Below, in pieces: positions 1-64,000 of a DNA stretch of 64,000 bases (positions are counted from its first letter, which is position 1; each line of letters opens with the position of its first letter). The notes beneath the pieces are model-generated. The model was not told the origin of the DNA. It worked only from the letters and a program-made list of their open reading frames with translations, and searched no databases. The stretch is from an uncultured Clostridia bacterium (lineage in GTDB: Bacteria; Bacillota; Clostridia; Christensenellales; CAG-138). Both the position numbers and the translations under genes were made by a program. Location: positions 47,618 to 111,617 of the forward strand of contig CALVLD010000003.1 of assembly GCA_944336475.1 (NCBI GenBank). The letters are read 5' to 3'.

Positions 1-559
1 CGGAAAGGCCCTGATACTCATTGCCGGCCTCCTCCTGCATGTGCAGAACGATGCCTGCATAGACGCTCTCTCCTGCAAGCAGTGAGCCGTATGCGGCGCC
101 GTCCTCATCGGCGATTAGCTCGTTAAGAGTGCCGACATTTACATATCCGGCTTCCAAGGCAGCTTCAAAGCTCTCGGGCGCCGAAATGGCCTCGTCGCCA
201 AGCATGAAATAGACGTCGATAACATCGCCCAGGATGCCCGCATCGCCGTTTGCGATAATCCTAAGAGCATACTTAAGGGCAAGGCTGCCGTTGTTCTTTA
301 CTTTGAGCATCGCATAATCGCTGTAACCGGGCTCCCAGAGCTCATAGTTGAATATGGGCTCCTCGCCTACGGGAACAAATTCACCGTCGACCAGCTCCTC
401 AAGCTCGATGTCGAGCGTACCGGCCTGTATCTTGTTGCCGGAGTTGATGACGTTGTCGGTGAACCATGCGAATGTGGTGCCAACGAGCATTACGATGCAG
501 ATGAGCACCGCAAGCACGCTTGCGACGAGCGCACGCTTTGTGAGTTTCCTGTTATCCAT
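1..559 (-). CDS. TasA/camelysin-like secreted protein with SipW-class signal peptide (runs off left edge)
   Basis: Hand translation from ATG at 559: MDNRKLTKRALVASVLAVLICIVMLVGTTFAWFTDNVINSGNKIQAGTLDIEL. The 'TFAWFTD...N.I.AGTLDI' pattern is the SipW-dependent signal peptide. RBS GAGG upstream; lies directly downstream of sipW. Missing from the ORF track because it is truncated. Confidence 0.85.
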   Translation of the reverse strand, partial: MDNRKLTKRALVASVLAVLICIVMLVGTTFAWFTDNVINSGNKIQAGTLDIELEELVDGEFVPVGEEPIFNYELWEPGYSDYAMLKVKNNGSLALKYALRIIANGDAGILGDVIDVYFMLGDEAISAPESFEAALEAGYVNVGTLNELIADEDGAAYGSLLAGESVYAGIVLHMQEEAGNEYQGLS

Positions 560-643
560 GTTTTTTCCTCCTTTGCAGTTTTTATGGATAGCTTGTATGT
601 ATTCGGCCTGCAAGCCGCTTACATCATGATATATGCATGTTCC

Positions 644-1384
644 CTACTGCCCCTGGTTCTCAGAGGAGATATCTCCATACTGCTTCTCGACGGACTCAGG
701 CTCGCTGCGTGTCCGTACCTGCTGCCGCTCAAGCTGAGCTCTCAGCTCCTGAAGCTCCTCCATCATGCGTTTGCTCTCGGCGCGCTCCTCCTCCAGCTTT
801 GCCCGCTCGGCCTCGAGCTGCTCCGTCTGCTCCTTCTTATAGCGGCGGAATATCTGGATACAGTTGACCACCTGTAATACTATCAGCGCAACGAACGGTA
901 CCAATATGCACACTATGTAGCCGGGCGTCGACTTGAGGAAGTCGAAGAAGTAGCCCACCTTTGCAATATGTCCTACATACTTGCCCAACACAAAGTCGTA
1001 TGTCACGATATCCTCATCGCTGGTCCCGGTGGTAGTACCGTAGGTGATGAAGCCCGCATCGCCGTTTTCATCAGTTGTGAGGTTACGGATCTTATGGGTG
1101 ACCGTATCCCCGAAGCTAACGGGATTTTGTGAGATGAATGCGATAATGTCGCCAACTTTTAGCTCAGCCGGGTCGACGTCCTTGATGAAGATGACGTCGC
1201 CAGCGGCAAAGTCCGTGGCCGCCATTGAATCAGATTCGACCGTGAGGGCCATGTATCCGAAAATCTTTCTGTCCTTCTTGTCGAACGTCGTCACTGCAAC
1301 GATGGTGAATATCATCATACCTATAGCAGCGGCCACCAGAAGCCACACCACCGCTCTTTTAATGATAGTCCATGCCTTTTTCAA
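644..1384 (-). CDS. sipW: Signal peptidase I, SipW (S26B/ER-type)
   Basis: N-terminal TM, Ser motif VESDSM, GDVIFI, GDIIAF, VTHKI (His), second TM and a coiled-coil tail. TTG start with RBS AGGAG. Confidence 0.85.
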   Translation of the reverse strand: MKKAWTIIKRAVVWLLVAAAIGMMIFTIVAVTTFDKKDRKIFGYMALTVESDSMAATDFAAGDVIFIKDVDPAELKVGDIIAFISQNPVSFGDTVTHKIRNLTTDENGDAGFITYGTTTGTSDEDIVTYDFVLGKYVGHIAKVGYFFDFLKSTPGYIVCILVPFVALIVLQVVNCIQIFRRYKKEQTEQLEAERAKLEEERAESKRMMEELQELRAQLERQQVRTRSEPESVEKQYGDISSENQGQ

Positions 1385-1433
1385 ATTGAGCTCCTAACTC
1401 CGCCACGGTGGCGGAAGCATATTTGATTCAAGA

Positions 1434-1991
1434 TCAGTCGAAGAGTCTGTCGGGGTTATTCTTCGTCTGAACCGCAGTAGCGCAAAGATCGAAGCTCAGC
1501 CCAAGCCCTTGGGTAAAATTGCCCGTCTCATGCGGGAAATAGAAGCGTATCCTCAGATCACGTCGCTCCCCGACAAGCAGCGTGTCATCCGCCGCCGCCA
1601 TATCTTCCCCGGCAAGCTCTGCGGCGGTACCGCAATACAGTATCGTTTCACCGTTGAATATGGTGATCTCCATCACATCGGCAAGACCGCCCTCCACATT
1701 ATCGAAATAGAGCTTATAATAGACGTCGAAGGTACTGTTGTTTTCAATGAAGAAGTCTTTTTCAACGGTGATGCCGGGCTCAAACAGAAACTCGTGCTCT
1801 TGAATGACAGGCGCTCCGTTATTCAGATTGATGTCGACCATGCCCGTTTGGAATATGTTGTTACCCACCGAGACGGACGCCCACACAAGCGCACCGGTTG
1901 CTACACACAGGCACAGAGCCAACACGATAACTGCGATCACACCGCCGAACAGCCGTCTTGACGTCCTTGCTGTTTTACGCATCGTCCTCAC
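1434..1991 (-). CDS. TasA-like protein with SipW-class signal peptide
   Basis: Hydrophobic signal ending TGALVWASVSVGNNIFQTGMVDINLN; 'FEPG...F.IEN' and C-terminal 'AVQ' typical of TasA/camelysin-like subunits. Confidence 0.7.
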   Translation of the reverse strand: MRTMRKTARTSRRLFGGVIAVIVLALCLCVATGALVWASVSVGNNIFQTGMVDINLNNGAPVIQEHEFLFEPGITVEKDFFIENNSTFDVYYKLYFDNVEGGLADVMEITIFNGETILYCGTAAELAGEDMAAADDTLLVGERRDLRIRFYFPHETGNFTQGLGLSFDLCATAVQTKNNPDRLFD

Positions 1992-2814
1992 ACCCCTCCC
2001 TCAGCCGCTTGCGGAGCAGTATTATCAAAATCAGCGATGTGACGGCAACCGCCATTAACACCCACGGCAGTACGGCGGGAGCGCCATCCGTATGCGGAGG
2101 GGCGAGCCCCTCCTCCACCCACCAGTTGAAATCGGCCGTAAGGGAAAGGCGCATATACGCATTATCGACGCTCGTATCAAGATATGCCGTTATCTCGTAG
2201 TAGACATCATCAGTCGTGTTCCCCTCGGCGGGAAGCGGATGCTCCAATGCGTCGGGCATGTCCTTCATAAGGCCGTCATATAGGGTCAGACCTGCTTCAG
2301 GAAGATCAATGCGGCACTTGAGAACCTCCGCAAGGAGTTCTCCGCCGGTATGGATATCGGCATTGAAGCGCAGGATCACCGATTGGGAATGACAGACCCG
2401 CACACGATAATACTGCGTGACGGCATCGCCGGGGAACATATTGCCAACCTGAAACGGGGCATTGTCCCCGGGGTTCAAATTAAACAGTGTGAGCGTAGTC
2501 GCAACGACCTCGTCCCGTGCAGGCACGGGGCTGCCACCTGGCAAAAGCAGATATGCCCCATCGAGAGCGGAAGCATAAACAGCAGCGGTCGGCGGCGCGC
2601 CTTGCGAGCCCTCTGCAGAAATGCCTGTATGATCGATATGCGAAGAATTTGTTGAGTCGTTCAGGATGTTGTCCGGCACAATGGCCCGCTTGGAATACTT
2701 TGCCGAGATGTAGTCTTGGATGAGAACCGCCGCAAGAGCAGCCAAACTCACAAACAGCAGCACTGTAAGCACAATAATGGCAGTTTTCAGCTTTTTCTGT
2801 GTACCTGTTCCCAC
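1975..2814 (-). CDS. TasA-like surface protein with C-terminal sortase-type sorting signal
   Basis: N-terminal TM, 'VGNMFPGD' TasA-like motif, C-terminal PPHTDG + hydrophobic helix + RKR tail. GTG start at 2814 after AAAGGGG; ORF track starts at 2832. Confidence 0.6.
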   Translation of the reverse strand: MGTGTQKKLKTAIIVLTVLLFVSLAALAAVLIQDYISAKYSKRAIVPDNILNDSTNSSHIDHTGISAEGSQGAPPTAAVYASALDGAYLLLPGGSPVPARDEVVATTLTLFNLNPGDNAPFQVGNMFPGDAVTQYYRVRVCHSQSVILRFNADIHTGGELLAEVLKCRIDLPEAGLTLYDGLMKDMPDALEHPLPAEGNTTDDVYYEITAYLDTSVDNAYMRLSLTADFNWWVEEGLAPPHTDGAPAVLPWVLMAVAVTSLILIILLRKRLREGCEDDA

Positions 2815-3077
2815 AATGACCCCCTTTAACACCGGAAACCGAACGACAAGTGACTAAACGCATGCATCAAAATTTACTCCGGAACGACCGGCAGCACGAC
2901 AGCGCTCAATGTATTCATTATAATATGCCGTTATGTGCGAAATGTCAATAGTTTTATGTTGTGTATTGATAATATATTGTAATTGGTTTGAAATAACAAA
3001 ACATTTAAGGGCAGTATCAGAAGAACGTGTTGCAATCGCCATAGCGATGAATGTTGTGTTCGTCGAAACTGACGGTG

Positions 3078-3665
3078 TCAGAAGCGCAAGGGATAGATCA
3101 CCCCCCTCCAGTTATTGTTGTTTATAAAGTAGACCTCGTTGTCCGTCCAGACGCCGTTCTCCAGTATGAACGCCTTGCGGACGCATTCAAATGCGAAGCC
3201 TGCCTTTTTCAGCACACGCTTCGATGCCGGATTGTCGAGGTTTACATGTGCCTCCAGACGGTGCAGACTCAGTGTGTTGAAGCCTATGTTTATCATTGCC
3301 GCAACGGTCTCCGTGGCATAGCCCATGCCCCAGTAAGGGTTGTGGATGGTGTAGCCTATCCTTGCGTACTGAAAATTCTCCCTGTAATGTGGGGTTATGT
3401 CGCAGTAGCCCACGGATATTCCGTCCTGCTTGCGGAATACGTTCAGCATGTACGAGTAGTCCTCCTCCGCCTCACGCCTGCGGCGTTCGAGCAGCTTGGC
3501 ATACCACTCCCGTGTCATAAATCCCGTGTCGAAGCAGCCCTCGTCAAAGCGGTTCTTTGAGGGGAGACAGTCTGCGTATCCGCTGACGAACACATTGTAG
3601 TCGTCCTCCGTCACGGGGCGTAGCACGAGCCTTTTCGTTTCCTCATATATGTCTGTGTCGGACAT
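3078..3665 (-). CDS. GNAT acetyltransferase, RimJ/RimL family
   Basis: ETKRLVLRP, IGYTI...YWGMGYATE, LHRLEAHV..DNPASKRVLKKAGF motifs. Confidence 0.9.
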   Translation of the reverse strand: MSDTDIYEETKRLVLRPVTEDDYNVFVSGYADCLPSKNRFDEGCFDTGFMTREWYAKLLERRRREAEEDYSYMLNVFRKQDGISVGYCDITPHYRENFQYARIGYTIHNPYWGMGYATETVAAMINIGFNTLSLHRLEAHVNLDNPASKRVLKKAGFAFECVRKAFILENGVWTDNEVYFINNNNWRGVIYPLRF

Positions 3666-3751
3666 GTCTCTTCCGCCTTTGTGTTTCTTAAGGCATTATA
3701 GCATGGCGTAGGCTGCTTGCACAATAGCGTATCATACGTTATAATTCGGGT

Positions 3752-4435
3752 ATGGAGGATGCACTCGGATACATACGCTCAAGGCTGTTTGCCATGCAGG
3801 ACGAGCAATACGGAGATTTTATATCCGGTCTGGTGCCCTCGGTGGAGCGTGGGCGGATAATCGGAGTCAGGACGCCTGCGCTCGTGCAATTTGCGAAGGA
3901 ATTATACGGCACGGCAGAGGCAAAGGAGTTCATAGGGATACTGCCCCATGGATATTATGAGGAGCTTAACCTGCACGGGGCGTTGATATCCCGCATACCC
4001 GATTTCGATGAGGCATTGCGGCAGACGGAACGGCTCCTTCCATTTGTAGATAACTGGGCGACCTGCGACTCGGTATCTCCCAAGGTGTTTGCAAAGCGTG
4101 TCGACAGGCTTATGCCGCATGTTTTGGAGTGGGTAGTCTCCCCCATGCCCTATGTCTCACGCTACGGCATGGGTATGCTCATGCGATACCGTCTTGGCGA
4201 TGGGTTCAACCCCCGCTATTTGGAGCTTGTTGCAAGCATCTCAAGTACGGAATACTATGTCAACATGATGCGGGCCTGGTTCTTTGCAACGGCGCTTGCC
4301 AAGCAGAAGGATGCGACTCTCCCCTATTTTGAGGGACATCTGCTTGACAAATGGACCCACATGAGGGCGATACGCAAGGCGTTGGAAAGCCGAAGAATAT
4401 CCGACGAATTGAAGGCATACCTGCGTTCTTTATAA
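3752..4435 (+). CDS. DNA alkylation repair protein (AlkD-like HEAT-repeat glycosylase family)
   Basis: IIGVRTP, DNWATCD, EYYVNMMRAW, KALES.RI motifs. Confidence 0.85.
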   Translation: MEDALGYIRSRLFAMQDEQYGDFISGLVPSVERGRIIGVRTPALVQFAKELYGTAEAKEFIGILPHGYYEELNLHGALISRIPDFDEALRQTERLLPFVDNWATCDSVSPKVFAKRVDRLMPHVLEWVVSPMPYVSRYGMGMLMRYRLGDGFNPRYLELVASISSTEYYVNMMRAWFFATALAKQKDATLPYFEGHLLDKWTHMRAIRKALESRRISDELKAYLRSL

Positions 4436-4577
4436 TATCGGCGGAAAACAAATATATTCATCTGCGTATGCACTGCGGCCAAACTTTCTGATTGACATAT
4501 TTTGTGCGTATGGGTACAATGCCATTATTGGATCTATGTGCAATTTTTCATTGCCGAATTTACTTTTAGGAGGAAAT

Positions 4578-5246
4578 ATGAACAAAGTCATTACCGCGTC
4601 GGAAGCTCTTTCCCATGTGAAGGACTACGACACACTGATGGTCGGAGGCTTTTTGCAGTGCGGCAGCCCCGAATACCTTCTCTCCCAGTTTGTGGGGCAT
4701 CCCGCAAGGCATCTTACCCTTGTAAATAACGACATGGGCGATTACACATCCAGCCTTTCCAAGATACTCTGGGCAGGTCAGGTAGACGAGCTGATCTGCA
4801 CATGGATAGTACGCAACGAGGCTGCGCAGGCCATGTACAAGGCTAATCCCGCCTGTTTGCACATCAACCCTCAGGGCACGCTTACCGAGCGCATCCGTGC
4901 CGGCGGATTCGGCATTGCGGCATTTTACACCCCGACCGGCGTCGGCACCATAATCGAGGAGGGGAAGGAAACCCGTGTGTTCAACGGGCGCAAGTACCTC
5001 ATGGAGACCGCTCTGCGCGGCAACGTCGCCTTCATACACGCCGCCGTTGCGGATGAGTTCGGCAATGTGTTCATGAAGGGTTCCTCAAAGAACTACAATG
5101 CAGCCATGGCCACCGCCTGCGATTATGTTATCTGCGAGGCGGAGGAGATCGTTCCCGTTGGCGCAATCGACCCGGAGCTCGTCACCGTTTCAGGCATATA
5201 TGTTAATGCGGTGGTACAGATCCCCAAGAAGGATGATAAGGAGTAA
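4578..5246 (+). CDS. ctfA: Acetoacetate/butyrate:acetate CoA-transferase subunit A
   Basis: LMVGGF, PQGTLTERIRAGG.GI.AFYTPTGVGT; RBS AGGAGG before ATG 4578. Confidence 0.9.
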   Translation: MNKVITASEALSHVKDYDTLMVGGFLQCGSPEYLLSQFVGHPARHLTLVNNDMGDYTSSLSKILWAGQVDELICTWIVRNEAAQAMYKANPACLHINPQGTLTERIRAGGFGIAAFYTPTGVGTIIEEGKETRVFNGRKYLMETALRGNVAFIHAAVADEFGNVFMKGSSKNYNAAMATACDYVICEAEEIVPVGAIDPELVTVSGIYVNAVVQIPKKDDKE

Positions 5247-5251
5247 ATCTT

Positions 5252-5908
5252 ATGGATAACAAGAATTTGATCGCAAGGCGCATCGCAATGATGCTTCATG
5301 ACGGCGAGGTCGTCAACCTCGGCATCGGTGTTCCCCAGCTCGTTGCCAACTGGCTGCCCGAGGGCGTCAACCTCGTCATCCACGCCGAAAACGGCATTAT
5401 TGGCGCAGGCGGCTATGCTCCCGAGGGACAGGGCACCGATGATATAGTCGATGCCGGCGGTATGCGTATCACCGTCAACCCCGGTGCGCAGTTCATAGTC
5501 AGCACCGACTCTTTCGGCGCCATCCGCGGCGGCCACATCGACATGACCATACTCGGCGCGTTCCAGGTCGATGAAAAGGGCAACCTTGCCAACTGGTGCA
5601 TTCCCGGTAAAAAGATGGGCGGCATCGGCGGCGCAATGGATCTTGTCACCGGCGCAAAGCAGGTCGTCATCGCAATGGAGCACACCCAGAAGGGTCAGCC
5701 CAAGATCGTCAAGGAGTGCACATATCCCCTTACCGGCGCTGAGGTCGTTGACATCATCGTCACCGAGATGGGCTTCATGCGTGTGACGGATGAGGGCATC
5801 GTGCTGGAGGAGATCAACCCCAACTACACCGTTGAGCAGGTTCAGGCGGCTACCGACGCAAAGCTCATCATCCCCGAGAACCTCAAGCTCATGGATATAG
5901 GCGAATAA
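5252..5908 (+). CDS. ctfB: CoA-transferase subunit B
   Basis: VNLGIG.P, catalytic (A)ENG, IRGGHID, GNLANW, GGAMDLV. Confidence 0.9.
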
Positions 5909-5984
5909 GCTTTTCAGGGCAGGGCGAGGGTTCCCTGCCCTTCAAAAAACCTTGTATAATCTATCATATAGGAGGAATGGAATT

Positions 5985-7169
5985 ATGAAGGAAATTGTAA
6001 TTGCCAGTGCTGTCCGTACCGCCGTCGGCGCATTTGGCGGTTCTCTTAAGGACGTCCCCGTCACCACCCTTGGCTCCATAGTCATCAAGGAGGCCGTCCG
6101 CCGCGCAGGCATAGCTCCCACCGATGTTGATGAGGTCATTATGGGCTGTGTTCTCCAGGGCGGTCAGGGCCAGTCAGTTGCCCGCCAGGCGGCGGTCAAT
6201 GCCGGTATCCCCGTTGAGATCCCTGCGCTGACCATCAACAACGTCTGCGGAAGCGGCCTCAAGGCGGTCAACCTTGCCGCCGCAATGATAGATGCAGGAG
6301 ATGCCGACGTCATGGTCGTCGGCGGCATGGAGAACATGAGCGCCACCGGCTACTGTATACCTCAGGCTCGCTACGGCTACCGCATGAGCATGCCGAACGC
6401 AGATCTCGTTGATATGATGGTCAAGGACGGCCTTTGGGAGGCGTTCAATGATTATCACATGGGCATCACTGCGGAGAACGTTGCCGAGCAGTACGGCATC
6501 ACCCGTCAGATGCAGGATGAGTTTGCCCTTCGCTCTCAAAGGAATGCCGCCGCCGCCCAGGAGGCCGGCAAGTTCGATGAGGAGATAGTGCCCGTTCCCG
6601 TCAAGATAAAGAAGGAGACAGTAGAGTTCAAGAAGGATGAACACAATCGTCCCTCCACCACGATAGAGGCGCTGGCAAAGCTGCGTCCATCCTTCAAGAA
6701 GGACGGTACCGTCACGGCAGGCAATGCCTCCGGCATAAACGACGGTGCGGCTGCGGTCGTCATAATGAGCGCAGACAGGGCCAAAGAACTTGGCGTTAAG
6801 CCCATGGCACGCTTCATAGTCGGCGCAAGCGCAGGCGTTGAGCCCTCCGTGATGGGCATAGGCCCCGTTGCCGCTACCCGTAAGGCGCTTGCAAAGAGCG
6901 GCCTTGAGCTCTCCCAGATCGACCGTATAGAGGCAAACGAGGCGTTTGCCGCACAGTCCATTGCGGTCGCTCAGGAGCTGGGCTTCGATATGGACAGGGT
7001 GAATGTCAACGGCGGCGCCATAGCCCTTGGTCACCCAATTGGCGCAAGCGGCTGCCGCATACTGGTGACGCTGCTGTACGAGCTGAAGCACAGCGGCAAA
7101 AAGCTCGGCCTCGCCACGCTCTGTGTAGGCGGCGGCATGGGCGTTGCCACCATAGTCGAGGCTCTGTAA
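5985..7169 (+). CDS. thlA: Acetyl-CoA C-acetyltransferase (thiolase)
   Basis: [28 protein letters not shown]; RBS AGGAGG. Confidence 0.95.
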
Positions 7170-7228
7170 AACCATACCGTTCATCACATCGGGTGGGCAG
7201 TCGGTTTGCCCGCCCGATATTTTACCCA

Positions 7229-7951
7229 ATGGATACCGTTCGTTTTGAAGCCGCAGTCGTCCGTGCCCATCTCCGCAAAAAGGAGGGCATAGGCATGCTT
7301 GGAGAAAAGCTCCTGCACTCGGCGCTGAAATACTACATTGATCCCGACGAGACCCACCACGAAATAGGCATAGGCGGATACTTTGCCGACATTCTGAATG
7401 AGGACGGCATATTTGAGATACAGACGGGCTCCATGCATCCGCTTGCGGCAAAGCTGAGGGCATATCCCGACGAGTATCAGGTGACGGTCGTATGTCCCCT
7501 GATAGTAGAGAAACGTGTGTTTTGGATAGATCCCGTGTCGGGGGAGATATCAGGAGGGCGAAAAAGCCCTCGCCATGGGCAGATATGCGATGTGTTCGGG
7601 GAGCTCATCCACATTCGCAACAGCATGCGCCGCGCGCAGCTTCGTATCATCGGGCTTAAGGGGGATGAATACCGCCTGCTCACGGGGAGGAGTCCTGACC
7701 TCAAGCGTTGGGGTGCTGTGCGGTTTGAGCGTGTGCCCACTGAGCTTCTGTGGGAGAGGGAGCTTTGTACCGCAGAGGACTACATCGCACTGCTGCCGGA
7801 TATAGCGGAGCCGTTTACTGTACGCACGCTTGCAAACGGACTGAAAATCGGGTATAATATCGCAGGTGCGATGGCGCGCACGCTGTTTGACATGGGTGTG
7901 CTCCAAAGGGTGGGCAAGGAGAAAAACGCCTACCTGTACGCTAAGAAATGA
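7229..7951 (+). CDS. Conserved hypothetical protein, possible PD-(D/E)XK nuclease-like fold
   Basis: IG.LGEK.LH..LK, ADI...GIFEIQT pattern, C-terminal wHTH-like end. Start uncertain (7193/7229). Confidence 0.6.
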   Translation: MDTVRFEAAVVRAHLRKKEGIGMLGEKLLHSALKYYIDPDETHHEIGIGGYFADILNEDGIFEIQTGSMHPLAAKLRAYPDEYQVTVVCPLIVEKRVFWIDPVSGEISGGRKSPRHGQICDVFGELIHIRNSMRRAQLRIIGLKGDEYRLLTGRSPDLKRWGAVRFERVPTELLWERELCTAEDYIALLPDIAEPFTVRTLANGLKIGYNIAGAMARTLFDMGVLQRVGKEKNAYLYAKK

Positions 7952-8062
7952 GGGCAGTGGCTTGAGGAACTGAGTGATCGTTTGAACTGATGTTGCAGGC
8001 ATTTCCGTGCATTAGTCACGGTGTGTTTTGATATCGCCAAACCGTCATGAAAGGACTTTGCC

Positions 8063-9595
8063 ATGCTTCAAGTAAAAGATCTAACCATTTCCATGATAAA
8101 AAACGGCCGCAAGCTCATCAGCGGTCTGTCGTTCACGCTCAACAGGGGTAACAGAACCGTCATAATAGGCGAGGAGGGCAACGGCAAGAGCACGCTGCTC
8201 AAGCTGATATTTGACCCAACGCTCGTGGAGGGCTATGCCGAGTACTCAGGCCAGATACTGTGTGGCAATCACAGGCTTGGACTTCTCCTACAGGAGATAC
8301 CCCCGGAACTGCGAAAGCTGTCCGTATATGAGTATCTTGCCGACTGCATTGGGGATCACAGAACGGCTGCCGCATTCTGCACAAGGCTCGGTTTGCAAAC
8401 GGAGCTCCCGTGGAGCGACCGAACGGTCTCGACCCTCTCCGGCGGCGAGAGGGTCAAGCTGCAGCTGCTCCGCATACTGCTCACCGAGCCCGATGTTCTT
8501 CTGCTCGATGAGCCCACGAACGATATCGACTTAGAAACGCTCGAATGGCTTGAGGGCTTTATAAATGGGTTTGATGGTGCGGTGCTGTTCGTATCCCACG
8601 ATGAGACGCTGATTGAAAACACCGCCGACTCGGTGATACATCTTGAGCACATACACCACAAGAAGGTCTGCCGCCATACGGTCGCCAATGTTCCATATCA
8701 AGAGTACATCGATGCTCGGGAGAGGGGTATGGCGCATCAGGCGCAGGTCGCACGCAATGAGCTTGACGAGCAGAGGAAGAAGGAGGAGCGTTGGCGTGAG
8801 ATATACGAAAAGGTGGAAGCTGCGCAAAGAAACATATCCCGAGGCGATCCAAGCGGCGGCCGCCTTCTGAAGAAAAAGATGCATTCCGTAAAGAGCATGG
8901 AGCGGCGGCTCGAAAGGGAGCGTGCGGAGCTGACCGAAGCTCCTGTGACGGAGCTGACAATGTTCTGCACACTACCGGAGGTGAAGCTGCCGCCACGCAA
9001 GGAGATATTGAGGCTGCGCCTCCCCTGTCTCTGCGTTGGAAGCAGGGTGTTGGCAAGGGATATCGAACTTGACGTCAACGCCTCGGAGCATATCGCACTG
9101 ATAGGCAGAAACGGCGCAGGCAAGACGACTCTGTTACGGCTCATATCGGACATACTGCTGCAGAGGACGGATATTCGCTGCTTCTACATGCCTCAGACAT
9201 ATGACGAGCTGCTGCCAATGGACGGCACGCCTGTGGATTTTCTGGCACCGTCAGGCAGAAAGGAGAATGTTACAGCAGCGCAGACATATCTTGGCAGCGT
9301 GCGCTACACTGCGGATGAGATGCTCTCCCCCATTGGCTCGCTGTCGGGCGGGCAGAGGGCAAAGCTGCTGTTCGTCAAAATGGCCATGGATGGGTTTGAT
9401 GTACTGGTGCTTGATGAACCAACACGCAACTTCAGCCCCCTCTCGACACCCGTTATCCGCCGAATGCTCGCCTCCTTTGGGGGCTGCATAATAAGCGTGA
9501 CGCATGACCGCAAGTATCTCTCGGAGGTCTGCACCCGTGTGTATGAGCTGACCGAAAGCGGACTTTGCGATACCTCCCGATATGGCGTGCGATAA
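8063..9595 (+). CDS. ABC-F family ATPase (two ABC domains, no TM)
   Basis: GEEGNGKST / LSGGE / LLLDEPTN and GRNGAGKTT / LSGGQ / LVLDEPT with a helical linker. Confidence 0.9.
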   Translation: MLQVKDLTISMIKNGRKLISGLSFTLNRGNRTVIIGEEGNGKSTLLKLIFDPTLVEGYAEYSGQILCGNHRLGLLLQEIPPELRKLSVYEYLADCIGDHRTAAAFCTRLGLQTELPWSDRTVSTLSGGERVKLQLLRILLTEPDVLLLDEPTNDIDLETLEWLEGFINGFDGAVLFVSHDETLIENTADSVIHLEHIHHKKVCRHTVANVPYQEYIDARERGMAHQAQVARNELDEQRKKEERWREIYEKVEAAQRNISRGDPSGGRLLKKKMHSVKSMERRLERERAELTEAPVTELTMFCTLPEVKLPPRKEILRLRLPCLCVGSRVLARDIELDVNASEHIALIGRNGAGKTTLLRLISDILLQRTDIRCFYMPQTYDELLPMDGTPVDFLAPSGRKENVTAAQTYLGSVRYTADEMLSPIGSLSGGQRAKLLFVKMAMDGFDVLVLDEPTRNFSPLSTPVIRRMLASFGGCIISVTHDRKYLSEVCTRVYELTESGLCDTSRYGVR

Positions 9596-9749
9596 ATGAT
9601 ATATTGCTGCCGAAGATTGAAGGCGAGAGCATGTTCTGCTATAATTACGTTACCGGGTGGAGGCGGCGTGTTTTGCCGTCGTGCCCATGGGGGGACAATT
9701 TAACACAACGGCTTTCCGATACTCTAATTACGAAGGGATGGTTCTGTTA

Positions 9750-10775
9750 ATGAGCGAAGGCAGCGGTATTATCAAGATTTTTGCCGGCAGCGGCAGTGAG
9801 AAATTTGCAGACCGCATGTGTGCCTATCTCGGCACGACGCGCGGCGCTTCCACGACTATCAAGTTCTCTGAGGGGAATATCTACGTCCGTGCGGACGAGT
9901 CCATCCGCAATAAGGATGTTTACATCGTTCAGACCATAGGGCGCAACCCCAATGATGAGTTTATGGAGCTTCTGTTCTGGGTGGATGCCTTTCGCCGCGC
10001 AAGCGCAAATTCCATCACGGCGATAATCCCCTACTTTGGCTATGCCAAGGCGGACAAGAAGGACGAGCCCCGTGTGTCCATCCGTGCCCGTGTGTGCGCG
10101 GACTGCATCGAGGAGGTCGGAGTTGACCGTGTTGTCACGATGGATCTCCATGCTGCACAGGTGCAGGGCTTTTTTAAAAAGCCGGTGGATCACCTCTACG
10201 CCCGTCCCCTGCTCTGCGCATACGCAAGGCGTGCAGGGCTGTTGGATGACAACATCGTGGTCGTCTCACCGGACGCAGGCTTTGCCAAGCGTGCCCGTCT
10301 GTTCGCGGATGATCTGGGCTGCAATGTAGCAATAGGCGACAAGGTTCGCACCTCTCATGACGAAAATGCCAAGGTGCTTGAGATAATCGGTGAGGTAAAG
10401 GGCAAGAGCTGCATAGTGGTGGATGACTTCACCAACAGCGCAGGCACCATAACCGATGTTGCCCACGGGCTTGCCGACAAGGGCGCAAAGCATATATATG
10501 CCTTCCTCTCCCATGCCATGCTCGACTCCAGGGGCGTTAAGCGCATCGAGGACAGCCCCATAGAGCAGCTCATAGTGACCGACACGGTAGACTGTCCCGA
10601 TATCGCCAAATGCTCCACCAAGATCCGTGTTATTTCCGCAGCTCCGCTGTTTGCGCTTGCGGTCAAGACGATACACGACCGTCTGCCCATGGCACACATG
10701 TTTACCCATCTGCCGAAGCGCATGCTCGATATGAGCTTTGCGCAGCAGCTTTCGTTCGATTCGCTGAAGCACTGA
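9750..10775 (+). CDS. prs: Ribose-phosphate pyrophosphokinase
   Basis: FSEGNIYV, IPYFGYAKADKK, DLHAAQVQGFF, VSPDAG, VVDD...AGT. Confidence 0.9.
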   Translation: MSEGSGIIKIFAGSGSEKFADRMCAYLGTTRGASTTIKFSEGNIYVRADESIRNKDVYIVQTIGRNPNDEFMELLFWVDAFRRASANSITAIIPYFGYAKADKKDEPRVSIRARVCADCIEEVGVDRVVTMDLHAAQVQGFFKKPVDHLYARPLLCAYARRAGLLDDNIVVVSPDAGFAKRARLFADDLGCNVAIGDKVRTSHDENAKVLEIIGEVKGKSCIVVDDFTNSAGTITDVAHGLADKGAKHIYAFLSHAMLDSRGVKRIEDSPIEQLIVTDTVDCPDIAKCSTKIRVISAAPLFALAVKTIHDRLPMAHMFTHLPKRMLDMSFAQQLSFDSLKH

Positions 10776-10800
10776 TAAATATATCAGTCTGCCATATGAC

Positions 10801-10826
10801 GAAAAAGCGGTGGATGCCGCTTTTTC
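10801..10826 (+). terminator. Hairpin between prs and rarA
   Basis: GAAAAAGCGG-tggatg-CCGCTTTTTC. Confidence 0.5.
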
Positions 10827-10844
10827 CGCCTCCAGGAGAGCTTT

Positions 10845-12140
10845 ATGGATCTGTTCACCAACACCGCACGTCAAAGCGCGCCGCTTGCGGATCGTATGCG
10901 GCCCCGCACGCTGGATGAGTTTGTCGGCCAGGAGCATATAGTCGGCCGCGGCAGGCTGCTTCGCCGTGCCATTGAGACCGATACGCTCCAGTCAAGCATA
11001 TTCTGGGGGCCTCCCGGCTGCGGCAAGACCACACTCGCATCCATAATCGCCAACACCACGGGCAGTGCATTTGTAAAGCTCAATGCCGTGACGAGCGGCG
11101 TAAAGGAGCTCAGAGACGTACTTGCGGAAGCGGAGAGCTGCCTGCGCATGTACGGCAAGAGCACATATCTGCTGCTTGACGAGTGCCATCGTTGGAGCAA
11201 AACTCAGTCGGACGCCCTCCTGCCCGCCCTTGAAAACGGCACGGTGCGGTTCATAGGCTCCACGACCGAAAATCCCATGATAGCCATGACGGGGGCTATA
11301 GTCAGCCGGTGCAGGCTGTTTCAGTTCTATCCGCTCTCCGTCGAAGATGTTAAAAGCTGCGTGCTTGCCGCACTTAAGGATAGGGATCGGGGCCTCGGCA
11401 ATTACGATACCGCAGTTGATGAGGATGCCCTTCTGCACATATGTCATGTCGCAAACGGAGATGTCCGAACGGCTCTCAACGCCATAGAGCTTGCCGTGCG
11501 CACCACCGAGCCGGAGGGCGGAATCATACGCATCACCTCCGGGATAGCTGCGGAATCCATACAGAAAAAGGTGTCACGGCTTGACGATCAGCAGCTCTAT
11601 GATATGCTCTCCGCATTCTGCAAATCTCTCCGGGGCGGCGACAGCTCCGCTGCGCTTGCATGGTTCGGCAGGCTCATATACGCCGGGCTTGACCCACGGA
11701 TAATATGCCGCCGCATAATCGCACACGCCTCCGAGGACATTGGGCTTGCAAACCCTACGGCGATGCAGCAGGCGGTCGCTGCGGCACAGGCGTTGGAGCT
11801 TATCGGCATGCCGGAGGCAAGGCTTTCCATAGCCCAAGCCATAATATTCCTGTGCGAAAGCCCCAAGTCCAACTCGGTGGTGATGGCGGTGGATGAGGCG
11901 TTTGCCGATGCCGAAAGCACGCTGGACGAGCCCGTGCCCATACATCTGAGGGACACATCCTTCCACGGTGCGAAAAAGCTCGGGCATGGCATGGGCTACA
12001 AGTATCCGCATGACTATCCCAACCATGAGGTGGCGCAGGAGTATATGCCCCCCTCCGTGAAGGGGAAGATCTATTATCGCCCGGGCGAGCTCGGCACAGA
12101 GGCCAGAATAAAAGCTCGTCACGACAGCAGAAACACCTGA
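10845..12140 (+). CDS. rarA: Replication-associated recombination protein A (RarA/MgsA)
   Basis: PLADRMRPRTLDEFVGQ, GPPGCGKTT, SEDIGLA, PKSNS, YKYPHDY. Confidence 0.95.
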   Translation: MDLFTNTARQSAPLADRMRPRTLDEFVGQEHIVGRGRLLRRAIETDTLQSSIFWGPPGCGKTTLASIIANTTGSAFVKLNAVTSGVKELRDVLAEAESCLRMYGKSTYLLLDECHRWSKTQSDALLPALENGTVRFIGSTTENPMIAMTGAIVSRCRLFQFYPLSVEDVKSCVLAALKDRDRGLGNYDTAVDEDALLHICHVANGDVRTALNAIELAVRTTEPEGGIIRITSGIAAESIQKKVSRLDDQQLYDMLSAFCKSLRGGDSSAALAWFGRLIYAGLDPRIICRRIIAHASEDIGLANPTAMQQAVAAAQALELIGMPEARLSIAQAIIFLCESPKSNSVVMAVDEAFADAESTLDEPVPIHLRDTSFHGAKKLGHGMGYKYPHDYPNHEVAQEYMPPSVKGKIYYRPGELGTEARIKARHDSRNT

Positions 12141-12161
12141 TTGAAATTGTTCAATAAGCGG

Positions 12162-12190
12162 TTGACATTTCTCATCGTCTGCCTTATAAT
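12162..12190 (+). promoter_or_regulatory. Sigma-A promoter of the pheST leader
   Basis: TTGACA-17nt-TATAAT, perfect consensus. Confidence 0.8.
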
Positions 12191-12199
12191 ACCCCTGTT

Positions 12200-12500
12200 C
12201 AAAGGCCGTGAAGGGGCAAAAGGGTTTTATCCTGCTTCAAGAGAGGCGTGACGGTGCAGCATGGCTGCACAGGCTGGGAGCATGTCGCAGGAGCGCCCGC
12301 AAAAGTTCTCCCTGGAGCTGCGGCGGTGAAGCGGATATGTATCCGTGCGTAGTCGCCGTCGGGTTTGCCCGTTACAGCAAAAACGTCATCTGAGGCGGCT
12401 CATGTGATGTAAGGTGCGTTTGCACGAATGTGGGTGGTACCACGGGGGTTTTTCTTCCGTCCCATGATTCCATGTTTGGAGCAGGCGTTTTATTTTTTAT
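12200..12500 (+). promoter_or_regulatory. T-box riboswitch (Phe)
   Basis: AGAGA box, probable specifier TTC near 12306, GCCCGTTA stem-IIA/B motif, T-box AATGTGGGTGGTACCACG near 12427-12444, U-tail near 12488-12500; upstream of pheS. Confidence 0.9.
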
Positions 12501-12521
12501 CTATCCGAAAGGAGTTTTTTA

Positions 12522-13550
12522 ATGAATCAGGAGCTTTTGATGATACAGGAAGAGGCTCTGCGTGAGCTGGAGACCGTATCGAATGAGGATGAGCTTAACA
12601 AGCTGTCCGCCGCCGTTTTGGGCAGGGGCGGTAAGCTCACGGCCATACTGCGCACCATGGGCAAGCTCTCCCCCGATGAAAGGGCTGCTCTCGGTCAGGC
12701 GGCAAACGCCGTTAAGCAGGAGCTTTCCGACCGCATAGAGCAGCGTCGTGCAGAGCTTATAGAGAGTGCCGATCGTCAGCGCATAGAGCGTGAGGCAATC
12801 GACGTCACCGCACCCGGTGTGCGCCGTGCCGTGCCAATGGGTGCGCTCAATCCGCTTACACAGGTATATCGTGAGATCCGCGATGCCCTCATAGGGCTTG
12901 GCTTTACGACATTCTCCGGCCCCGAGGTGGAGTATGATGAATACAACTTTACGCTTTTGAACCTGCCTCCGAACCATCCGGCAAGGGATATGCAGGACAC
13001 ATTCTATGTAAATGACAAGGTGCTTTTAAGGACGCACACCTCCCCCTGTGAAGCAAGGGCGTTGCAGACGATCAAGCCTCCGTTCAGGCTTGTGATACCC
13101 GGCAGGTGCTTCCGTGTGGATGAGCCGGATGCCAGCCACAGCCCAATTTTCATGCAGATAGAGGGGCTTGTTGTGGACAGGAACGTCACCCTGGCAGACC
13201 TCAAGGGCACCATTGATTCCTTCGTGAAGGCCGTGTTCGGCGAGAATGTGCAGTCCAGGCTCCGTCCGAGCTACTTTCCCTTCACGGAGCCCTCTGCCGA
13301 GGTCGATATCTCCTGTGCGATATGCGGCGGCAAGGGTTGCAGCTCCTGCAAGGGCACCGGCTGGATGGAAATAATGGGCTGCGGCGTCACCAACCCCCAC
13401 GAGATAGAGAACTGCGGCTATGATCCCCGTGAGTGGAAGGCGTTTGCATGGGGCGTTGGCGTTGATCGTGTTGCATGCCTCAAGTATGGCATAAGCGACA
13501 TAAGGCTCATCTACGAGGGCGACGGAAGATTCTTGTCGCAGTTCAAATAA
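12522..13550 (+). CDS. pheS: Phenylalanine-tRNA ligase alpha subunit
   Basis: HPARDMQDTF, LRTHTSP, RPSYFPFTEPSAEVD. Confidence 0.97.
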   Translation: MNQELLMIQEEALRELETVSNEDELNKLSAAVLGRGGKLTAILRTMGKLSPDERAALGQAANAVKQELSDRIEQRRAELIESADRQRIEREAIDVTAPGVRRAVPMGALNPLTQVYREIRDALIGLGFTTFSGPEVEYDEYNFTLLNLPPNHPARDMQDTFYVNDKVLLRTHTSPCEARALQTIKPPFRLVIPGRCFRVDEPDASHSPIFMQIEGLVVDRNVTLADLKGTIDSFVKAVFGENVQSRLRPSYFPFTEPSAEVDISCAICGGKGCSSCKGTGWMEIMGCGVTNPHEIENCGYDPREWKAFAWGVGVDRVACLKYGISDIRLIYEGDGRFLSQFK

Positions 13551-13571
13551 TTCGGAAAGGAGCGTTTAGAT

Positions 13572-15986
13572 ATGAAGCTGCCTCTTAAATGGTTGAAGGA
13601 GTATGTCGATTTTGATGTGACTCCCGAGGAATTCGCCGAAAGGATGCTCCTGCGAGGCTTTGAAGTCGCAGAGATCATCCCCGAGATGGAGGGCATCTCA
13701 AACGTCTATGTCTGCGAGATAACCGCCATAGAGCCTCATCCCAATGCCGACAAGCTGAGAGTCTGCGCCGTTGATATAGGCGCCGAGGAGCCCCTTCAGA
13801 TAGTCACCAACGCCGCAAATGTAAAGGTCGGAGACCAGGTTCCCGTCGCTACCGACGGCGCAACTCTGCACGGCGGACTTAAGATCGCTCCCACTAAGAT
13901 GCGCGGCGTGTACAGCGCCGGTATGTTCTGCGGCAACGAGGAACTGGGCATAACCAATATCGACTACGATAATGCCGAAAACGGCGGTGTGCTCGTTTTC
14001 AACGAGCCGCATCCCAACGGTCAGCGTGTACAGGAGGCGTTAGATCTTGACGACTGCATATTCGACATAGAGCTGACCCCCAACCGTCCCGACTGCCAGA
14101 GCATAGTAGGCATATGCCGTGAGGCTGCCGCCGCACTCGGCCAGCGGTTCAACGAGCCCGTCATTCGTCGTGTTGAGGGCTACGGCGACTGCACCGACGT
14201 TGCACAGGTGACTGTCAAAAATCCGACTCTCTGCCCGAGATACTGCGCCCGTGTGGTCACCGATCTCAACATCGAGCCCTCCCCCAAGTGGATGCAGAGG
14301 AAGCTCAAGGCAGTGGGGCTCCGTCCCATAAACAACATAGTCGACATCACCAACCTCGTGTTGGTCGAATACGGCCATCCCATGCACGCATTTGACCTTG
14401 CCTGCGTTGCAGACAGCCACATAGTGGTGCGCAATGCAGAGGAGGGCGAGCGCGTGTTCACGCTTGACGGCAAGGAGAGGGCGATGACCGCCGATATGCT
14501 CCTCATAGCAGACCCCACCAAGGGCGTTGGCATTGCCGGTGTTATGGGCGGCCTCAATAGCGAGATAACCCCCGATACCCGTGCCACGCTGTTTGAGAGC
14601 GCAGTGTTCCGTCCCGAGAACATACGCTCCACCGCAAGGAAGCTCCGCCATGTGACGGATTCCGCCGCTCGTTTCATAAAGGGAGTTGAACCCGTCAATG
14701 CGGAAAAGGCGCTCCTCCGGGCGATAGAGCTTGTGGACGATCTGCACGCAGGACGTGTAATGGGCGGCATGATAGACGTCTGCTCTGCCGATATAGACGA
14801 GAAGCTGGTGCGTGCAAGCGTGAAGCATATCAACTCCATACTCAACACCGAGCTCTCCGCAGAAACGATGGCGGAGCTGCTCGGCTCCATCAATATCGAG
14901 GCCGTTCCTACCGGCGATGTGCTGAACATCCGTGTTCCCCACTACCGCACCGACATCGAGGACAGCATCGAGACCGATTGGGACATTGCGGAGGAGATCG
15001 GCAGGCTCTACGGCTACACCAATATAGGGCCCACGCTCATGCGGGGCGACACCTTCCGAGGCAGGATAAGTCCTGCATTCCGCGACGAGGATCTCATAAA
15101 GGACACCATGGTGGCGCTCGGCTGTTTGGAGCTTTATAACTACAACTTCATCTCCCCTGCCGAGATAGAGCTGCTGCGCATCCCCGAGGGCGACGAGCGG
15201 CGTAAGACAGTGAAGCTCCTCAACCCCTTTGGTGAAGACCAGAGCCTCATGCGTACCGAGCTTGCAGGCGGCCTTATCCGTGTGGCATGCCTCAACCTTA
15301 ACCGCAAGACGGGCTTTGGCCGCTTCTTCGAGGTGGGCAACGTTCACTTTGACAATGCCGATCTGCCCGAGGAGCGGAAGCATCTGGGCGTCATCCATTT
15401 TGGCAGCGAGGAGAGCTTTTTCACGCTCAAGGGCACTCTGGAGGCTCTGTTTGAAAAGCTCGGCATAGACAATGTCCGCTTTGAGCGCGGCGGCTCAGAG
15501 TATCTGCATCCCACGCAGAAGGCCGTTATCCGTGTAAACGGCGAGGTCTTGGGTGAGATCGGTGCGGTGCACCCCTCCGTCCGCCGTGACTACGGGCTGA
15601 ATACGGAGGCGTTCATAGCCGAGCTCGATGTTGAAAGGCTCTGTGCGCATCGCATCCGTGTGAGAAAGTACGCTCCCCTGCCCAAGTACCCCACCGTGCC
15701 CAGGGATATTGCCATAATTGTCGACGAGGCGACAGAGGCGCAGCAGGTCATCGATGTAATACTTGCCGCAAAGGTGAAGGTCACTGTCGAGAATGTGCGT
15801 CTGTTCGATGTCTACCGTCCTGCACGCCCGGGCGACAAGGGCATACCCGAGGGCAAGAAGAGCATGGCGTTTAGCTACACGCTGCGCTCCGATGAGAGAA
15901 CCCTTACGGATGAGGATATCACTCAGGCGTTCAACGCAATACTTAAGGCTCTCCGGTTCCGGCTCGGTGCCGAGCTTAGGGCCTGA
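13572..15986 (+). CDS. pheT: Phenylalanine-tRNA ligase beta subunit
   Basis: HPNADKL, LTPNRPDC, INNIVDITN, EEIGRLYGY, FDVY; 804 aa. Confidence 0.97.
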   Translation: MKLPLKWLKEYVDFDVTPEEFAERMLLRGFEVAEIIPEMEGISNVYVCEITAIEPHPNADKLRVCAVDIGAEEPLQIVTNAANVKVGDQVPVATDGATLHGGLKIAPTKMRGVYSAGMFCGNEELGITNIDYDNAENGGVLVFNEPHPNGQRVQEALDLDDCIFDIELTPNRPDCQSIVGICREAAAALGQRFNEPVIRRVEGYGDCTDVAQVTVKNPTLCPRYCARVVTDLNIEPSPKWMQRKLKAVGLRPINNIVDITNLVLVEYGHPMHAFDLACVADSHIVVRNAEEGERVFTLDGKERAMTADMLLIADPTKGVGIAGVMGGLNSEITPDTRATLFESAVFRPENIRSTARKLRHVTDSAARFIKGVEPVNAEKALLRAIELVDDLHAGRVMGGMIDVCSADIDEKLVRASVKHINSILNTELSAETMAELLGSINIEAVPTGDVLNIRVPHYRTDIEDSIETDWDIAEEIGRLYGYTNIGPTLMRGDTFRGRISPAFRDEDLIKDTMVALGCLELYNYNFISPAEIELLRIPEGDERRKTVKLLNPFGEDQSLMRTELAGGLIRVACLNLNRKTGFGRFFEVGNVHFDNADLPEERKHLGVIHFGSEESFFTLKGTLEALFEKLGIDNVRFERGGSEYLHPTQKAVIRVNGEVLGEIGAVHPSVRRDYGLNTEAFIAELDVERLCAHRIRVRKYAPLPKYPTVPRDIAIIVDEATEAQQVIDVILAAKVKVTVENVRLFDVYRPARPGDKGIPEGKKSMAFSYTLRSDERTLTDEDITQAFNAILKALRFRLGAELRA

Positions 15987-16015
15987 CCGACAGTTATTCC
16001 TGATGGGAGGCGGCT

Positions 16016-16714
16016 ATGGCTATCTGTGCGGCGACCTGCCCCTGCTGCGGGCGGGACATAGGCTTTGATGAAACTGTCAGGGAGTACACCTGTATTTTCT
16101 GCGGCGCAACGCTCATAACCGCCGCTCTTACCAAGGAGAAGCTCGACGGCAGGGGCGCTGCCGGAGCTTCGTCGGATGCTGCGGAGAGCCCCGTACCCCC
16201 GCAGGCAGAGCGTCCGCATCGCGATCGCCATCACCCGGAGCATCACCATCACGAGCACCATCACCGCGAGCATGGGCATGCGCCCCTTTCCGATGAGGAG
16301 AGGAAGGATATGCTGATACGCAAGACAAGGCTCAAACAGGAGCTGAGGGACATAGTCAAGGAGATCGATGTGTTGAGGAGCAGGCGTTCCCGATACAAGA
16401 CACGCTTGAAGCTCGCAAAGGCGTTGACTGCGATCGGCGCAATATTTACAGCCGCAGCGCTTATCATCGTATTCTTTGTGCTTGACAGCGATTTCGACAG
16501 CCGTGTGATGCGGCTGCTTGTCGCCGCTGCGTCGGCGTTCCTGTGCGGAGCGACGCTTATCATAACCGCTGCCGTGGTCAAAGCGCAGGCGAAGAGGTCA
16601 AACGACAGGTTGGAGGACACAATCTCCAATAAGAAAAAGCTGCGCGACGGGCTTATAGGCAAGTTGGACCGCATCAGCAGCAGGCTCGAAAGTTCCGAGC
16701 AAAATAATTCTTAA
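16016..16714 (+). CDS. Membrane protein with N-terminal Zn ribbon and His-rich tract
   Basis: CPCC...CIFC, HRDRHHPEHHHHEHHHREHGH, coiled coil and two TM helices; RBS GGAGG. Confidence 0.7.
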   Translation: MAICAATCPCCGRDIGFDETVREYTCIFCGATLITAALTKEKLDGRGAAGASSDAAESPVPPQAERPHRDRHHPEHHHHEHHHREHGHAPLSDEERKDMLIRKTRLKQELRDIVKEIDVLRSRRSRYKTRLKLAKALTAIGAIFTAAALIIVFFVLDSDFDSRVMRLLVAAASAFLCGATLIITAAVVKAQAKRSNDRLEDTISNKKKLRDGLIGKLDRISSRLESSEQNNS

Positions 16715-16720
16715 AAAATT

Positions 16721-16752
16721 GGGAACCTTTGCATGGGCTGCTGCGTTTTATT
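16721..16752 (+). promoter_or_regulatory. ECF-sigma-like promoter, copy A
   Basis: GGAACC(16722-16727)-16nt-CGTT(16744-16747); near-identical copies at 18889 and 35764. Confidence 0.65.
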
Positions 16753-16754
16753 AT

Positions 16755-16856
16755 TGAGAAGGGAGTCAAGGACTCTGCTTTCTCTCTTTCCTCCTCCTTC
16801 TGATTTGTTGGTGAAACTCCCGGGTGCGTGTTTACACTCGGGAGTTTCATCTTGTT
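16755..16856 (+). ncRNA. Candidate sRNA A (hairpin, anti-SD tract, terminator)
   Basis: 5' hairpin GAGAAG-GGAGTC/GACTCT-TTTCTC, single-stranded TTTCCTCCTCCTTCTGAT, long hairpin GTGAAACTCCCGGGTG/CACTCGGGAGTTTCAT. Confidence 0.55.
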
Positions 16857-16935
16857 CAAAGGCGAGGAACAGGGCGCAGGCCCTGCTCCTCTGAAGTTGG
16901 GTCATTCGAAGATCCCGTCAAAAGGCTTCTTCGAA

Positions 16936-17115
16936 TCAGCGTGAACGGTAGCTTCCGCAGAGGCTTTCATCCGCAGGCTTGCCCGTGTGACTGTGACAAT
17001 CACAGCAGGGCTGAACCTCGATCCGTGAGAGCTTGCAGTAGGAGCCATTGTCATTGAATCGGCAGCTTGTCACCTGACAGCCGATCGTTTGACATCCGAT
17101 CTTCTCCTGTGTCAT
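16936..17115 (-). CDS. DUF1540-type small Cys-rich protein
   Basis: IGCQVTSCRFN...CKLSRIEV...CGSY pattern; RBS GAAAGGA before ATG 17115. Confidence 0.8.
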   Translation of the reverse strand: MTQEKIGCQTIGCQVTSCRFNDNGSYCKLSRIEVQPCCDCHSHTGKPADESLCGSYRSR

Positions 17116-17163
17116 AAGATCGATACCATCCTTTCGCTCGACTTGTTCCACGGGAACGATAAC

Positions 17164-17192
17164 AGTATGTGAAATCAAGGGGTGCGCTATGC
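17164..17192 (-). promoter_or_regulatory. Sporulation sigma-G/E-type promoter for the DUF1540 gene
   Basis: GCATA-18nt-CATACT on the minus strand; overlaps the ribU terminator hairpin. Confidence 0.5.
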
Positions 17193-17199
17193 ACCCCTT
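17177..17199 (-). terminator. Terminator of the ECF S-component gene
   Basis: AAGGGGTGC-gctat-GCACCCCTT hairpin just after stop 17221. Confidence 0.6.
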
Positions 17200-17220
17200 G
17201 GGCATGGAAATAATTGAATT

Positions 17221-17793
17221 TTATTTGACGATCCTGAGCTTTAGCAGCTTGCCAACGGCCTTGTACAGGAGGAATGTGAGCACGGCGTTTACGCCTGCCT
17301 TTATCGCATTGAAAGCGATTATGTAGGGCATGAGGTTCCATACTGTCCCCTGCGCCGCCTTGTAGTCGCCGCCTATAAAGAGCGGCGTCATAAAGTGGTT
17401 GAGGGGGATCATTGTGACTACCATGGCAATCGTGCCTGCGCAGAGTGCCAGCACGGCATGCTTCAGTGTGCGACGCTCGCCACGGTAGATGAGCCCTGCG
17501 ACTATCACGAATGCGCCGGTCGCTATGAAGTGCATCAAGATGCCTATCCAGCCGCTCCCTGCAGACACGGTGACGCCCTGTAAAACGCACACGACAAACG
17601 TCAGCACGAGCCCCCAGACGGGACCGTACATGAATGCGCCTATGAATATGGGAACATCTGCCATGTCATACTCGAGGAAGCCGAGCTGCGGAAATATCGG
17701 AAAACGTATCAGAAGCATCAGTACAATAGACATTGCCGCAAGTATAGCAAGCTTGACTATCCTGTCAACGGCGTTACGAATGGTGTTTTTCAT
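17221..17793 (-). CDS. ribU: ECF transporter S component, riboflavin (RibU-like)
   Basis: FLEYDMADVP.FIG.F.YGP, multi-TM, IAFNAIKA; FMN riboswitch upstream. Confidence 0.85.
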   Translation of the reverse strand: MKNTIRNAVDRIVKLAILAAMSIVLMLLIRFPIFPQLGFLEYDMADVPIFIGAFMYGPVWGLVLTFVVCVLQGVTVSAGSGWIGILMHFIATGAFVIVAGLIYRGERRTLKHAVLALCAGTIAMVVTMIPLNHFMTPLFIGGDYKAAQGTVWNLMPYIIAFNAIKAGVNAVLTFLLYKAVGKLLKLRIVK

Positions 17794-17869
17794 AAAAATA
17801 GCCTCCGCATAGTATAAATTCGCTCCGTAAAAGCGGAGCGAACGCAAAGGCTGTGCCAATGTGAAGTTC

Positions 17870-18012
17870 CGCCTCTCCCGTCCGGACTGTAACCGTCGGC
17901 ATCGGAATCACACCGATTCAGCACACCCCTATACGGGCGGCTCGCGGGCTTTTGTGGGACTTGCCCCCACAGTTCACCGCCGGTAGGGAATCACACCCTG
18001 CCCCGAAGCTGG
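17870..18012 (-). promoter_or_regulatory. FMN riboswitch (RFN element)
   Basis: Minus strand CTTCGGGGCAGGGTGTGATTCCCTACCGGCGGT...AGCCCGCGAGC...GTGTGATTCCGATGCCGACGGTTACAGTCCGGACGGGAGAG matches the RFN consensus. Confidence 0.95.
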
Positions 18013-18136
18013 TTCATTATAGCACATGCGCGATCCCAATGCAATCCGTGTATGCATTGGAATGTCGACAAATTTTCTGTTCTCTTTCTGCTATCTGCCT
18101 GCATCATCAGACAATTCGATGCTATAGTTGTTTTCC

Positions 18137-18790
18137 GCTCCCCTGTTCAAAGTCTTGCTTTGACAGCCCCCTTTGCACGAGGGAGCCTGGAGAGTACGCT
18201 ATTCGTTCAGGGAGCCATTTTGGGGTTGCAATGCGGTAGCTGATTTACAATCCTCGTCGGCAGCACAAATCCACCTTGCGCAAAGGGAAATGGCACGGCG
18301 AAGCTCACACCCCAACAGCCTCCCTTGTGCAAAGGGAGGTAGCACGGCGTAGCCGTGACGAAGGGATTGTAGGATGGCGTTGGTTAGTATATTCTTAGAA
18401 CATTGATAAGCTGCTGTTTCTTTCGTTTTCTGATGGGTATTTTCCTCTTTAGAAAATATGTTGCTATAGTTTCTTTCCAATCCCGCAGTCAGCTTCGCTG
18501 ACATCTCCTTTTACACAAGGGAGCCGGTTGGGGTGTGCAATTCATGGCAGACGACCTATTGGGGTTGCAGTGCAATAGTTGCTTTACAATCCCTTGGTCA
18601 AAGCTCCGCTTTGACGGCTCCAATTTGCACCGGGGAGCGTGGCCGACGGAGGCAATGAAAGAAAAAGGAACAGGGACGGCTCCCGTTTACACAAAGAAAC
18701 CTTTTTGGGGGTATGCTGACGGCTCAGTTTGCACAAGGGAGGCTTTTTTGGGGTGCTGACAGCTCCTTTTGCACGAGGGGGATGCTGACC
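18137..18790. repeat. Cluster of about 8 degenerate REP-like palindromes (GCTGACnGCTCCCTTT(G/A)CACAAGGGAG family)
   Basis: Units near 18162, 18270, 18318, 18498, 18613, 18674, 18715 and 18755; includes an inverted doublet 18318-18525. Confidence 0.75.
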
Positions 18791-18888
18791 GACAGCAAAC
18801 TGCAACAGGTGCATCAGTGCATAGTTTATTTATGGGCTGCGCAACGCCGAATGTTGATTTTGCCATTTCGGTATATTTCGCAAAAAGT

Positions 18889-18920
18889 GGGAACCTTTGG
18901 CCGGGTTGCTGCGTTTTATT
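18889..18920 (+). promoter_or_regulatory. ECF-sigma-like promoter, copy B
   Basis: GGGAACCTTT-ggccgggt-TGCTGCGTTTTAT; GGAACC-16nt-CGTT. Confidence 0.65.
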
Positions 18921-18922
18921 TA

Positions 18923-19135
18923 CGAAAGCATGTGGCGGACGCCGTTATCAGCATCGGAAAACCCGTTGGCGCAGGGCGTGTGCAGAGCTTCTTTGGGCAA
19001 TGTGTTCGGGTGTCACCCTCTCACCTGAGCGATACGCCTACCAAACATCTAAGCCTACGTGCATATGAAAACAGTGCAGCAAAAACAGGCAGCATCCCCC
19101 GTCCAAAACGGACAGGGGACGCTGTCTCTTTTTGG
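18923..19135 (+). ncRNA. Candidate sRNA B (multibranch, about 210 nt)
   Basis: Closing stem GCATGTGGC/GCCTACGTGC, inner GGCGTGT/ATACGCC, hairpin CGGGTG/CACCTG with loop TCACCCTCT, terminator GGCAGCATCCCC..GGGGACGCTGTC-TCTTTTT. Confidence 0.45.
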
Positions 19136-19145
19136 AGCTATCTCG

Positions 19146-20412
19146 TTATTCCTCTGGCAAATCGTACTTGGGAACCATTAGGCTGAGCAGGAGCGCTATA
19201 AGGAAGGATACTGCGAGCGAGCTGCCGAGCAGATTTTTCAAAAGCTGAGGATGGCGGAGTATGCGCAGGGTCATCTCGATGCCTATGCCTATGGAAAGCG
19301 CTATGCCGAGTATCATCTTATTGCGGTAGTTGAGCGGCTGCTCCGGTATGAGCTGTATGCCGAACATTGTTATCGCCGCAAACACCGTTACGGTAGCACC
19401 GCCAAGAACGGGCTTGGGTATGGCGGTCATCACCGCACCGGATTTGGGGAAGAAGCGAACAATGAGCATCAACCCGCCCACAATAAGGAATATACGCTTG
19501 GCGGCAGTCTTGGCGGCTGCGATAAGGCCGACATTCCAACTGTACGAATCGGTAGGTAAGCCTCCCATGCATGTGTCGATCATGCAGCAGATGCCCTGAC
19601 CCTTTATGGCATCGCCGGGCTCCTAATCCGTCGCCTCCCTGTGGAATGCACCCATTGTGGTGGAGGAAACATCGCCTATAGTCTGCACCGCCTGCACTAT
19701 GTACACGAGTATCATCAGTATGCAGTGCTAACCATGCCTGATTCCTGACTTCGTCAAAGCTTATGAGCCCCATGCCTGCAAATGCGCCAAAATTCTCCAT
19801 TATGAGCGCGACTATGCAGCCTGCTGCAATGCCCATCATCATACCCGACACACAAGCATGCCCTTGCAAAACAGACTGAACCCGAGCGTAACCACGGGCG
19901 TAACTATCGCCAATATCTACAGCGGTGCATAACCGAACTCTGCCGCATCCGCATTGCCGCCGCCCATATAGCTTAGCGCAGTCTTATACGGCGACAGGCC
20001 TATGCGCAGCACGGCCGTACCGCCGGCGACTACCGGGGGGAGAGTTTGCGTATCCTGCCAATGAACAGGCCGATAAATACGGAGGCAAAACCTGCAACGA
20101 GCCGCACACCGAATATTACGGCGATGCCGTACCGAGCGCCTATCATGAGCGGTGTGGGCATGTATGCAAACGCCACTCCTATCACGCTCGTCAGACCCAT
20201 GCCAAAGCCAAATATCGGGAACTCCTGAAGCATCGTTGTCAACCGGCCTATGAGCATTGAGTTTGGGTCAACGGTATCATATCCTCCGCCGGCAAATTCC
20301 GCGCACTCGCAATGAGCATGGGCGGAGTGATTTCGCCCAGCCTGTTTTTACCTCCATAGCGACCTGAGCGTCGGGTGATGCTTCGACCATAGGCGTTTCT
20401 TTTTTGCCGCAT
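19146..20412 (-). pseudogene. Fragmented xanthine/uracil permease (NCS2 family)
   Basis: Pieces in different frames: TTMLQ.FPI..FGMGL.SVIGVAFAY; degraded NCS2 signature 'LPTDSYSWNVGLI'; IPKPVLGGAT.TVF. Multiple stops and frameshifts. Confidence 0.85.
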
Positions 20413-20552
20413 TCCCTCATCATATGAACACTTTCGTTTGATTGGGCTCGGCACATTATTCCATTGGGAGCGTAAAATGTATTAAGCAATATTGTCAAGA
20501 CACCGTTGCGAGATAGGATGGGTGCATTTCATGCTGCTGTTTGATGGAGAGC

Positions 20553-23500
20553 CTATCCGTTGGTCTCATAAATCGCATCCGCCCTCGCCTCAAGCTCGGC
20601 AAAGCGTTCCTCAGACAGACTGTACTGGTAGCGCAGATAGCGCAAAGCCGGCGCCTGCCGTGACTTTATGCAGCTGCGCAGCGAATCCACCTGTCCCTGC
20701 CATGCGCTGTAGGAGCGGATCTGATTAGGCCAGCGGCTAATATGCCGAGTCATCTCCGGCTCTATTTCGGAGACGAGTTTATCGTATATGGACAAGGCTC
20801 TCTCGGGAGCAAACACATATTTGACTATGTATATGTATCGGACGATGAACTGCTCCCTCCAGCCGGCATTCTGGTTAACGGCGCAGTAGAGATCCATATT
20901 TGTCAGGCTCCCGTGCGCCGCCGCAACGCCGTTCGGGTTGAAATACAACGACAGCAGATTAGTGTTAATGTTATTGCCGTGCATGGCAAAGTCGGAGTCA
21001 TAGAGTATAGCCCGCCACTTTACGGAATAATCCCTTGCACGCCAGTACTTCTGGTTGAACATATCGCCGTCGAAAAAGTATGTGCGGCAGCAGAGATAGT
21101 CCATGAGAGAGTTGACATCGAGGTATTCGCAGAGACGTTCATAGTTGCTCTCATACGAGAAGAAGTTTGAATAGAGGTTTTCCTCCGTCTGGCCGCTACG
21201 GCAGAACTCACGCACCCAGTACCACTCATAGTTGGTACCGGCGAGCGTCGTGCCGTTGCGCTTGATTATGTCGATGTTGTTGCGGTCGATGCCATATCGG
21301 GAGACGAAGAAATCTTCATTGATGTTCTCCTTCAGGTCGTAGAGCCCCCAATACTCACCGTTTATGTACACGGCGACGGGCTGCACATAGGATACGTCGA
21401 CATTCAGACCCTGACAAATACGGCTGATGTAGGCGTCGCGCACCCTGGCATAGAGGGCGTCCTGTCCGCCGTTTCTAAGCAACAGTGAACGAAACGAGGT
21501 TATGTCGCAATCCTCAAAGAATGGATAATCCATGCTGCTCCTGCCGTAGCCGGCGCGGAAATATAGCGCAAGGGACTTCTGCGGATAGAGTGCGGTGGAA
21601 GCGCCGCTCACACGGACGCCTGCGCCCGTGTATGTGGCGAGCTTGCCCTCCTCGTAGTACTCCATAAAACATGGAACCTCATCCCCCTTTATCACACTGC
21701 CCGTCTCGGTCTGCGATGCGGTATACATGGAGTTGAAATCCGACCGCGAGAGCGACAGGCATACTACCGGCACGGAATGCTCGTCCTCAAAGAGGAATGT
21801 GTGCGCCGCCTCGGGGCTGTTGACAAGCCCGGGATGCACGGCTATAGCCCGTATCACGGTGTTGGAATCGATGCTTATGGGCTCTGCGTATATTGGAGAC
21901 GCTTCCGTCGGGGCGGAGCCGTTGGTGGTGTAGTGTATCACGGCGTTCTCTGTGGCGCAGGTGAGCTCGAGCATAAACGGTGCGTCGCAGAACAGCTCAA
22001 TATGGGAGAACACAGGCTCCGCAGCATATCCGCTCAGCGGCTCTGCATTGGCGCCCCCCCTGGTCGGCCTGTCAAAAAAAACACGCTCGCCCGTGCGTGT
22101 GCCGTTTGCCCTGCCCGATGTCACGCCCACTCCGGTGACGCCCGTTTCAAACACATCTCTGAACGACCCGTCCGGCGCAACAAGGTATAGCGTATCGCCG
22201 CTGCCGCCTATGCCTATCGGAGCAGTAGACGAGCTTTGCTCATCCGAGGCAGTAGAGCAGTATATCACAGTATAGCCGTTTGCATATATGGAGAAGTTTT
22301 TAAGGCTGAATTTATTCGGTTCCTCCGGATTGTCCGTCAGATACCAGCCGTCAAGCACGAGCGAGGATGATGAGCCGTTGTACAACTCTACCCAGTCCTT
22401 TCTGCCGCTGCGCGCCTCCGACACGCCGGAGACCTCGCTTATGTAGACTGAATCGGCATCGAATCCGCCCAGCCCCACGGGCGAGGCAAAACCGTATGTG
22501 GTATTGGGCGCATTAGGGGTCGGCACGGTGTAGTAGCGTAGCTCGTCCCCCTCGCTTCTGCCTATGGAGACATTGTCGCTCAAACCCTCGGGTATCAGCA
22601 TGGAGTCCATGCGCATGCCGTCATAGTTGAATAGGAATATCCCCTCGTCCACGCTTGATATTCTGAAGGATGCGTGAAGCTCCCCTTCCGAGGAATCCTT
22701 GCCGGAGAGGAATATGAGCAGATACCCTCCGGCGGGTATCTCGACATTGGGAAGCGCCCACTTGGTAGGGTCGTTGCGGCGGTCGGAGAGGTAGTAGCCC
22801 AGAAGGGAGACGGGGGCATCGGTAGTGTTCCAAAGCTCCACCCACTCGCATCTGTCGCCCTCGGCATCGATTATGCTGTAGAGATTATCCGGCAGAAACT
22901 CGTTTATGCGGATTGGATCGGACGAAGTCATATCCGTCCACTCAATGGCGGCAAACGTGCTTGTGCTGTTTGCGCTGCCCTTGGTGATATGCGTGGTGTA
23001 GCAAACCCCCTCCTCCGTTACCACGGCGGAGACACCGTCCGGCAGAGCAGGGTCAAACTCCAGAGTATCGGTGCGTTGGAACAGATTGTTGAACAGATAT
23101 ATCGCACTCTCGGAGGAGCTGACCTTGAAGGAGGCGTTTAGCGTGTCCTCCTCGTCCACTCCGCAGAGCTCCACAACGACATACTCACCGGCGCCGAGGG
23201 TCATCTCCGGGAAACGCCACTTGTCGAAGTGCTCAGGGTCGTCGGAGAGGTAGTAATCCTCAAGCTGAATGGGCTCCGCAGTATGATTCACGAGCTCAAC
23301 CCAGCCCTGAGCTCCGTTCACTATCTCGGTGAAGCGGAGCGCATCGACGGGGTCTATCACTGCAATCGCATCGGAAAGCTCGTCGACTATCTCAATGTTG
23401 GATTCGGCAAATGTTGGATATGCCGAATAGCCGTACGTACCGTCATCCCGCCTTGCATAGGATACATCGGGGTTAAGCTCCGGCACCTCTACATGCTGTA

Positions 23501-23966
23501 TCACCTGCGTGTAGGTATCGGTAAGAAGCAGATCCTCACCCGTGCGTGATAGGCCGAACGGTGCAACAAGCATGCCGTGGTCACTCTCCCCGTCGGATAT
23601 ACAGTAGACCATGAGATACTCGCCGCCGGCAATCACCGTCCCCTCGGGGAACACGAATCTCCGAGGCTCAAGCACATTGTCCGAAAGGCCGCAGCCCGAA
23701 AGATCTACGGCGGCATTGCCCGTGTTGTAAAGCTCCACCCAGTCGGGCGAGCCGAACTCCTCGCTCAAGTGCGAATTCTTGTTGGTGGAGACGACCTCGT
23801 TCACTACCACCGAGGATCTGTCGGTAAGGATATCGTCCAGGCCGGAACAGCCCACAAGACAGCACAGAGCCGTCAGCATGAGCGCAGCGAGCAGCAGACT
23901 TATTTTGCGAATATCAAAAGCTCTCAAAAGCACACCTCGTCGTAGGTTTATATTCCCCCGTTGCAA
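20553..23966 (-). CDS. Secreted/lipoprotein with tandem lamin-tail domains, chitobiase/Fn3-like domain and CotH kinase domain
   Basis: Four 'I(N/S/T)E...WVEL.N.....L..YYL(S/T)D' LTD-like repeats, IHYTTNGSAPT, YINGEYWGLY, WRAILYDSDFA; LVGC lipobox. Start uncertain. Confidence 0.85.
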   Translation of the reverse strand: MQRGNINLRRGVLLRAFDIRKISLLLAALMLTALCCLVGCSGLDDILTDRSSVVVNEVVSTNKNSHLSEEFGSPDWVELYNTGNAAVDLSGCGLSDNVLEPRRFVFPEGTVIAGGEYLMVYCISDGESDHGMLVAPFGLSRTGEDLLLTDTYTQVIQHVEVPELNPDVSYARRDDGTYGYSAYPTFAESNIEIVDELSDAIAVIDPVDALRFTEIVNGAQGWVELVNHTAEPIQLEDYYLSDDPEHFDKWRFPEMTLGAGEYVVVELCGVDEEDTLNASFKVSSSESAIYLFNNLFQRTDTLEFDPALPDGVSAVVTEEGVCYTTHITKGSANSTSTFAAIEWTDMTSSDPIRINEFLPDNLYSIIDAEGDRCEWVELWNTTDAPVSLLGYYLSDRRNDPTKWALPNVEIPAGGYLLIFLSGKDSSEGELHASFRISSVDEGIFLFNYDGMRMDSMLIPEGLSDNVSIGRSEGDELRYYTVPTPNAPNTTYGFASPVGLGGFDADSVYISEVSGVSEARSGRKDWVELYNGSSSSLVLDGWYLTDNPEEPNKFSLKNFSIYANGYTVIYCSTASDEQSSSTAPIGIGGSGDTLYLVAPDGSFRDVFETGVTGVGVTSGRANGTRTGERVFFDRPTRGGANAEPLSGYAAEPVFSHIELFCDAPFMLELTCATENAVIHYTTNGSAPTEASPIYAEPISIDSNTVIRAIAVHPGLVNSPEAAHTFLFEDEHSVPVVCLSLSRSDFNSMYTASQTETGSVIKGDEVPCFMEYYEEGKLATYTGAGVRVSGASTALYPQKSLALYFRAGYGRSSMDYPFFEDCDITSFRSLLLRNGGQDALYARVRDAYISRICQGLNVDVSYVQPVAVYINGEYWGLYDLKENINEDFFVSRYGIDRNNIDIIKRNGTTLAGTNYEWYWVREFCRSGQTEENLYSNFFSYESNYERLCEYLDVNSLMDYLCCRTYFFDGDMFNQKYWRARDYSVKWRAILYDSDFAMHGNNINTNLLSLYFNPNGVAAAHGSLTNMDLYCAVNQNAGWREQFIVRYIYIVKYVFAPERALSIYDKLVSEIEPEMTRHISRWPNQIRSYSAWQGQVDSLRSCIKSRQAPALRYLRYQYSLSEERFAELEARADAIYETNG

Positions 23967-24032
23967 CGGGTGATTATACTACATAATTCGGATGAAAGGA
24001 AGAGGAAAGATGTAAACATTCGGTGAATATGC

Positions 24033-25583
24033 TCACTCAATGTCGATCAGCCTCTTTGTGAGTACCTTTCTGTACATAAGCCCTGCTGCGACGGCAAAAC
24101 CCACTGTCAGCACCGCGCCAACCGCCACATAGGACGTCACGGGCAGGAGTATGGAGGCTATCATGGGTAACATGGTCAGACCCATACATATCGCAACGGT
24201 AATGCCCAATGAGGAGCTCTGCTTTACGGGCTCGATCTCCGTCTGCCATGTCAGCATGGGCGAGCGTATGTTGAGCAGAAGCCCCAGCACCGTTCCGAAC
24301 AGTATGCCTGCAAGCGGCATGAGCCATATCACCAGGACGACCAACGGCTGCGACCGTGCCATGATGGTGAGCAGTATGCATGCTATCAGCCACGCCGGTA
24401 GCATGATCGTAAGGTTTACGAGCATCTTGGCTTTGAACACGTCCTTCGAGCTTACAGGCATGGACTTTATCACCCAGAATGTCTTGCCCTCCATTGATAT
24501 GGAGACGCTCGTGGTAGGTATCATGCACATCCCTGCGACAAGGAAGGGCATCATGCGTGCAAACACGGGGAGAGCCTCCTCCAGATCACTGTTGACACGG
24601 CCCACAATGAGCATGGCGGCGGATATCACGACCGCCATGGCGGGGCCGCTTATGAAGTTCATGGTGTACATGCTTGACGAGAAGAGCCGCTTGCACTCAC
24701 GCCTGTACAGCGCCTTTCCCACGCCAAACTGCCTCTGCTCCGTCATCCTGTAGTCGCCCTTGAAATATGAGGCGTTGAGTGCGGCGCAGACGCGGGGATA
24801 GCTCACGCCTATCACGGCGAGCAGCAGTGCAATCGGAACAACGGATATAAGCACGAACAGCAGGAATGACAGCAAATTCCCCTCGGTTATTGCGGAAGCG
24901 TAGAGGCTTGCCGGTATGTACGCCGCACCTATCTTCGAGATCGCCTCCGGGGATATCTGCGAGCCCGAGTTGACGCTGAACAGCACTATAGCAAGTATCA
25001 GAAGCGTTGAAAGTATCGTCTGGATAATGGACTTGTTCTTCATCCGCGAGGATATCGCAAGCACTATCGCCCCTAATAACAGCGATACGAATATAGCGCC
25101 GAGCGGCATAACAAGCAGGCCTATCAGCGAGTAGATGTAGTACGAAAACGTAGTCGGCGCGCCGATTGCATAGGCAAAGATCATAGGCAGGCCCGTGACC
25201 GCGGAGGGTACCAATCCGTTTATGTATACGCAGAAGAAGCGGCTGAGCACTATCTCCCGCAGACGCACGGGAAGGATTATTGCATTCTCATACGCCTTCT
25301 CGTTGAACATGAGCTGCCCTGCCGTCATGAACGTAAACATGAGCGTCATGGCGGTACACACCACCGCCTGCAGCATCGGAACCACATGCGCCATGCCGAC
25401 ATCTGTAAATGTCATGGCCGTGCCGAACATGCTTACAGCAATCATTAGGTAGATAAACACGGTGACGATGAGATTCATCCTTATGCGCTTGTTCTTGCCC
25501 CTGTCCTTGCCGTAGCGGAGCTCGTTTATCTCGTACAGGTTGGCAAGCAGCACCCTTGTCAAAGCCCACAACCGTTTAAGCAT
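24033..25583 (-). CDS. ABC-2 type exporter permease
   Basis: About 12 TM, SISMEGK.FW.IKSMPV motif; coupled to the ATPase. Confidence 0.85.
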   Translation of the reverse strand: MLKRLWALTRVLLANLYEINELRYGKDRGKNKRIRMNLIVTVFIYLMIAVSMFGTAMTFTDVGMAHVVPMLQAVVCTAMTLMFTFMTAGQLMFNEKAYENAIILPVRLREIVLSRFFCVYINGLVPSAVTGLPMIFAYAIGAPTTFSYYIYSLIGLLVMPLGAIFVSLLLGAIVLAISSRMKNKSIIQTILSTLLILAIVLFSVNSGSQISPEAISKIGAAYIPASLYASAITEGNLLSFLLFVLISVVPIALLLAVIGVSYPRVCAALNASYFKGDYRMTEQRQFGVGKALYRRECKRLFSSSMYTMNFISGPAMAVVISAAMLIVGRVNSDLEEALPVFARMMPFLVAGMCMIPTTSVSISMEGKTFWVIKSMPVSSKDVFKAKMLVNLTIMLPAWLIACILLTIMARSQPLVVLVIWLMPLAGILFGTVLGLLLNIRSPMLTWQTEIEPVKQSSSLGITVAICMGLTMLPMIASILLPVTSYVAVGAVLTVGFAVAAGLMYRKVLTKRLIDIE

Positions 25584-26286
25584 CGGCAACGACCTCCATA
25601 AAGGTCTCCTCGAGTGTTCTGCCTTGGGTCAGCTCTTCGATATTGCCGGAGGCTATGAGTCTGCCATCCTTTATAACGGCTACCTTGTTACAGAGCTTTT
25701 CGGCAACGTCGAGCACATGTGTGGAGAAGAATATAGCACCGCCCCTGTCGCACAGCTCGTGCATTATGCGCTTGAGTGTTACGGCCGACTCGGGATCGAG
25801 GCCGACAAACGGCTCGTCGAGTATGAGAAGCCTGGGTTCGTGCATGAGCGCAGAGACTATCGCCAGCTTCTGCTTCATGCCGTGGGAGTAGGCCGATATG
25901 AGATCCCCCAGTGCGTTGGTTATTTCAAACTCAGCGGCATACTTTCCGATAAGCTCCGTGCGGTCTGTCTTGGACACGCCGAACATATCCGCAATGAAGT
26001 TGAGGTACTGTATGCCCGTGAGATACTCGTACATGTCGGGATTGTCGGGGATGTACGCCGTGACGGATCTGCAGAGTATCGGCTCGCGCTTTACGGAATG
26101 GCCGTCTATATATATCTCGCCTTCAAAGTCGAGTATGCCGACACAGGCCTTTATCGTGGTGGTCTTGCCTGCGCCGTTGCGGCCTATGAAGCCGTAGATG
26201 TCTCCCGGCTTTATCTCAAGCGAGAGATTCTGGACGGCACGCTTGCCGCCCTTGTATGTCTTTGACAGATTCTCTATGTGAAGCAT
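25576..26286 (-). CDS. ABC transporter ATP-binding protein
   Basis: GRNGAGKTT, YSHGMKQK, LILDEP. Confidence 0.92.
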   Translation of the reverse strand: MLHIENLSKTYKGGKRAVQNLSLEIKPGDIYGFIGRNGAGKTTTIKACVGILDFEGEIYIDGHSVKREPILCRSVTAYIPDNPDMYEYLTGIQYLNFIADMFGVSKTDRTELIGKYAAEFEITNALGDLISAYSHGMKQKLAIVSALMHEPRLLILDEPFVGLDPESAVTLKRIMHELCDRGGAIFFSTHVLDVAEKLCNKVAVIKDGRLIASGNIEELTQGRTLEETFMEVVADA

Positions 26287-26295
26287 TCAGTCCTC

Positions 26296-26904
26296 CTAAA
26301 ATATCTCCGGCAACAGCCTTTTCATTTCAAGGTAGAGTGGAACTGCAATGGCTCGCATATCCGGGTGCGCCGCAGGGGATGTGCGCAGCCTGAAGAAATG
26401 GCGCCACTCACGGAGATTCATGGTGCAGATGAACTCCGTCTTGAGGGAGTTTGGAAGCACGCTCCGTGCCGTCTCCGGCGGAACGCCCTTTGCAAGCAGG
26501 CGGAAGTAGCCTGCCTCCGCTGCTTCGCACGTCTCATGCCATATGCCGTACTCAATGCTGCCCTTTTCAAGTCCTGTGGGACGAACGAACGTTATCTCCG
26601 CTCCAAACTTATCCTTTGAGTAGTTGCAGTAGCGGGTGCTCTCCTGGGAGTAGCTGGCTATCCTGTGCCTCACCCACTCGTGGGAAACGCCCCTGTCGGT
26701 GATTATGCGCACGCTTATTGAAAAATGCTCAAAGGGGCTCTCATGCCCGCGCTCAAGCATGAGGCGTACGAGCCGCTCGTGGCTGCCATCGGACACCGCT
26801 CCCTCGGACTTGTAGCATACACGGCCGCAGAGTTCGATATGACGCATCACAGCCTCCGTGTCTATGGGGGTGATTATTTCAAACGACGGCTCTATGACCC
26901 TCAT
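26296..26904 (-). CDS. thyX: FAD-dependent thymidylate synthase
   Basis: HESPFEH, RHR.ASYSQESTRY, MNLREWRHF..LR. Confidence 0.95.
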   Translation of the reverse strand: MRVIEPSFEIITPIDTEAVMRHIELCGRVCYKSEGAVSDGSHERLVRLMLERGHESPFEHFSISVRIITDRGVSHEWVRHRIASYSQESTRYCNYSKDKFGAEITFVRPTGLEKGSIEYGIWHETCEAAEAGYFRLLAKGVPPETARSVLPNSLKTEFICTMNLREWRHFFRLRTSPAAHPDMRAIAVPLYLEMKRLLPEIF

Positions 26905-27335
26905 ATCATGTGCCTCTCTATGCCGTTCTCGGTGCGGACTACGAGTCCCATGATACCGGCATTCTTGAGCATTCTGGAGCAGATTATGCAGGGCGCCGGC
27001 CTTGCCAGCTCGCCGTTTGAATCAAAGCCTGCAAGGTAGAGCGTTGCGCCTATCATGTCACGCCTTGCGGCGGAAATTATAGCGTTCTGCTCCGCATGCA
27101 CCGCAACGCACTTTTCATACTGTTCGCCGTGGGGGATGTTATTAGCCTCACGCCAGCATACGCCGCTATCACAGCAGTTCGGCTCGCCCCTTGCAGCCCC
27201 GTTATAGCCCGTTGCTATGATCTCGTCGTTCTTGATTATGACCGCCCCATACTGACGGCGCAGACAGGTCGAACGCTTTGCGACGGCTGCCGCAATGGAA
27301 AGGTAGTACTCGTCCTTGGAGATGCGTTGTGACAT
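26901..27335 (-). CDS. dCMP deaminase (ComEB-like)
   Basis: RSTCLRR, TGYNG, HAEQNAI, PC..C. Confidence 0.9.
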   Translation of the reverse strand: MSQRISKDEYYLSIAAAVAKRSTCLRRQYGAVIIKNDEIIATGYNGAARGEPNCCDSGVCWREANNIPHGEQYEKCVAVHAEQNAIISAARRDMIGATLYLAGFDSNGELARPAPCIICSRMLKNAGIMGLVVRTENGIERHMI

Positions 27336-27437
27336 ATGTATACCTCCTTATCGTGATGTTTAAGTATAGCACTTTTTGCCGTTCCCTGCAAGATGCGGCA
27401 TGCATTGCCCCGGCCTTTCGGAAGTTTTGAACAATAG

Positions 27438-27467
27438 AAAAATCCCCGATCCAAACGGATCGGGAAT
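27438..27467 (-). terminator. Terminator of rnpB
   Basis: CCCGATCC-aaac-GGATCGGG hairpin followed by a U-run on the minus strand. Confidence 0.7.
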
Positions 27468-27477
27468 CCGATATGTT

Positions 27478-27814
27478 TTGAGCGACCCGTAAGCCGAGTT
27501 CTGTTTATGTGACCATCTATCTCGACTGCGTGTTTCCACGCAGCTCATGCGATTACGGGGAGCGTGACGGACAGCCATTAAATGCTCCCATTTCAATCTT
27601 GCTCCGGGTGGGGTTTACATGGCACGGTATGTTGCCATACCGTCGGTGGGCTCTTACCCCGCCTTTCCATCCTTGCCGCAGATGCGGCGGTCTATTTCTG
27701 TTGCACTTTCCTTAAAGTCGCCTTCACCGGACGTTATCCGGCACCCTTGTCCTGTGGAGCTCGGACTTTCCTCACCGCAATTTTTCGTGCGGCGCAGTCA
27801 CTTGGGTCACTCAA
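27478..27814 (-). ncRNA. rnpB: RNase P RNA (type A-like)
   Basis: Minus strand GAGGAAAGTCCGAGCT ... AAAGTGCAACAG ... GGTAAGAG ... ACAGAACTCGGCTTA; P1 GAGTGACCC/GGGTCGCTC. Confidence 0.95.
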
Positions 27815-27823
27815 ATTTTAACA

Positions 27824-28552
27824 TCACAGTATGCAGAGTATCCTCCCGCAGTTGTCGCACTCGACTATGCTGGTGCTCGCTGCGACCCTGCGTATCACGG
27901 ATGTGGGCAGCGACATGCAGCAGCGCTCGCATTTGTTGTCCTTTATCCGTGACAACGGCTGAGGTCTGGTCTTTTTCACCGCCTTGTATTTCTTCAGATA
28001 TTCGGGGGATACCTGCTTTGCCGCAATCTCAACGGCTTTCTGCGCCTGCGCTATCTCAGGGGCTGCCGCATCCTCCTCCGTCTTGCAAACGGCTTTCAGA
28101 TTCTTATACTCCTTGTTGAGCTTGTTCGCCTTCTCGCAGAGGGCGTTCCTCTCCGTCATGGTCTTTTCCGCACTCTCGGCCACCTCGGCAAGCAGCTTTC
28201 TGAGGGTTTCTATCCTTTTGCTTAATTCCTCCAGCTCCTCACGACACTCAGTGAGCTCGGCGGCGGTGCACTCCTCGTCCTTGATCATTATTTCGAGGTT
28301 TTCCTTCTCAAGATCGTAATCGTTCAAGAGCGTTTTAAGCGTTCCGGCGGCGTCCTCGACGGTCTTAGCCTTCTCGTTCAGGGAGTCATTCAATACGTCC
28401 ATCTGCGCCGTTTGCTCCTTGAGGATGGCGTGCAACTTCATGCATCTCTGTCTTGCCGGAGTGCTCCTGACCTGCTTCTTCAACGAGTCAAGCGCAAGCT
28501 CCGCTTCCTGATACTGCCATAATGCTTCGATCTGTGTCATAATATCATCCAT
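27824..28552 (-). CDS. Coiled-coil protein with C4-type zinc ribbon (DUF164-like)
   Basis: Long coiled coil, CERC...CDNCGRIL; usual neighbour of Nif3. Confidence 0.85.
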   Translation of the reverse strand: MDDIMTQIEALWQYQEAELALDSLKKQVRSTPARQRCMKLHAILKEQTAQMDVLNDSLNEKAKTVEDAAGTLKTLLNDYDLEKENLEIMIKDEECTAAELTECREELEELSKRIETLRKLLAEVAESAEKTMTERNALCEKANKLNKEYKNLKAVCKTEEDAAAPEIAQAQKAVEIAAKQVSPEYLKKYKAVKKTRPQPLSRIKDNKCERCCMSLPTSVIRRVAASTSIVECDNCGRILCIL

Positions 28553-28588
28553 TCCCCACCAAAGGTGGATTTATTTTCGGCCCTGATG

Positions 28589-29350
28589 TCACAACGCGCG
28601 GAGGGGGCTCCGCTCCGTCCTTGACAGTATGAATTCCACTTCCGGAGCCATGCTGCGCACCTTAGCAATGAGCGGCTCCAGAACGACGCGCTCGGTCTCA
28701 TAGTGACCCGCAACCACCACGCAGAGCCCGGCATGCGCCGCTTCTATCGCATGGTTATGCTTGCACTCGCCCGTTACATACACGTCCGCACCTGCATTCA
28801 ATGCGTATGCATACTCCGCACCGCCTGCACCGCCGCATACGCATGCCGTGCGGAGGAGCTTATCCTCACCCGCTATGCGTACCCTTGTGCCCAGCGTCTG
28901 CTCCACCCTGCGGGCAAACTCGGTCAGCATCATCGGAGTCTTGAGCCTCCCTATGCGCAGCATATTGTCGGGCGGCAAGGGAACCTCGTCCTCAATGCCC
29001 AACAGCCTGCACAGCTCCGTGTTTACGCCTCCCTCGGCACAATCAAGATTGGTGTGCGCCGCAAACAGTGCGATGTCGGAGCGTATCAGCCTGAACACCG
29101 GACCGTCAATTGGATCATCCGGCATAAGACGTTTTATCGGCCTGAACAGGAGGGGATGGTGCGACAGCACAAGGTCGCAGCCAAGCTCCTCCGCCTCACG
29201 CACTGCGGCCTGCGTACAGTCGAGTGCGACGAGCACACGGGAGATATCCTCCCTGTATGTGCCCACGATAAGCCCCGAATTGTCAAAGCCGAGCGCCATG
29301 TCGGGAGGCGCAACGGTACCCATCATTGAGACAAAATCGCACAGCTTCAT
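28589..29350 (-). CDS. Nif3-like dinuclear metal center protein
   Basis: DNSGL.VG, HHPL.F, HTNLD, GHYETE. Confidence 0.92.
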   Translation of the reverse strand: MKLCDFVSMMGTVAPPDMALGFDNSGLIVGTYREDISRVLVALDCTQAAVREAEELGCDLVLSHHPLLFRPIKRLMPDDPIDGPVFRLIRSDIALFAAHTNLDCAEGGVNTELCRLLGIEDEVPLPPDNMLRIGRLKTPMMLTEFARRVEQTLGTRVRIAGEDKLLRTACVCGGAGGAEYAYALNAGADVYVTGECKHNHAIEAAHAGLCVVVAGHYETERVVLEPLIAKVRSMAPEVEFILSRTERSPLRAL

Positions 29351-29351
29351 T

Positions 29352-30083
29352 TCATATTCCCTCTCCGTCGGCAAGACGGTCGATAAGCATGTTTGTGGCC
29401 TCTATGGTTCTTACGAGCGACGCCACTTCTCGCCCATGCAACCTTGCTTTTGCAAGCTCCCTTTCATAGACCGAGCGGAAGTGGAGCAGCAACGGCATGA
29501 GCTCGGGCTCTCGCTTTTGCACCATCACCCAGCCGAAGCGATAGAAGTCGGCCGGAAACCACTCGGGAACCCCTATCCCACCGCCGTACCTTGCGGCAAT
29601 GACCTGATAGTATCTGCCCGAGTCGAGCACTACACGCTCGTCTGCGATGCCGTAGCCTGAGCGCACAAGGAATCCCCTCAGCTCCGCCTCGCCTCGCATG
29701 GGCTGCATCACTATCAGCTCCGCACGACGCGCCGCATCGCAGCCCCGTTCGAGCATGCCGGCGATGAGCTCGCCTCCCATGCCGCACACGGCGATTTTGA
29801 AATCCGCCCCGCCTACGAGCGGCAACAGTCCCTCAAGCCCGTCGGCACGGCGCACGGCGATGTTGAGCCCGGTATCTGCGGCAAGCGTCCGCACCTTTTC
29901 GACCGACGCAGCACTGATGTCGGATGCCAGCACTCGCTTTGCTCTGCCGGATCTGAGCAGTGCGGCAGACAGATACCCATGGTCGCATCCTATGTCGGCA
30001 ATGACATCGGCGGAACCGAGCATCTCCAGCACGGCGATCAGCCGCAGGCCAAGCGGCACGATGCGATGGCTACAATACCTCAT
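29352..30083 (-). CDS. trmK: tRNA (adenine22-N1)-methyltransferase
   Basis: ADIGCDHGYL, GMGGELI, MQPM; upstream of Nif3. Confidence 0.85.
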   Translation of the reverse strand: MRYCSHRIVPLGLRLIAVLEMLGSADVIADIGCDHGYLSAALLRSGRAKRVLASDISAASVEKVRTLAADTGLNIAVRRADGLEGLLPLVGGADFKIAVCGMGGELIAGMLERGCDAARRAELIVMQPMRGEAELRGFLVRSGYGIADERVVLDSGRYYQVIAARYGGGIGVPEWFPADFYRFGWVMVQKREPELMPLLLHFRSVYERELAKARLHGREVASLVRTIEATNMLIDRLADGEGI

Positions 30084-30124
30084 GTTACCATTATACCTTA
30101 TAGTATGGGATTTGTCAATCAGCA

Positions 30125-30168
30125 GAGAGGGTCCCCGAAGCACAAAACTTGCTTCGGGGACCCTCTCG
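30125..30168. terminator. Long perfect hairpin downstream of the M23 gene
   Basis: GAGAGGGTCCCCGAAGCA-caaaact-TGCTTCGGGGACCCTCTC. Confidence 0.65.
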
Positions 30169-30190
30169 CCATATTAGGAGGTAGACCATC

Positions 30191-30952
30191 TCAATCCGTA
30201 TGGGTGAAGGTTACATATTGGGTGGGATCCTTGGGTTCATCGTCGATGTAGAGTTCAAAGTGCAGGTGGCTCTCTTCCGCACATTCGGAGAGTGCAGTGT
30301 CCCCGATATAGCCTATTACGTCACGGGCATTTACCGCCTGCCCCTCCGTTACCGGGGGCTCCTCCTTGAGGTTGGAATAGACCGTCACCATTCCGCCGCT
30401 GTGGCGTATTACCACCGTTACCCCAAGCATATCGTCGGCATACACCCTCTCCACGGTGCCCTCTGCGACGCTTCGCACCTCCGTACCCTGCGGTGCGGCA
30501 ATATCGACGCCGGAGTGGGTCATCCACTGGTTGAGCGTCTCCGAGTATATGAGGGAGTCCATCGCAAACACCCGGATTATATTGCCCTCCACGGGTGCGT
30601 GGAGCACTATGGGCGCAGGGGTCGTCTGTACCGCAGGGGTCGTGGGCATGGGGGCTATCGTCTTTTCCGGCATTACGGTAGGCAGGGGTGTCCTTGCCGG
30701 TCGTGGGCCCGTTGTGACCTGTGTGGGCTGTGTCGTAGGCACTGTCACATCGTTGAGCGTCTGATCCTGCGACTGCCGCACGGGATCGCTCGGCTCCTCC
30801 CCTCCGGTGAATATCAGCGCAGCGGTCGTACCTATCACCGCAATACACAGCCCAAGGGCTATGTAGAGCCCGTTCTTTCTGAAAAATATGGATGAACGCA
30901 GCCTCAACTGCCTCCATCTGCGCCTTTGCTCGGCTTTTTTATCCATATGCAT
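30191..30952 (-). CDS. M23 peptidase-domain membrane protein, SpoIIQ-like
   Basis: N-terminal TM, T/P-rich linker, YSETL.QW.THSGVDI, HLHFE; sigma-F-like promoter. Confidence 0.75.
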   Translation of the reverse strand: MHMDKKAEQRRRWRQLRLRSSIFFRKNGLYIALGLCIAVIGTTAALIFTGGEEPSDPVRQSQDQTLNDVTVPTTQPTQVTTGPRPARTPLPTVMPEKTIAPMPTTPAVQTTPAPIVLHAPVEGNIIRVFAMDSLIYSETLNQWMTHSGVDIAAPQGTEVRSVAEGTVERVYADDMLGVTVVIRHSGGMVTVYSNLKEEPPVTEGQAVNARDVIGYIGDTALSECAEESHLHFELYIDDEPKDPTQYVTFTHTD

Positions 30953-30976
30953 CGTCCCTTCTTTGTCTTTCGGTGG

Positions 30977-31006
30977 TATTATTGACACTTAATCCGTCCG
31001 CTATAC
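30977..31006 (-). promoter_or_regulatory. Sigma-F-type promoter
   Basis: GTATA-15nt-GTCAATAATA versus the consensus GYATA-N15-GGnnAnAHTR. Confidence 0.55.
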
Positions 31007-31066
31007 TTGAAATGGCTTCAAAAAATTGATATAATCAGGGAACGCAATCCGGGAGGTTTGTCTTTT

Positions 31067-32062
31067 ATGAAAGCGACAAAAACCATACTAGGGATATTGT
31101 TTGCGTTGCTTACGCTCGCCGCATTCATTGCCCCGTTCAAATTCGTGCCCGAAAAGTTCATGGCAGATGACTATGAGGCAACGTATGAACGGCTCTCCTC
31201 AGGCGGTATGGAGGTGGACGAATCATATGTCGCCGCCCGCGTGGATGCGACTGCAAAGGAATACTTTCCCATTACATTCACCACCTCGCTTCTCATTGCC
31301 TGTGTTGGGGTGTTAGTCGTTCGTTTGCTCTCGCTTGTTCCGCCTCACGGCATGGGAGGATTCAACCTCTTCAACCCCATCGCCCTCCCTCTCATTGCGA
31401 TAATGGCGCTTGGCATGCGTTTTTCGATCTCGCTCACGCTTGATGCGATCTCAAGTCCGTCGGTCATCGAGTTTCGCAGCCTCACATCGGATTTTGCCGC
31501 CTCAATGGACGGCAGCGCTCGCCCGTGGCAGCTCTTCATAGTCGTTCCCCTGCTGCTCGAAGTCACATTCCGCTGCATTATCCCCGGCTTCCTTGAGCGT
31601 GTGCATGCCGTTGTCGGCATAGCGGTCTCCGTGGTCGCATATTCGCTCGTGATGCACGCTGCGTTCCGTGCCTATGGCGTATGGATGACGGGCTCTACGG
31701 CATCTGCCTTCGTTGCGCTTATCATTGCCGCCGTGATGGGGATTTTGCTCATGCTTGTAACATGGCGGCTGCGTTCGGTAATACCTGCAATGCTCATGCA
31801 TATTATCATAGTACACTCCTCTGTGCTCGTGCCCGGCTTTGCAGGTCTCGGAGCGTTTGCGCTGCCGCTTGCTATAGCGATGGTCGTGCTGCCGTTTGCG
31901 GCGATAATAATACTGCCCGTTCTCGGCACAAAGCATGCCGTATTCCGTGCGGACTTCCCGTTTACCGCCCATCACAAGCGCATGGACGCCCGTCTTGCAG
32001 CGCTCGAGCTGCCACGCCACAGGGCGACGAAGGGGGATACGGATGTGTCCGAATCCGCATGA
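31067..32062 (+). CDS. CPBP (CAAX/Abi) family intramembrane metalloprotease-like protein
   Basis: Multi-TM; PLLLEVTFR (EE..FR degenerate to LE), H, and SVIPAMLMH motifs; RBS GGAGG. Confidence 0.7.
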   Translation: MKATKTILGILFALLTLAAFIAPFKFVPEKFMADDYEATYERLSSGGMEVDESYVAARVDATAKEYFPITFTTSLLIACVGVLVVRLLSLVPPHGMGGFNLFNPIALPLIAIMALGMRFSISLTLDAISSPSVIEFRSLTSDFAASMDGSARPWQLFIVVPLLLEVTFRCIIPGFLERVHAVVGIAVSVVAYSLVMHAAFRAYGVWMTGSTASAFVALIIAAVMGILLMLVTWRLRSVIPAMLMHIIIVHSSVLVPGFAGLGAFALPLAIAMVVLPFAAIIILPVLGTKHAVFRADFPFTAHHKRMDARLAALELPRHRATKGDTDVSESA

Positions 32063-32102
32063 GCAGGCGAAGCTCGCCGCATGAGCAGGCGAAGCTCGCC
32101 GC
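32055..32102 (+). repeat. Perfect 22-bp tandem duplication
   Basis: CCGCATGAGCAGGCGAAGCTCG at 32055-32076 and 32077-32098, plus CCGC. Confidence 0.95.
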
Positions 32103-32646
32103 TCTGGCATTTCTGAAGGCGCACGGCTTCCCAGAGGCAGAGCCTGGCTGCATATCCTCCATGAGTCCGATGGCGGAGCTGTCCACGGCCCTGCCAATGA
32201 GACTCGGGGTTGACAATAAAAGCGAATTGTTGTACAATATCTCCCCCGTTGAACGGGAGCTGTTTGAAAGCATCCGCCAGGCAAATGGGTACATCAACTT
32301 CCGTCTGAGCGATGTGGCATATGAACGGTTCTGCCGCCGTGCAGCGGAGACGCTGCCGCCGAAGGTTCAAGCTGATGTCATACCTGTTGGCAGGCTGAGC
32401 GCCGAGTATCTGCACGCAAGGCTGCTCACCGTTGCCTTCACCGCCAAGCCAGGCTTTCACTGCAATGCGGCGGTTCGTCGTGCGCTGTGGATGTGCTTCT
32501 CGCTCCTGGATACGGCCATTGCCGAAAGGCGGCGCTCTTTGTGCCTTGTGTCAGTTGCAGAGGCGTTGGATGATCCCTCCGCAATATGCAGGGATGCTGC
32601 GCTTGCAATGGCCGGCGTAATCGGAAATTATATTATTGTCAAATAG
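32059..32646 (+). CDS. Hypothetical protein resembling non-catalytic ArgRS parts (N-terminal domain plus DALR-like)
   Basis: LSTALPMRL...NGYINF.L and EYLHARL resemble ArgRS N-domain and anticodon-domain motifs; no HIGH/KMSKS. Confidence 0.5.
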   Translation: MSRRSSPHEQAKLAALAFLKAHGFPEAEPGCISSMSPMAELSTALPMRLGVDNKSELLYNISPVERELFESIRQANGYINFRLSDVAYERFCRRAAETLPPKVQADVIPVGRLSAEYLHARLLTVAFTAKPGFHCNAAVRRALWMCFSLLDTAIAERRRSLCLVSVAEALDDPSAICRDAALAMAGVIGNYIIVK

Positions 32647-32658
32647 AGAGGTTTGAAT

Positions 32659-33315
32659 ATGGTTATCAAATGGTTTGGGCATTCCTGCTTTTTGCTGACG
32701 AACTCCGAAGGGGTTTCTATACTAACCGATCCGTGTGCTCCTGCCGTGGGCTTTGACCTCCACGACATCCCGTGCGATGCTGTTGCGGTCAGTCACGACC
32801 ACTTTGACCACAACTATATTGCTGCTGTATCGGGCGAGCCCGTGGTCGTATCCACAGTGGGCAAGCATGAGGTTGGGGGCGTGCGTATAGAGGGCTTTGA
32901 AGTGCTGCACGACAAACAAAACGGTGCCGTCCGTGGAAAGTGCGTGATGTTTGTGATTGAGATGGACGGCATCCGTGTGCTTCACGCCGGCGATATAGGG
33001 CAGCTCCCCTCGGAGGATTTCATAAAGGCCCTTGGGGACATCGATGTGCTCCTCGTCCCCGTCGGCGGCAAGTACACTCTTGACTATGCCGAGGCTCGTG
33101 AGCTTGCAAACATGCTCCGCCCCAGCGTTGTCATACCCATGCACTATCGCACCGCAAAGTGCAAGTTCAATGACATAGACGATGTAAACAACTTCATCTC
33201 CACTGTAAGGGATTGCAAGATCCATCGCCTTAACGACTGCGAAGCCACCCTTTCCCGTCAGAGCCTTGGCGAGGACAGGGTGCTCGTGCTTGAGCCCTTC
33301 GACCCCGAAAGGTGA
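32659..33315 (+). CDS. MBL-fold metallo-hydrolase
   Basis: WFGHSCF, SHDHFDH, HAGD, IPMHY. Confidence 0.9.
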   Translation: MVIKWFGHSCFLLTNSEGVSILTDPCAPAVGFDLHDIPCDAVAVSHDHFDHNYIAAVSGEPVVVSTVGKHEVGGVRIEGFEVLHDKQNGAVRGKCVMFVIEMDGIRVLHAGDIGQLPSEDFIKALGDIDVLLVPVGGKYTLDYAEARELANMLRPSVVIPMHYRTAKCKFNDIDDVNNFISTVRDCKIHRLNDCEATLSRQSLGEDRVLVLEPFDPER

Positions 33316-33333
33316 TTTCCCATCGACACACAT

Positions 33334-33363
33334 GGCTCTCCGTACCTGCGGAGAGCCTTTATT
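33334..33363 (+). terminator. Intrinsic terminator
   Basis: GGCTCTCCG-tacctg-CGGAGAGCC-TTTATT. Confidence 0.7.
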
Positions 33364-33487
33364 ATGGCTGATTTTATAACTAAAAATATAAAATTTTCGC
33401 TCTTGACTTTTGAGATAAAAGGGCTATCATTACTGCGGTGTCTCCGCAGGCACAGCTCAAATAATCGGAAGAAAGGTAGTGTTTCCA

Positions 33488-33820
33488 ATGCAGCTTCTGG
33501 TCATCACCATAGATAAATGCGAGGAGTTTCTCGATACCCTCGCCGGCCTTAAGGCGCACGGCATGAACGGCATTGTGTTCCAGTCGACAAGCCTCAAGCA
33601 CGCCCTGCTCCACAGCACCGTTGATGCAGCGCCGATATTCGGCTCCCTCAGCAAGGTAATGAACAATGATTTTGAATCAAGCCATACCGCCTTCCTTCTT
33701 CTCAACGACGATCAGATAGAGCATGCAAAGCGTGTGGTACGTCGCAACACGAACGGCCTTGGCAGGAAGGGCGTAATGTTCACCATCCCCATAATTTCAT
33801 ATGAGGGCATAGAGGAGTGA
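33488..33820 (+). CDS. Small PII-like (GlnB-fold) protein
   Basis: About 110 aa; LLVITI..., G...F.S, C-terminal G.GVMFTIPI...EGI typical of PII-like transporter partners. Confidence 0.6.
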   Translation: MQLLVITIDKCEEFLDTLAGLKAHGMNGIVFQSTSLKHALLHSTVDAAPIFGSLSKVMNNDFESSHTAFLLLNDDQIEHAKRVVRRNTNGLGRKGVMFTIPIISYEGIEE

Positions 33821-33824
33821 TATT

Positions 33825-35084
33825 ATGACAGCGCTTTTGATGATGGGCTTTGCCATGGTAGGCGGCCTTGCGCTTTCGCGCTTGATGAAGCTCTTCAATC
33901 TGCCCAATGTCACCGGCTTTCTCATCGCCGGTCTACTCATCGGTCCAAACCTTTGGGAGCTCGTTACGGACGGCAAGTTCGGCGGCTTGATAACCCGCGA
34001 GGGGCTTGAGAGTCTCAATATCATAACCACCGTTGCGCTTGGCTTCATCGCCTTTTCGATAGGCGGCGAATTCAAACTGAGCAACATCAAAAAACTTGGC
34101 GGTCAGATAATCGTGATCACATTCGTGCAGGCCATGACCACGGTACTGTTCGTGATGGCGGCAATGTTTTTCGTGCGGGGCGAGTGCGAAAACTACATCG
34201 CCCGTGCACTGCTGCTCGGTGCCATTGCAGCGGCGACCGCCCCTGCCGCAACGCTCATGGTCGTGCGTCAATACCGGGCAAAGGGCCCCGTTACGGACAC
34301 GCTGCTCCCCGTCGTTGCATTCGACGATGCAGTCGGTCTCATGATATTCTCCGTCTGCTTTGCGCTTGCTGAGGTCTTTGCCGCCGGCAAGGAGCTGACC
34401 TTTGCGGCAACGGTGCTTGCCCCCCTGCGTGAGATAGGGCTCTCGCTTGTGATAGGCGCTGCGCTCGGCGCATTGCTCTCCCTCTGCTGCAAGTGGTTTC
34501 ACTCCAACGGCAACCGCCTCATGCTGATGATCGCAGCAGTGATAATGGGCGTTGCCCTCTCCGAGGTGTGGGAGCTCTCGTCGCTGCTCGTCTGCATGAT
34601 GATAGGAGCCCTCTTCGCAAACCTGAGGAAGGACTCCATCGTCATACTCGACCTCTGCGAAAAGTGGACTCCGCCCGTGTTCATGCTGTTCTTCGTTATA
34701 TCGGGTGCGGAGCTGGACATCTCCATAATTCCCCAGGTGGGTGTTGCGGGCATCGTGTATGTGCTCGTGCGTGCCGTCGGCAAGTACTTTGGCGCCTTCC
34801 TGGGCGCATACATATCCAAGAGTGAAAAAACTGTGCGCCACTATCTGGGGTTTACGCTGCTTCCGCAGGCAGGCGTTGCGATAGGCATGGCGCAGATGGT
34901 CGCCGCCTCGGAGGATCTGTCCTCCGTTGCCGGACAGGTCGTTACGGTAGTGCTCTTTGCAACGCTCGTGTATGAGCTCACCGGCCCCATAATCACCAAG
35001 ATCGCCCTTTTCAAAGCCGGCGAGATCGACTCCACGCTGCAAAAAACGCAAAGGCCGTTTGCACGATTTGCCAAAAAGGGCTGA
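33825..35084 (+). CDS. Cation:proton antiporter (CPA2-like)
   Basis: LPNVTGFLIAG..IGP, ATAPAAT, FDDA, PQAGVAIG. Confidence 0.9.
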   Translation: MTALLMMGFAMVGGLALSRLMKLFNLPNVTGFLIAGLLIGPNLWELVTDGKFGGLITREGLESLNIITTVALGFIAFSIGGEFKLSNIKKLGGQIIVITFVQAMTTVLFVMAAMFFVRGECENYIARALLLGAIAAATAPAATLMVVRQYRAKGPVTDTLLPVVAFDDAVGLMIFSVCFALAEVFAAGKELTFAATVLAPLREIGLSLVIGAALGALLSLCCKWFHSNGNRLMLMIAAVIMGVALSEVWELSSLLVCMMIGALFANLRKDSIVILDLCEKWTPPVFMLFFVISGAELDISIIPQVGVAGIVYVLVRAVGKYFGAFLGAYISKSEKTVRHYLGFTLLPQAGVAIGMAQMVAASEDLSSVAGQVVTVVLFATLVYELTGPIITKIALFKAGEIDSTLQKTQRPFARFAKKG

Positions 35085-35110
35085 CGCATATTTCCCGAAC
35101 ACAGATAGAC

Positions 35111-35146
35111 AAACACCCTGCCCGACGGATGACGGGCAGGGCGTTT
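35111..35146. terminator. Bidirectional terminator
   Basis: AAACACCCTGCCCG...CGGGCAGGGCGTTT between convergent genes. Confidence 0.75.
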
Positions 35147-35158
35147 ATTGGGTGTTGT

Positions 35159-35557
35159 TTACAGCAGGTTGACCATGCTTGTTGAAATATATGTATACTC
35201 GTAGATGATCCCGGTGACCAGGTTGCTAAACAGAGCGATCATAAGTATCACCGCCAGCAGTGAAAGCCCTATTGCGATTGCACTGATTATTATTCCGGCC
35301 TTGGCAAACGTTCTGCTCGACGTTGCAAACGCCTTTGCCTGATTGTAGGCTATTATGCTCAGGACAAGACCTATAACGGGCATTACGAAGCTCAGCACAA
35401 ACCCTGCTATCGAAAGAGTCTTGGCATCATCCTGGGGAGTCTCACGATGGTTATCCGAATATGCGGATTGGGGCTGGGCAGAATTCAGCCGCATGCCACA
35501 GTTGGGGCAGTAGGATGTGTTATCATCACATTGGAAACCGCAGTTTCTACAGAACAT
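35159..35557 (-). CDS. Zinc-ribbon + DUF4190-like membrane protein
   Basis: MFCRNCG...CPNCG, 'GLVLSIIA', 'AKAGIIIS'; has its own TTGACA/TAGACT promoter near 35594-35621. Confidence 0.8.
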   Translation of the reverse strand: MFCRNCGFQCDDNTSYCPNCGMRLNSAQPQSAYSDNHRETPQDDAKTLSIAGFVLSFVMPVIGLVLSIIAYNQAKAFATSSRTFAKAGIIISAIAIGLSLLAVILMIALFSNLVTGIIYEYTYISTSMVNLL

Positions 35558-35629
35558 AGCTGTTTACCTCCACATGGAATTACACTATGTTCAGTCTACT
35601 ACAGAACTGCGGAAGTGTCAATACCCCTG

Positions 35630-35730
35630 CCAAAACACAGCAAGACCCGTGCGGGGGTAACACGGGTCTACTGTATAATATCAGAAAGGTGGTTTCCACG
35701 AGCTTCGGGCTCCTCGCTCCCGTCGCTCTA
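35630..35730 (-). ncRNA. Candidate sRNA C (hairpin, anti-SD tract, terminator)
   Basis: Minus strand GAGC.../GCTC stem, AAACCACCTTTCTGAT tract, terminator AGACCCGTG/CACGGGTCT-TGCTGTGTTTT. Confidence 0.55.
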
Positions 35731-35732
35731 CA

Positions 35733-35764
35733 CATATAACGCAGCAAGCATGGAAAAGGTTCCC
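35733..35764 (-). promoter_or_regulatory. ECF-sigma-like promoter, copy C
   Basis: Minus strand GGGAACCTTT-tccatgct-TGCTGCGTTATAT; GGAACC-16nt-CGTT. Confidence 0.65.
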
Positions 35765-35841
35765 GGTTTTTTAAAATTTTTTGAAAATTTATTATTGCAA
35801 TGTGGCTCCGGTTATGCTATCATACCTGCAATCGAATACTG

Positions 35842-35962
35842 CCTTATCAAGAGTGGCTGAGGGAACGGCCCTGAGACGCCACGGCAACCTGCCGATATTA
35901 TCGGGCAAGGTGCCAATTCCGACGGCGAGACCTTCATGTAGGGTCTTGGTCGTAAGATGAGC
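35842..35962 (+). promoter_or_regulatory. SAM-I riboswitch (S-box)
   Basis: CTTATCAAGAGTGGCTGAGGGAACGGCCC...GGCAACC...GGTGCCAATTCC...AGATGAG upstream of metK. Confidence 0.95.
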
Positions 35963-36058
35963 GCATGACGGAATACCTCGGGCGTTCAGATGCGAACGTC
36001 CTTTATTTTTGCGGATCTCAGGCAGTTTTGATTGAAAACAGGAAAGGATTTCGAAAAG

Positions 36059-37228
36059 ATGGAAAGAGCGAAAAGACTGTTTACCTCCGAGTCGGTCACG
36101 GAGGGACACCCCGACAAAGTTTGCGACTGCATTGCCGATACCGTGCTAGATGCCATGCTGACTAATGACCCAAGCTCCCGAGTTGCCTGCGAGTGTGCCG
36201 CAACTACTGGCATGGTAATGGTGATGGGCGAGGTGACCACGGACTGCTACATTGACATTCCCAAGCTCGTGCGTGACGTCGTGCTGAGCATCGGATACGA
36301 TAAGCCCGAATACGGCTTTGACGGGCATGCTCTTGCGGTCATATCCGCCATAAACGGACAGTCTCCCGACATTGCGATGGGCGTTGACAAGAGCTATGAG
36401 GCCAAGCACGGCGAGGCCGACCCCATGGACATCGGTGCAGGCGACCAGGGCATGATGTTTGGCTTTGCCTGCGATGAGACCCCTGAGCTCATGCCCCTGC
36501 CCATTTCGCTTGCACACAGGCTCGCCCACAGGCTGACCGACGTCCGCAAGAGCGGACAGCTCCCCTATCTGCGTCCCGACGGCAAGAGTCAGGTCACCAT
36601 AGAGTACGAGGGAGACAGGCCGGTTCGGGTGGACACCATCGTCGTATCCGCACAGCATGACCCCGATGTGGACATGGATAGACTCAGCGCCGATATCCGC
36701 AGGAATGTGATCGAGCGCATACTGCCCGCCGAGCTTGTGGATGACGCCACCCGCGTGTTTGTAAACCCCACCGGCCGCTTTGTTACGGGCGGCCCTCACG
36801 GGGACAGCGGTCTTACCGGGCGCAAGATAATAGTCGATACATACGGCGGCTATGCCCGTCACGGCGGCGGCAGCTTCTCCGGCAAGGATCCCACCAAGGT
36901 GGATCGTTCCGCCGCATATGCCGCCCGTTATGCTGCAAAGAACATAGTTGCGCAGGGCTTCGCCCGCCGCTGCGAGATACAGCTTGCCTATGCAATAGGC
37001 GTGGCGCATCCTGTCTCCGTCCGAGTGGACACCTTCGGCACGGGCGTTATGCCCGATGAGAATCTCGAAGCGATGCTCGTGAGAAGCTTTGACCTGAGAC
37101 CGGCGGCAATAATAGAGAGGCTCGGCCTTCGCCGTCCCATTTACCGCGCCACGGCCGCATACGGTCATTTTGGGCGCACGGACGCCTCGTTCCCGTGGGA
37201 GAACACGGATCTGATATTCCATGACTGA
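36059..37228 (+). CDS. metK: S-adenosylmethionine synthetase
   Basis: [28 protein letters not shown]. Confidence 0.97.
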
Positions 37229-38288
37229 CAGGCGCAGCATATCAAGGGCAATTTGTGCTGTGGCTTTGTGCATATGCACGGCACCGGCACTGTCTTCATG
37301 CGTCGTCTCCGATGCGCCCCTGCCCAAGAATTCGCCCGAAGCCACTGCGGCGGTCTCCACGGTGATACCCACATCCGCATCTGCATCTACGCCATCTGTG
37401 ACCGATACGGCGGATCGATACGAAATTGATTATCACATCGCCCCTCCGCTGTTGGTCGAAACCGTTGGTGAGGACGTAATATGCTCCGCCCAAACCGTGA
37501 CAGACGCATTCCTCGAGGGGATTTCTGCGGCATACATAGGCACGGGGTATGACGAGGTGTATTTTGAGCTGCTCCGCACGGCGCTGCACGCCATGTGTCC
37601 TCCGTTTTTTGCGTTTACATCGTGGGGATATGATTCCTATGATGCCGCAGCTGGGATTTTAAGCTGGGAGACCAACGTTTCCTGCAGCGAGCTGAGCTTG
37701 ATACTTGCCGGGTTTTCGGACACAGTGGCGGAGTATATGTCGGAGATACGCAAAGGTGACATCCCAGAGATGCGTGCGGCGCTCATATATCACGCCTTCA
37801 CGCTCGACGCAGCTTATGACAGCGACACAGACGCCGTATCCGACGCCGAGCTCGTCCTCAGAACATCAGCCTACAACGCAATAACAAACCACACCGGGAT
37901 ATGCACATCGTTCTCGTTCGGGCTGGCGTTTCTGTTTGCGCAAGCCGGCATTGACTGTGTGCCCGTCAAGAGCACGGGCGCGCCGCTTGGCGACCACGGC
38001 ATGACCCTTGTCAATTTTGACGGCAAGTACAGCTACTGCGATGCGACATGGGATATGGGCGGAACGTTTCAGTTCTTCTGCAGCTCATCCGAGGAACGCT
38101 CTGATTTTTTTCCTCCGGAGACCATGAGCATGTACGACGGAGCCCCCATCCCCTATACGGTGTATGACGGCAGATTCGATACACTGCATGGACGCTTTTA
38201 CGATTTTGAGCTTGAGCTCGTCGATCATGAGCGGCAGTTGCTGGTGTTCCGCCACGCAGAAGGTGTGATAAACATCGACATCGACTGA
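37221..38288 (+). CDS. Transglutaminase-like domain lipoprotein
   Basis: Lipobox-like LSSC, S/T/A linker, triad GIC.SFS / H / YCDATWD. Confidence 0.75.
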
Positions 38289-40907
38289 TCATTTGGTGTC
38301 GAACCAGCTATGCCCCCTTGCAACATCCGCAACGAGCGGCACCGAGAGGCGTGTACGCTTTGCGACTGCGGCGGTATCCTGCGGCTCCCCCTCCACGGTG
38401 GAAGCTATCATGCACTCGTGCAGTATACGGGAGACCTCCTCCGCCTCATCCTCGGGACAGTCGATTATAAGCTCGTCGTGTATCTGCAGCACGAGCTTTG
38501 CACGGAACCCCTTGAGCTTTCGCCACACACGAACCATTGCAAGTTTGATTATGTCAGCCGCACTGCCCTGCACCGGCATGTTCATGGCCACACGCTCGCC
38601 GAACGAACGGGTGTTGTAGTTGCCCGATTTAAGCTCCGGCAGCTCCCTGCGCCTGCCCGTGACGGTGACGGCATAGCCGTGACTCCTGCCGTCCTCGACG
38701 GCATTCTTCATATAGTCACGAACCCCGGTACAGCGTTCCAGATAGCGTGTGATGTACTCCTTGGCACGGTAGCGAGGTATGCCCAACTGTGAGGCAAGCC
38801 CAAACTCGCTTATGCCGTACACTATGCCAAAGTTGACCGCCTTGGCTGCGGAGCGCATCTCTCTGGTGACCTCGTCCCTGGGGACGCCAAACACCTCCGA
38901 AGCAGTGCCCGTGTGGATGTCCGCCCCGGTTGTGAACGCCTCTTTGAAAGTCCTGTCTTGGGAAAGATGGGCAAGCACACGAAGCTCTATCTGGGAATAG
39001 TCCGCACCGACAAGCACATTGCCGTCGCTTGCGACAAACGCACGGCGTATCTCCCTGCCCTGCTCTGTGCGGACGGGTATGTTTTGCAGGTTGGGCTCCG
39101 CAGAGGATATCCTGCCCGTGGCGGTTACGTTCTGGTTGAATGTTGTGTGTATGCGCCCGTCGGGGCCTATCTTGGCTATCATGGCGTCGATGAATGTGGA
39201 CTTCAGCTTGGACAGAAAGCGATATTCGAGTATCACATCTATTATGGGATCAAAGCCGGAGAGCGATTCGAGCACCTCGGCGTCGGTGGAATAGCCCGTT
39301 TTGGTCTTTTTCTGCGGCGGCAGCTTCCTTTCCTCGAACAGTACCACCGAGAGCTGCTTGGGCGAGAGTATGTTAAAGCTATGACCTGCGAGCTCATACG
39401 CCTGTTCCTCCAGCTGCTCCATGCGAACACGCATCGCCTCGCCCTGCGCTTTGAGCACCTCGGCATCGACGGCAAAGCCCGTCTGCTCCATTGAGAACAG
39501 CACCGTGACGAGCGGAAGCTCCACACCGTAGTAGAGCTCCCTCATTCCCTTTTCGGTCAACCTGCCATCGAGCAGGTGATAGAGCTGCATCACCGCCTCG
39601 GCATTCTTCAGCTCCATGCCCATGGATAACGTGAGCGCATCAAGCGTCTTTGCCGGATTGATGGCATTCAGCAGATAATCGGCAACTGTGATGTCAAATG
39701 CGAGCCCATTGAGCTCAACTCCGCACCGTGCAAGCTGGGTCATCAGCTTTTTGGCGTCGAACACTATCTTTTTTATGCTATCATTCCGCAATGCCGGAGC
39801 AAGTGCGGAGTATATCTCCTCCGGCAGCAGCCCCTCTTCCAGAAGATTGCCGCCGGTAAATATCTCGAAGCTGTGCCCCGTATCTGCGACGACCGTGAGC
39901 GTGTCGGCGGCATGGATGGCTATCATCCCGGCGCCGGCTATGGTCTTTGCCGCTGCGTCAAGCTCCGCAGCAGTGCGTACGGGCACCTTATCATAGCTCT
40001 GCGCCGGGGGCTGCGGCTCCTCACCAGGGGGCGTTTCGGCATCTGAGAGCGCCCTTATTCTTGCAATATTGGCACGGAGGCCGTATTTACCCAATGTCCC
40101 CAATCCGCCCGAAAGCCGCTCCTTTGAAAACCTGCAGTCATCAATGCCCATTTCCACGGGTGCGCTGCGGCATATGGCGCCTATCTCATAGCTCATGCGT
40201 GCGGAATCCGCACCCTCGATGAGCTTCCTCTGCAGTGCGCCCTTCTCGTTGGCGGCGTTTGAAAGCACATTCTCAACATTGCCGTACTTGGCGAGGAGGT
40301 TGAGCGCAGTCTTTTCGCCCACTCCCTTTATGCCGGGGATGTTATCCGAACTGTCGCCCATGAGCGCCTTAAGGTCTATCATCTGCGCAGGAGTAAGTCC
40401 GTAGTCCTCCTCAAGTTTTGCCTCGTCATACTCGACCGTTTCGGAGATGCCCTTCCTGGTGAGCATCACATGCGTATCTTTGGAAACGAGCTGAAGCGCA
40501 TCCCTGTCGCCCGTGACTATGAGCGTTTGGATACCCCTCTCCCCTGCCATGCGTGCGAACGTACCGAGTATATCGTCTGCCTCGTAGCGAAAGCACTCGC
40601 ACACTGCTATGCCCAACGCTTCCAATATCTCCTTGAGCGCGGGAAACTGCGGACGCAGATCCTCCGGCGTTTCACGCCTGCCGGCCTTGTACTCGGCATA
40701 TGTGTCATGGCGGAACGTGCCGCCGTGCATATCAAAAGCGACGAGCATATAGTCCGGCTCACGCTCAATGAGCTTGACGAGCATTGCCGTAAACCCGTGG
40801 AGCGCATTGGTGGGCACACCGTCACGGCTGGTCATTGCAGTCTGTATGGCGTAATACGCCCTGTGCATTAGGGAATTGCCGTCTATTGCAATAAATGTCT
40901 TCATCAC
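38289..40907 (-). CDS. polA: DNA polymerase I
   Basis: IDGNSL..RAYYA, GDSSDNIPG, DYSQIELR, AKAVNFGIVYG, QIHDEL. Confidence 0.97.
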   Translation of the reverse strand: MMKTFIAIDGNSLMHRAYYAIQTAMTSRDGVPTNALHGFTAMLVKLIEREPDYMLVAFDMHGGTFRHDTYAEYKAGRRETPEDLRPQFPALKEILEALGIAVCECFRYEADDILGTFARMAGERGIQTLIVTGDRDALQLVSKDTHVMLTRKGISETVEYDEAKLEEDYGLTPAQMIDLKALMGDSSDNIPGIKGVGEKTALNLLAKYGNVENVLSNAANEKGALQRKLIEGADSARMSYEIGAICRSAPVEMGIDDCRFSKERLSGGLGTLGKYGLRANIARIRALSDAETPPGEEPQPPAQSYDKVPVRTAAELDAAAKTIAGAGMIAIHAADTLTVVADTGHSFEIFTGGNLLEEGLLPEEIYSALAPALRNDSIKKIVFDAKKLMTQLARCGVELNGLAFDITVADYLLNAINPAKTLDALTLSMGMELKNAEAVMQLYHLLDGRLTEKGMRELYYGVELPLVTVLFSMEQTGFAVDAEVLKAQGEAMRVRMEQLEEQAYELAGHSFNILSPKQLSVVLFEERKLPPQKKTKTGYSTDAEVLESLSGFDPIIDVILEYRFLSKLKSTFIDAMIAKIGPDGRIHTTFNQNVTATGRISSAEPNLQNIPVRTEQGREIRRAFVASDGNVLVGADYSQIELRVLAHLSQDRTFKEAFTTGADIHTGTASEVFGVPRDEVTREMRSAAKAVNFGIVYGISEFGLASQLGIPRYRAKEYITRYLERCTGVRDYMKNAVEDGRSHGYAVTVTGRRRELPELKSGNYNTRSFGERVAMNMPVQGSAADIIKLAMVRVWRKLKGFRAKLVLQIHDELIIDCPEDEAEEVSRILHECMIASTVEGEPQDTAAVAKRTRLSVPLVADVARGHSWFDTK

Positions 40908-41677
40908 ATCACCCCGAAAAGCTTTATGCTCCCGAATATCCCGATGGCGGTGGTGACCGAGAGCAGCGTGCCCATTATGTAGTATTCCGCAAACGTCTTA
41001 TTGTCAAGCGCGCGGAACCGTGCTATGGATTTTGCCGTGAACACGAGCGCTATTGCAGCATACTGCCCGAGGGAGAGCAGCACGGCGGCCAGCAGACGCT
41101 CCAACGCGCCTATGTATCCGCCTGCTCGCAGCGTGCTGCAGTCAACCGGCGGCCCTGCGGCATTGTCGGCATCGTCGGGCTTTACCGGCTCCAGCAGTTT
41201 TTTTATGAATACGTTTGCAGGCTTTATCACGGCAAGCGCAAGCGCAGCATATGAGAGCATGACGTAGAGATCTATCCCGAACGCCTCCTCCACCCATGCG
41301 GAAAAGCCCGGCTCGGTCACAGTGAGCTCCGATGTCACCACGGCCGATGTCGCTAGCATTATGAGTAGGTGGAGTATCTGATCCACAACAAATGCCGTGC
41401 GGTCGCCCCTTACAGTCAGCACCCCTCTCTTTGCGGAGGTGTTGAGTATTATCTGCTTGACTATGTCTATCACCGCATGGGTTACGGCGCATACCAATAC
41501 CGCCCATGCATAGCCGCCGCCCAGAAGCAGCATTGAGAGCCCAAGCACCGCCGCATATATCGCAGCGTGTATCACCACATAGCCTATGGAACGTGATTTT
41601 CGTACAGCAAGGCACATGGGCTGAAGGTAGTAGTCCCCCAGTATGTGCGAGAGAAACAGCATTGTGAATACCGCCAT
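40904..41677 (-). CDS. DUF3307 membrane protein (SatD partner)
   Basis: H.LGDYYLQ, H..ID, DQ.LH, IGALER, AKSIARF, EYY..GTLLS. Confidence 0.85.
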   Translation of the reverse strand: MAVFTMLFLSHILGDYYLQPMCLAVRKSRSIGYVVIHAAIYAAVLGLSMLLLGGGYAWAVLVCAVTHAVIDIVKQIILNTSAKRGVLTVRGDRTAFVVDQILHLLIMLATSAVVTSELTVTEPGFSAWVEEAFGIDLYVMLSYAALALAVIKPANVFIKKLLEPVKPDDADNAAGPPVDCSTLRAGGYIGALERLLAAVLLSLGQYAAIALVFTAKSIARFRALDNKTFAEYYIMGTLLSVTTAIGIFGSIKLFGVM

Positions 41678-41678
41678 G

Positions 41679-42332
41679 TTAACCCCCGGTAAGTTGTTTT
41701 AGACGCTTTGAAATGTATTTTATGCCTACAGCATACGCCTTGTAGTCCGCAGAGGCAAGCTGTAGGCTCACCGCACCCTGCGTTATGCCGAACATATCGG
41801 CAAGCTCCCTTTGGCGCATACGCTTGCCGCATAGCTCCGAGCCGAGCATGAGCGTGCACATATTGAGCTGTCTGCCGGTCATTGAGCCGGCTATGGAGTT
41901 CGTGAGCAGTGCAACGGTGTTCAGCTCCTCATCCACGGCGTCGCTGCCCGTGCATATGCATAAGCGGCTGCCCGGGTGCTCCTTCATGATGTTCATGGCC
42001 TTCCTTGCATTGTAGAACGCAGGGCCGTCCGCACCCAGTGCCGCACTGCTGTTTATGACTGTGGTTATACTGCCCATGCCTATCGCATACCGTATGGAAA
42101 CGCACCGCACGGAGTTCATGACGGATATGACGGCGGACATGGGGTCGCCCGAGCTGTGCATTAGCCCTTGAAACTCATCCCCCAGCGTTATCACAAAGCC
42201 TGCGGCTATGTCATCAGCCATGCTTGCATTGACCGCTGCGAGACTGTTTGCGAGCTCGTCCTGTGCAGCTCTGCGTAATGAAGGCTCCATGCCCCGCGAG
42301 TTCACCATATCGCCTATCACGGCAAAATACAC
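41679..42332 (-). CDS. SatD family protein
   Basis: IGDMVNSR, TLGDEFQG, DGPAFYNAR, C-terminal HTH QRELA..FGITQ.AVS. Confidence 0.88.
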   Translation of the reverse strand: MYFAVIGDMVNSRGMEPSLRRAAQDELANSLAAVNASMADDIAAGFVITLGDEFQGLMHSSGDPMSAVISVMNSVRCVSIRYAIGMGSITTVINSSAALGADGPAFYNARKAMNIMKEHPGSRLCICTGSDAVDEELNTVALLTNSIAGSMTGRQLNMCTLMLGSELCGKRMRQRELADMFGITQGAVSLQLASADYKAYAVGIKYISKRLKQLTGG

Positions 42333-42434
42333 AAAAAACCTCCCATCAGCTCAAGAATAAGCCTATGATATAATTATACCCTGCGATATTATTATACCAT
42401 ATCCGGAGGCCGATTTCAATATAAATCCAATAAC

Positions 42435-42503
42435 TAATATTTAGTGGATATTAGTATTTTTCTAATATTATGTCGATATTGGTATATGGGTTAATATTTA
42501 GTC
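42435..42503. repeat. AT-rich direct repeats, about 28-bp period
   Basis: TAATATTTAGTGGATATTAGTA (42435), TAATATTATGTCGATATTGGTA (42463), TAATATTTAGTC (42492). Confidence 0.55.
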
Positions 42504-43235
42504 CACGCCTCTCAGCCCGACCTCGCCAAAATACGGTCGCACGGCATCGGCAAAGGCGTGCAGCTCGTTCCCGTCAAACTCCGCCAGGAGGGCAATGGGC
42601 GGTGGGCAGCCGTCCTCCACACTTCGCAGCCGCTTGCATATGAGCATATCCGAATCACGGAATGCCTGTATGAAATAGCGTTTTGCCCCACGGAGCCACT
42701 CGCCTATCGCAATGAATCCGTCACGGGTGATTAGCCCCTTCGCCGCCGTGGTACGAAACTCATAATCCACTCCGCAGCTCATTATATGCCTGACGCTCTC
42801 CTCTATCGGAGCGGCGTCGAACACACGCAGCCCTACGGCGCGGGCATACTCACCCAAGGGAGCCTTTATATCCATTGCGATGTAGTCGACAAGCCCCATG
42901 GCGGTCAGCCGCTTGAGCCTCTCGGGGAAGTATCCGTTGGTATCAAGCTTTATGAGATAGCCGAGGCTGCGTATGTCGGTCATCAGCGCCTCTATATCGG
43001 GGTTAAGGAGCGGTTCTCCTCCCGTTATGCACACGCCGTCAAGTATGCCCTGACGCTTTTTAAGAAAGCGGAAGAGCTCCTCACTTGCTATAAGGGGCTC
43101 GTCCGCAGGGGCAAGCACCAGACCCGCATTCTGGCAGAAGGGGCAGCGGAAATTGCATCCGCCTAAGAATATCGTACACGCCACCTTGCCCGGAAAGTCA
43201 AGCAGCGTGGTCTTTTGAAGTCCGTTTATGAGCAT
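42498..43235 (-). CDS. nrdG: Anaerobic ribonucleotide reductase activating protein (radical SAM)
   Basis: GLQKTTLLDFPG, CNFRCPFC, TGGEP, KLDTNG, YEFRTT. Confidence 0.85.
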   Translation of the reverse strand: MLINGLQKTTLLDFPGKVACTIFLGGCNFRCPFCQNAGLVLAPADEPLIASEELFRFLKKRQGILDGVCITGGEPLLNPDIEALMTDIRSLGYLIKLDTNGYFPERLKRLTAMGLVDYIAMDIKAPLGEYARAVGLRVFDAAPIEESVRHIMSCGVDYEFRTTAAKGLITRDGFIAIGEWLRGAKRYFIQAFRDSDMLICKRLRSVEDGCPPPIALLAEFDGNELHAFADAVRPYFGEVGLRGVD

Positions 43236-43245
43236 ATCCGCTCCG

Positions 43246-44541
43246 TTACGGCTCAATGCCTATTATTGCACCGCCGTACTCGTTGTTGTAGACGGTGTCG
43301 CCCATGCTGTTCCTGTCGCCAAGCGTCAGCTCGCAGGCGTATGTCCTGCCGTTCCGCCAGTATGTGACGGCCAGTGTTTCTCCGACCTCCATACCTTCAA
43401 ACGATGCTCTAAGCTCCTCATGCGTTGCCACTGCAGCGCCGTCCACGGCGGTGATAATGTCATCCGCACGCAGACCTGCAATGTATGCTGGGCCACCGTC
43501 TATTACATAGTGCACAAGCAGCCCCGTCGGCACGGAATATAGCTCCGCACGCTCGGGAGTGACCTCATACACCGAGAGGCCCAGCCCCGGGCTTTGAGCT
43601 TCGCCTGTGTCCATTAGCTCATTCACTATATCCATCACGTCGTTTATGGGGAGTGCAAAGCCCAATCCCTCCGCAATTATTGGATCGCCGTATTCGTCAT
43701 AGCTTGCCACCGTTATCTTTGCCGTAGTGACGCCTATCACAAGGCCGTTCTTATCAAAGAGCGGGCCGCCGCTGTTGCCGGGGTTTATCGCAGCATCGGT
43801 TTGTATGTAGCGATTGACATTGCCGCCCATGTTAACGTACCTGTCCAGACCGCCTACCATACCGTAGGTCGCAGTGAAATTCAGCTCGTCCTGCGAGGGA
43901 TTCCCTATGGCAAACACAAACTCCCCGACATGAACGGCGTCGGAGTTGCCTATCTGCAGCGCTGTGAACTCGATCTTTGTCGGATCCACCTTGAGCACTG
44001 CGACGTCGACGTATCTGTCGCCGCCTACAAGCTCGGCTCTGACCTTTTCCCCGCTGAAAGCCTCAACGGTTATGCTCTTTGCCCCCTCAATCACATGATA
44101 ATTGGTGACGAGATAGCCGCTTGAATCGATAAAGAAGCCCGTGCCGGAGCTTATAAGCCCCATCTCGGATATTATCGTGCCCTCATAGCTGTTGACCACG
44201 GCAACGCCGCCCAACACGCTGTCAATCACGTCGGAAAGGTTTGGAGCGGGGGTCGGTGTAGGCGTTGGCGCAGGTGTGGGTGTGGGTGTAGGCGTGGGCA
44301 AAGGCGTGACCGTCGGAACCGCAGTGGGTTCGTGGGTTGTCTGCGCCGTGCTCAGCCTGTGCTCAACGTGCAGGCAGAGCACGATACCGCCGGTCACAAG
44401 CGCACCGACGATGAGGAACACCACCGCCGTAAGCACTATTATGCCTGCGGTGGGAACATGTTTGTGTACTATCTGCCCTTTGTCATTCATTTTGGGCGTC
44501 CCCCTCTCCTCCCCCATATGGGTCTTATCGGTTTTTTGCAT
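43246..44541 (-). CDS. htrA: HtrA/DegP-like serine protease with PDZ domain
   Basis: TM, PT linker, VTNYHVI, DVAVLK, TDAAINPGNSGGPL, PDZ. Confidence 0.9.
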   Translation of the reverse strand: MQKTDKTHMGEERGTPKMNDKGQIVHKHVPTAGIIVLTAVVFLIVGALVTGGIVLCLHVEHRLSTAQTTHEPTAVPTVTPLPTPTPTPTPAPTPTPTPAPNLSDVIDSVLGGVAVVNSYEGTIISEMGLISSGTGFFIDSSGYLVTNYHVIEGAKSITVEAFSGEKVRAELVGGDRYVDVAVLKVDPTKIEFTALQIGNSDAVHVGEFVFAIGNPSQDELNFTATYGMVGGLDRYVNMGGNVNRYIQTDAAINPGNSGGPLFDKNGLVIGVTTAKITVASYDEYGDPIIAEGLGFALPINDVMDIVNELMDTGEAQSPGLGLSVYEVTPERAELYSVPTGLLVHYVIDGGPAYIAGLRADDIITAVDGAAVATHEELRASFEGMEVGETLAVTYWRNGRTYACELTLGDRNSMGDTVYNNEYGGAIIGIEP

Positions 44542-46000
44542 TGCTATCCCTCCCTATAGGCCGCATGCCCCGTTTAAGCGTGAATGTGAATTTTGTACCT
44601 TCCGACGAAGATTCGGCGGTTATCTGCCCACCGTGCTGATCGATTATCAGCTTTGCTATTGAAAGGCCGAGCCCGGTGCCCGATATGCCGTCCGGCGTGT
44701 GCGCCTTCTCAGCTTTGTAGAAGCGTTCAAACACATGGGGCAGATCCTCCTGCGGTATGCCTACGCCGCTGTCCGCCACAGAAACGGCTATGCCGTGCCT
44801 GTCGATACTGCAGGTGAGCGTTATACGCCCGTTGTCTGGGGTATACTTTATGGCGTTATCGACAAGGTTGTGCAGCACCTGCGATATTCTGTCGGGGTCG
44901 CCCTCGGCATATATCCTGCCGTTGGGGATGTTTACTGTCACGTTCATATTCTTTGCCACTATGCGCGCCTCGAACGTAATTATCACCCTTCGCATAAGCT
45001 CGCCGATATCGAACGTGACCACGTTCAGCTTGTACTGACCCGACTCTATCCTTGCCAGATCAAGCAGATCATTCACCATGGCCGTCATCCTGCGGTTCTC
45101 ATCGAGCACTATCGAGAGGTATGAACCCCACTCCTCCTGTGGTATAGTGCCGTCCTCCATTGCCTCGAGGAAGCCCCGCATGGATGTGAGCGGAGAACGC
45201 AGCTCGTGCGAGACGTTTGCGACGAAGGAGCGCCTTGCCGCCTCAAGTGTATTCAACTCGTTTGCCATTGAGTTGAAGCTCCTGCCGAGCTCGGCAAGCT
45301 CATCGTTGCCCTTTATATTTACACGCCGCAAAAAATCTCCCTTGGAATAGCAGCGCACGACATCCGTCATGTGCGTTATGGGGTTTGTGATATTCCGCGC
45401 AAGCAGCATCGACATCGGCACGGAGACCACAAGGCCGCCGAGCAGGGTCAAAAATGTCGCAAGGAAGACGTCGGCTATCGAATTGTTTACACCCGTCATG
45501 TCGTAGTGGAAGAACAGCACGCCTATCTGTGTACCGTTCGGCTCGACTATGGGGCGAATGGCGGTCATGGTATCGCTGCCTACATAGCTCAGCAGTATGT
45601 TGTGCTCGATGCTGTTATAGTCGCCCCGGCGGACGTCCTCAATGTAGAGGGACATATCCGCACCCTCTGCCACCGTCCATCGTTCACCCGTCTCCGCATC
45701 CGCAAAGAAGCGTGCGCCGAGCTCCTCATCGTCAAAGAAGAGCTGTATATAGGCGTCGTAATGCCGCGCTATTACGAGCAGCTCGTCCCTTGCGGTGCGC
45801 CGTTTGGCATCATCTATGTACTTTGTTACGGCTATCTCGTTTATGTCATCCGCCTCACGCAGAAGGCTCTGACGAGTATCTCTCAGATACAGCGAGCGGA
45901 AGCCCAGCGCCACAGCAATGCCGAGCGCAAGCAGCAGCACCGCCGTGATCAGCAGGTACCATGCAATCAGCTTGGCATATACGGTGTGGATTACCTTCAA
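44525..46000 (-). CDS. Sensor histidine kinase (HAMP-HisKA-HATPase)
   Basis: Two TM, HAMP, SHELRSPLT, NAIKY, D.G.GI, GTGLGL. Confidence 0.93.
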   Translation of the reverse strand: MKVIHTVYAKLIAWYLLITAVLLLALGIAVALGFRSLYLRDTRQSLLREADDINEIAVTKYIDDAKRRTARDELLVIARHYDAYIQLFFDDEELGARFFADAETGERWTVAEGADMSLYIEDVRRGDYNSIEHNILLSYVGSDTMTAIRPIVEPNGTQIGVLFFHYDMTGVNNSIADVFLATFLTLLGGLVVSVPMSMLLARNITNPITHMTDVVRCYSKGDFLRRVNIKGNDELAELGRSFNSMANELNTLEAARRSFVANVSHELRSPLTSMRGFLEAMEDGTIPQEEWGSYLSIVLDENRRMTAMVNDLLDLARIESGQYKLNVVTFDIGELMRRVIITFEARIVAKNMNVTVNIPNGRIYAEGDPDRISQVLHNLVDNAIKYTPDNGRITLTCSIDRHGIAVSVADSGVGIPQEDLPHVFERFYKAEKAHTPDGISGTGLGLSIAKLIIDQHGGQITAESSSEGTKFTFTLKRGMRPIGRDSNAKNR

Positions 46001-46019
46001 AGCTCCACCTCTTGTCCAA

Positions 46020-46706
46020 TCAATCGAGCCTGTCGAATTTGTACCCCACTCGCCATATGGTGCTTATGGCCCAATGGGGGCTCTCGCCCAATCTGTCCCT
46101 CAGGCGTTTTATATGCACATCCACTGTGCGGCTGTCACCGAAGAAGCCGAAGCCCCACACGCTGTCAAGAAGCTGCTCCCTTGTGAACACCTTGCCGGCA
46201 TGGGTGGCAAGGAAGTAGAGCAGTTCTATCTCCTTGGGCGGCATTTCGACCTTTTTGCCCTTGTTTATCACAAGGTAGTTCTCAAGCGATATTTCCAGAT
46301 CGCCCACGACGACGGTCTTAGCCTCCTCCGGCTGCATAGAGGAGCGGCGCAGCACCGCCTTTATCCTTGCAACGAGCTCCTTTGACTCGAAAGGCTTAAC
46401 TATGTAATCATCCGCGCCGCAGTCCAGCCCCTGCACCCTGTCGCTTATGTCGCCCTTGGCGGTGAGCATTATCACGGGGACATCGCTCTGTTTGCGGATG
46501 AGCTTGAGTATGTCCCAGCCGTCAAGCCCGGGGAGCATGACATCGAGCAGCACAAGATCGGGCGAGGAGCTGTTGAACGCCTCAAGTGCGGCATCGCCTC
46601 GCTCGCACAGCACGGCCTCATAGCCCTCTTTATTGAGATAGAGCTGCAGTATTTGAAGTATTCGCTTATCGTCATCGACGACAAGGATGGTGGTTTTCTT
46701 TTCCAT
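46020..46706 (-). CDS. OmpR-family response regulator
   Basis: LVVDDD, LLDVMLP, DYIVKPF, RTVDVHIKRLR. Confidence 0.95.
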   Translation of the reverse strand: MEKKTTILVVDDDKRILQILQLYLNKEGYEAVLCERGDAALEAFNSSSPDLVLLDVMLPGLDGWDILKLIRKQSDVPVIMLTAKGDISDRVQGLDCGADDYIVKPFESKELVARIKAVLRRSSMQPEEAKTVVVGDLEISLENYLVINKGKKVEMPPKEIELLYFLATHAGKVFTREQLLDSVWGFGFFGDSRTVDVHIKRLRDRLGESPHWAISTIWRVGYKFDRLD

Positions 46707-46718
46707 ACGGTTCCCCTT

Positions 46719-47126
46719 TCAGTGCGATTCGACCGTAATGCCGTTTGCCTTGAAGAGTGACGCCGTGACGCCGTCCCCCTTGCAGAGCTTGCCCGTGAAG
46801 GAGCCGTCATAGACCATGCCGCATCCGCAGGAAGGGCTGTGCGCCTTGAGCACCGCATGTGTGGCGCCGACAGACTTGGCTATCCGCAGGGCCTCCATCG
46901 CACCCCTGACGAAGTTTTCGGTAACATCCCTGCCGTCACGGGACATCACACGCCCATCGGGGGCTATCTCGGAGGGCTCCCTTGGTATGGGCAGACCGCC
47001 GAGCTGCTCCGGGCACACGGCTACCGCCTTGCCCTCCCTAACCAGCCGGGCTATCTCCTCATCGGGCTTTGAGCCGCCGTCATAGCGACAGCATGCGCCG
47101 GTAAAGCATTTCGATACAATTATCAT
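46719..47126 (-). CDS. DUF523 (2-thiouracil desulfurase-like) protein
   Basis: VS.C..G..CRYDG, CPEQLGGL, LK..SPSCG. Confidence 0.9.
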   Translation of the reverse strand: MIIVSKCFTGACCRYDGGSKPDEEIARLVREGKAVAVCPEQLGGLPIPREPSEIAPDGRVMSRDGRDVTENFVRGAMEALRIAKSVGATHAVLKAHSPSCGCGMVYDGSFTGKLCKGDGVTASLFKANGITVESH

Positions 47127-47170
47127 GATACACCACCAAATATGAATTTTCTGTAAACAATCGCCCTGCG

Positions 47171-49540
47171 CTACCTGAGCGTGACCACGGTCACGCCGTA
47201 GTCGCCCTCGCCATAGTTACCGTTGCGGAAGCTCTTGCAGTGCTCGTGCTTTTTGAGGTAGGCCTGCACGCCTGCACGGAGCGCACCCGTGCCCTTGCCG
47301 TGGATTATACTGACCTCCGCCAGACCCTGCCGCTTGGCATTGGCAAGGTAGCGATCTATGAGTATCTTGGCATCGTCGACGGTGGAACCTCGGATGTCCA
47401 GTTCCAGCCCCACCGTTGCGGAAGGATCGAACTCTATCCGGTGATCCATGACCTCCTGCCTGGGCTCTGCGACCTCACGCAGGTCATCGACCCGAACATT
47501 GAGCTTGATTATGCCCACCTGCACGGCCACCTCGCCGTTTTTGACATTGCCTATGACGGTGCCGATCTTGTCCAGCGACGCCACCCTCACGGTCTGGCCC
47601 GGCGTAATGAACCTGGGGGCCTTGCCGTCTATCGCCTTTTTCTGCTCGCTCACGGCATCGTAGAGCTCCTTATCGGTCTTGCGGACGGCGTCTCTTGCGG
47701 ACTGTATCGCCCTGTCCGCAGCACGCTGATCCAGGTTCTTTACGGCTCGGAGCTGTGCGACTATATCCTCCATCTCACGTCTGGTATCCGCAACTATCTT
47801 CCTGGCCTCCTCCCGTGCCTTAAGGCGCATATCGGCCTTATCATCCTCAAACCTCCTGCGCTCGGCACGCATATCGGCACGCAGCGCCTCAAGCTCAAGC
47901 CTTGCCTCCTCTGCACGGCGCCGCTCATCCTCCGCACGGCGTTTTTCATCCTCGGCGTTGGAAAGCACAGTTTCAAAGTCCACATCCTGCTTGGACAGGC
48001 GACCCCTTGCGGACTCTATTACGGACTCGTCCAGACCGAGCCGCTTTGATATCTCGAATGCGTTGGATTTGCCCGGTATGCCTATGAACAGGCGATATGT
48101 AGGGCAGAGCCTGTCGACATCGAACTCCATGGATGCATTCTGCATGCCCTCATGGGTGAGCGCAAACGCCTTTATCTCGCTGTAGTGCGTCGTGGCGACG
48201 GTACGGCAGTCCCTCATATGCAGCTCCTCCAATATGGCCATGGCAAGCGCAGCGCCCTCCACGGGATCAGTGCCTGCGCCGAGCTCATCGAGCAGCACGA
48301 GCGAACGCTCGTCCGCCTCCGTAAGTATACCGACTATGTTGCGCATATGCGATGAGAATGTGGACAGCGACTGCTCTATGGACTGCTCATCGCCTATGTC
48401 GGCATACACGCCCCCGAACACGGCGAGCTCCGTGCCCACATCCGCAGGCACAAACAGCCCCGACTGCGCCATGAGCACGAACAGACCGACGGTCTTTATG
48501 GTGACCGTCTTGCCGCCCGTATTCGGGCCGGTGACTATCAGCGTTTTGAAATCCTGCCCGAGCCATATGTCTATGGGCACGACGGTATCCTTGGGTATGA
48601 GGGGATGTCTGCCCTTTTTTATGACTATGCGCCCCGAGTCATTCAGCCTGGGACGGACGGCACGCATCTCACGGGCCAGCTTTGCCTTTGCAAAGCACAG
48701 GTCTATCTCGCCCAGCGTAAGAAGATCCTGATATATGTCGTTTGCGGAGGGCTTTACCATCTCGGTCAGCTCGGTGAGTATGCGCTCCACCTCCACAGCC
48801 TCCTCCATGGCGAGCCGTTTGTATTCGTTGCCCAGCTCCACCACAGCCGAGGGCTCTATGAACAGCGTAGCTCCGCTGCCGGACTGGTCATGTATGAGGC
48901 CGGGCACGTTTTGGCGGAACTCCTGCTTTACCGGAATCACAAATCTGCCGTTCCGTATAGTAACCAGCGGCTCCTGAAGGTATTTGGCGTATGTGGAGGA
49001 ATGTATCATATCGTTGAGCCTTGCCCTTACACGCTCGTTCGCCTGCCGCATGCTGCGGCGTATCCTTGCAAGCGCAGGGGACGCCCCATCGAACACCTCG
49101 TCCTCACTCAGTATGCAGCGCTGTATCTCCTCCTCAACGGAGCGATGGGTCATGAGCCCTGCGGCAAGGTTCTGCAGCAGTGCGAATGACTCGGAATCGT
49201 CCTCCTTACGGGGAGCTGCAAGTTGCTCCCTTGCCGCCCGTATGGCCTTCAGGCAGCGGCCGATGTTCAAAAGCTCTCCACAGGAGAGGAACAGCACCGC
49301 ATTCATGCGCTTTAGAGAGGAGCGCATATCCGGGAAGTCATCCACCGGTGAATACCCCGTGCGCATATAGTACGCCTCCGCAGCGTCGGTGAGAGCAAGC
49401 TCCGCATTAGCGTCGTCAAGCTCGTCAAATGGCCTGAGTACCTGTGCAAGCTCCCGTGATACGCAGCATCCGCAGCGAAGTGCGAGCTGCTCTGTTATCT
49501 TGTTGTATTCAAGTGTTTTTAATACCTTTTCGGTTATCAT
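47171..49540 (-). CDS. mutS2: Endonuclease MutS2
   Basis: TGPNTGGKT, DIGDEQSI, LDELGAGTDP, Smr IIHGKGTGALR. Confidence 0.96.
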   Translation of the reverse strand: MITEKVLKTLEYNKITEQLALRCGCCVSRELAQVLRPFDELDDANAELALTDAAEAYYMRTGYSPVDDFPDMRSSLKRMNAVLFLSCGELLNIGRCLKAIRAAREQLAAPRKEDDSESFALLQNLAAGLMTHRSVEEEIQRCILSEDEVFDGASPALARIRRSMRQANERVRARLNDMIHSSTYAKYLQEPLVTIRNGRFVIPVKQEFRQNVPGLIHDQSGSGATLFIEPSAVVELGNEYKRLAMEEAVEVERILTELTEMVKPSANDIYQDLLTLGEIDLCFAKAKLAREMRAVRPRLNDSGRIVIKKGRHPLIPKDTVVPIDIWLGQDFKTLIVTGPNTGGKTVTIKTVGLFVLMAQSGLFVPADVGTELAVFGGVYADIGDEQSIEQSLSTFSSHMRNIVGILTEADERSLVLLDELGAGTDPVEGAALAMAILEELHMRDCRTVATTHYSEIKAFALTHEGMQNASMEFDVDRLCPTYRLFIGIPGKSNAFEISKRLGLDESVIESARGRLSKQDVDFETVLSNAEDEKRRAEDERRRAEEARLELEALRADMRAERRRFEDDKADMRLKAREEARKIVADTRREMEDIVAQLRAVKNLDQRAADRAIQSARDAVRKTDKELYDAVSEQKKAIDGKAPRFITPGQTVRVASLDKIGTVIGNVKNGEVAVQVGIIKLNVRVDDLREVAEPRQEVMDHRIEFDPSATVGLELDIRGSTVDDAKILIDRYLANAKRQGLAEVSIIHGKGTGALRAGVQAYLKKHEHCKSFRNGNYGEGDYGVTVVTLR

Positions 49541-49550
49541 GTCATCTCCG

Positions 49551-51635
49551 TCAGTTCACACGGCGGTTCCAATGCCCACGGGTGAAGTCCGCCGGCCTCT
49601 CGCCGCCTGTTTTGATAGCACGCACCGCTGCGGCAGCATCATCGCCGCATTCGATAACGGCACCGTAAGCATACACCATGCCTGCCTCATGTACAATATC
49701 GCAGGTATAGGTGATGCTGCAATTATTCATACGGACAAGGCAATACCTGCCGTTGTCATCGCCAAAGCGCATATTCGAGAGCGGAAAGCGCCTGCCCTCT
49801 CCGTCCGTGACAACCCCTGCCGAGCCCCTACAGCTTTGACACCCCCTGTATTCCTTTACAGGACAGTGCAGAAGCTGCATGAGCGGCGTTCTGCCGTATA
49901 CGTTGATTATCATGGCAGAGCCGAAACCATTCGACAGGCTCCTAAGCTGCGCCGAGGTAAGCTCCGGCGAGGGTATGACCCCCGTAAAGCCCATGTCCAG
50001 CAGCATATTCATGCTTGCGCTGTTGCAGACATTCACACCGATGCCGGCAATGCGCTCGGACAGATGCTCCACCATGGCTGCCTGCCCTATATTATTGACC
50101 TCCGCACCCGAAAAAACGCCGCTATCGATCAGCCTTTTGTATGCGGAATGTGCGCCTTGGGTAAGCAGGACATTGGGCAGGGCTATCCACAGATGCGGAA
50201 AGCCCATATCCTCCGCCGTCTTCAGCTCAAATGCAGCCGGCTCGACGGGCTCTATCGCCACAATATCGGCGCCTGCGGCTATCGCAGCCCGCGCCTGCGC
50301 CACCGTGCGCACCTTTACATAGCACAGAGGACTACCGTTGGCAGGCGTACGGTGGTGCATATGCGCCTCCGCTGCAGCCCTTGATACATCTGCCTCCCTG
50401 CGCTCGAGCATGGCTGCGGCAAGCTCATCCGCCGCACGTCTGCGCATGGCGTTGACGGTGGACACGGGTATGAATCCGCCTCCCGACACCTCAACGCTCC
50501 CTACAGCAAACGCCGTGCCGCCGAGCTTTGCTATCTGGGCGGCATAGCGGCCGGGATTGAACTCCCTTTGGGAGACCTCTGCGGCATCGCCCGTAACGGT
50601 GACGCTACGGCCCTTGCACTCGAGGGTGAGCTCTGACGGCATATGGGGCGTCACCTCAAGCCTTGCGACTATCGGCACGGATCTTTTCTCCCCCTGTACT
50701 GACCGCTGCGCCTCACCCACAAGCCCTCTGTCTGGGCGTGCCCGGCCTATGCCGCCGGTACGCACGCTGTCGGAATACAGGTGGGAGGTGGAGAACTCTC
50801 CTCGGTTGAATATGTCGAATAGCTTGGCGCGGGAATCCGCCGCCGCTCTGCCATCGAGGGCATTGCGGTATATGCGTGTGACCGTTGCAACGTACTCGGG
50901 AGACTTCATCCTCCCCTCTATCTTGAAGCTTACTATGCCCGCATCCCTCAGTGCGCCAAGCTCGTCTATCATGCAGATGTCGTTTGGGGAGAGGCAGAGC
51001 TCCTCCTCCGATGCACGGCGCGCCTGTGCTACTGTTGCACACTTTCGGCAGGGCTGGGCACAGCTTCCGCGGTTGCCGCTTCTCTCCCCGGCCATAGACG
51101 AGTAGAGGCAGCTACCGGAAAAGCCCATACAGAGAGCGCCGTGGCAGAAGAACTCAAGCTCCAGATCCGACATCGAGTGCAGTCTGCGTATCTCGATCAG
51201 CGGCAGCTCCCGTGACAGCACCGCCCGTGTTATGCCGTTTTTGCGGCAGAACTCGACGCCGCCGATGTCATGTATGCCCATCTGGGTGCTGGCGTGTATG
51301 GCAAGGCCGGGCAGCTCTGCTCGAAGTATTTTTGCAAGGCCGACGTCCTGGACTATCACGGCATCGCACCCCAAACGATACGCCATTGCGGCAAAGCTCA
51401 CGGCATCGTACAGCTCCCTGTCAAAGAGCAGCGTGTTGAGCGTGATATGGGTCTTTACCCCCCTGAGGCGGCAATAATCTATTGCCTCTCTGAGCGATTC
51501 GCCCGAGAAATTTTCCGCCCCTCGCCTTGCGTTGAACTCGCCGCCGCCAAAGTAGACGGCATCTGCGCCGTTCTGAACGGCGGCGATCAAGCATTGCATA
51601 TTGCCGGCAGGGGCAAGAAGCTCAGTATGTTCCAC
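49551..51635 (-). CDS. U32 family protein with DUF3656 (RlhA-like)
   Basis: ELLAPAG, GADAVY, HASTQ, HGALC...C...NRG.CAQPCR, KIEGRMK; GTG start 51635 after GGAG. Confidence 0.88.
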   Translation of the reverse strand: MEHTELLAPAGNMQCLIAAVQNGADAVYFGGGEFNARRGAENFSGESLREAIDYCRLRGVKTHITLNTLLFDRELYDAVSFAAMAYRLGCDAVIVQDVGLAKILRAELPGLAIHASTQMGIHDIGGVEFCRKNGITRAVLSRELPLIEIRRLHSMSDLELEFFCHGALCMGFSGSCLYSSMAGERSGNRGSCAQPCRKCATVAQARRASEEELCLSPNDICMIDELGALRDAGIVSFKIEGRMKSPEYVATVTRIYRNALDGRAAADSRAKLFDIFNRGEFSTSHLYSDSVRTGGIGRARPDRGLVGEAQRSVQGEKRSVPIVARLEVTPHMPSELTLECKGRSVTVTGDAAEVSQREFNPGRYAAQIAKLGGTAFAVGSVEVSGGGFIPVSTVNAMRRRAADELAAAMLERREADVSRAAAEAHMHHRTPANGSPLCYVKVRTVAQARAAIAAGADIVAIEPVEPAAFELKTAEDMGFPHLWIALPNVLLTQGAHSAYKRLIDSGVFSGAEVNNIGQAAMVEHLSERIAGIGVNVCNSASMNMLLDMGFTGVIPSPELTSAQLRSLSNGFGSAMIINVYGRTPLMQLLHCPVKEYRGCQSCRGSAGVVTDGEGRRFPLSNMRFGDDNGRYCLVRMNNCSITYTCDIVHEAGMVYAYGAVIECGDDAAAAVRAIKTGGERPADFTRGHWNRRVN

Positions 51636-51744
51636 AGCAGATAACTCCGTCAAAAAACAATAGGCCGAGCATGGGAAACAGCTCCGGCCTGATACATGCG
51701 CACACGGCACAGCGCAAGCGCCTTGTGCGTACACGTTTTGAACG

Positions 51745-52065
51745 TTACACCCCGACGCGCTTTTTTGTCTCCATCCGCTCAAACGGATGCTTCACCGGGG
51801 CAGGTGTCCTTGGCATCTCACGAAGCTGGGCTATTTTTTCATCCAGCGCCTTATACTCCGCCTGCAGCCTTTGAAGCTCATCCTCAAGATTGAGCATGGC
51901 AAGCAAAACGCACTTGTTTGCAGCAAGATTAGGATACCGAGATTGAACGTCTTCAATGCGGCCGCTCACCGATGCGGCAAGCCCTCGCATATACTCCTCG
52001 CTCTCAGTGCCGGAAAGGCGGAATATTTGACCGCCGACCTCAATAGTGACCTTGGTTTTTTCCAT
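51745..52065 (-). CDS. zapA: Cell division protein ZapA
   Basis: KVTIEVGGQ.FRL...ESEEYM..LA..V, LAMLNL.DE, coiled coil. Confidence 0.85.
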   Translation of the reverse strand: MEKTKVTIEVGGQIFRLSGTESEEYMRGLAASVSGRIEDVQSRYPNLAANKCVLLAMLNLEDELQRLQAEYKALDEKIAQLREMPRTPAPVKHPFERMETKKRVGV

Positions 52066-52279
52066 AAATTGCACCACCCCTACTGTTCCTTGCGTATATT
52101 GTACCACAATATATGCGATCATGCAACCTTTTTCCGCTATTCTCGGCATAAAATTTGCATAATGGCGGTTTCTGCCGAAAGCGAAGCGGAGAGGGCGCGC
52201 GCCCCTCCGCATTCGTTAACTCATTATTGTCTCGAATATGGTATGACCTAAGCCGACAGACGACCGGTCAGCCATGCCA

Positions 52280-52549
52280 TCAGCCTCTGCGGGCGGCAAA
52301 GCATTCGCTGCAATAGATGGGCCTGTCGTTCTTCGGCTCGAACGGAATCTTGGTGGGCTTGCCGCACTGTGCGCAAATCGCATCATACATCACACGCTCA
52401 CTGCGAGATGCGGCCTTGCGGTTGTTCCTGCACTCCTTGCAACGGACGGGCTCATTCTTGAAGCCCTTCTCGGCATAGAATTGCTGCTCTCGGACTGTAA
52501 ACACGAACTCGTTGCCGCAATCCTTGCAAACCAGTACTTTGTCTTCCAT
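52280..52549 (-). CDS. Small zinc-ribbon protein (zf-trcl + CxxC-x17-CxxC)
   Basis: LVCKDCG.EFVFT..EQ.FY.EKGF.NEP.RC..CR; CAQCG...PF.P...RPIYC.EC. Confidence 0.92.
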   Translation of the reverse strand: MEDKVLVCKDCGNEFVFTVREQQFYAEKGFKNEPVRCKECRNNRKAASRSERVMYDAICAQCGKPTKIPFEPKNDRPIYCSECFAARRG

Positions 52550-52578
52550 TGGATAAAATCCCCTTGCGTAGTATTTTT

Positions 52579-52804
52579 TGGCCTCCGACTGACGGCTGAC
52601 GCTGGTTTTTGACCCCGCACTCGCCTGTTGGCGCTATCGCTACCCGATATCGATCTCTCACTACACACGCTCTCAGCCACGGTGGACTGACAGGACTTAC
52701 TTCTAAACCGCACCATGCTCACGGGGACTTTGCCCCGCTTACGCGGATCGCTTCGCCTGCGACTGGCATCGACTTTCAACCACAGACCCGTTAAACATCG
52801 GCCA
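52579..52804 (-). ncRNA. raiA motif RNA
   Basis: Minus strand GTGGTTGAAAGTCGATGCCAGTCGCAGGC...GAGCATGGTGCGG.TTAGAAGTAAGTCCTG...AGTGAG...GGGTAGCGA...CAGGCGAGTG.GGGGTCAAA.ACCAG closely matches the clostridial raiA-motif sequence as recalled. TTGCAA-17-TATAAT promoter at 52838-52810. Confidence 0.9.
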
Positions 52805-52903
52805 CTGCGATTATACCGTATGCGTTTCATTTTTGCAACCGTAATGCAACGTTGCGGATAATATATGTAATTTGGTTTATATGCTAATTCGTCTCAACTC
52901 GCA

Positions 52904-52931
52904 AACGGAGCCCCGTTTTTGGGGCTCCGTA
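52904..52931 (-). terminator. clpB terminator
   Basis: ACGGAGCCCC-gttttt-GGGGCTCCGT. Confidence 0.75.
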
Positions 52932-52940
52932 TTATGCGGA

Positions 52941-55511
52941 TCAACGCACACTCATGCCGTTCTCATCGGCATCAACCGTGACGGTCGAATACGGCTCGGG
53001 ATCATCGGCAAGGAGCTTTCTTGCAATGAGCGTTTCCACATTCGCCTGTATGAACCGTTTGAGAGGTCTTGCGCCGAACTGCGGATCGCTCCCGTGGGAG
53101 ACTATGTACCTTACGGCGGCATCGGTGACATCTAGGTTCAGAGTCCTCTCCCTCATTCGGGTCTCAAGCCGCTTGAGGAGCAAACGCACTATGCTTGCCA
53201 TGTTGTCGTCGGTCAAAGGACGGAACAGCACTATCTCATCCAGACGGTTGAGGAACTCCGGCCGGAAATGGCTGTGCAGAAGCCTCATCACCGCATGTCT
53301 TGTCTCAGGGGCTATCTCGCTGCCGCAGTCAAGCAGCAGCTCGCTGCCCAGATTGCTGGTCATTATGATTATGGTGTTCTTGAAATCCACCGTCCTGCCC
53401 TGACCGTCTGTAGCACGACCGTCGTCGAGTATCTGCAGCAGCACATTGAGGACATCGGGATGCGCCTTCTCAACCTCGTCAAAGAGCACCACGGCATACG
53501 GCTTGCGGCGAACGGCCTCGGTGAGCTGACCGCCCTCATCATAGCCGACGTATCCCGGAGGAGCTCCGAGCAGACGGGATACGGAGTACTTCTCCATATA
53601 CTCGCTCATGTCAATGCGGACTATGCTGCGCTCGTCATCAAACAGCGCCTCCGCAAGCGCCTTGGCAAGCTCGGTCTTGCCCACGCCCGTAGGCCCGAGG
53701 AACAGGAACGAGCCCACAGGACGGTTGGGATCCTGTATGCCCGCACGGGAGCGGAGTATGGCATCGCTCACTCCAGATACCGCCTCGTCCTGCCCAACGA
53801 CACGCATGTGGAGCTGATCGTCAAGGCGCAGGAGCTTTTCACGCTCGCTCTCCATGAGCTTTGCCACTGGTATGCCGGTCCAGCGTGCCACTATCCTGGC
53901 TATCTCATCCTCCGTGACCCTGTCGCGAAGCATGACATCCGCGCGCTCGGATATTGCCTTTTCCCTCTCGGCAAGCTCCTTTTTCAGCTTGGGCAGCTCG
54001 CCGTAGCGTATCTGTGCCACTCGGCTGAGGTCATAGCTGTTCTCCGCCTTCTGCATTTCAACATTGGCGGCCTCTATGTCGCCTCTTAGCTTCTGCACAC
54101 GCTCTATATCCTGCCGCTCCTCATCCCACCGTGCTTTCATGGAATTGAAGCTGTCACGCTGCTCGGCAAGCTCCTTCCTGATAGTCTCAAGCCGCTCTTC
54201 GGAAAGTCTGTCGGTCTCCTTCTTGAGTGCGGTCTCCTCTATCTCGAGCTGCATTATCCTGCGCGAGGCGTCATCCAGCTCGGCAGGCATGGAGTTTATC
54301 TCGGTCTTTATGAGCGCGCACGCCTCGTCAACAAGGTCGATGGCCTTATCTGGCAGGAATCGGTCTGATATATAGCGGTCGGACAGCGTTGCCGCCGCAA
54401 TGAGGGCGTTGTCCTGTATCTTTACGCCGTGGAACACCTCATACCGCTCCTTCAGGCCGCGCAGTATGGATATGGTATCCTCCACGCTTGGCTCGTCAAT
54501 CGAAACCGGCTGAAACCGCCTCTCCAGTGCGGCATCCTTCTCGATATACTTGCGGTATTCATCCAGCGTGGTCGCGCCTATACAGTGGAGCTCGCCTCTA
54601 GCCAGCATGGGCTTGAGTATGTTGCCGGCATCCATGGCGCCGTCGGTCTTGCCTGCGCCGACTATGAGGTGCAGCTCATCTATAAACAGAATTATGTTGC
54701 CGTCGCTTGACTTTATCTCGTTAAGCACAGCCTTGAGACGCTCCTCGAACTCACCCCTGTACTTGGCGCCTGCTACAAGCGCACCCATGTCAAGTGAGAA
54801 TAGCCTTCTTCCCTTGAGGTTGTCAGGAACATCGCCCCGGGCTATTCGTATGGCAAGCCCCTCGGCTATGGCCGTCTTGCCCACTCCCGGTTCGCCTATC
54901 AGGCAGGGATTGTTCTTGGTCTTTCGGGACAGTATGCGTATGACGTTTCTTATCTCGTCGTCACGACCTATGACGGGGTCGAGCTTCTGCTCCTCGGCAA
55001 GCTCCACCAGATCCTGACCGTACTTTTTGAGCACGTCATAGGTGCCCTCAGGGTTGTCGGTGGTGACGGAGCGGTTGTTTCTGACCTCCTTGAGCACGGC
55101 GAGGAAGCCTGCCTCGGTCACGCCGAAGTTCTTTAACAAGGGCTTTATGTTGGAATCCGCCTTGTCTATGATGCCGAGGAAGAGATGCTCCACCGAGGTG
55201 TACTCATCGTGCATGGAGGCGGCGCGTTTCTCAGCGGCGGCAAGCGCTGCGGAGAGCGCCGGCGTGGGATACGGCTCGGAGGGGCTCGACGCCATCGCAA
55301 AGCCGTTTATAAGGGACTCGAGCTGGGCCAGCACGGCCTGCGGGTCTGCGCCGAGTTTCTTCATTATCGACGGGATAAGGCCGTCGGTCTGAGCAACGAG
55401 GGCATGCATAAGGTGCGCCTGCTCCAGTGCGGTGTTGTTGCGCTCCACGGCAAGCGAGTGGGCAGTCTGTATCGCCTCTATGCTGCGCTGTGTAAGTTTA
55501 TTGGTATTCAT
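52941..55511 (-). CDS. clpB: Chaperone ClpB
   Basis: Two AAA+ modules ([16 protein letters not shown]), long middle coiled coil, 856 aa. Confidence 0.96.
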
Positions 55512-55523
55512 ATTATCACCTCT

Positions 55524-56171
55524 TTATAACAAAACTGTGTTGTTGCGGACATATGCGGCGATGTGTGCCTCCGCCACCTGCGCAGCCTCATTCGGAGAAT
55601 CGATACGGGCGAAGAACGCCTTCATCGCGCCGTCGAACGTCCTAATGTACTCTGCTATGGCATCGCCCACGGCGACCTCGGTATAGCCTCCGTCGGAGCG
55701 CAGATGCGGCACCAGCCTGCGTGTGAAGCGGTTCGTCTCGATGGCGCAGTCCGTCTCGCCTATATAGGCGTTTTCAAGCGTCTGCCACAGGCGGAAGAAT
55801 CTAAGCATCGACAGCGTGAACGCATCGCTCCTGCTGCGGACGGTCACGCGGAGTTCGCCTATCGAGCGCCCCTCATGCTCCAGCACAACGGAGTAGCGCA
55901 CGGTGGGATTGTACTTGTACTGAAGCGCCGAGCGCAGTGCAAACGCCGACTCCGACGGCTCTCCCATGGAGCGGAACGTCTCCCCCGACAGCAGCTCCTC
56001 CACACGCCTCATTATGCTCCTGGTCTGCATCTCCGGAGTCGTGTAGCTCACATGCTCCGCAAGTATTCGGTTTATCATGTTGCTGCGGCTCGTGCCCTCG
56101 GCATATGCCATACGGTCGATCTGAGCAACCACCTCATCGCTCAGCACGAGCGAGTAGATATTCTTTCCCAT
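55524..56171 (-). CDS. Ribbon-helix-helix (CopG-like) domain protein upstream of clpB
   Basis: YSLVLSDEVVAQIDRMA...GTSRSNMINRIL is an RHH pattern; RBS GAAAGGA; 12 nt before clpB. Confidence 0.7.
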   Translation of the reverse strand: MGKNIYSLVLSDEVVAQIDRMAYAEGTSRSNMINRILAEHVSYTTPEMQTRSIMRRVEELLSGETFRSMGEPSESAFALRSALQYKYNPTVRYSVVLEHEGRSIGELRVTVRSRSDAFTLSMLRFFRLWQTLENAYIGETDCAIETNRFTRRLVPHLRSDGGYTEVAVGDAIAEYIRTFDGAMKAFFARIDSPNEAAQVAEAHIAAYVRNNTVLL

Positions 56172-56307
56172 TGGTTCACATCCTTTCCGTGGGATGGCTC
56201 CCACAATGTTATTATACCACTATCAAAATAATTTGCAATGCACATTAATAATATATTGTTCACGATTTTAGTTTTTACCTTTCATGGTGAAAAGTTGAAA
56301 TTGGGGG

Positions 56308-56336
56308 TTGACAAAGCGAAGGGAGTGATGTAAAAT
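56308..56336 (+). promoter_or_regulatory. Sigma-A promoter of tRNA-Gly
   Basis: TTGACA-17nt-TAAAAT. Confidence 0.7.
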
Positions 56337-56379
56337 TCAGCACACAGTCGGGGACGGCCCCGGCGGAAATACGAATATT

Positions 56380-56455
56380 GCGGGAGTAGCTCATTTGGTA
56401 GAGCGCCGCCTTGCCAAGGCGGAGGTGGCGGGTTCGAGCCCCGTCTCCCGCTCCA
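56380..56455 (+). tRNA. tRNA-Gly (GCC)
   Basis: GCGGGAG/CTCCCGC acceptor, anticodon arm CCGCC-TTGCCAA-GGCGG, GGTTCGAG, CCA end; hairpin terminator at 56460-56487. Confidence 0.97.
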
Positions 56456-56529
56456 AAATGGAGAGGGCAGTTTTTCTGCCCTCTCCGACTATTAATGGAT
56501 CCTGCATCTGTGGGGTTTGTTGTTTGGCC

Positions 56530-56682
56530 CGGCTCCCTTGTGTCAAGGGAGCCATTTGGGGGTGGTGCGCTGACTGCTCCCTTTACACAAGGGAGCCTTG
56601 GGGCATTGTGCTGACTGCTCCCTTTACACAAGAGAGGCTTCGGGGTCTACGCAATACGCCTCCCCTTGCACAAGGGAGGCGC
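56530..56682. repeat. Second cluster of REP-like palindromes (same family as 18137-18790)
   Basis: GGCTCCCTTGTGTCAAGGGAGCC; two GCTGACTGCTCCCTTTACACAAG(G/A)GAG; CGCCTCCCCTTGCACAAGGGAGGCG. Confidence 0.8.
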
Positions 56683-56688
56683 AGCCCA

Positions 56689-56777
56689 TCAATAAACCCC
56701 GCGCCTGTGGGTTTTTGCGGAGCGTATTGCCGATTGCAACCCCCTCCTCCTCAATAAACCCTGCGCCTGCGGGTTTT
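56689..56777. repeat. Two direct copies of a TCAATAAACCC-GCGCCTG-GGGTTTT hairpin
   Basis: Copies at about 56689 and 56751; degenerate third copy near 56491. Confidence 0.6.
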
Positions 56778-57403
56778 GGTTTGCAATTATGGAGCGGATG
56801 CGGCATAATAGATGTGCAAAAAAGGCGGACAGAGAGGCGAAAATTGTGCTTTGCAGACGCAAATGTGCCGCGGCATTTGCGGTTGGATCATCCGGACGGC
56901 ACAGCGTAGCCTGCCAGGCGCCCCAAGCGGCTGTGCTTGTGGAGCAAGAAAATCATCGAGCTATCCTTCGCAGATGCAAAGTTGACGCACGGCGTACCAT
57001 AGACACGCTATCTCGGACTTGCTGGTATGCAAGAGCAGAGCTTCCCCACCGCAGCCGTGCAGAACACGGGAAAGACAGCCGGGCCTGTCGGCTCAAGGCC
57101 GCCTTCGGCGCTTTATCCATAATGCACCAGCGAAAGACCTCGCTTGCCTGATAACAAGCGGAACTTTGCGGATGGTATGAGCAGACCCCGAGGCGCTCCG
57201 AATTAAGAAAACTAAAGCAGAACACGGCGTTGCTCAACGGCTATCACGTTCTCACACAATGGACAACGCCCTGTTCCCTGTGCGGTGAACAGGGCTTTGC
57301 GGACGGTTTGGAGGCTGCTTTCCCCGCCTGCGGTGCGGAGCTTAATTTTACACGTTGACATGAGCGCATGCAGGCATCATAATTGGTGTGGGAGGGATAC
57401 ATT

Positions 57404-58270
57404 ATGCTTTACCTTAAGCGTTTCGGTCTGCCCACGGTCGACCATATGGAGCAGTACCTCAACTACATAAAGCTCACCTGTGTGAACAACGACTACCCCT
57501 ACCGGGTGTTTCTTGAAAGAGAGGTCGAGCCGTTTGAGTTTGAGCCCATCACCATGTTCTGCGGCGGCAACGGCAGCGGCAAGACAACGCTTTTGAATGT
57601 CATTGCACAGAGACTCGGTGCGGTCAGGGACTCGTCGTTCAACCGTTCGAGTATGTTTGACGATTATGTTGCGGCATGCAAACACGATATGTGCTTTGGA
57701 ACACGCCCCGACGAGATACGCATCATCACGAGCGACGATGTGTTTGACTTCATGCTCGATATGCGTGCATACAACGATGGCGTCGACAATGCCCGTGAGG
57801 AGCACATGGCGGAGTTCTTCCGCACCCGTCGCAGCAATGGCGGCTTTCGCCTTAACTCCATGGAGGACTACGAGGAGCTGAAAAGGCGCAACGATGCCCG
57901 CAGACTCACCATGTCCAGGTATGTAAAAATGCGCGTTCCGCCCAATGTAAAGAGTCGCTCAAACGGAGAGAGCGCATATGCCTTCTTCACCTCCAAGATA
58001 CTGGAAAACGGCCTCTATCTGCTTGACGAGCCGGAGAACAGCCTTTCTGCCGAGCTTCAGGCGGAGCTGCTGCAGTACCTTGAGGACGCCGTGCGATTCT
58101 TTGGCTGTCAGCTCATAATATCCACACATTCGCCCTTTCTGCTCTCCCTGAGAGGTGCAAGGATCTACAGTCTTGATACAGAGCCCATAAAAACAGTCCG
58201 CTGGCAGGACATACCTGCCGTGCGAACCTATTACGATTTTTTCAAGTCGAACAGCCGTCGATTCGAGTGA
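57404..58270 (+). CDS. AAA/ABC-type ATPase (COG3910-like)
   Basis: GGNGSGKTT, SNGES, YLLDEPENSLS, STHSPFLL. Confidence 0.85.
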   Translation: MLYLKRFGLPTVDHMEQYLNYIKLTCVNNDYPYRVFLEREVEPFEFEPITMFCGGNGSGKTTLLNVIAQRLGAVRDSSFNRSSMFDDYVAACKHDMCFGTRPDEIRIITSDDVFDFMLDMRAYNDGVDNAREEHMAEFFRTRRSNGGFRLNSMEDYEELKRRNDARRLTMSRYVKMRVPPNVKSRSNGESAYAFFTSKILENGLYLLDEPENSLSAELQAELLQYLEDAVRFFGCQLIISTHSPFLLSLRGARIYSLDTEPIKTVRWQDIPAVRTYYDFFKSNSRRFE

Positions 58271-59740
58271 TCAGCGCTCTGCATCCAGCTTGCTCAAGCC
58301 GAGTTTCAGCCTGCGCAGAGCCTCGTTCCTGCCAAGCAGCGCCGCTATCTCTATCGCACCGCCGGGGGTAACTGTGCGTCCGGACATGGCTATGCGTACC
58401 GGCCACAGCACCGTGCCGTTCTTCATGCCGGCGGCCTCGGCAAAGCCCAGAAGCGAATCATGCAGGGCGTTCTCTGTCCAATCCGGCAGTGCCTCGAGCA
58501 TAGGTATAACGGCATTCAGCACGCTTCTGCATACCTCGGGGTTGGTTCTGGACTTTTTGTTTGTAAAGAGCTCAACGGAATACCCCTCGTCAAGCCTGGC
58601 AAGAAAATCCACTATGCCTGCTATGTCGGAGAACACCTCCGTCCTCGGCTGGAGTATGCGTACAAACAGCTCCTTTGCCTCTGCAGTCTCCGCCATTGCA
58701 CCCACACCCGCCGTCTTGAGCTCGGGCAGGGCTCGCTCGATATAAGCCTCTGCATCCATACGACGGATATACTCCGCATTCATCCAACGAAGCTTGTTAT
58801 GGTCGAATATGGCGGGGGATTTGGACAGCCCCTCAAGGGAGAATGCCTGTATCAGCTCGTTCATGGTAAAGAACTCCCTTTCATCGCCGGGGCTCCATCC
58901 CACAAGGGCAAGATAGTTGATTATTGCCTCGGGCAGATAGCCGAGCTTTATGAGATCCTCAAATGTGGCGTCGCCATCACGCTTGGAGAGCTTGTGCGTG
59001 GCGTCGCGCATTATGGTGGTAAGGTGGACGTATGTGGGCTTTTCCCAGCCAAAAGCGTCGTAGAGCAGGTTGTACTTGGGTGTGGAGGAGAGATACTCCA
59101 TGCCCCTTAACACATGGGTTATGGCCATGGTATGATCGTCTATCACGTTTGCAAAATTGTAGGTGGGCATGCCGTCGGCCTTTATGAGTATCATGTCGTC
59201 CAGCTCGGAGCAGCTGACTGAGATATGCCCGAATATGGCATCGTCAAAGCTCGCCTCACCATCGGCGGGCACATTCTGTCGGATGACATAGGGCCGGCCC
59301 TCCGCAATACGGCGCTCGACCTCCTCACGAGACATATTGAGGCAGTGCTTGTCATACTTGAATGCGCCCCCTTCCGCCTCAACGGCAGCTCTGCGCTCGT
59401 CAAGCTCCTCCTTGGTGCAGAAGCAGTAATAGGCGTGGCCGCTCCTGACAAGCTGTTCCGCATAGGGCAGATACATATTCTTGCGGCAGCTCTGCACATA
59501 CGGGCCGTACTCGCCGCCGACATCGGGCCCCTCGTCCCAATCCATGCCTGCGGTCTTGAGGGTGCGATAGACCGTCTCCTCGGCGCCTTCCACAAGACGA
59601 GCCTGATCCGTGTCCTCTATGCGAAGTATGAAACTCCCGCCGTTCTTCCTCGCCCACAGCCAAGCATAGAGGGCCGTGCGCAGATTGCCAACATGCATGA
59701 ACCCCGTTGGGCTCGGTGCAAAGCGTGTCCTGACATTCAT
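58271..59740 (-). CDS. gltX: Glutamate-tRNA ligase
   Basis: RFAPSPTG, HVGN, KLSKR. Confidence 0.97.
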   Translation of the reverse strand: MNVRTRFAPSPTGFMHVGNLRTALYAWLWARKNGGSFILRIEDTDQARLVEGAEETVYRTLKTAGMDWDEGPDVGGEYGPYVQSCRKNMYLPYAEQLVRSGHAYYCFCTKEELDERRAAVEAEGGAFKYDKHCLNMSREEVERRIAEGRPYVIRQNVPADGEASFDDAIFGHISVSCSELDDMILIKADGMPTYNFANVIDDHTMAITHVLRGMEYLSSTPKYNLLYDAFGWEKPTYVHLTTIMRDATHKLSKRDGDATFEDLIKLGYLPEAIINYLALVGWSPGDEREFFTMNELIQAFSLEGLSKSPAIFDHNKLRWMNAEYIRRMDAEAYIERALPELKTAGVGAMAETAEAKELFVRILQPRTEVFSDIAGIVDFLARLDEGYSVELFTNKKSRTNPEVCRSVLNAVIPMLEALPDWTENALHDSLLGFAEAAGMKNGTVLWPVRIAMSGRTVTPGGAIEIAALLGRNEALRRLKLGLSKLDAER

Positions 59741-59751
59741 ATGAAAACTCC

Positions 59752-60954
59752 TTAAAAGCTGAACTTCAGTGAGATAATGGTGTACCCGAAGGGACTTTCG
59801 GCATTAGGCGCAAGCTCTATCGCCGCATGGCAGATGTATGTCGTGTAGGCATAGCCCGCATTTCCGAATATTACATCGCCCCATACACAGAGGCCATCCT
59901 CCGTCCGCTCCATGGCGGTCACGTCTATTCCGTACGCATAGGGCTGGTTTTCAGTCGATACGCTGTACACGCTATCCGAGAGCGTGATGTCGTGGGCGTC
60001 GGCGTCTATTCCGGGGAAATCCGTGCCGAAGCATTCCCGGTAGAGCGACTCAAACTCCTCCGCAGGCACGGATATGCGCCCTGCCGCCGGCATGAGGCCC
60101 ATGTCGAGCACGAGGTCTCCCATGAATGCGGTTGCGACATATTCGGAGGGAGCGCCATCGAACTCCTCCTCACGCACTATCGCCGCCGATACGATATGAC
60201 CCAGGCTCCTGTTGAGCAAACGGTAGCCATCCTCATTCAGTATGCCATCTATGCAGTCGGGGCAGAATGCCGACGAGGGTATCTCCACCGCAAGCTCTCC
60301 CAGCTCATAGGGGGCAAACCGCCCCTCCGGCAGGAAAACTATGCAGCCCGTTTCGGTGAGCCTTGCGCCGTTGCGGATATCTACCTCCGCAAGTATGGCG
60401 TTTATATCGGCGTCGGGATACTGCTCCGATATCGCCTGCGCCGCCTGCTCATGGGCATGGTAGGATTCATACACCTCGCAGAGGCTGACCTCGAGCCCGG
60501 TTTCGTCCAGTATGAGCACGAATGTCTCCACCGTGGGCTGCGCCTCATAGCAGTGTGTCTCCGTAAACACCACATTGGTGTACGTCCCGACGCGGCTGAC
60601 CTCGCATGCTACCTCTGTCGACGGAGGCGTTGCCACGGCGGCCTCCATATAGATGTTTTCCACACGCTCAAACAGATCGTCCAAATAGCCCTGCACGGCA
60701 TTGTTCATGTTGTATCCTGCTGTGAATGCCCGTGAGAACTCCGGCAGCTCGACCACTGCGGCATAGTCGCAGTCCTCATACCCTGCCGCCTCCGGCCAGT
60801 ACTGTATGTGGTGCGCAAGCGTATACTCCACCTCCGGCACGGGGGTCGGCGAGGGCAGGGGCGTGCTGTCGACGTCGACCCTCGGCTTCGGCGCACACCC
60901 CGTAAGCAGCAGCGCTGCGCAGCAGACGGCGATAGCCGTTTTGCGAATGTTCAT
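59752..60954 (-). CDS. Hypothetical lipoprotein
   Basis: LLLTGC lipobox, acidic 400 aa ORF, RBS AAGGAG. Confidence 0.75.
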   Translation of the reverse strand: MNIRKTAIAVCCAALLLTGCAPKPRVDVDSTPLPSPTPVPEVEYTLAHHIQYWPEAAGYEDCDYAAVVELPEFSRAFTAGYNMNNAVQGYLDDLFERVENIYMEAAVATPPSTEVACEVSRVGTYTNVVFTETHCYEAQPTVETFVLILDETGLEVSLCEVYESYHAHEQAAQAISEQYPDADINAILAEVDIRNGARLTETGCIVFLPEGRFAPYELGELAVEIPSSAFCPDCIDGILNEDGYRLLNRSLGHIVSAAIVREEEFDGAPSEYVATAFMGDLVLDMGLMPAAGRISVPAEEFESLYRECFGTDFPGIDADAHDITLSDSVYSVSTENQPYAYGIDVTAMERTEDGLCVWGDVIFGNAGYAYTTYICHAAIELAPNAESPFGYTIISLKFSF

Positions 60955-61104
60955 CGTATCTCCTTAATGCCGCAGGGCGGCTTTCATCTCATACGGTCAA
61001 TTATACACAAACTTCGGCTTCTGCACAAGAGGATCGCATGGGGTTTAATTTTCGTTTGGCCTGTGATATAATTATAGTCAGGTATGCAAAGGAGGTAATT
61101 TGTG

Positions 61105-61983
61105 ATGAATATAAAGCTAAAGCGTATCGCCCTGCTGCTTGCCGCACTCGCGGCAATACTTGCGCTTGCCGCATGTGGTCAAAAGGAGCCTCAGCCCGTT
61201 GATCCGACGGAGCCGCCTCCCACATACACGCTTGAGAACGAGATCGTCATCGACAACGAGGACTTCGGCTTCACGGTCAAGCGCTTCACGGTCGACGGCA
61301 TGTACGGAGTGTCCGCAATAGCGGACTGCGTGAACAAGACCGACGAGGATGTTGCGTTCATATGGGAGTATGTATCCGTCAACGGCATAATGTACGACGC
61401 TGTGCTCAACGAGACAGTCGCCGCAGGTTCTTCGGCTGAGGTAGAGATAAAGTTCCATGACGATCGCTTCGACACATACGGCATTCGTATGGTAGACGAG
61501 CTGACCTTCACGCTCGTTATCTGTGAGGACAGAACATACAAGGAGCTTTACGAGGAGCAGTTCACCCTCTACCCCACGGGGCTTGATGCGGTCGAGCCCA
61601 CCGTGCGTGAGGCGCTTGAGACCGACGCCGTCATAGTGGAAAACGAAGACCTCAGCTTTGTGATAATCGGCGTGGATGAGGACAACAATGCAGGATATGT
61701 GATAAACTGCTATGCTGCGAACCACACGGATACCTCTCTGCGACTTGAGTGGAAGGACATCACCGTGGACGGCTCCGCACTCTCCGGCACGACGTCGTTC
61801 ATCAAAATCGCTCCTGACAAGGTCGCCTACTGGACGCTTACGCTCCCCTCGGGCGAGCTGACGGATCTCACTGTTGAGAAGATAGGCTTCCGCCTTATCG
61901 CATCCGATGCCGCCGTCTGGGGCGGCGAGCACATCTACGACGCAGAGCATGAATATCTGACGCCGCAGTCCGAGGGCGAATAG
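61105..61983 (+). CDS. Hypothetical lipoprotein with two internal beta-rich repeats
   Basis: LAAC lipobox; duplicated 'VI.DNEDF.F.....N(K/H)TD..V.F.W..VSVNG' module; RBS AAGGAGG. Confidence 0.78.
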   Translation: MNIKLKRIALLLAALAAILALAACGQKEPQPVDPTEPPPTYTLENEIVIDNEDFGFTVKRFTVDGMYGVSAIADCVNKTDEDVAFIWEYVSVNGIMYDAVLNETVAAGSSAEVEIKFHDDRFDTYGIRMVDELTFTLVICEDRTYKELYEEQFTLYPTGLDAVEPTVREALETDAVIVENEDLSFVIIGVDEDNNAGYVINCYAANHTDTSLRLEWKDITVDGSALSGTTSFIKIAPDKVAYWTLTLPSGELTDLTVEKIGFRLIASDAAVWGGEHIYDAEHEYLTPQSEGE

Positions 61984-62462
61984 CAGAACGGTCTCTCCGG
62001 GTCAAGGCGAGCGTCTGTAAGACGGTTTTGCATCCGTGCCGTTTGGTGCGGATGCTTTTTATTGGTCTTTGGGGTATGTGTACTGCATTTACGTCTCCAA
62101 CCTCAGGATTTTTAATACTGATACATCGTGGCGCATCTGTCAAACCCGGCCGAATGACCCGCAATGCTGCGGCCGCGCATTTTTTCATGTTCTTCCGTTG
62201 CTTGCTTGTCAAAACTTGCGGCGGCAATTTCACGGCGAATAGACGCATGAGCAGCGCACGGGGGAGCACGGCCGTATTGCCGCAAGGAAGTGACGAAATA
62301 TTATTTGACCGCCGGTTCTCCTGCCGGCAGGGAATGGAGCTCCGCAGGAATATCGCTGGCAGGGGGAAATCCTTGCAAGAAACAAATCGCCGCAAGGACA
62401 TATGGTATGGGATACGACAAATACGACCCCTCTTCGGAGTTGTGGGCGGCGGTGTTATTCGA

Positions 62463-62963
62463 TCAGCGCTGATATCGATTCCGCCGCTCTTCTATGTAGG
62501 CGTCTGCCTCGTCACGGCACTTAAATATTATCACATCCCCAGCGTACTCCTCCAGCATTCGGTATATGGTCGGAAGCTGTACGCTTGGAAAATCCAGTAT
62601 GTATTGACGGAACTCCGGTTCAAACTCCTCCTCCGTCCAAGGCATATCTTCACGCTTGATTCCGATTCGCCCTTCAACACTGCGAATACACAGCTCCGCA
62701 GGATAGTCCAACAGGAACACGGTATCGCAGTGACGGAGCCGTATGTCCAGCGTTCTTGAATAGTTGCCGTCGATTATCCACTCAGGCAGGTCAATTATTG
62801 AGGCAAGTGCCGCATCGAACTCCTCCCGTGTATGACAGCTCCTGTCGGATTTGTGCCACAGCATATCGAGGTGGTACAGCGGCAGACCCGTCGCCACATG
62901 GAGCCGCCGTGCGAATGTGCTCTTGCCCGCGCCCGGGCAGCCTGTCACTATCACTTTTTTCAT
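62463..62963 (-). CDS. Adenylate-kinase-like P-loop protein (FlaR/topology modulation family)
   Basis: GCPGAGKST, LYHLD.LW, WIIDGNY. Confidence 0.85.
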   Translation of the reverse strand: MKKVIVTGCPGAGKSTFARRLHVATGLPLYHLDMLWHKSDRSCHTREEFDAALASIIDLPEWIIDGNYSRTLDIRLRHCDTVFLLDYPAELCIRSVEGRIGIKREDMPWTEEEFEPEFRQYILDFPSVQLPTIYRMLEEYAGDVIIFKCRDEADAYIEERRNRYQR

Positions 62964-63033
62964 GCGGCAGATCCCTTTCGCAGCAGAAAGCCGAATGTGA
63001 AAAATAGCACCTGCTCCCGCAAGTGCTATCGCA

Positions 63034-63109
63034 TGGTACACCCTCAGGGGCTCGAACCCTGGACACCCTGATTAAGAGTCAGGTGCTCTACCAACTGAGC
63101 TAAGGGTGC
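63034..63109 (-). tRNA. tRNA-Lys (CTT)
   Basis: GCACCCTTAGCTCAGTTGGTAGAGCACCTGACTCTTAATCAGG...GGTTCGAG...GGGTGTACCA. Confidence 0.96.
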
Positions 63110-63237
63110 ATACAGTCGGTCTGAACCAACCGCACGAATCATTATACACGGAACGGGCATAAATGCAAGGGTCGCACAAAAATATATTTGATTTTTGGTT
63201 GCGGCGAATACTCACACCCACGCCCGTTGTTACCGGG

Positions 63238-64000
63238 TTATTCAACGCCGCCTATGCGAGGGTAATACTTGTAGCGAGTGGACAGAACGAGGTCGTCCGG
63301 ATTATCAAGCGCCATGCGCAGCAGGCCGTAGCGTGTGAGCACTCGCCTGTGCCCATAGAGCACCCTGCAAACATAGCCCTGCTCAAACTCGAACACGCTG
63401 CCTCGAAACTCCGGCATTTGTTCGTATAATCCCTGAATAAAGCCGTACGGCAGAGCTATCTCTACAACATAGTTGTGGTTGTAGTGATAATACTCATCGT
63501 TTACCAGATAGACCTCATACTTGCCGTCGGCATTCGGATTCTCGTTTGCCACCATACAGTACAGGAGCGACTCCAGGCCATCGGGATAACCCTCAGCCGT
63601 GGGGGTCGTTGCGAGGCCGCTGAACCAAAATCTGCCGTCCTGGGCAAGCTCAAATATCTCTGCCTTGGTGAAGTCCGCCGTATAGGAGCACATATACTTG
63701 TCCACAGCCATGTTGGAAGTAAGATTCCCGAGCTCCATTGCACGGACGTCCTCATCCATCTCTGCGCACATCGCCTCGCCGAGCTGGGTACGGCTGTAAT
63801 AGAGATTTATAAGCGACTCGTTGCTCAGCTTGTAGGAGGATGGGACTATCTCTATCAGGTTGCCGTTCTTATAACGGAAGAGGCTGTGCTCATAGTCGTA
63901 GCGGAGTTGCTTTGCCTCCTCTGCGGTGTATGCGGTGGGATCCTCCAGATACTCCTGCATGAGCATCTCGGCGCTCACTATCTCCGCAAGCCAGTATATG
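63238..64000 (-). CDS. Hypothetical protein (5' end beyond right edge)
   Basis: Frame is open to the window edge; acidic/Tyr-rich; no family recognised. Confidence 0.6.
   Translation of the reverse strand, partial: IYWLAEIVSAEMLMQEYLEDPTAYTAEEAKQLRYDYEHSLFRYKNGNLIEIVPSSYKLSNESLINLYYSRTQLGEAMCAEMDEDVRAMELGNLTSNMAVDKYMCSYTADFTKAEIFELAQDGRFWFSGLATTPTAEGYPDGLESLLYCMVANENPNADGKYEVYLVNDEYYHYNHNYVVEIALPYGFIQGLYEQMPEFRGSVFEFEQGYVCRVLYGHRRVLTRYGLLRMALDNPDDLVLSTRYKYYPRIGGVE

What the first reader, a model, noticed from the sequence alone, without database searches (positions are those of the whole stretch)
16721..35764. Three orphan ECF-like promoters, each driving a small anti-Shine-Dalgarno RNA: candidate sibling-sRNA regulon
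Seen: the motif GGGAACCTTT-N8-TGCTGCGTT(T/A)TA occurs three times, at 16721 (+), 18889 (+) and 35764 (-). Spacing is identical (GGAACC-16-CGTT) and each copy has an A-tract upstream. None is followed by an RBS-bearing gene; each leads into 100-210 nt of structured sequence ending in a strong hairpin. Copies A and C share CC(T/A)CCTT(T)CTGAT just before the terminator, and copy B shows TCACCCTCT in a hairpin loop. Known: -35 GGAAC / -10 CGT(T) is the typical ECF sigma promoter form, and C/U-rich loops are how Firmicutes sRNAs occlude RBSs. Inference: one ECF sigma (not encoded in this window) controls a dispersed family of translation-repressing sRNAs. I recognise no named family.
Basis: partly seen in the sequence, partly recalled or inferred. 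Interest (0 to 1): 0.85.

Follow-up and report, generated by a model that had tools for sequence, protein, structure and literature searches.

The report
ECF-sigma-driven sibling small RNAs
Two of the three flagged sites are genes for small non-coding RNAs switched on by an envelope-stress-type (ECF) sigma factor in an uncultured rumen-type Clostridia bacterium, a design well known in Gram-negative bacteria but, as far as my searches show, not described for this group.

Summary
The 30-base motif occurs exactly three times in the window and in none of 100 shuffles. Its core is a genuine ECF-type promoter. The genome has 9 such sites against 0 for the backwards control. One sits in front of an ECF sigma / anti-sigma operon on another contig, and five precede exported, membrane or ATPase genes.

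Units A (16722-16856 +) and C (35763-35632 -) belong to one small-RNA family. Each has the ECF promoter, a short 5' hairpin region, a conserved unpaired C/U-rich tract and an intrinsic terminator, with no conserved ORF. A fourth sibling (D) lies on contig C31.

A sequence model found 27 such loci in 4 of 50 sampled genera of the family, 13 of them not used to build it. It found none in 145 genomes of 41 other families. Only the promoter and the C/U block are conserved.

Unit B (18890-19136 +) shares the promoter only. It has no relatives and ends at a terminator shared with a convergent gene. It is an orphan transcript of unknown role.

Expression, the transcription start and the targets are untested. 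No RNA run holds the organism, and my target scans did not beat controls. Rfam has no match.

The parts
16721..16750 (+). ECF-type promoter of unit A: -35 element, 16-nt spacer, -10 element, with an A-rich stretch just upstream. It starts 7 nt after the stop codon of the zinc-ribbon membrane-protein gene 16016-16714.
   Evidence: Exact motif match. Highest score in the genome-wide matrix scan. The same arrangement is seen after the orthologous gene in sister species G022.
16753..16856 (+). Unit A RNA, about 100 nt. The start is inferred, not mapped. It comprises a 5' hairpin region, an unpaired C/U-rich tract at 16787-16806 and a terminator stem at 16810-16851.
   Evidence: Fold z-score -5.05. 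Module folds. An orthologue in G022 keeps the promoter, a 14-15 nt part of the C/U tract and the terminator, while the neighbouring protein is only 47% identical. Family model hit 33.7 bits, E 1.8e-9 (A was a training row).
18889..18918 (+). ECF-type promoter of unit B.
   Evidence: Exact motif match. Matrix score 52.2, fourth of the genome.
18921..19136 (+). Unit B, an orphan structured transcript of about 215 nt (start inferred). It has a hairpin with a C-rich 9-nt loop at 19013-19021 and ends at the bidirectional terminator 19090-19124.
   Evidence: Fold z-score -4.44. The terminator is called on both strands. The family model covers only its promoter. No relatives were found. There is no SD-preceded ORF; an SD-less 32-codon frame starts at 18930.
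35735..35764 (-). ECF-type promoter of unit C.
   Evidence: Exact motif match. Matrix score 53.2.
35632..35732 (-). Unit C RNA, about 100 nt (start inferred). It comprises a 5' hairpin, an unpaired C/U-rich tract at 35692-35673, a terminator stem at 35674-35633 and a U-rich tail.
   Evidence: Fold z-score -5.07. Terminator call. Orthologue in G022. Family model hit 43.3 bits, E 1.8e-12 (training row).
35593..35621 (-). Sigma-70-like promoter of the downstream zinc-ribbon/DUF4190 gene (35557-35159). It is not part of unit C. It is listed because it separates C from that gene.
   Evidence: 10 of 12 consensus matches. Pfam hits of the gene product.

Best explanation
The three motif copies are promoters of one autoregulated ECF sigma factor. 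Its gene lies on contig C10 of the same genome, followed by a membrane anti-sigma-like gene and a GLUG-motif gene. Besides exported and lipoprotein-like genes, this sigma drives a non-coding arm.

Units A and C, plus a third sibling D on contig C31, are about 100-nt trans-acting small RNAs. Each has a 5' hairpin region, an unpaired C/U-rich tract that resembles the 16S anti-Shine-Dalgarno sequence, and an intrinsic terminator.

When the sigma is released from its anti-sigma, presumably by an envelope signal, the RNAs are made. The C/U tract then pairs with purine-rich ribosome-binding regions of a set of mRNAs and lowers their translation. This damps the synthesis of exported proteins, as the sigma-E small RNAs do in Gram-negative bacteria.

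What is shown by sequence: the promoter identity, the autoregulated sigma, the regulon, the non-coding nature, the modular architecture, and selective conservation of the promoter and the C/U tract. What is inferred: transcription, the start site, trans action, pairing to ribosome-binding sites, and the identity of targets.

Unit B is a separate ECF-driven structured transcript with no assignable role.
For: Promoter:
- The genome has 9 sites of the core pattern against 0 for the backwards control.
- One site is 50 nt upstream of an ECF sigma (Pfam Sigma70_r2 and r4_2; NCBIfam sigma70-ECF 92.3 bits against a cut-off of 42.9). An overlapping 284-aa gene with a membrane segment follows it.
- The sigma orthologues in G022, G146 and G082 carry the same motif upstream, 3 of 3 examined.
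- 53 of 201 family genomes have the pattern. It is concentrated in genera g1, g6 (14 of 14) and g4 (9 of 9), while controls are mostly 0.
- Of 33 sites read in G146 and G082, 26 precede an SD-led ORF within about 90 nt whose N-terminus looks like a signal peptide or membrane anchor (my reading by eye). 2 precede the sigma gene, 4 precede non-coding units, and 1 precedes a 134-nt leader.

Small RNA:
- G022 keeps A in synteny (pheT, zinc-ribbon gene, then A) and keeps a C-type copy. Only the promoter, part of the C/U tract and the terminator are conserved, while the neighbouring protein is 47% identical.
- 10 of 14 g6 genomes hold one copy of a 20-nt C/U block with at most 2 mismatches, against 0 for the control.
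- In their alignment 22 or more consecutive columns are invariant, against a mean identity of 44%.
- All 10 form a 5' hairpin at the same place from different arm sequences, and 8 of 10 have a terminator right after the block.
- A sequence model of 14 rows recovered 13 further loci. In total 27 loci lie in 4 of 50 sampled genera, and 0 in 145 genomes of 41 other families.
- In the 28-row alignment only the promoter and the C/U block are conserved.
- Of the 11 new hits tested for an ORF, 8 have no SD-led ORF of 50 or more codons within 350 nt. 2 have one at 210-216 nt, and 1 has a 50-codon frame that overlaps the RNA itself.
- Hfq is encoded in the genome. CsrA was not found.
Against: - There is no expression evidence of any kind. 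No listed RNA run holds the organism, so transcription, 5' ends and sizes are unknown.
- No target was identified. A duplex scan of 6170 candidate start regions gave best energies no better than shuffled seeds.
- The one attractive candidate, the ribosome-binding region of a TlpA-like exported protein on G000:C15, does not clearly keep its complementarity in 4 orthologues read by eye.
- The family model is sequence-only and includes the promoter. Part of every score therefore comes from the promoter, and there is no formal covariation test. RNAalifold on 5 rows gave only 6 pairs with changes on both sides, and an alternative pairing of the 5' end with the C/U block.
- The terminator of A has a poor U-tract.
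- C sits upstream of a same-strand gene, as do a few relatives, so a leader function is not excluded for those.
- The clade is narrow (4 genera) and uncultured.
Confidence: 0.6

Rival explanations
1. The units are cis-acting parts of neighbouring transcription units, not trans-acting RNAs. A would be the 3' untranslated end of the zinc-ribbon gene, and C an ECF-driven leader or attenuator of the downstream zinc-ribbon/DUF4190 gene.
For: - The promoter of A starts 7 nt after the stop codon of 16016-16714 with no terminator in between, and the same order is kept in G022. The upstream mRNA therefore probably ends at the terminator of A.
- C lies about 175 nt upstream of a same-strand gene.
- Two relatives (G137, G084) have an ORF 210-216 nt after the promoter.
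- Unit E on G000:C28 and the second g6 unit are followed by exported-protein genes.
Against: - A, D and the G022 pair have no same-strand gene downstream. The two G022 units converge on each other.
- Of the 11 new members tested, 8 have no SD-led ORF within 350 nt.
- The downstream gene of C has its own sigma-70-like promoter after a strong terminator.
- Neighbours differ between genera while the C/U block stays, which fits a diffusible RNA.
- An internal promoter at the 3' end of a gene is itself a known way of making trans-acting small RNAs (recalled: MicL).
Confidence: 0.15
2. The promoters are real but the transcripts are by-products. ECF promoter copies landed in intergenic DNA next to existing terminators and give RNAs with no function. 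This is the default reading for unit B.
For: - B has no relative in the sister species, plasmids or phages.
- The family model sees only its promoter.
- Its terminator belongs equally to the convergent gene.
- It lies next to a field of dispersed palindromic repeats, a region prone to rearrangement.
Against: - For A, C and D, the C/U block is conserved across 4 genera, beyond the promoter and in otherwise diverged sequence. Each member also has a dedicated terminator and a 5' hairpin.
- B folds much better than shuffles (z -4.44), which is unexpected for random intergenic DNA. A third of that energy, however, is the shared terminator.
Confidence: 0.15
3. The RNAs act by binding a protein, or by mimicking the 3' end of 16S rRNA, rather than by pairing with specific mRNAs. 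Alternatively they encode a tiny peptide.
For: - The 5' parts are purine-rich with GGA-type motifs next to or inside hairpins.
- RNAalifold pairs the 5' end with the C/U block in g6, which suggests an internal SD/anti-SD-like switch.
- No specific target stood out.
Against: - No CsrA gene was found in a genome that is 96% complete.
- No start codon is conserved between A and its G022 orthologue, or between C and its orthologue (my reading).
- The invariant part is the pyrimidine tract, not the GGA motifs.
Confidence: 0.1

Closest known systems
[quoted passage not shown]
   Same: An ECF sigma that autoregulates its own operon also drives small RNAs of about 100 nt, ending in intrinsic terminators, that (in those systems) repress mRNAs of envelope proteins. 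Here the protein-coding regulon is likewise made of exported, lipoprotein-like proteins.
   Different: - There is no sequence or Rfam relation.
- The host is a Clostridia-class organism without the outer-membrane proteins that are the classic targets.
- Several siblings share one C/U-rich tract.
- Targets and trans action are not shown here.
C/U-rich or C-rich seed small RNAs that cover Shine-Dalgarno sequences: RoxS/RsaE and S. aureus RNAIII-type UCCC loops in Firmicutes, and the CcsR 'cuckoo' sibling RNAs with a CCUCCUCCC motif in Rhodobacter (all recalled, not read here)
   Same: A pyrimidine-rich unpaired element complementary to ribosome-binding sites is the only strongly conserved part. 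There are multiple sibling copies per genome, and the promoter depends on an alternative sigma factor (as for CcsR).
   Different: - Here the tract lies in a linear stretch between the hairpins and the terminator, not in several hairpin loops.
- The promoter type is ECF.
- There is no homology to those families in Rfam.
ECF RNA of Bacillus subtilis: a sigma-X/sigma-M-dependent 750-nt antisense RNA to yabE (review PMC4152353, passages read)
   Same: A non-coding RNA under ECF sigma control in a Firmicute.
   Different: That RNA is a long cis-antisense transcript acting on the gene opposite. The units here are short, lie in intergenic DNA, overlap no gene and form a sibling family.

Membership tests
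ECF (group 4) sigma-dependent promoter | -35 element containing AAC and -10 element containing CGT, with a spacer of 16-17 nt (recalled textbook definition) | tested here: met
   All three window copies and the 6 other genome sites have the same spacing and the same two elements.
ECF (group 4) sigma-dependent promoter | The same motif stands upstream of the cognate sigma/anti-sigma operon (autoregulation) | tested here: met
   The site at G000:C10:39687 (-) precedes a 173-aa ECF sigma and an overlapping 284-aa membrane protein. The same is seen in G022, G146 and G082. Of about 6-7 small ECF-like sigmas in the genome, only this one has the motif upstream.
ECF (group 4) sigma-dependent promoter | Transcription starts a few bases after the -10 element and depends on the sigma | not testable with these tools
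   No RNA run holds the organism.
Any Rfam family | Covariance-model score at or above the curated gathering score | tested here: not met
   There is no hit at A, B or C at the gathering threshold. At E up to 10 only chance-level hits of 14-20 bits appear.
Trans-acting base-pairing small RNA | Own promoter and intrinsic terminator, with no conserved ORF | tested here: met
   The U-tract of A is weak.
Trans-acting base-pairing small RNA | A short unpaired seed conserved more strongly than the rest | tested here: met
   In g6, 22 or more columns are invariant against a mean identity of 44%. Across 28 rows of 4 genera, the C/U block and the promoter are the only conserved blocks.
Trans-acting base-pairing small RNA | Defined mRNA targets with complementary sites, conserved with the seed | tested here: inconclusive
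   The duplex scan did no better than shuffled seeds. Motif look-ups gave only weak candidates. The complementarity of the candidate TlpA-like gene is not clearly kept in orthologues (by eye).
Sigma-E-type non-coding arm (MicA/RybB/MicL, FoxI) | Repression of envelope-protein mRNAs and feedback on the sigma response | not testable with these tools
   This needs genetics or reporter assays. Only the regulon context (exported proteins) fits.
The A/C/D sibling family defined here (model R1) | Promoter, C/U block and terminator all matched by the model over nearly its full length | tested here: met
   For A and C (training rows): model span 1-153 and 1-158 of 160. NOT met for B, whose span is 1-42 of 160, the promoter only.

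The most novel reading that the evidence does not exclude
A family of uncultured rumen-type Clostridia has evolved, independently of Gram-negative bacteria, a non-coding arm of an ECF envelope-stress response. Two to four sibling small RNAs per genome each present a mimic of the 16S anti-Shine-Dalgarno tract. Together they throttle translation of the lipoprotein and exported-protein genes that the same sigma factor switches on, forming an incoherent feed-forward loop. Unit B and the second g6 unit would be further, lineage-specific recruits to this arm.
Probability: 0.3. Interest if true: 0.65.

Novelty: new member of a known kind. Interest (0 to 1): 0.55.

Why it matters
Small RNAs driven by ECF sigma factors are a textbook feature of the envelope stress response in Proteobacteria, and one was recently extended to Fusobacteria.

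For Firmicutes, three sources bear on this. The review I read names only a long cis-antisense RNA under ECF control (PMC4152353, passages). The C. difficile start-site study states that ECF consensus sequences are unknown there, and it assigns non-coding RNA starts only to SigA, SigD, SigB or sporulation sigmas (PMC7438776, passages). My two literature searches listed no trans-acting ECF-dependent small RNA in Clostridia. Subscription journals are not covered, and supplements were not opened.

If the family acts as proposed, pairing an ECF regulon with a repressing RNA arm would be a recurrent solution that also arises in bacteria without an outer membrane. It would also give a compact, sequence-defined regulon (sigma, anti-sigma, about 6 to 18 promoters, 1 to 4 small RNAs) in abundant but uncultured rumen organisms.

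The promoter-plus-seed signature is simple enough to be used for annotation.

Tried and rejected
Expression. The look-up of sequencing runs listed no RNA holder. I laid two faecal metatranscriptome runs and two DNA holders on window 16000-35999. The RNA runs covered only conserved pieces such as RNase P from other organisms, so this gives nothing on expression either way.

DNA similarity. BLAST of unit A against 200 family genomes found nothing outside the own genome. It missed even the true G022 orthologue, so it was too insensitive. BLAST of unit B against G022 gave only chance hits with E of 0.03 or more. Unit B had no match in plasmids or phages.

Metagenome scan. A promoter-plus-seed pattern gave 2 loci, both coding-looking chance hits. 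It returned 7 orthologues at 48-54% identity, all from uncultured rumen or gut Clostridia assemblies. The remaining 17 hits, at 22-33%, were unrelated ECF sigmas.

Strict pattern for short units over all 240 family genomes. This found only A and the two G022 units, plus 2 hits (G052, G157) that I did not follow up. C was missed because the pattern was too narrow.

Targets.
- The RNAduplex scan of 6170 start regions with the A, C and B-loop tracts gave minima of -36.0, -30.0 and -39.8 kcal/mol. Shuffled tracts, tested on a quarter of the regions, gave -30.6 to -33.3, -23.4 to -30.7 and -35.0 to -41.8. There is no signal.
- Reverse-complement look-ups in g6 found only the RNA genes themselves at 0-1 mismatch.
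- Look-ups in the own genome at up to 3 substitutions gave many ordinary ribosome-binding sites.
- The TlpA-like exported protein on G000:C15 looked complementary to all three siblings. The orthologous start regions in G022, G146, G082 and G114 do not clearly keep this, by eye. I rejected it as unsupported.

Structure. RNAalifold on the MAFFT alignment of 10 g6 rows predicted only a 5-bp stem with no covariation, because the variable hairpins were misaligned. On 5 rows it gave 18 pairs, 6 with changes on both sides. I ran no formal covariation test with the count of structure pairs.

Other rejected ideas.
- Mobile-element end: there are no flanking repeats at the units, and each locus is single-copy.
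- Repressor operator: the sites lie at a fixed distance upstream of ORFs together with the sigma's own gene, which fits a promoter.
- CsrA sponge: no CsrA gene was found.
- Small ORFs: none is conserved.
- The second g6 non-coding unit as a relative of B: it occurs in only 2 of 14 genomes and shows no likeness.

Supplementary tables of PMC7438776, which list promoters of non-coding RNAs, were not opened and could bear on the novelty claim.

Full report
**The observation**

The 30-base pattern of the finding matches at 16721-16750 (+), 18889-18918 (+) and 35735-35764 (-). No mismatches occur, although two were allowed, and none of 100 dinucleotide-preserving shuffles gave a match. Reading the sequence confirms the upstream A-rich stretches and the downstream units.

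As RNA the units fold far better than shuffles. The z-scores are -5.05 for A (100 nt), -5.07 for C (99 nt) and -4.44 for B (218 nt). A and C each carry a C/U-rich tract (16787-16806 and 35692-35673) that is unpaired in the fold and sits directly 5' of a long terminator stem. B shows a C-rich 9-nt hairpin loop at 19013-19021.

Rfam has nothing at the three places. This holds at the gathering threshold and at E up to 10, where only 14-20 bit noise appears. The other Rfam features of the window are ordinary:
- an FMN riboswitch at 17866-18014 (-)
- a SAM riboswitch at 35841-35963 (+)
- RNase P RNA, raiA RNA and two tRNAs.

**The motif is an ECF promoter with a regulon**

The window is G000:C3:47618-111617 of a 1.8-Mb assembly in 44 contigs, 52.9% G+C and 96% complete. 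The core of the motif is the -35 hexamer, 16 bases, and the -10 tetramer followed by W-T-A. It occurs 9 times in the genome and 0 times when read backwards.

- **Sigma operon:** one site lies about 50 nt upstream of a 173-aa protein with Sigma70_r2 and r4_2 domains. This protein passes only the generic ECF model of NCBIfam (92.3 bits against a cut-off of 42.9). It is followed by an overlapping 284-aa protein that has a membrane segment and no family hit, and then by a 397-aa GLUG-motif protein.
- **Protein-coding sites:** five sites precede SD-led genes. Four have signal-peptide and lipobox-like N-termini, and one is a MoxR-like ATPase.
- **Non-coding sites:** three sites are A, B and C.

The genome has about 13 sigma-70-family genes, of which 6-7 are small and ECF-like. 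Only the one on C10 has the motif in front of it.

**The promoter in relatives**

Of 201 genomes of the family, 53 have the core pattern. All 14 genomes of genus g6 have it (5 to 18 sites each), as do all 9 of g4 (1-3 sites) and the one other species of the own genus (5 sites). Backwards controls are mostly 0.

In G022, G146 and G082 the sigma orthologue carries the motif upstream. I read 33 sites in G146 and G082:
- 26 precede an SD-led ORF within about 90 nt with a signal-peptide-like or membrane-anchor N-terminus. Many of these are paralogous lipoprotein-like genes.
- 2 precede the sigma gene.
- 1 has a 134-nt leader before a helix-turn-helix gene.
- 4 lead into non-coding units.

In other genera the single or few sites again mostly precede lipoprotein-like genes. 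Sigma orthologues at 48-54% identity were found only in uncultured rumen or gut Clostridia assemblies.

**A and C are members of a small-RNA family**

The sister species G022 keeps the order pheT, zinc-ribbon membrane-protein gene, unit A. It has a C-type unit convergent to A at the same locus. Between the two species the zinc-ribbon protein is only 47% identical (109 of 232 residues). In the non-coding units, however, the promoter elements, 14-15 nt of the C/U tract and the terminator are retained while the rest has diverged. BLAST could not even find the orthologue.

In g6, 10 of 14 genomes have one copy of a 20-nt C/U block with at most 2 mismatches, against 0 for the control. In 8 of those 10 my pattern found the promoter upstream; one further genome has a variant -35. 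In the alignment of these ten, 22 or more consecutive columns are invariant against a mean column identity of 44%.

Folding the modules separately shows two things:
- All ten have a 5'-proximal hairpin at the same position built from different arm sequences.
- Eight of the ten have an intrinsic terminator directly after the block. The other two have an extra hairpin first.

A matrix scan of the own genome found a further sibling, D, at G000:C31:14449 (-). It has a variant -35, a 5' hairpin, a C/U tract and a terminator, and no gene downstream. The scan also found a partial look-alike, E, on C28 that runs into an exported-protein gene.

**Distribution**

I built a sequence-only model (R1) from 14 units, covering the promoter through the terminator.
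- **Own genome:** it matches A, C and D over nearly the full length, E over 113 of 160 positions, and B and other regulon promoters over their first 37-56 positions only.
- **Order sample:** in 151 genomes of the order it hit nothing in 145 genomes of 41 other families.
- **Family sample:** in 151 genomes of the family it hit 17 genomes in 4 of 50 genera. These were g1 (own plus 1 of 1), g6 (8 of 8), g17 (4 of 8) and g21 (3 of 4).

Thirteen full-length hits were not training rows. Each of the 11 I read has a promoter of this type, a C/U block and a terminator. A test for an SD-led ORF of 50 or more codons within 350 nt gave none for 8 of these 11. Two have one at 210-216 nt, and one has a 50-codon frame overlapping the RNA. 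One g17 genome has two copies in tandem. In the 28-row alignment the only conserved blocks are the promoter and the C/U block.

Caveat: the model contains the promoter, so its scores are not independent of it. I ran no formal covariation test. RNAalifold on 5 g6 rows gave 6 pairs with changes on both sides. It also suggested that the purine-rich 5' end can pair with the C/U block.

**Unit B**

B shares only the promoter with the family. No relative was found in G022, plasmids or phages. Its terminator (19090-19124) is called on both strands and also ends the convergent permease-like gene. It has no SD-led ORF; an SD-less 32-codon frame starts at 18930.

B lies next to a field of dispersed palindromic repeats. 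I read it as a real ECF-driven transcript of unknown and possibly no function.

**Mechanism**

What the sequence shows:
- an ECF promoter
- a unit of about 100 nt with its own terminator
- no conserved ORF
- a single unpaired pyrimidine tract that is the only part under strong constraint.

That is the anatomy of a trans-acting base-pairing RNA. The tract is complementary to purine-rich ribosome-binding regions, in A perfectly to the core Shine-Dalgarno sequence and in the others with G-U wobble (my reading; the 16S 3' end is recalled, because rRNA is not assembled here). Hfq is encoded and CsrA was not found.

By analogy with the sigma-E small RNAs (MicA, RybB and MicL recalled; FoxI from the abstract of bioRxiv 10.1101/2022.07.29.501972), I propose that the RNAs repress translation of exported-protein mRNAs when the sigma is active. 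This step is inference.

I could not name targets:
- The duplex scan did not beat shuffled tracts.
- The motif look-ups were unspecific.
- The best-looking candidate, a TlpA-like exported protein, does not clearly keep the complementarity in four orthologues (by eye).

**Expression**

No listed RNA run holds the organism. The two metatranscriptome runs I laid covered only conserved RNAs of other organisms. This says nothing either way.

**Comparison and novelty**

The kind is known: an ECF sigma with a non-coding, repressing arm, and sibling RNAs with an anti-SD-like seed.
- **Membership in a described family:** not met, because Rfam has no hit.
- **Firmicutes review:** the one I read names only the 750-nt cis-antisense 'ECF RNA' of B. 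subtilis as ECF-controlled (PMC4152353, passages).
- **C. difficile start-site study:** it says ECF consensus sequences are unknown there and ties non-coding RNA starts to other sigmas (PMC7438776, passages). Its supplementary tables were not opened.
- **Literature searches:** two full-text searches (listings and abstracts only) showed no trans-acting ECF-dependent small RNA in Clostridia.

I therefore file A and C (and D) as a new family of a known kind, restricted to four genera of an uncultured family. B I file as an orphan.

**Verdict**

It is right on the ECF promoter and on the A/C siblings, wrong on B as a sibling, and untested on function.
- Confidence is 0.6 that A and C are ECF-driven trans-acting small RNAs working through the C/U tract.
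- Interest is 0.55.

Noticed in passing
window 18100-18800, about 56546-56675, and many other contigs: A dispersed palindromic repeat family of about 20-40 nt units, sometimes in arrays with about 41-nt spacing (for example G000:C14:3332-3625). One 14-nt core with up to 2 substitutions occurs 82 times in the genome. Direct and inverted copies fill 18169-18796. The source assembly's contigs break there, and depth is about 3-fold higher. It looks like a REP/MITE-like element.
   Followed up: partly
window 19146-20260 (-): A permease-like gene (xanthine/uracil type by its look) appears split into several overlapping ORFs of 145, 183 and 75 aa in different frames. This may be a frameshifted pseudogene or an assembly error.
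   Followed up: no
window 17866-18014 (-) and 17221-17795 (-): An FMN riboswitch (102 bits) sits upstream of a membrane protein that looks like a riboflavin transporter. This is ordinary.
   Followed up: no
window 35841-35963 (+) and 36032-37228 (+): A SAM riboswitch is divergent from unit C and precedes metK. This is ordinary.
   Followed up: no
window 52587-52796 (-): A raiA RNA motif scores 172 bits. This is a known but functionally unresolved structured RNA.
   Followed up: no
G146:C101 (L062) and G082:C6 (L065): A second ECF-driven non-coding unit of about 110 nt has two C-rich stretches and a terminator, and a lipoprotein-like gene follows about 230 nt after the promoter. It is found in only 2 of 14 g6 genomes.
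   Followed up: partly
G000:C28:4552-4659 (-): Unit E has a weaker ECF-like promoter and a roughly 100-nt leader with a terminator-like hairpin, followed by an SD-led exported-protein gene. The family model matches 113 of 160 positions. It may be an intermediate between an mRNA leader and a free-standing small RNA.
   Followed up: partly
G138:C11 (L178 1371-1469 and 1502-1619): Two family members stand in tandem in one g17 genome. In G022 two members are convergent at one locus.
   Followed up: no
genus g6 (for example G146, G082): The ECF regulon is expanded to 17-18 promoter sites per 1.9-Mb genome. Most sites lie in front of paralogous small lipoprotein-like genes with near-identical 5' leaders.
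   Followed up: partly
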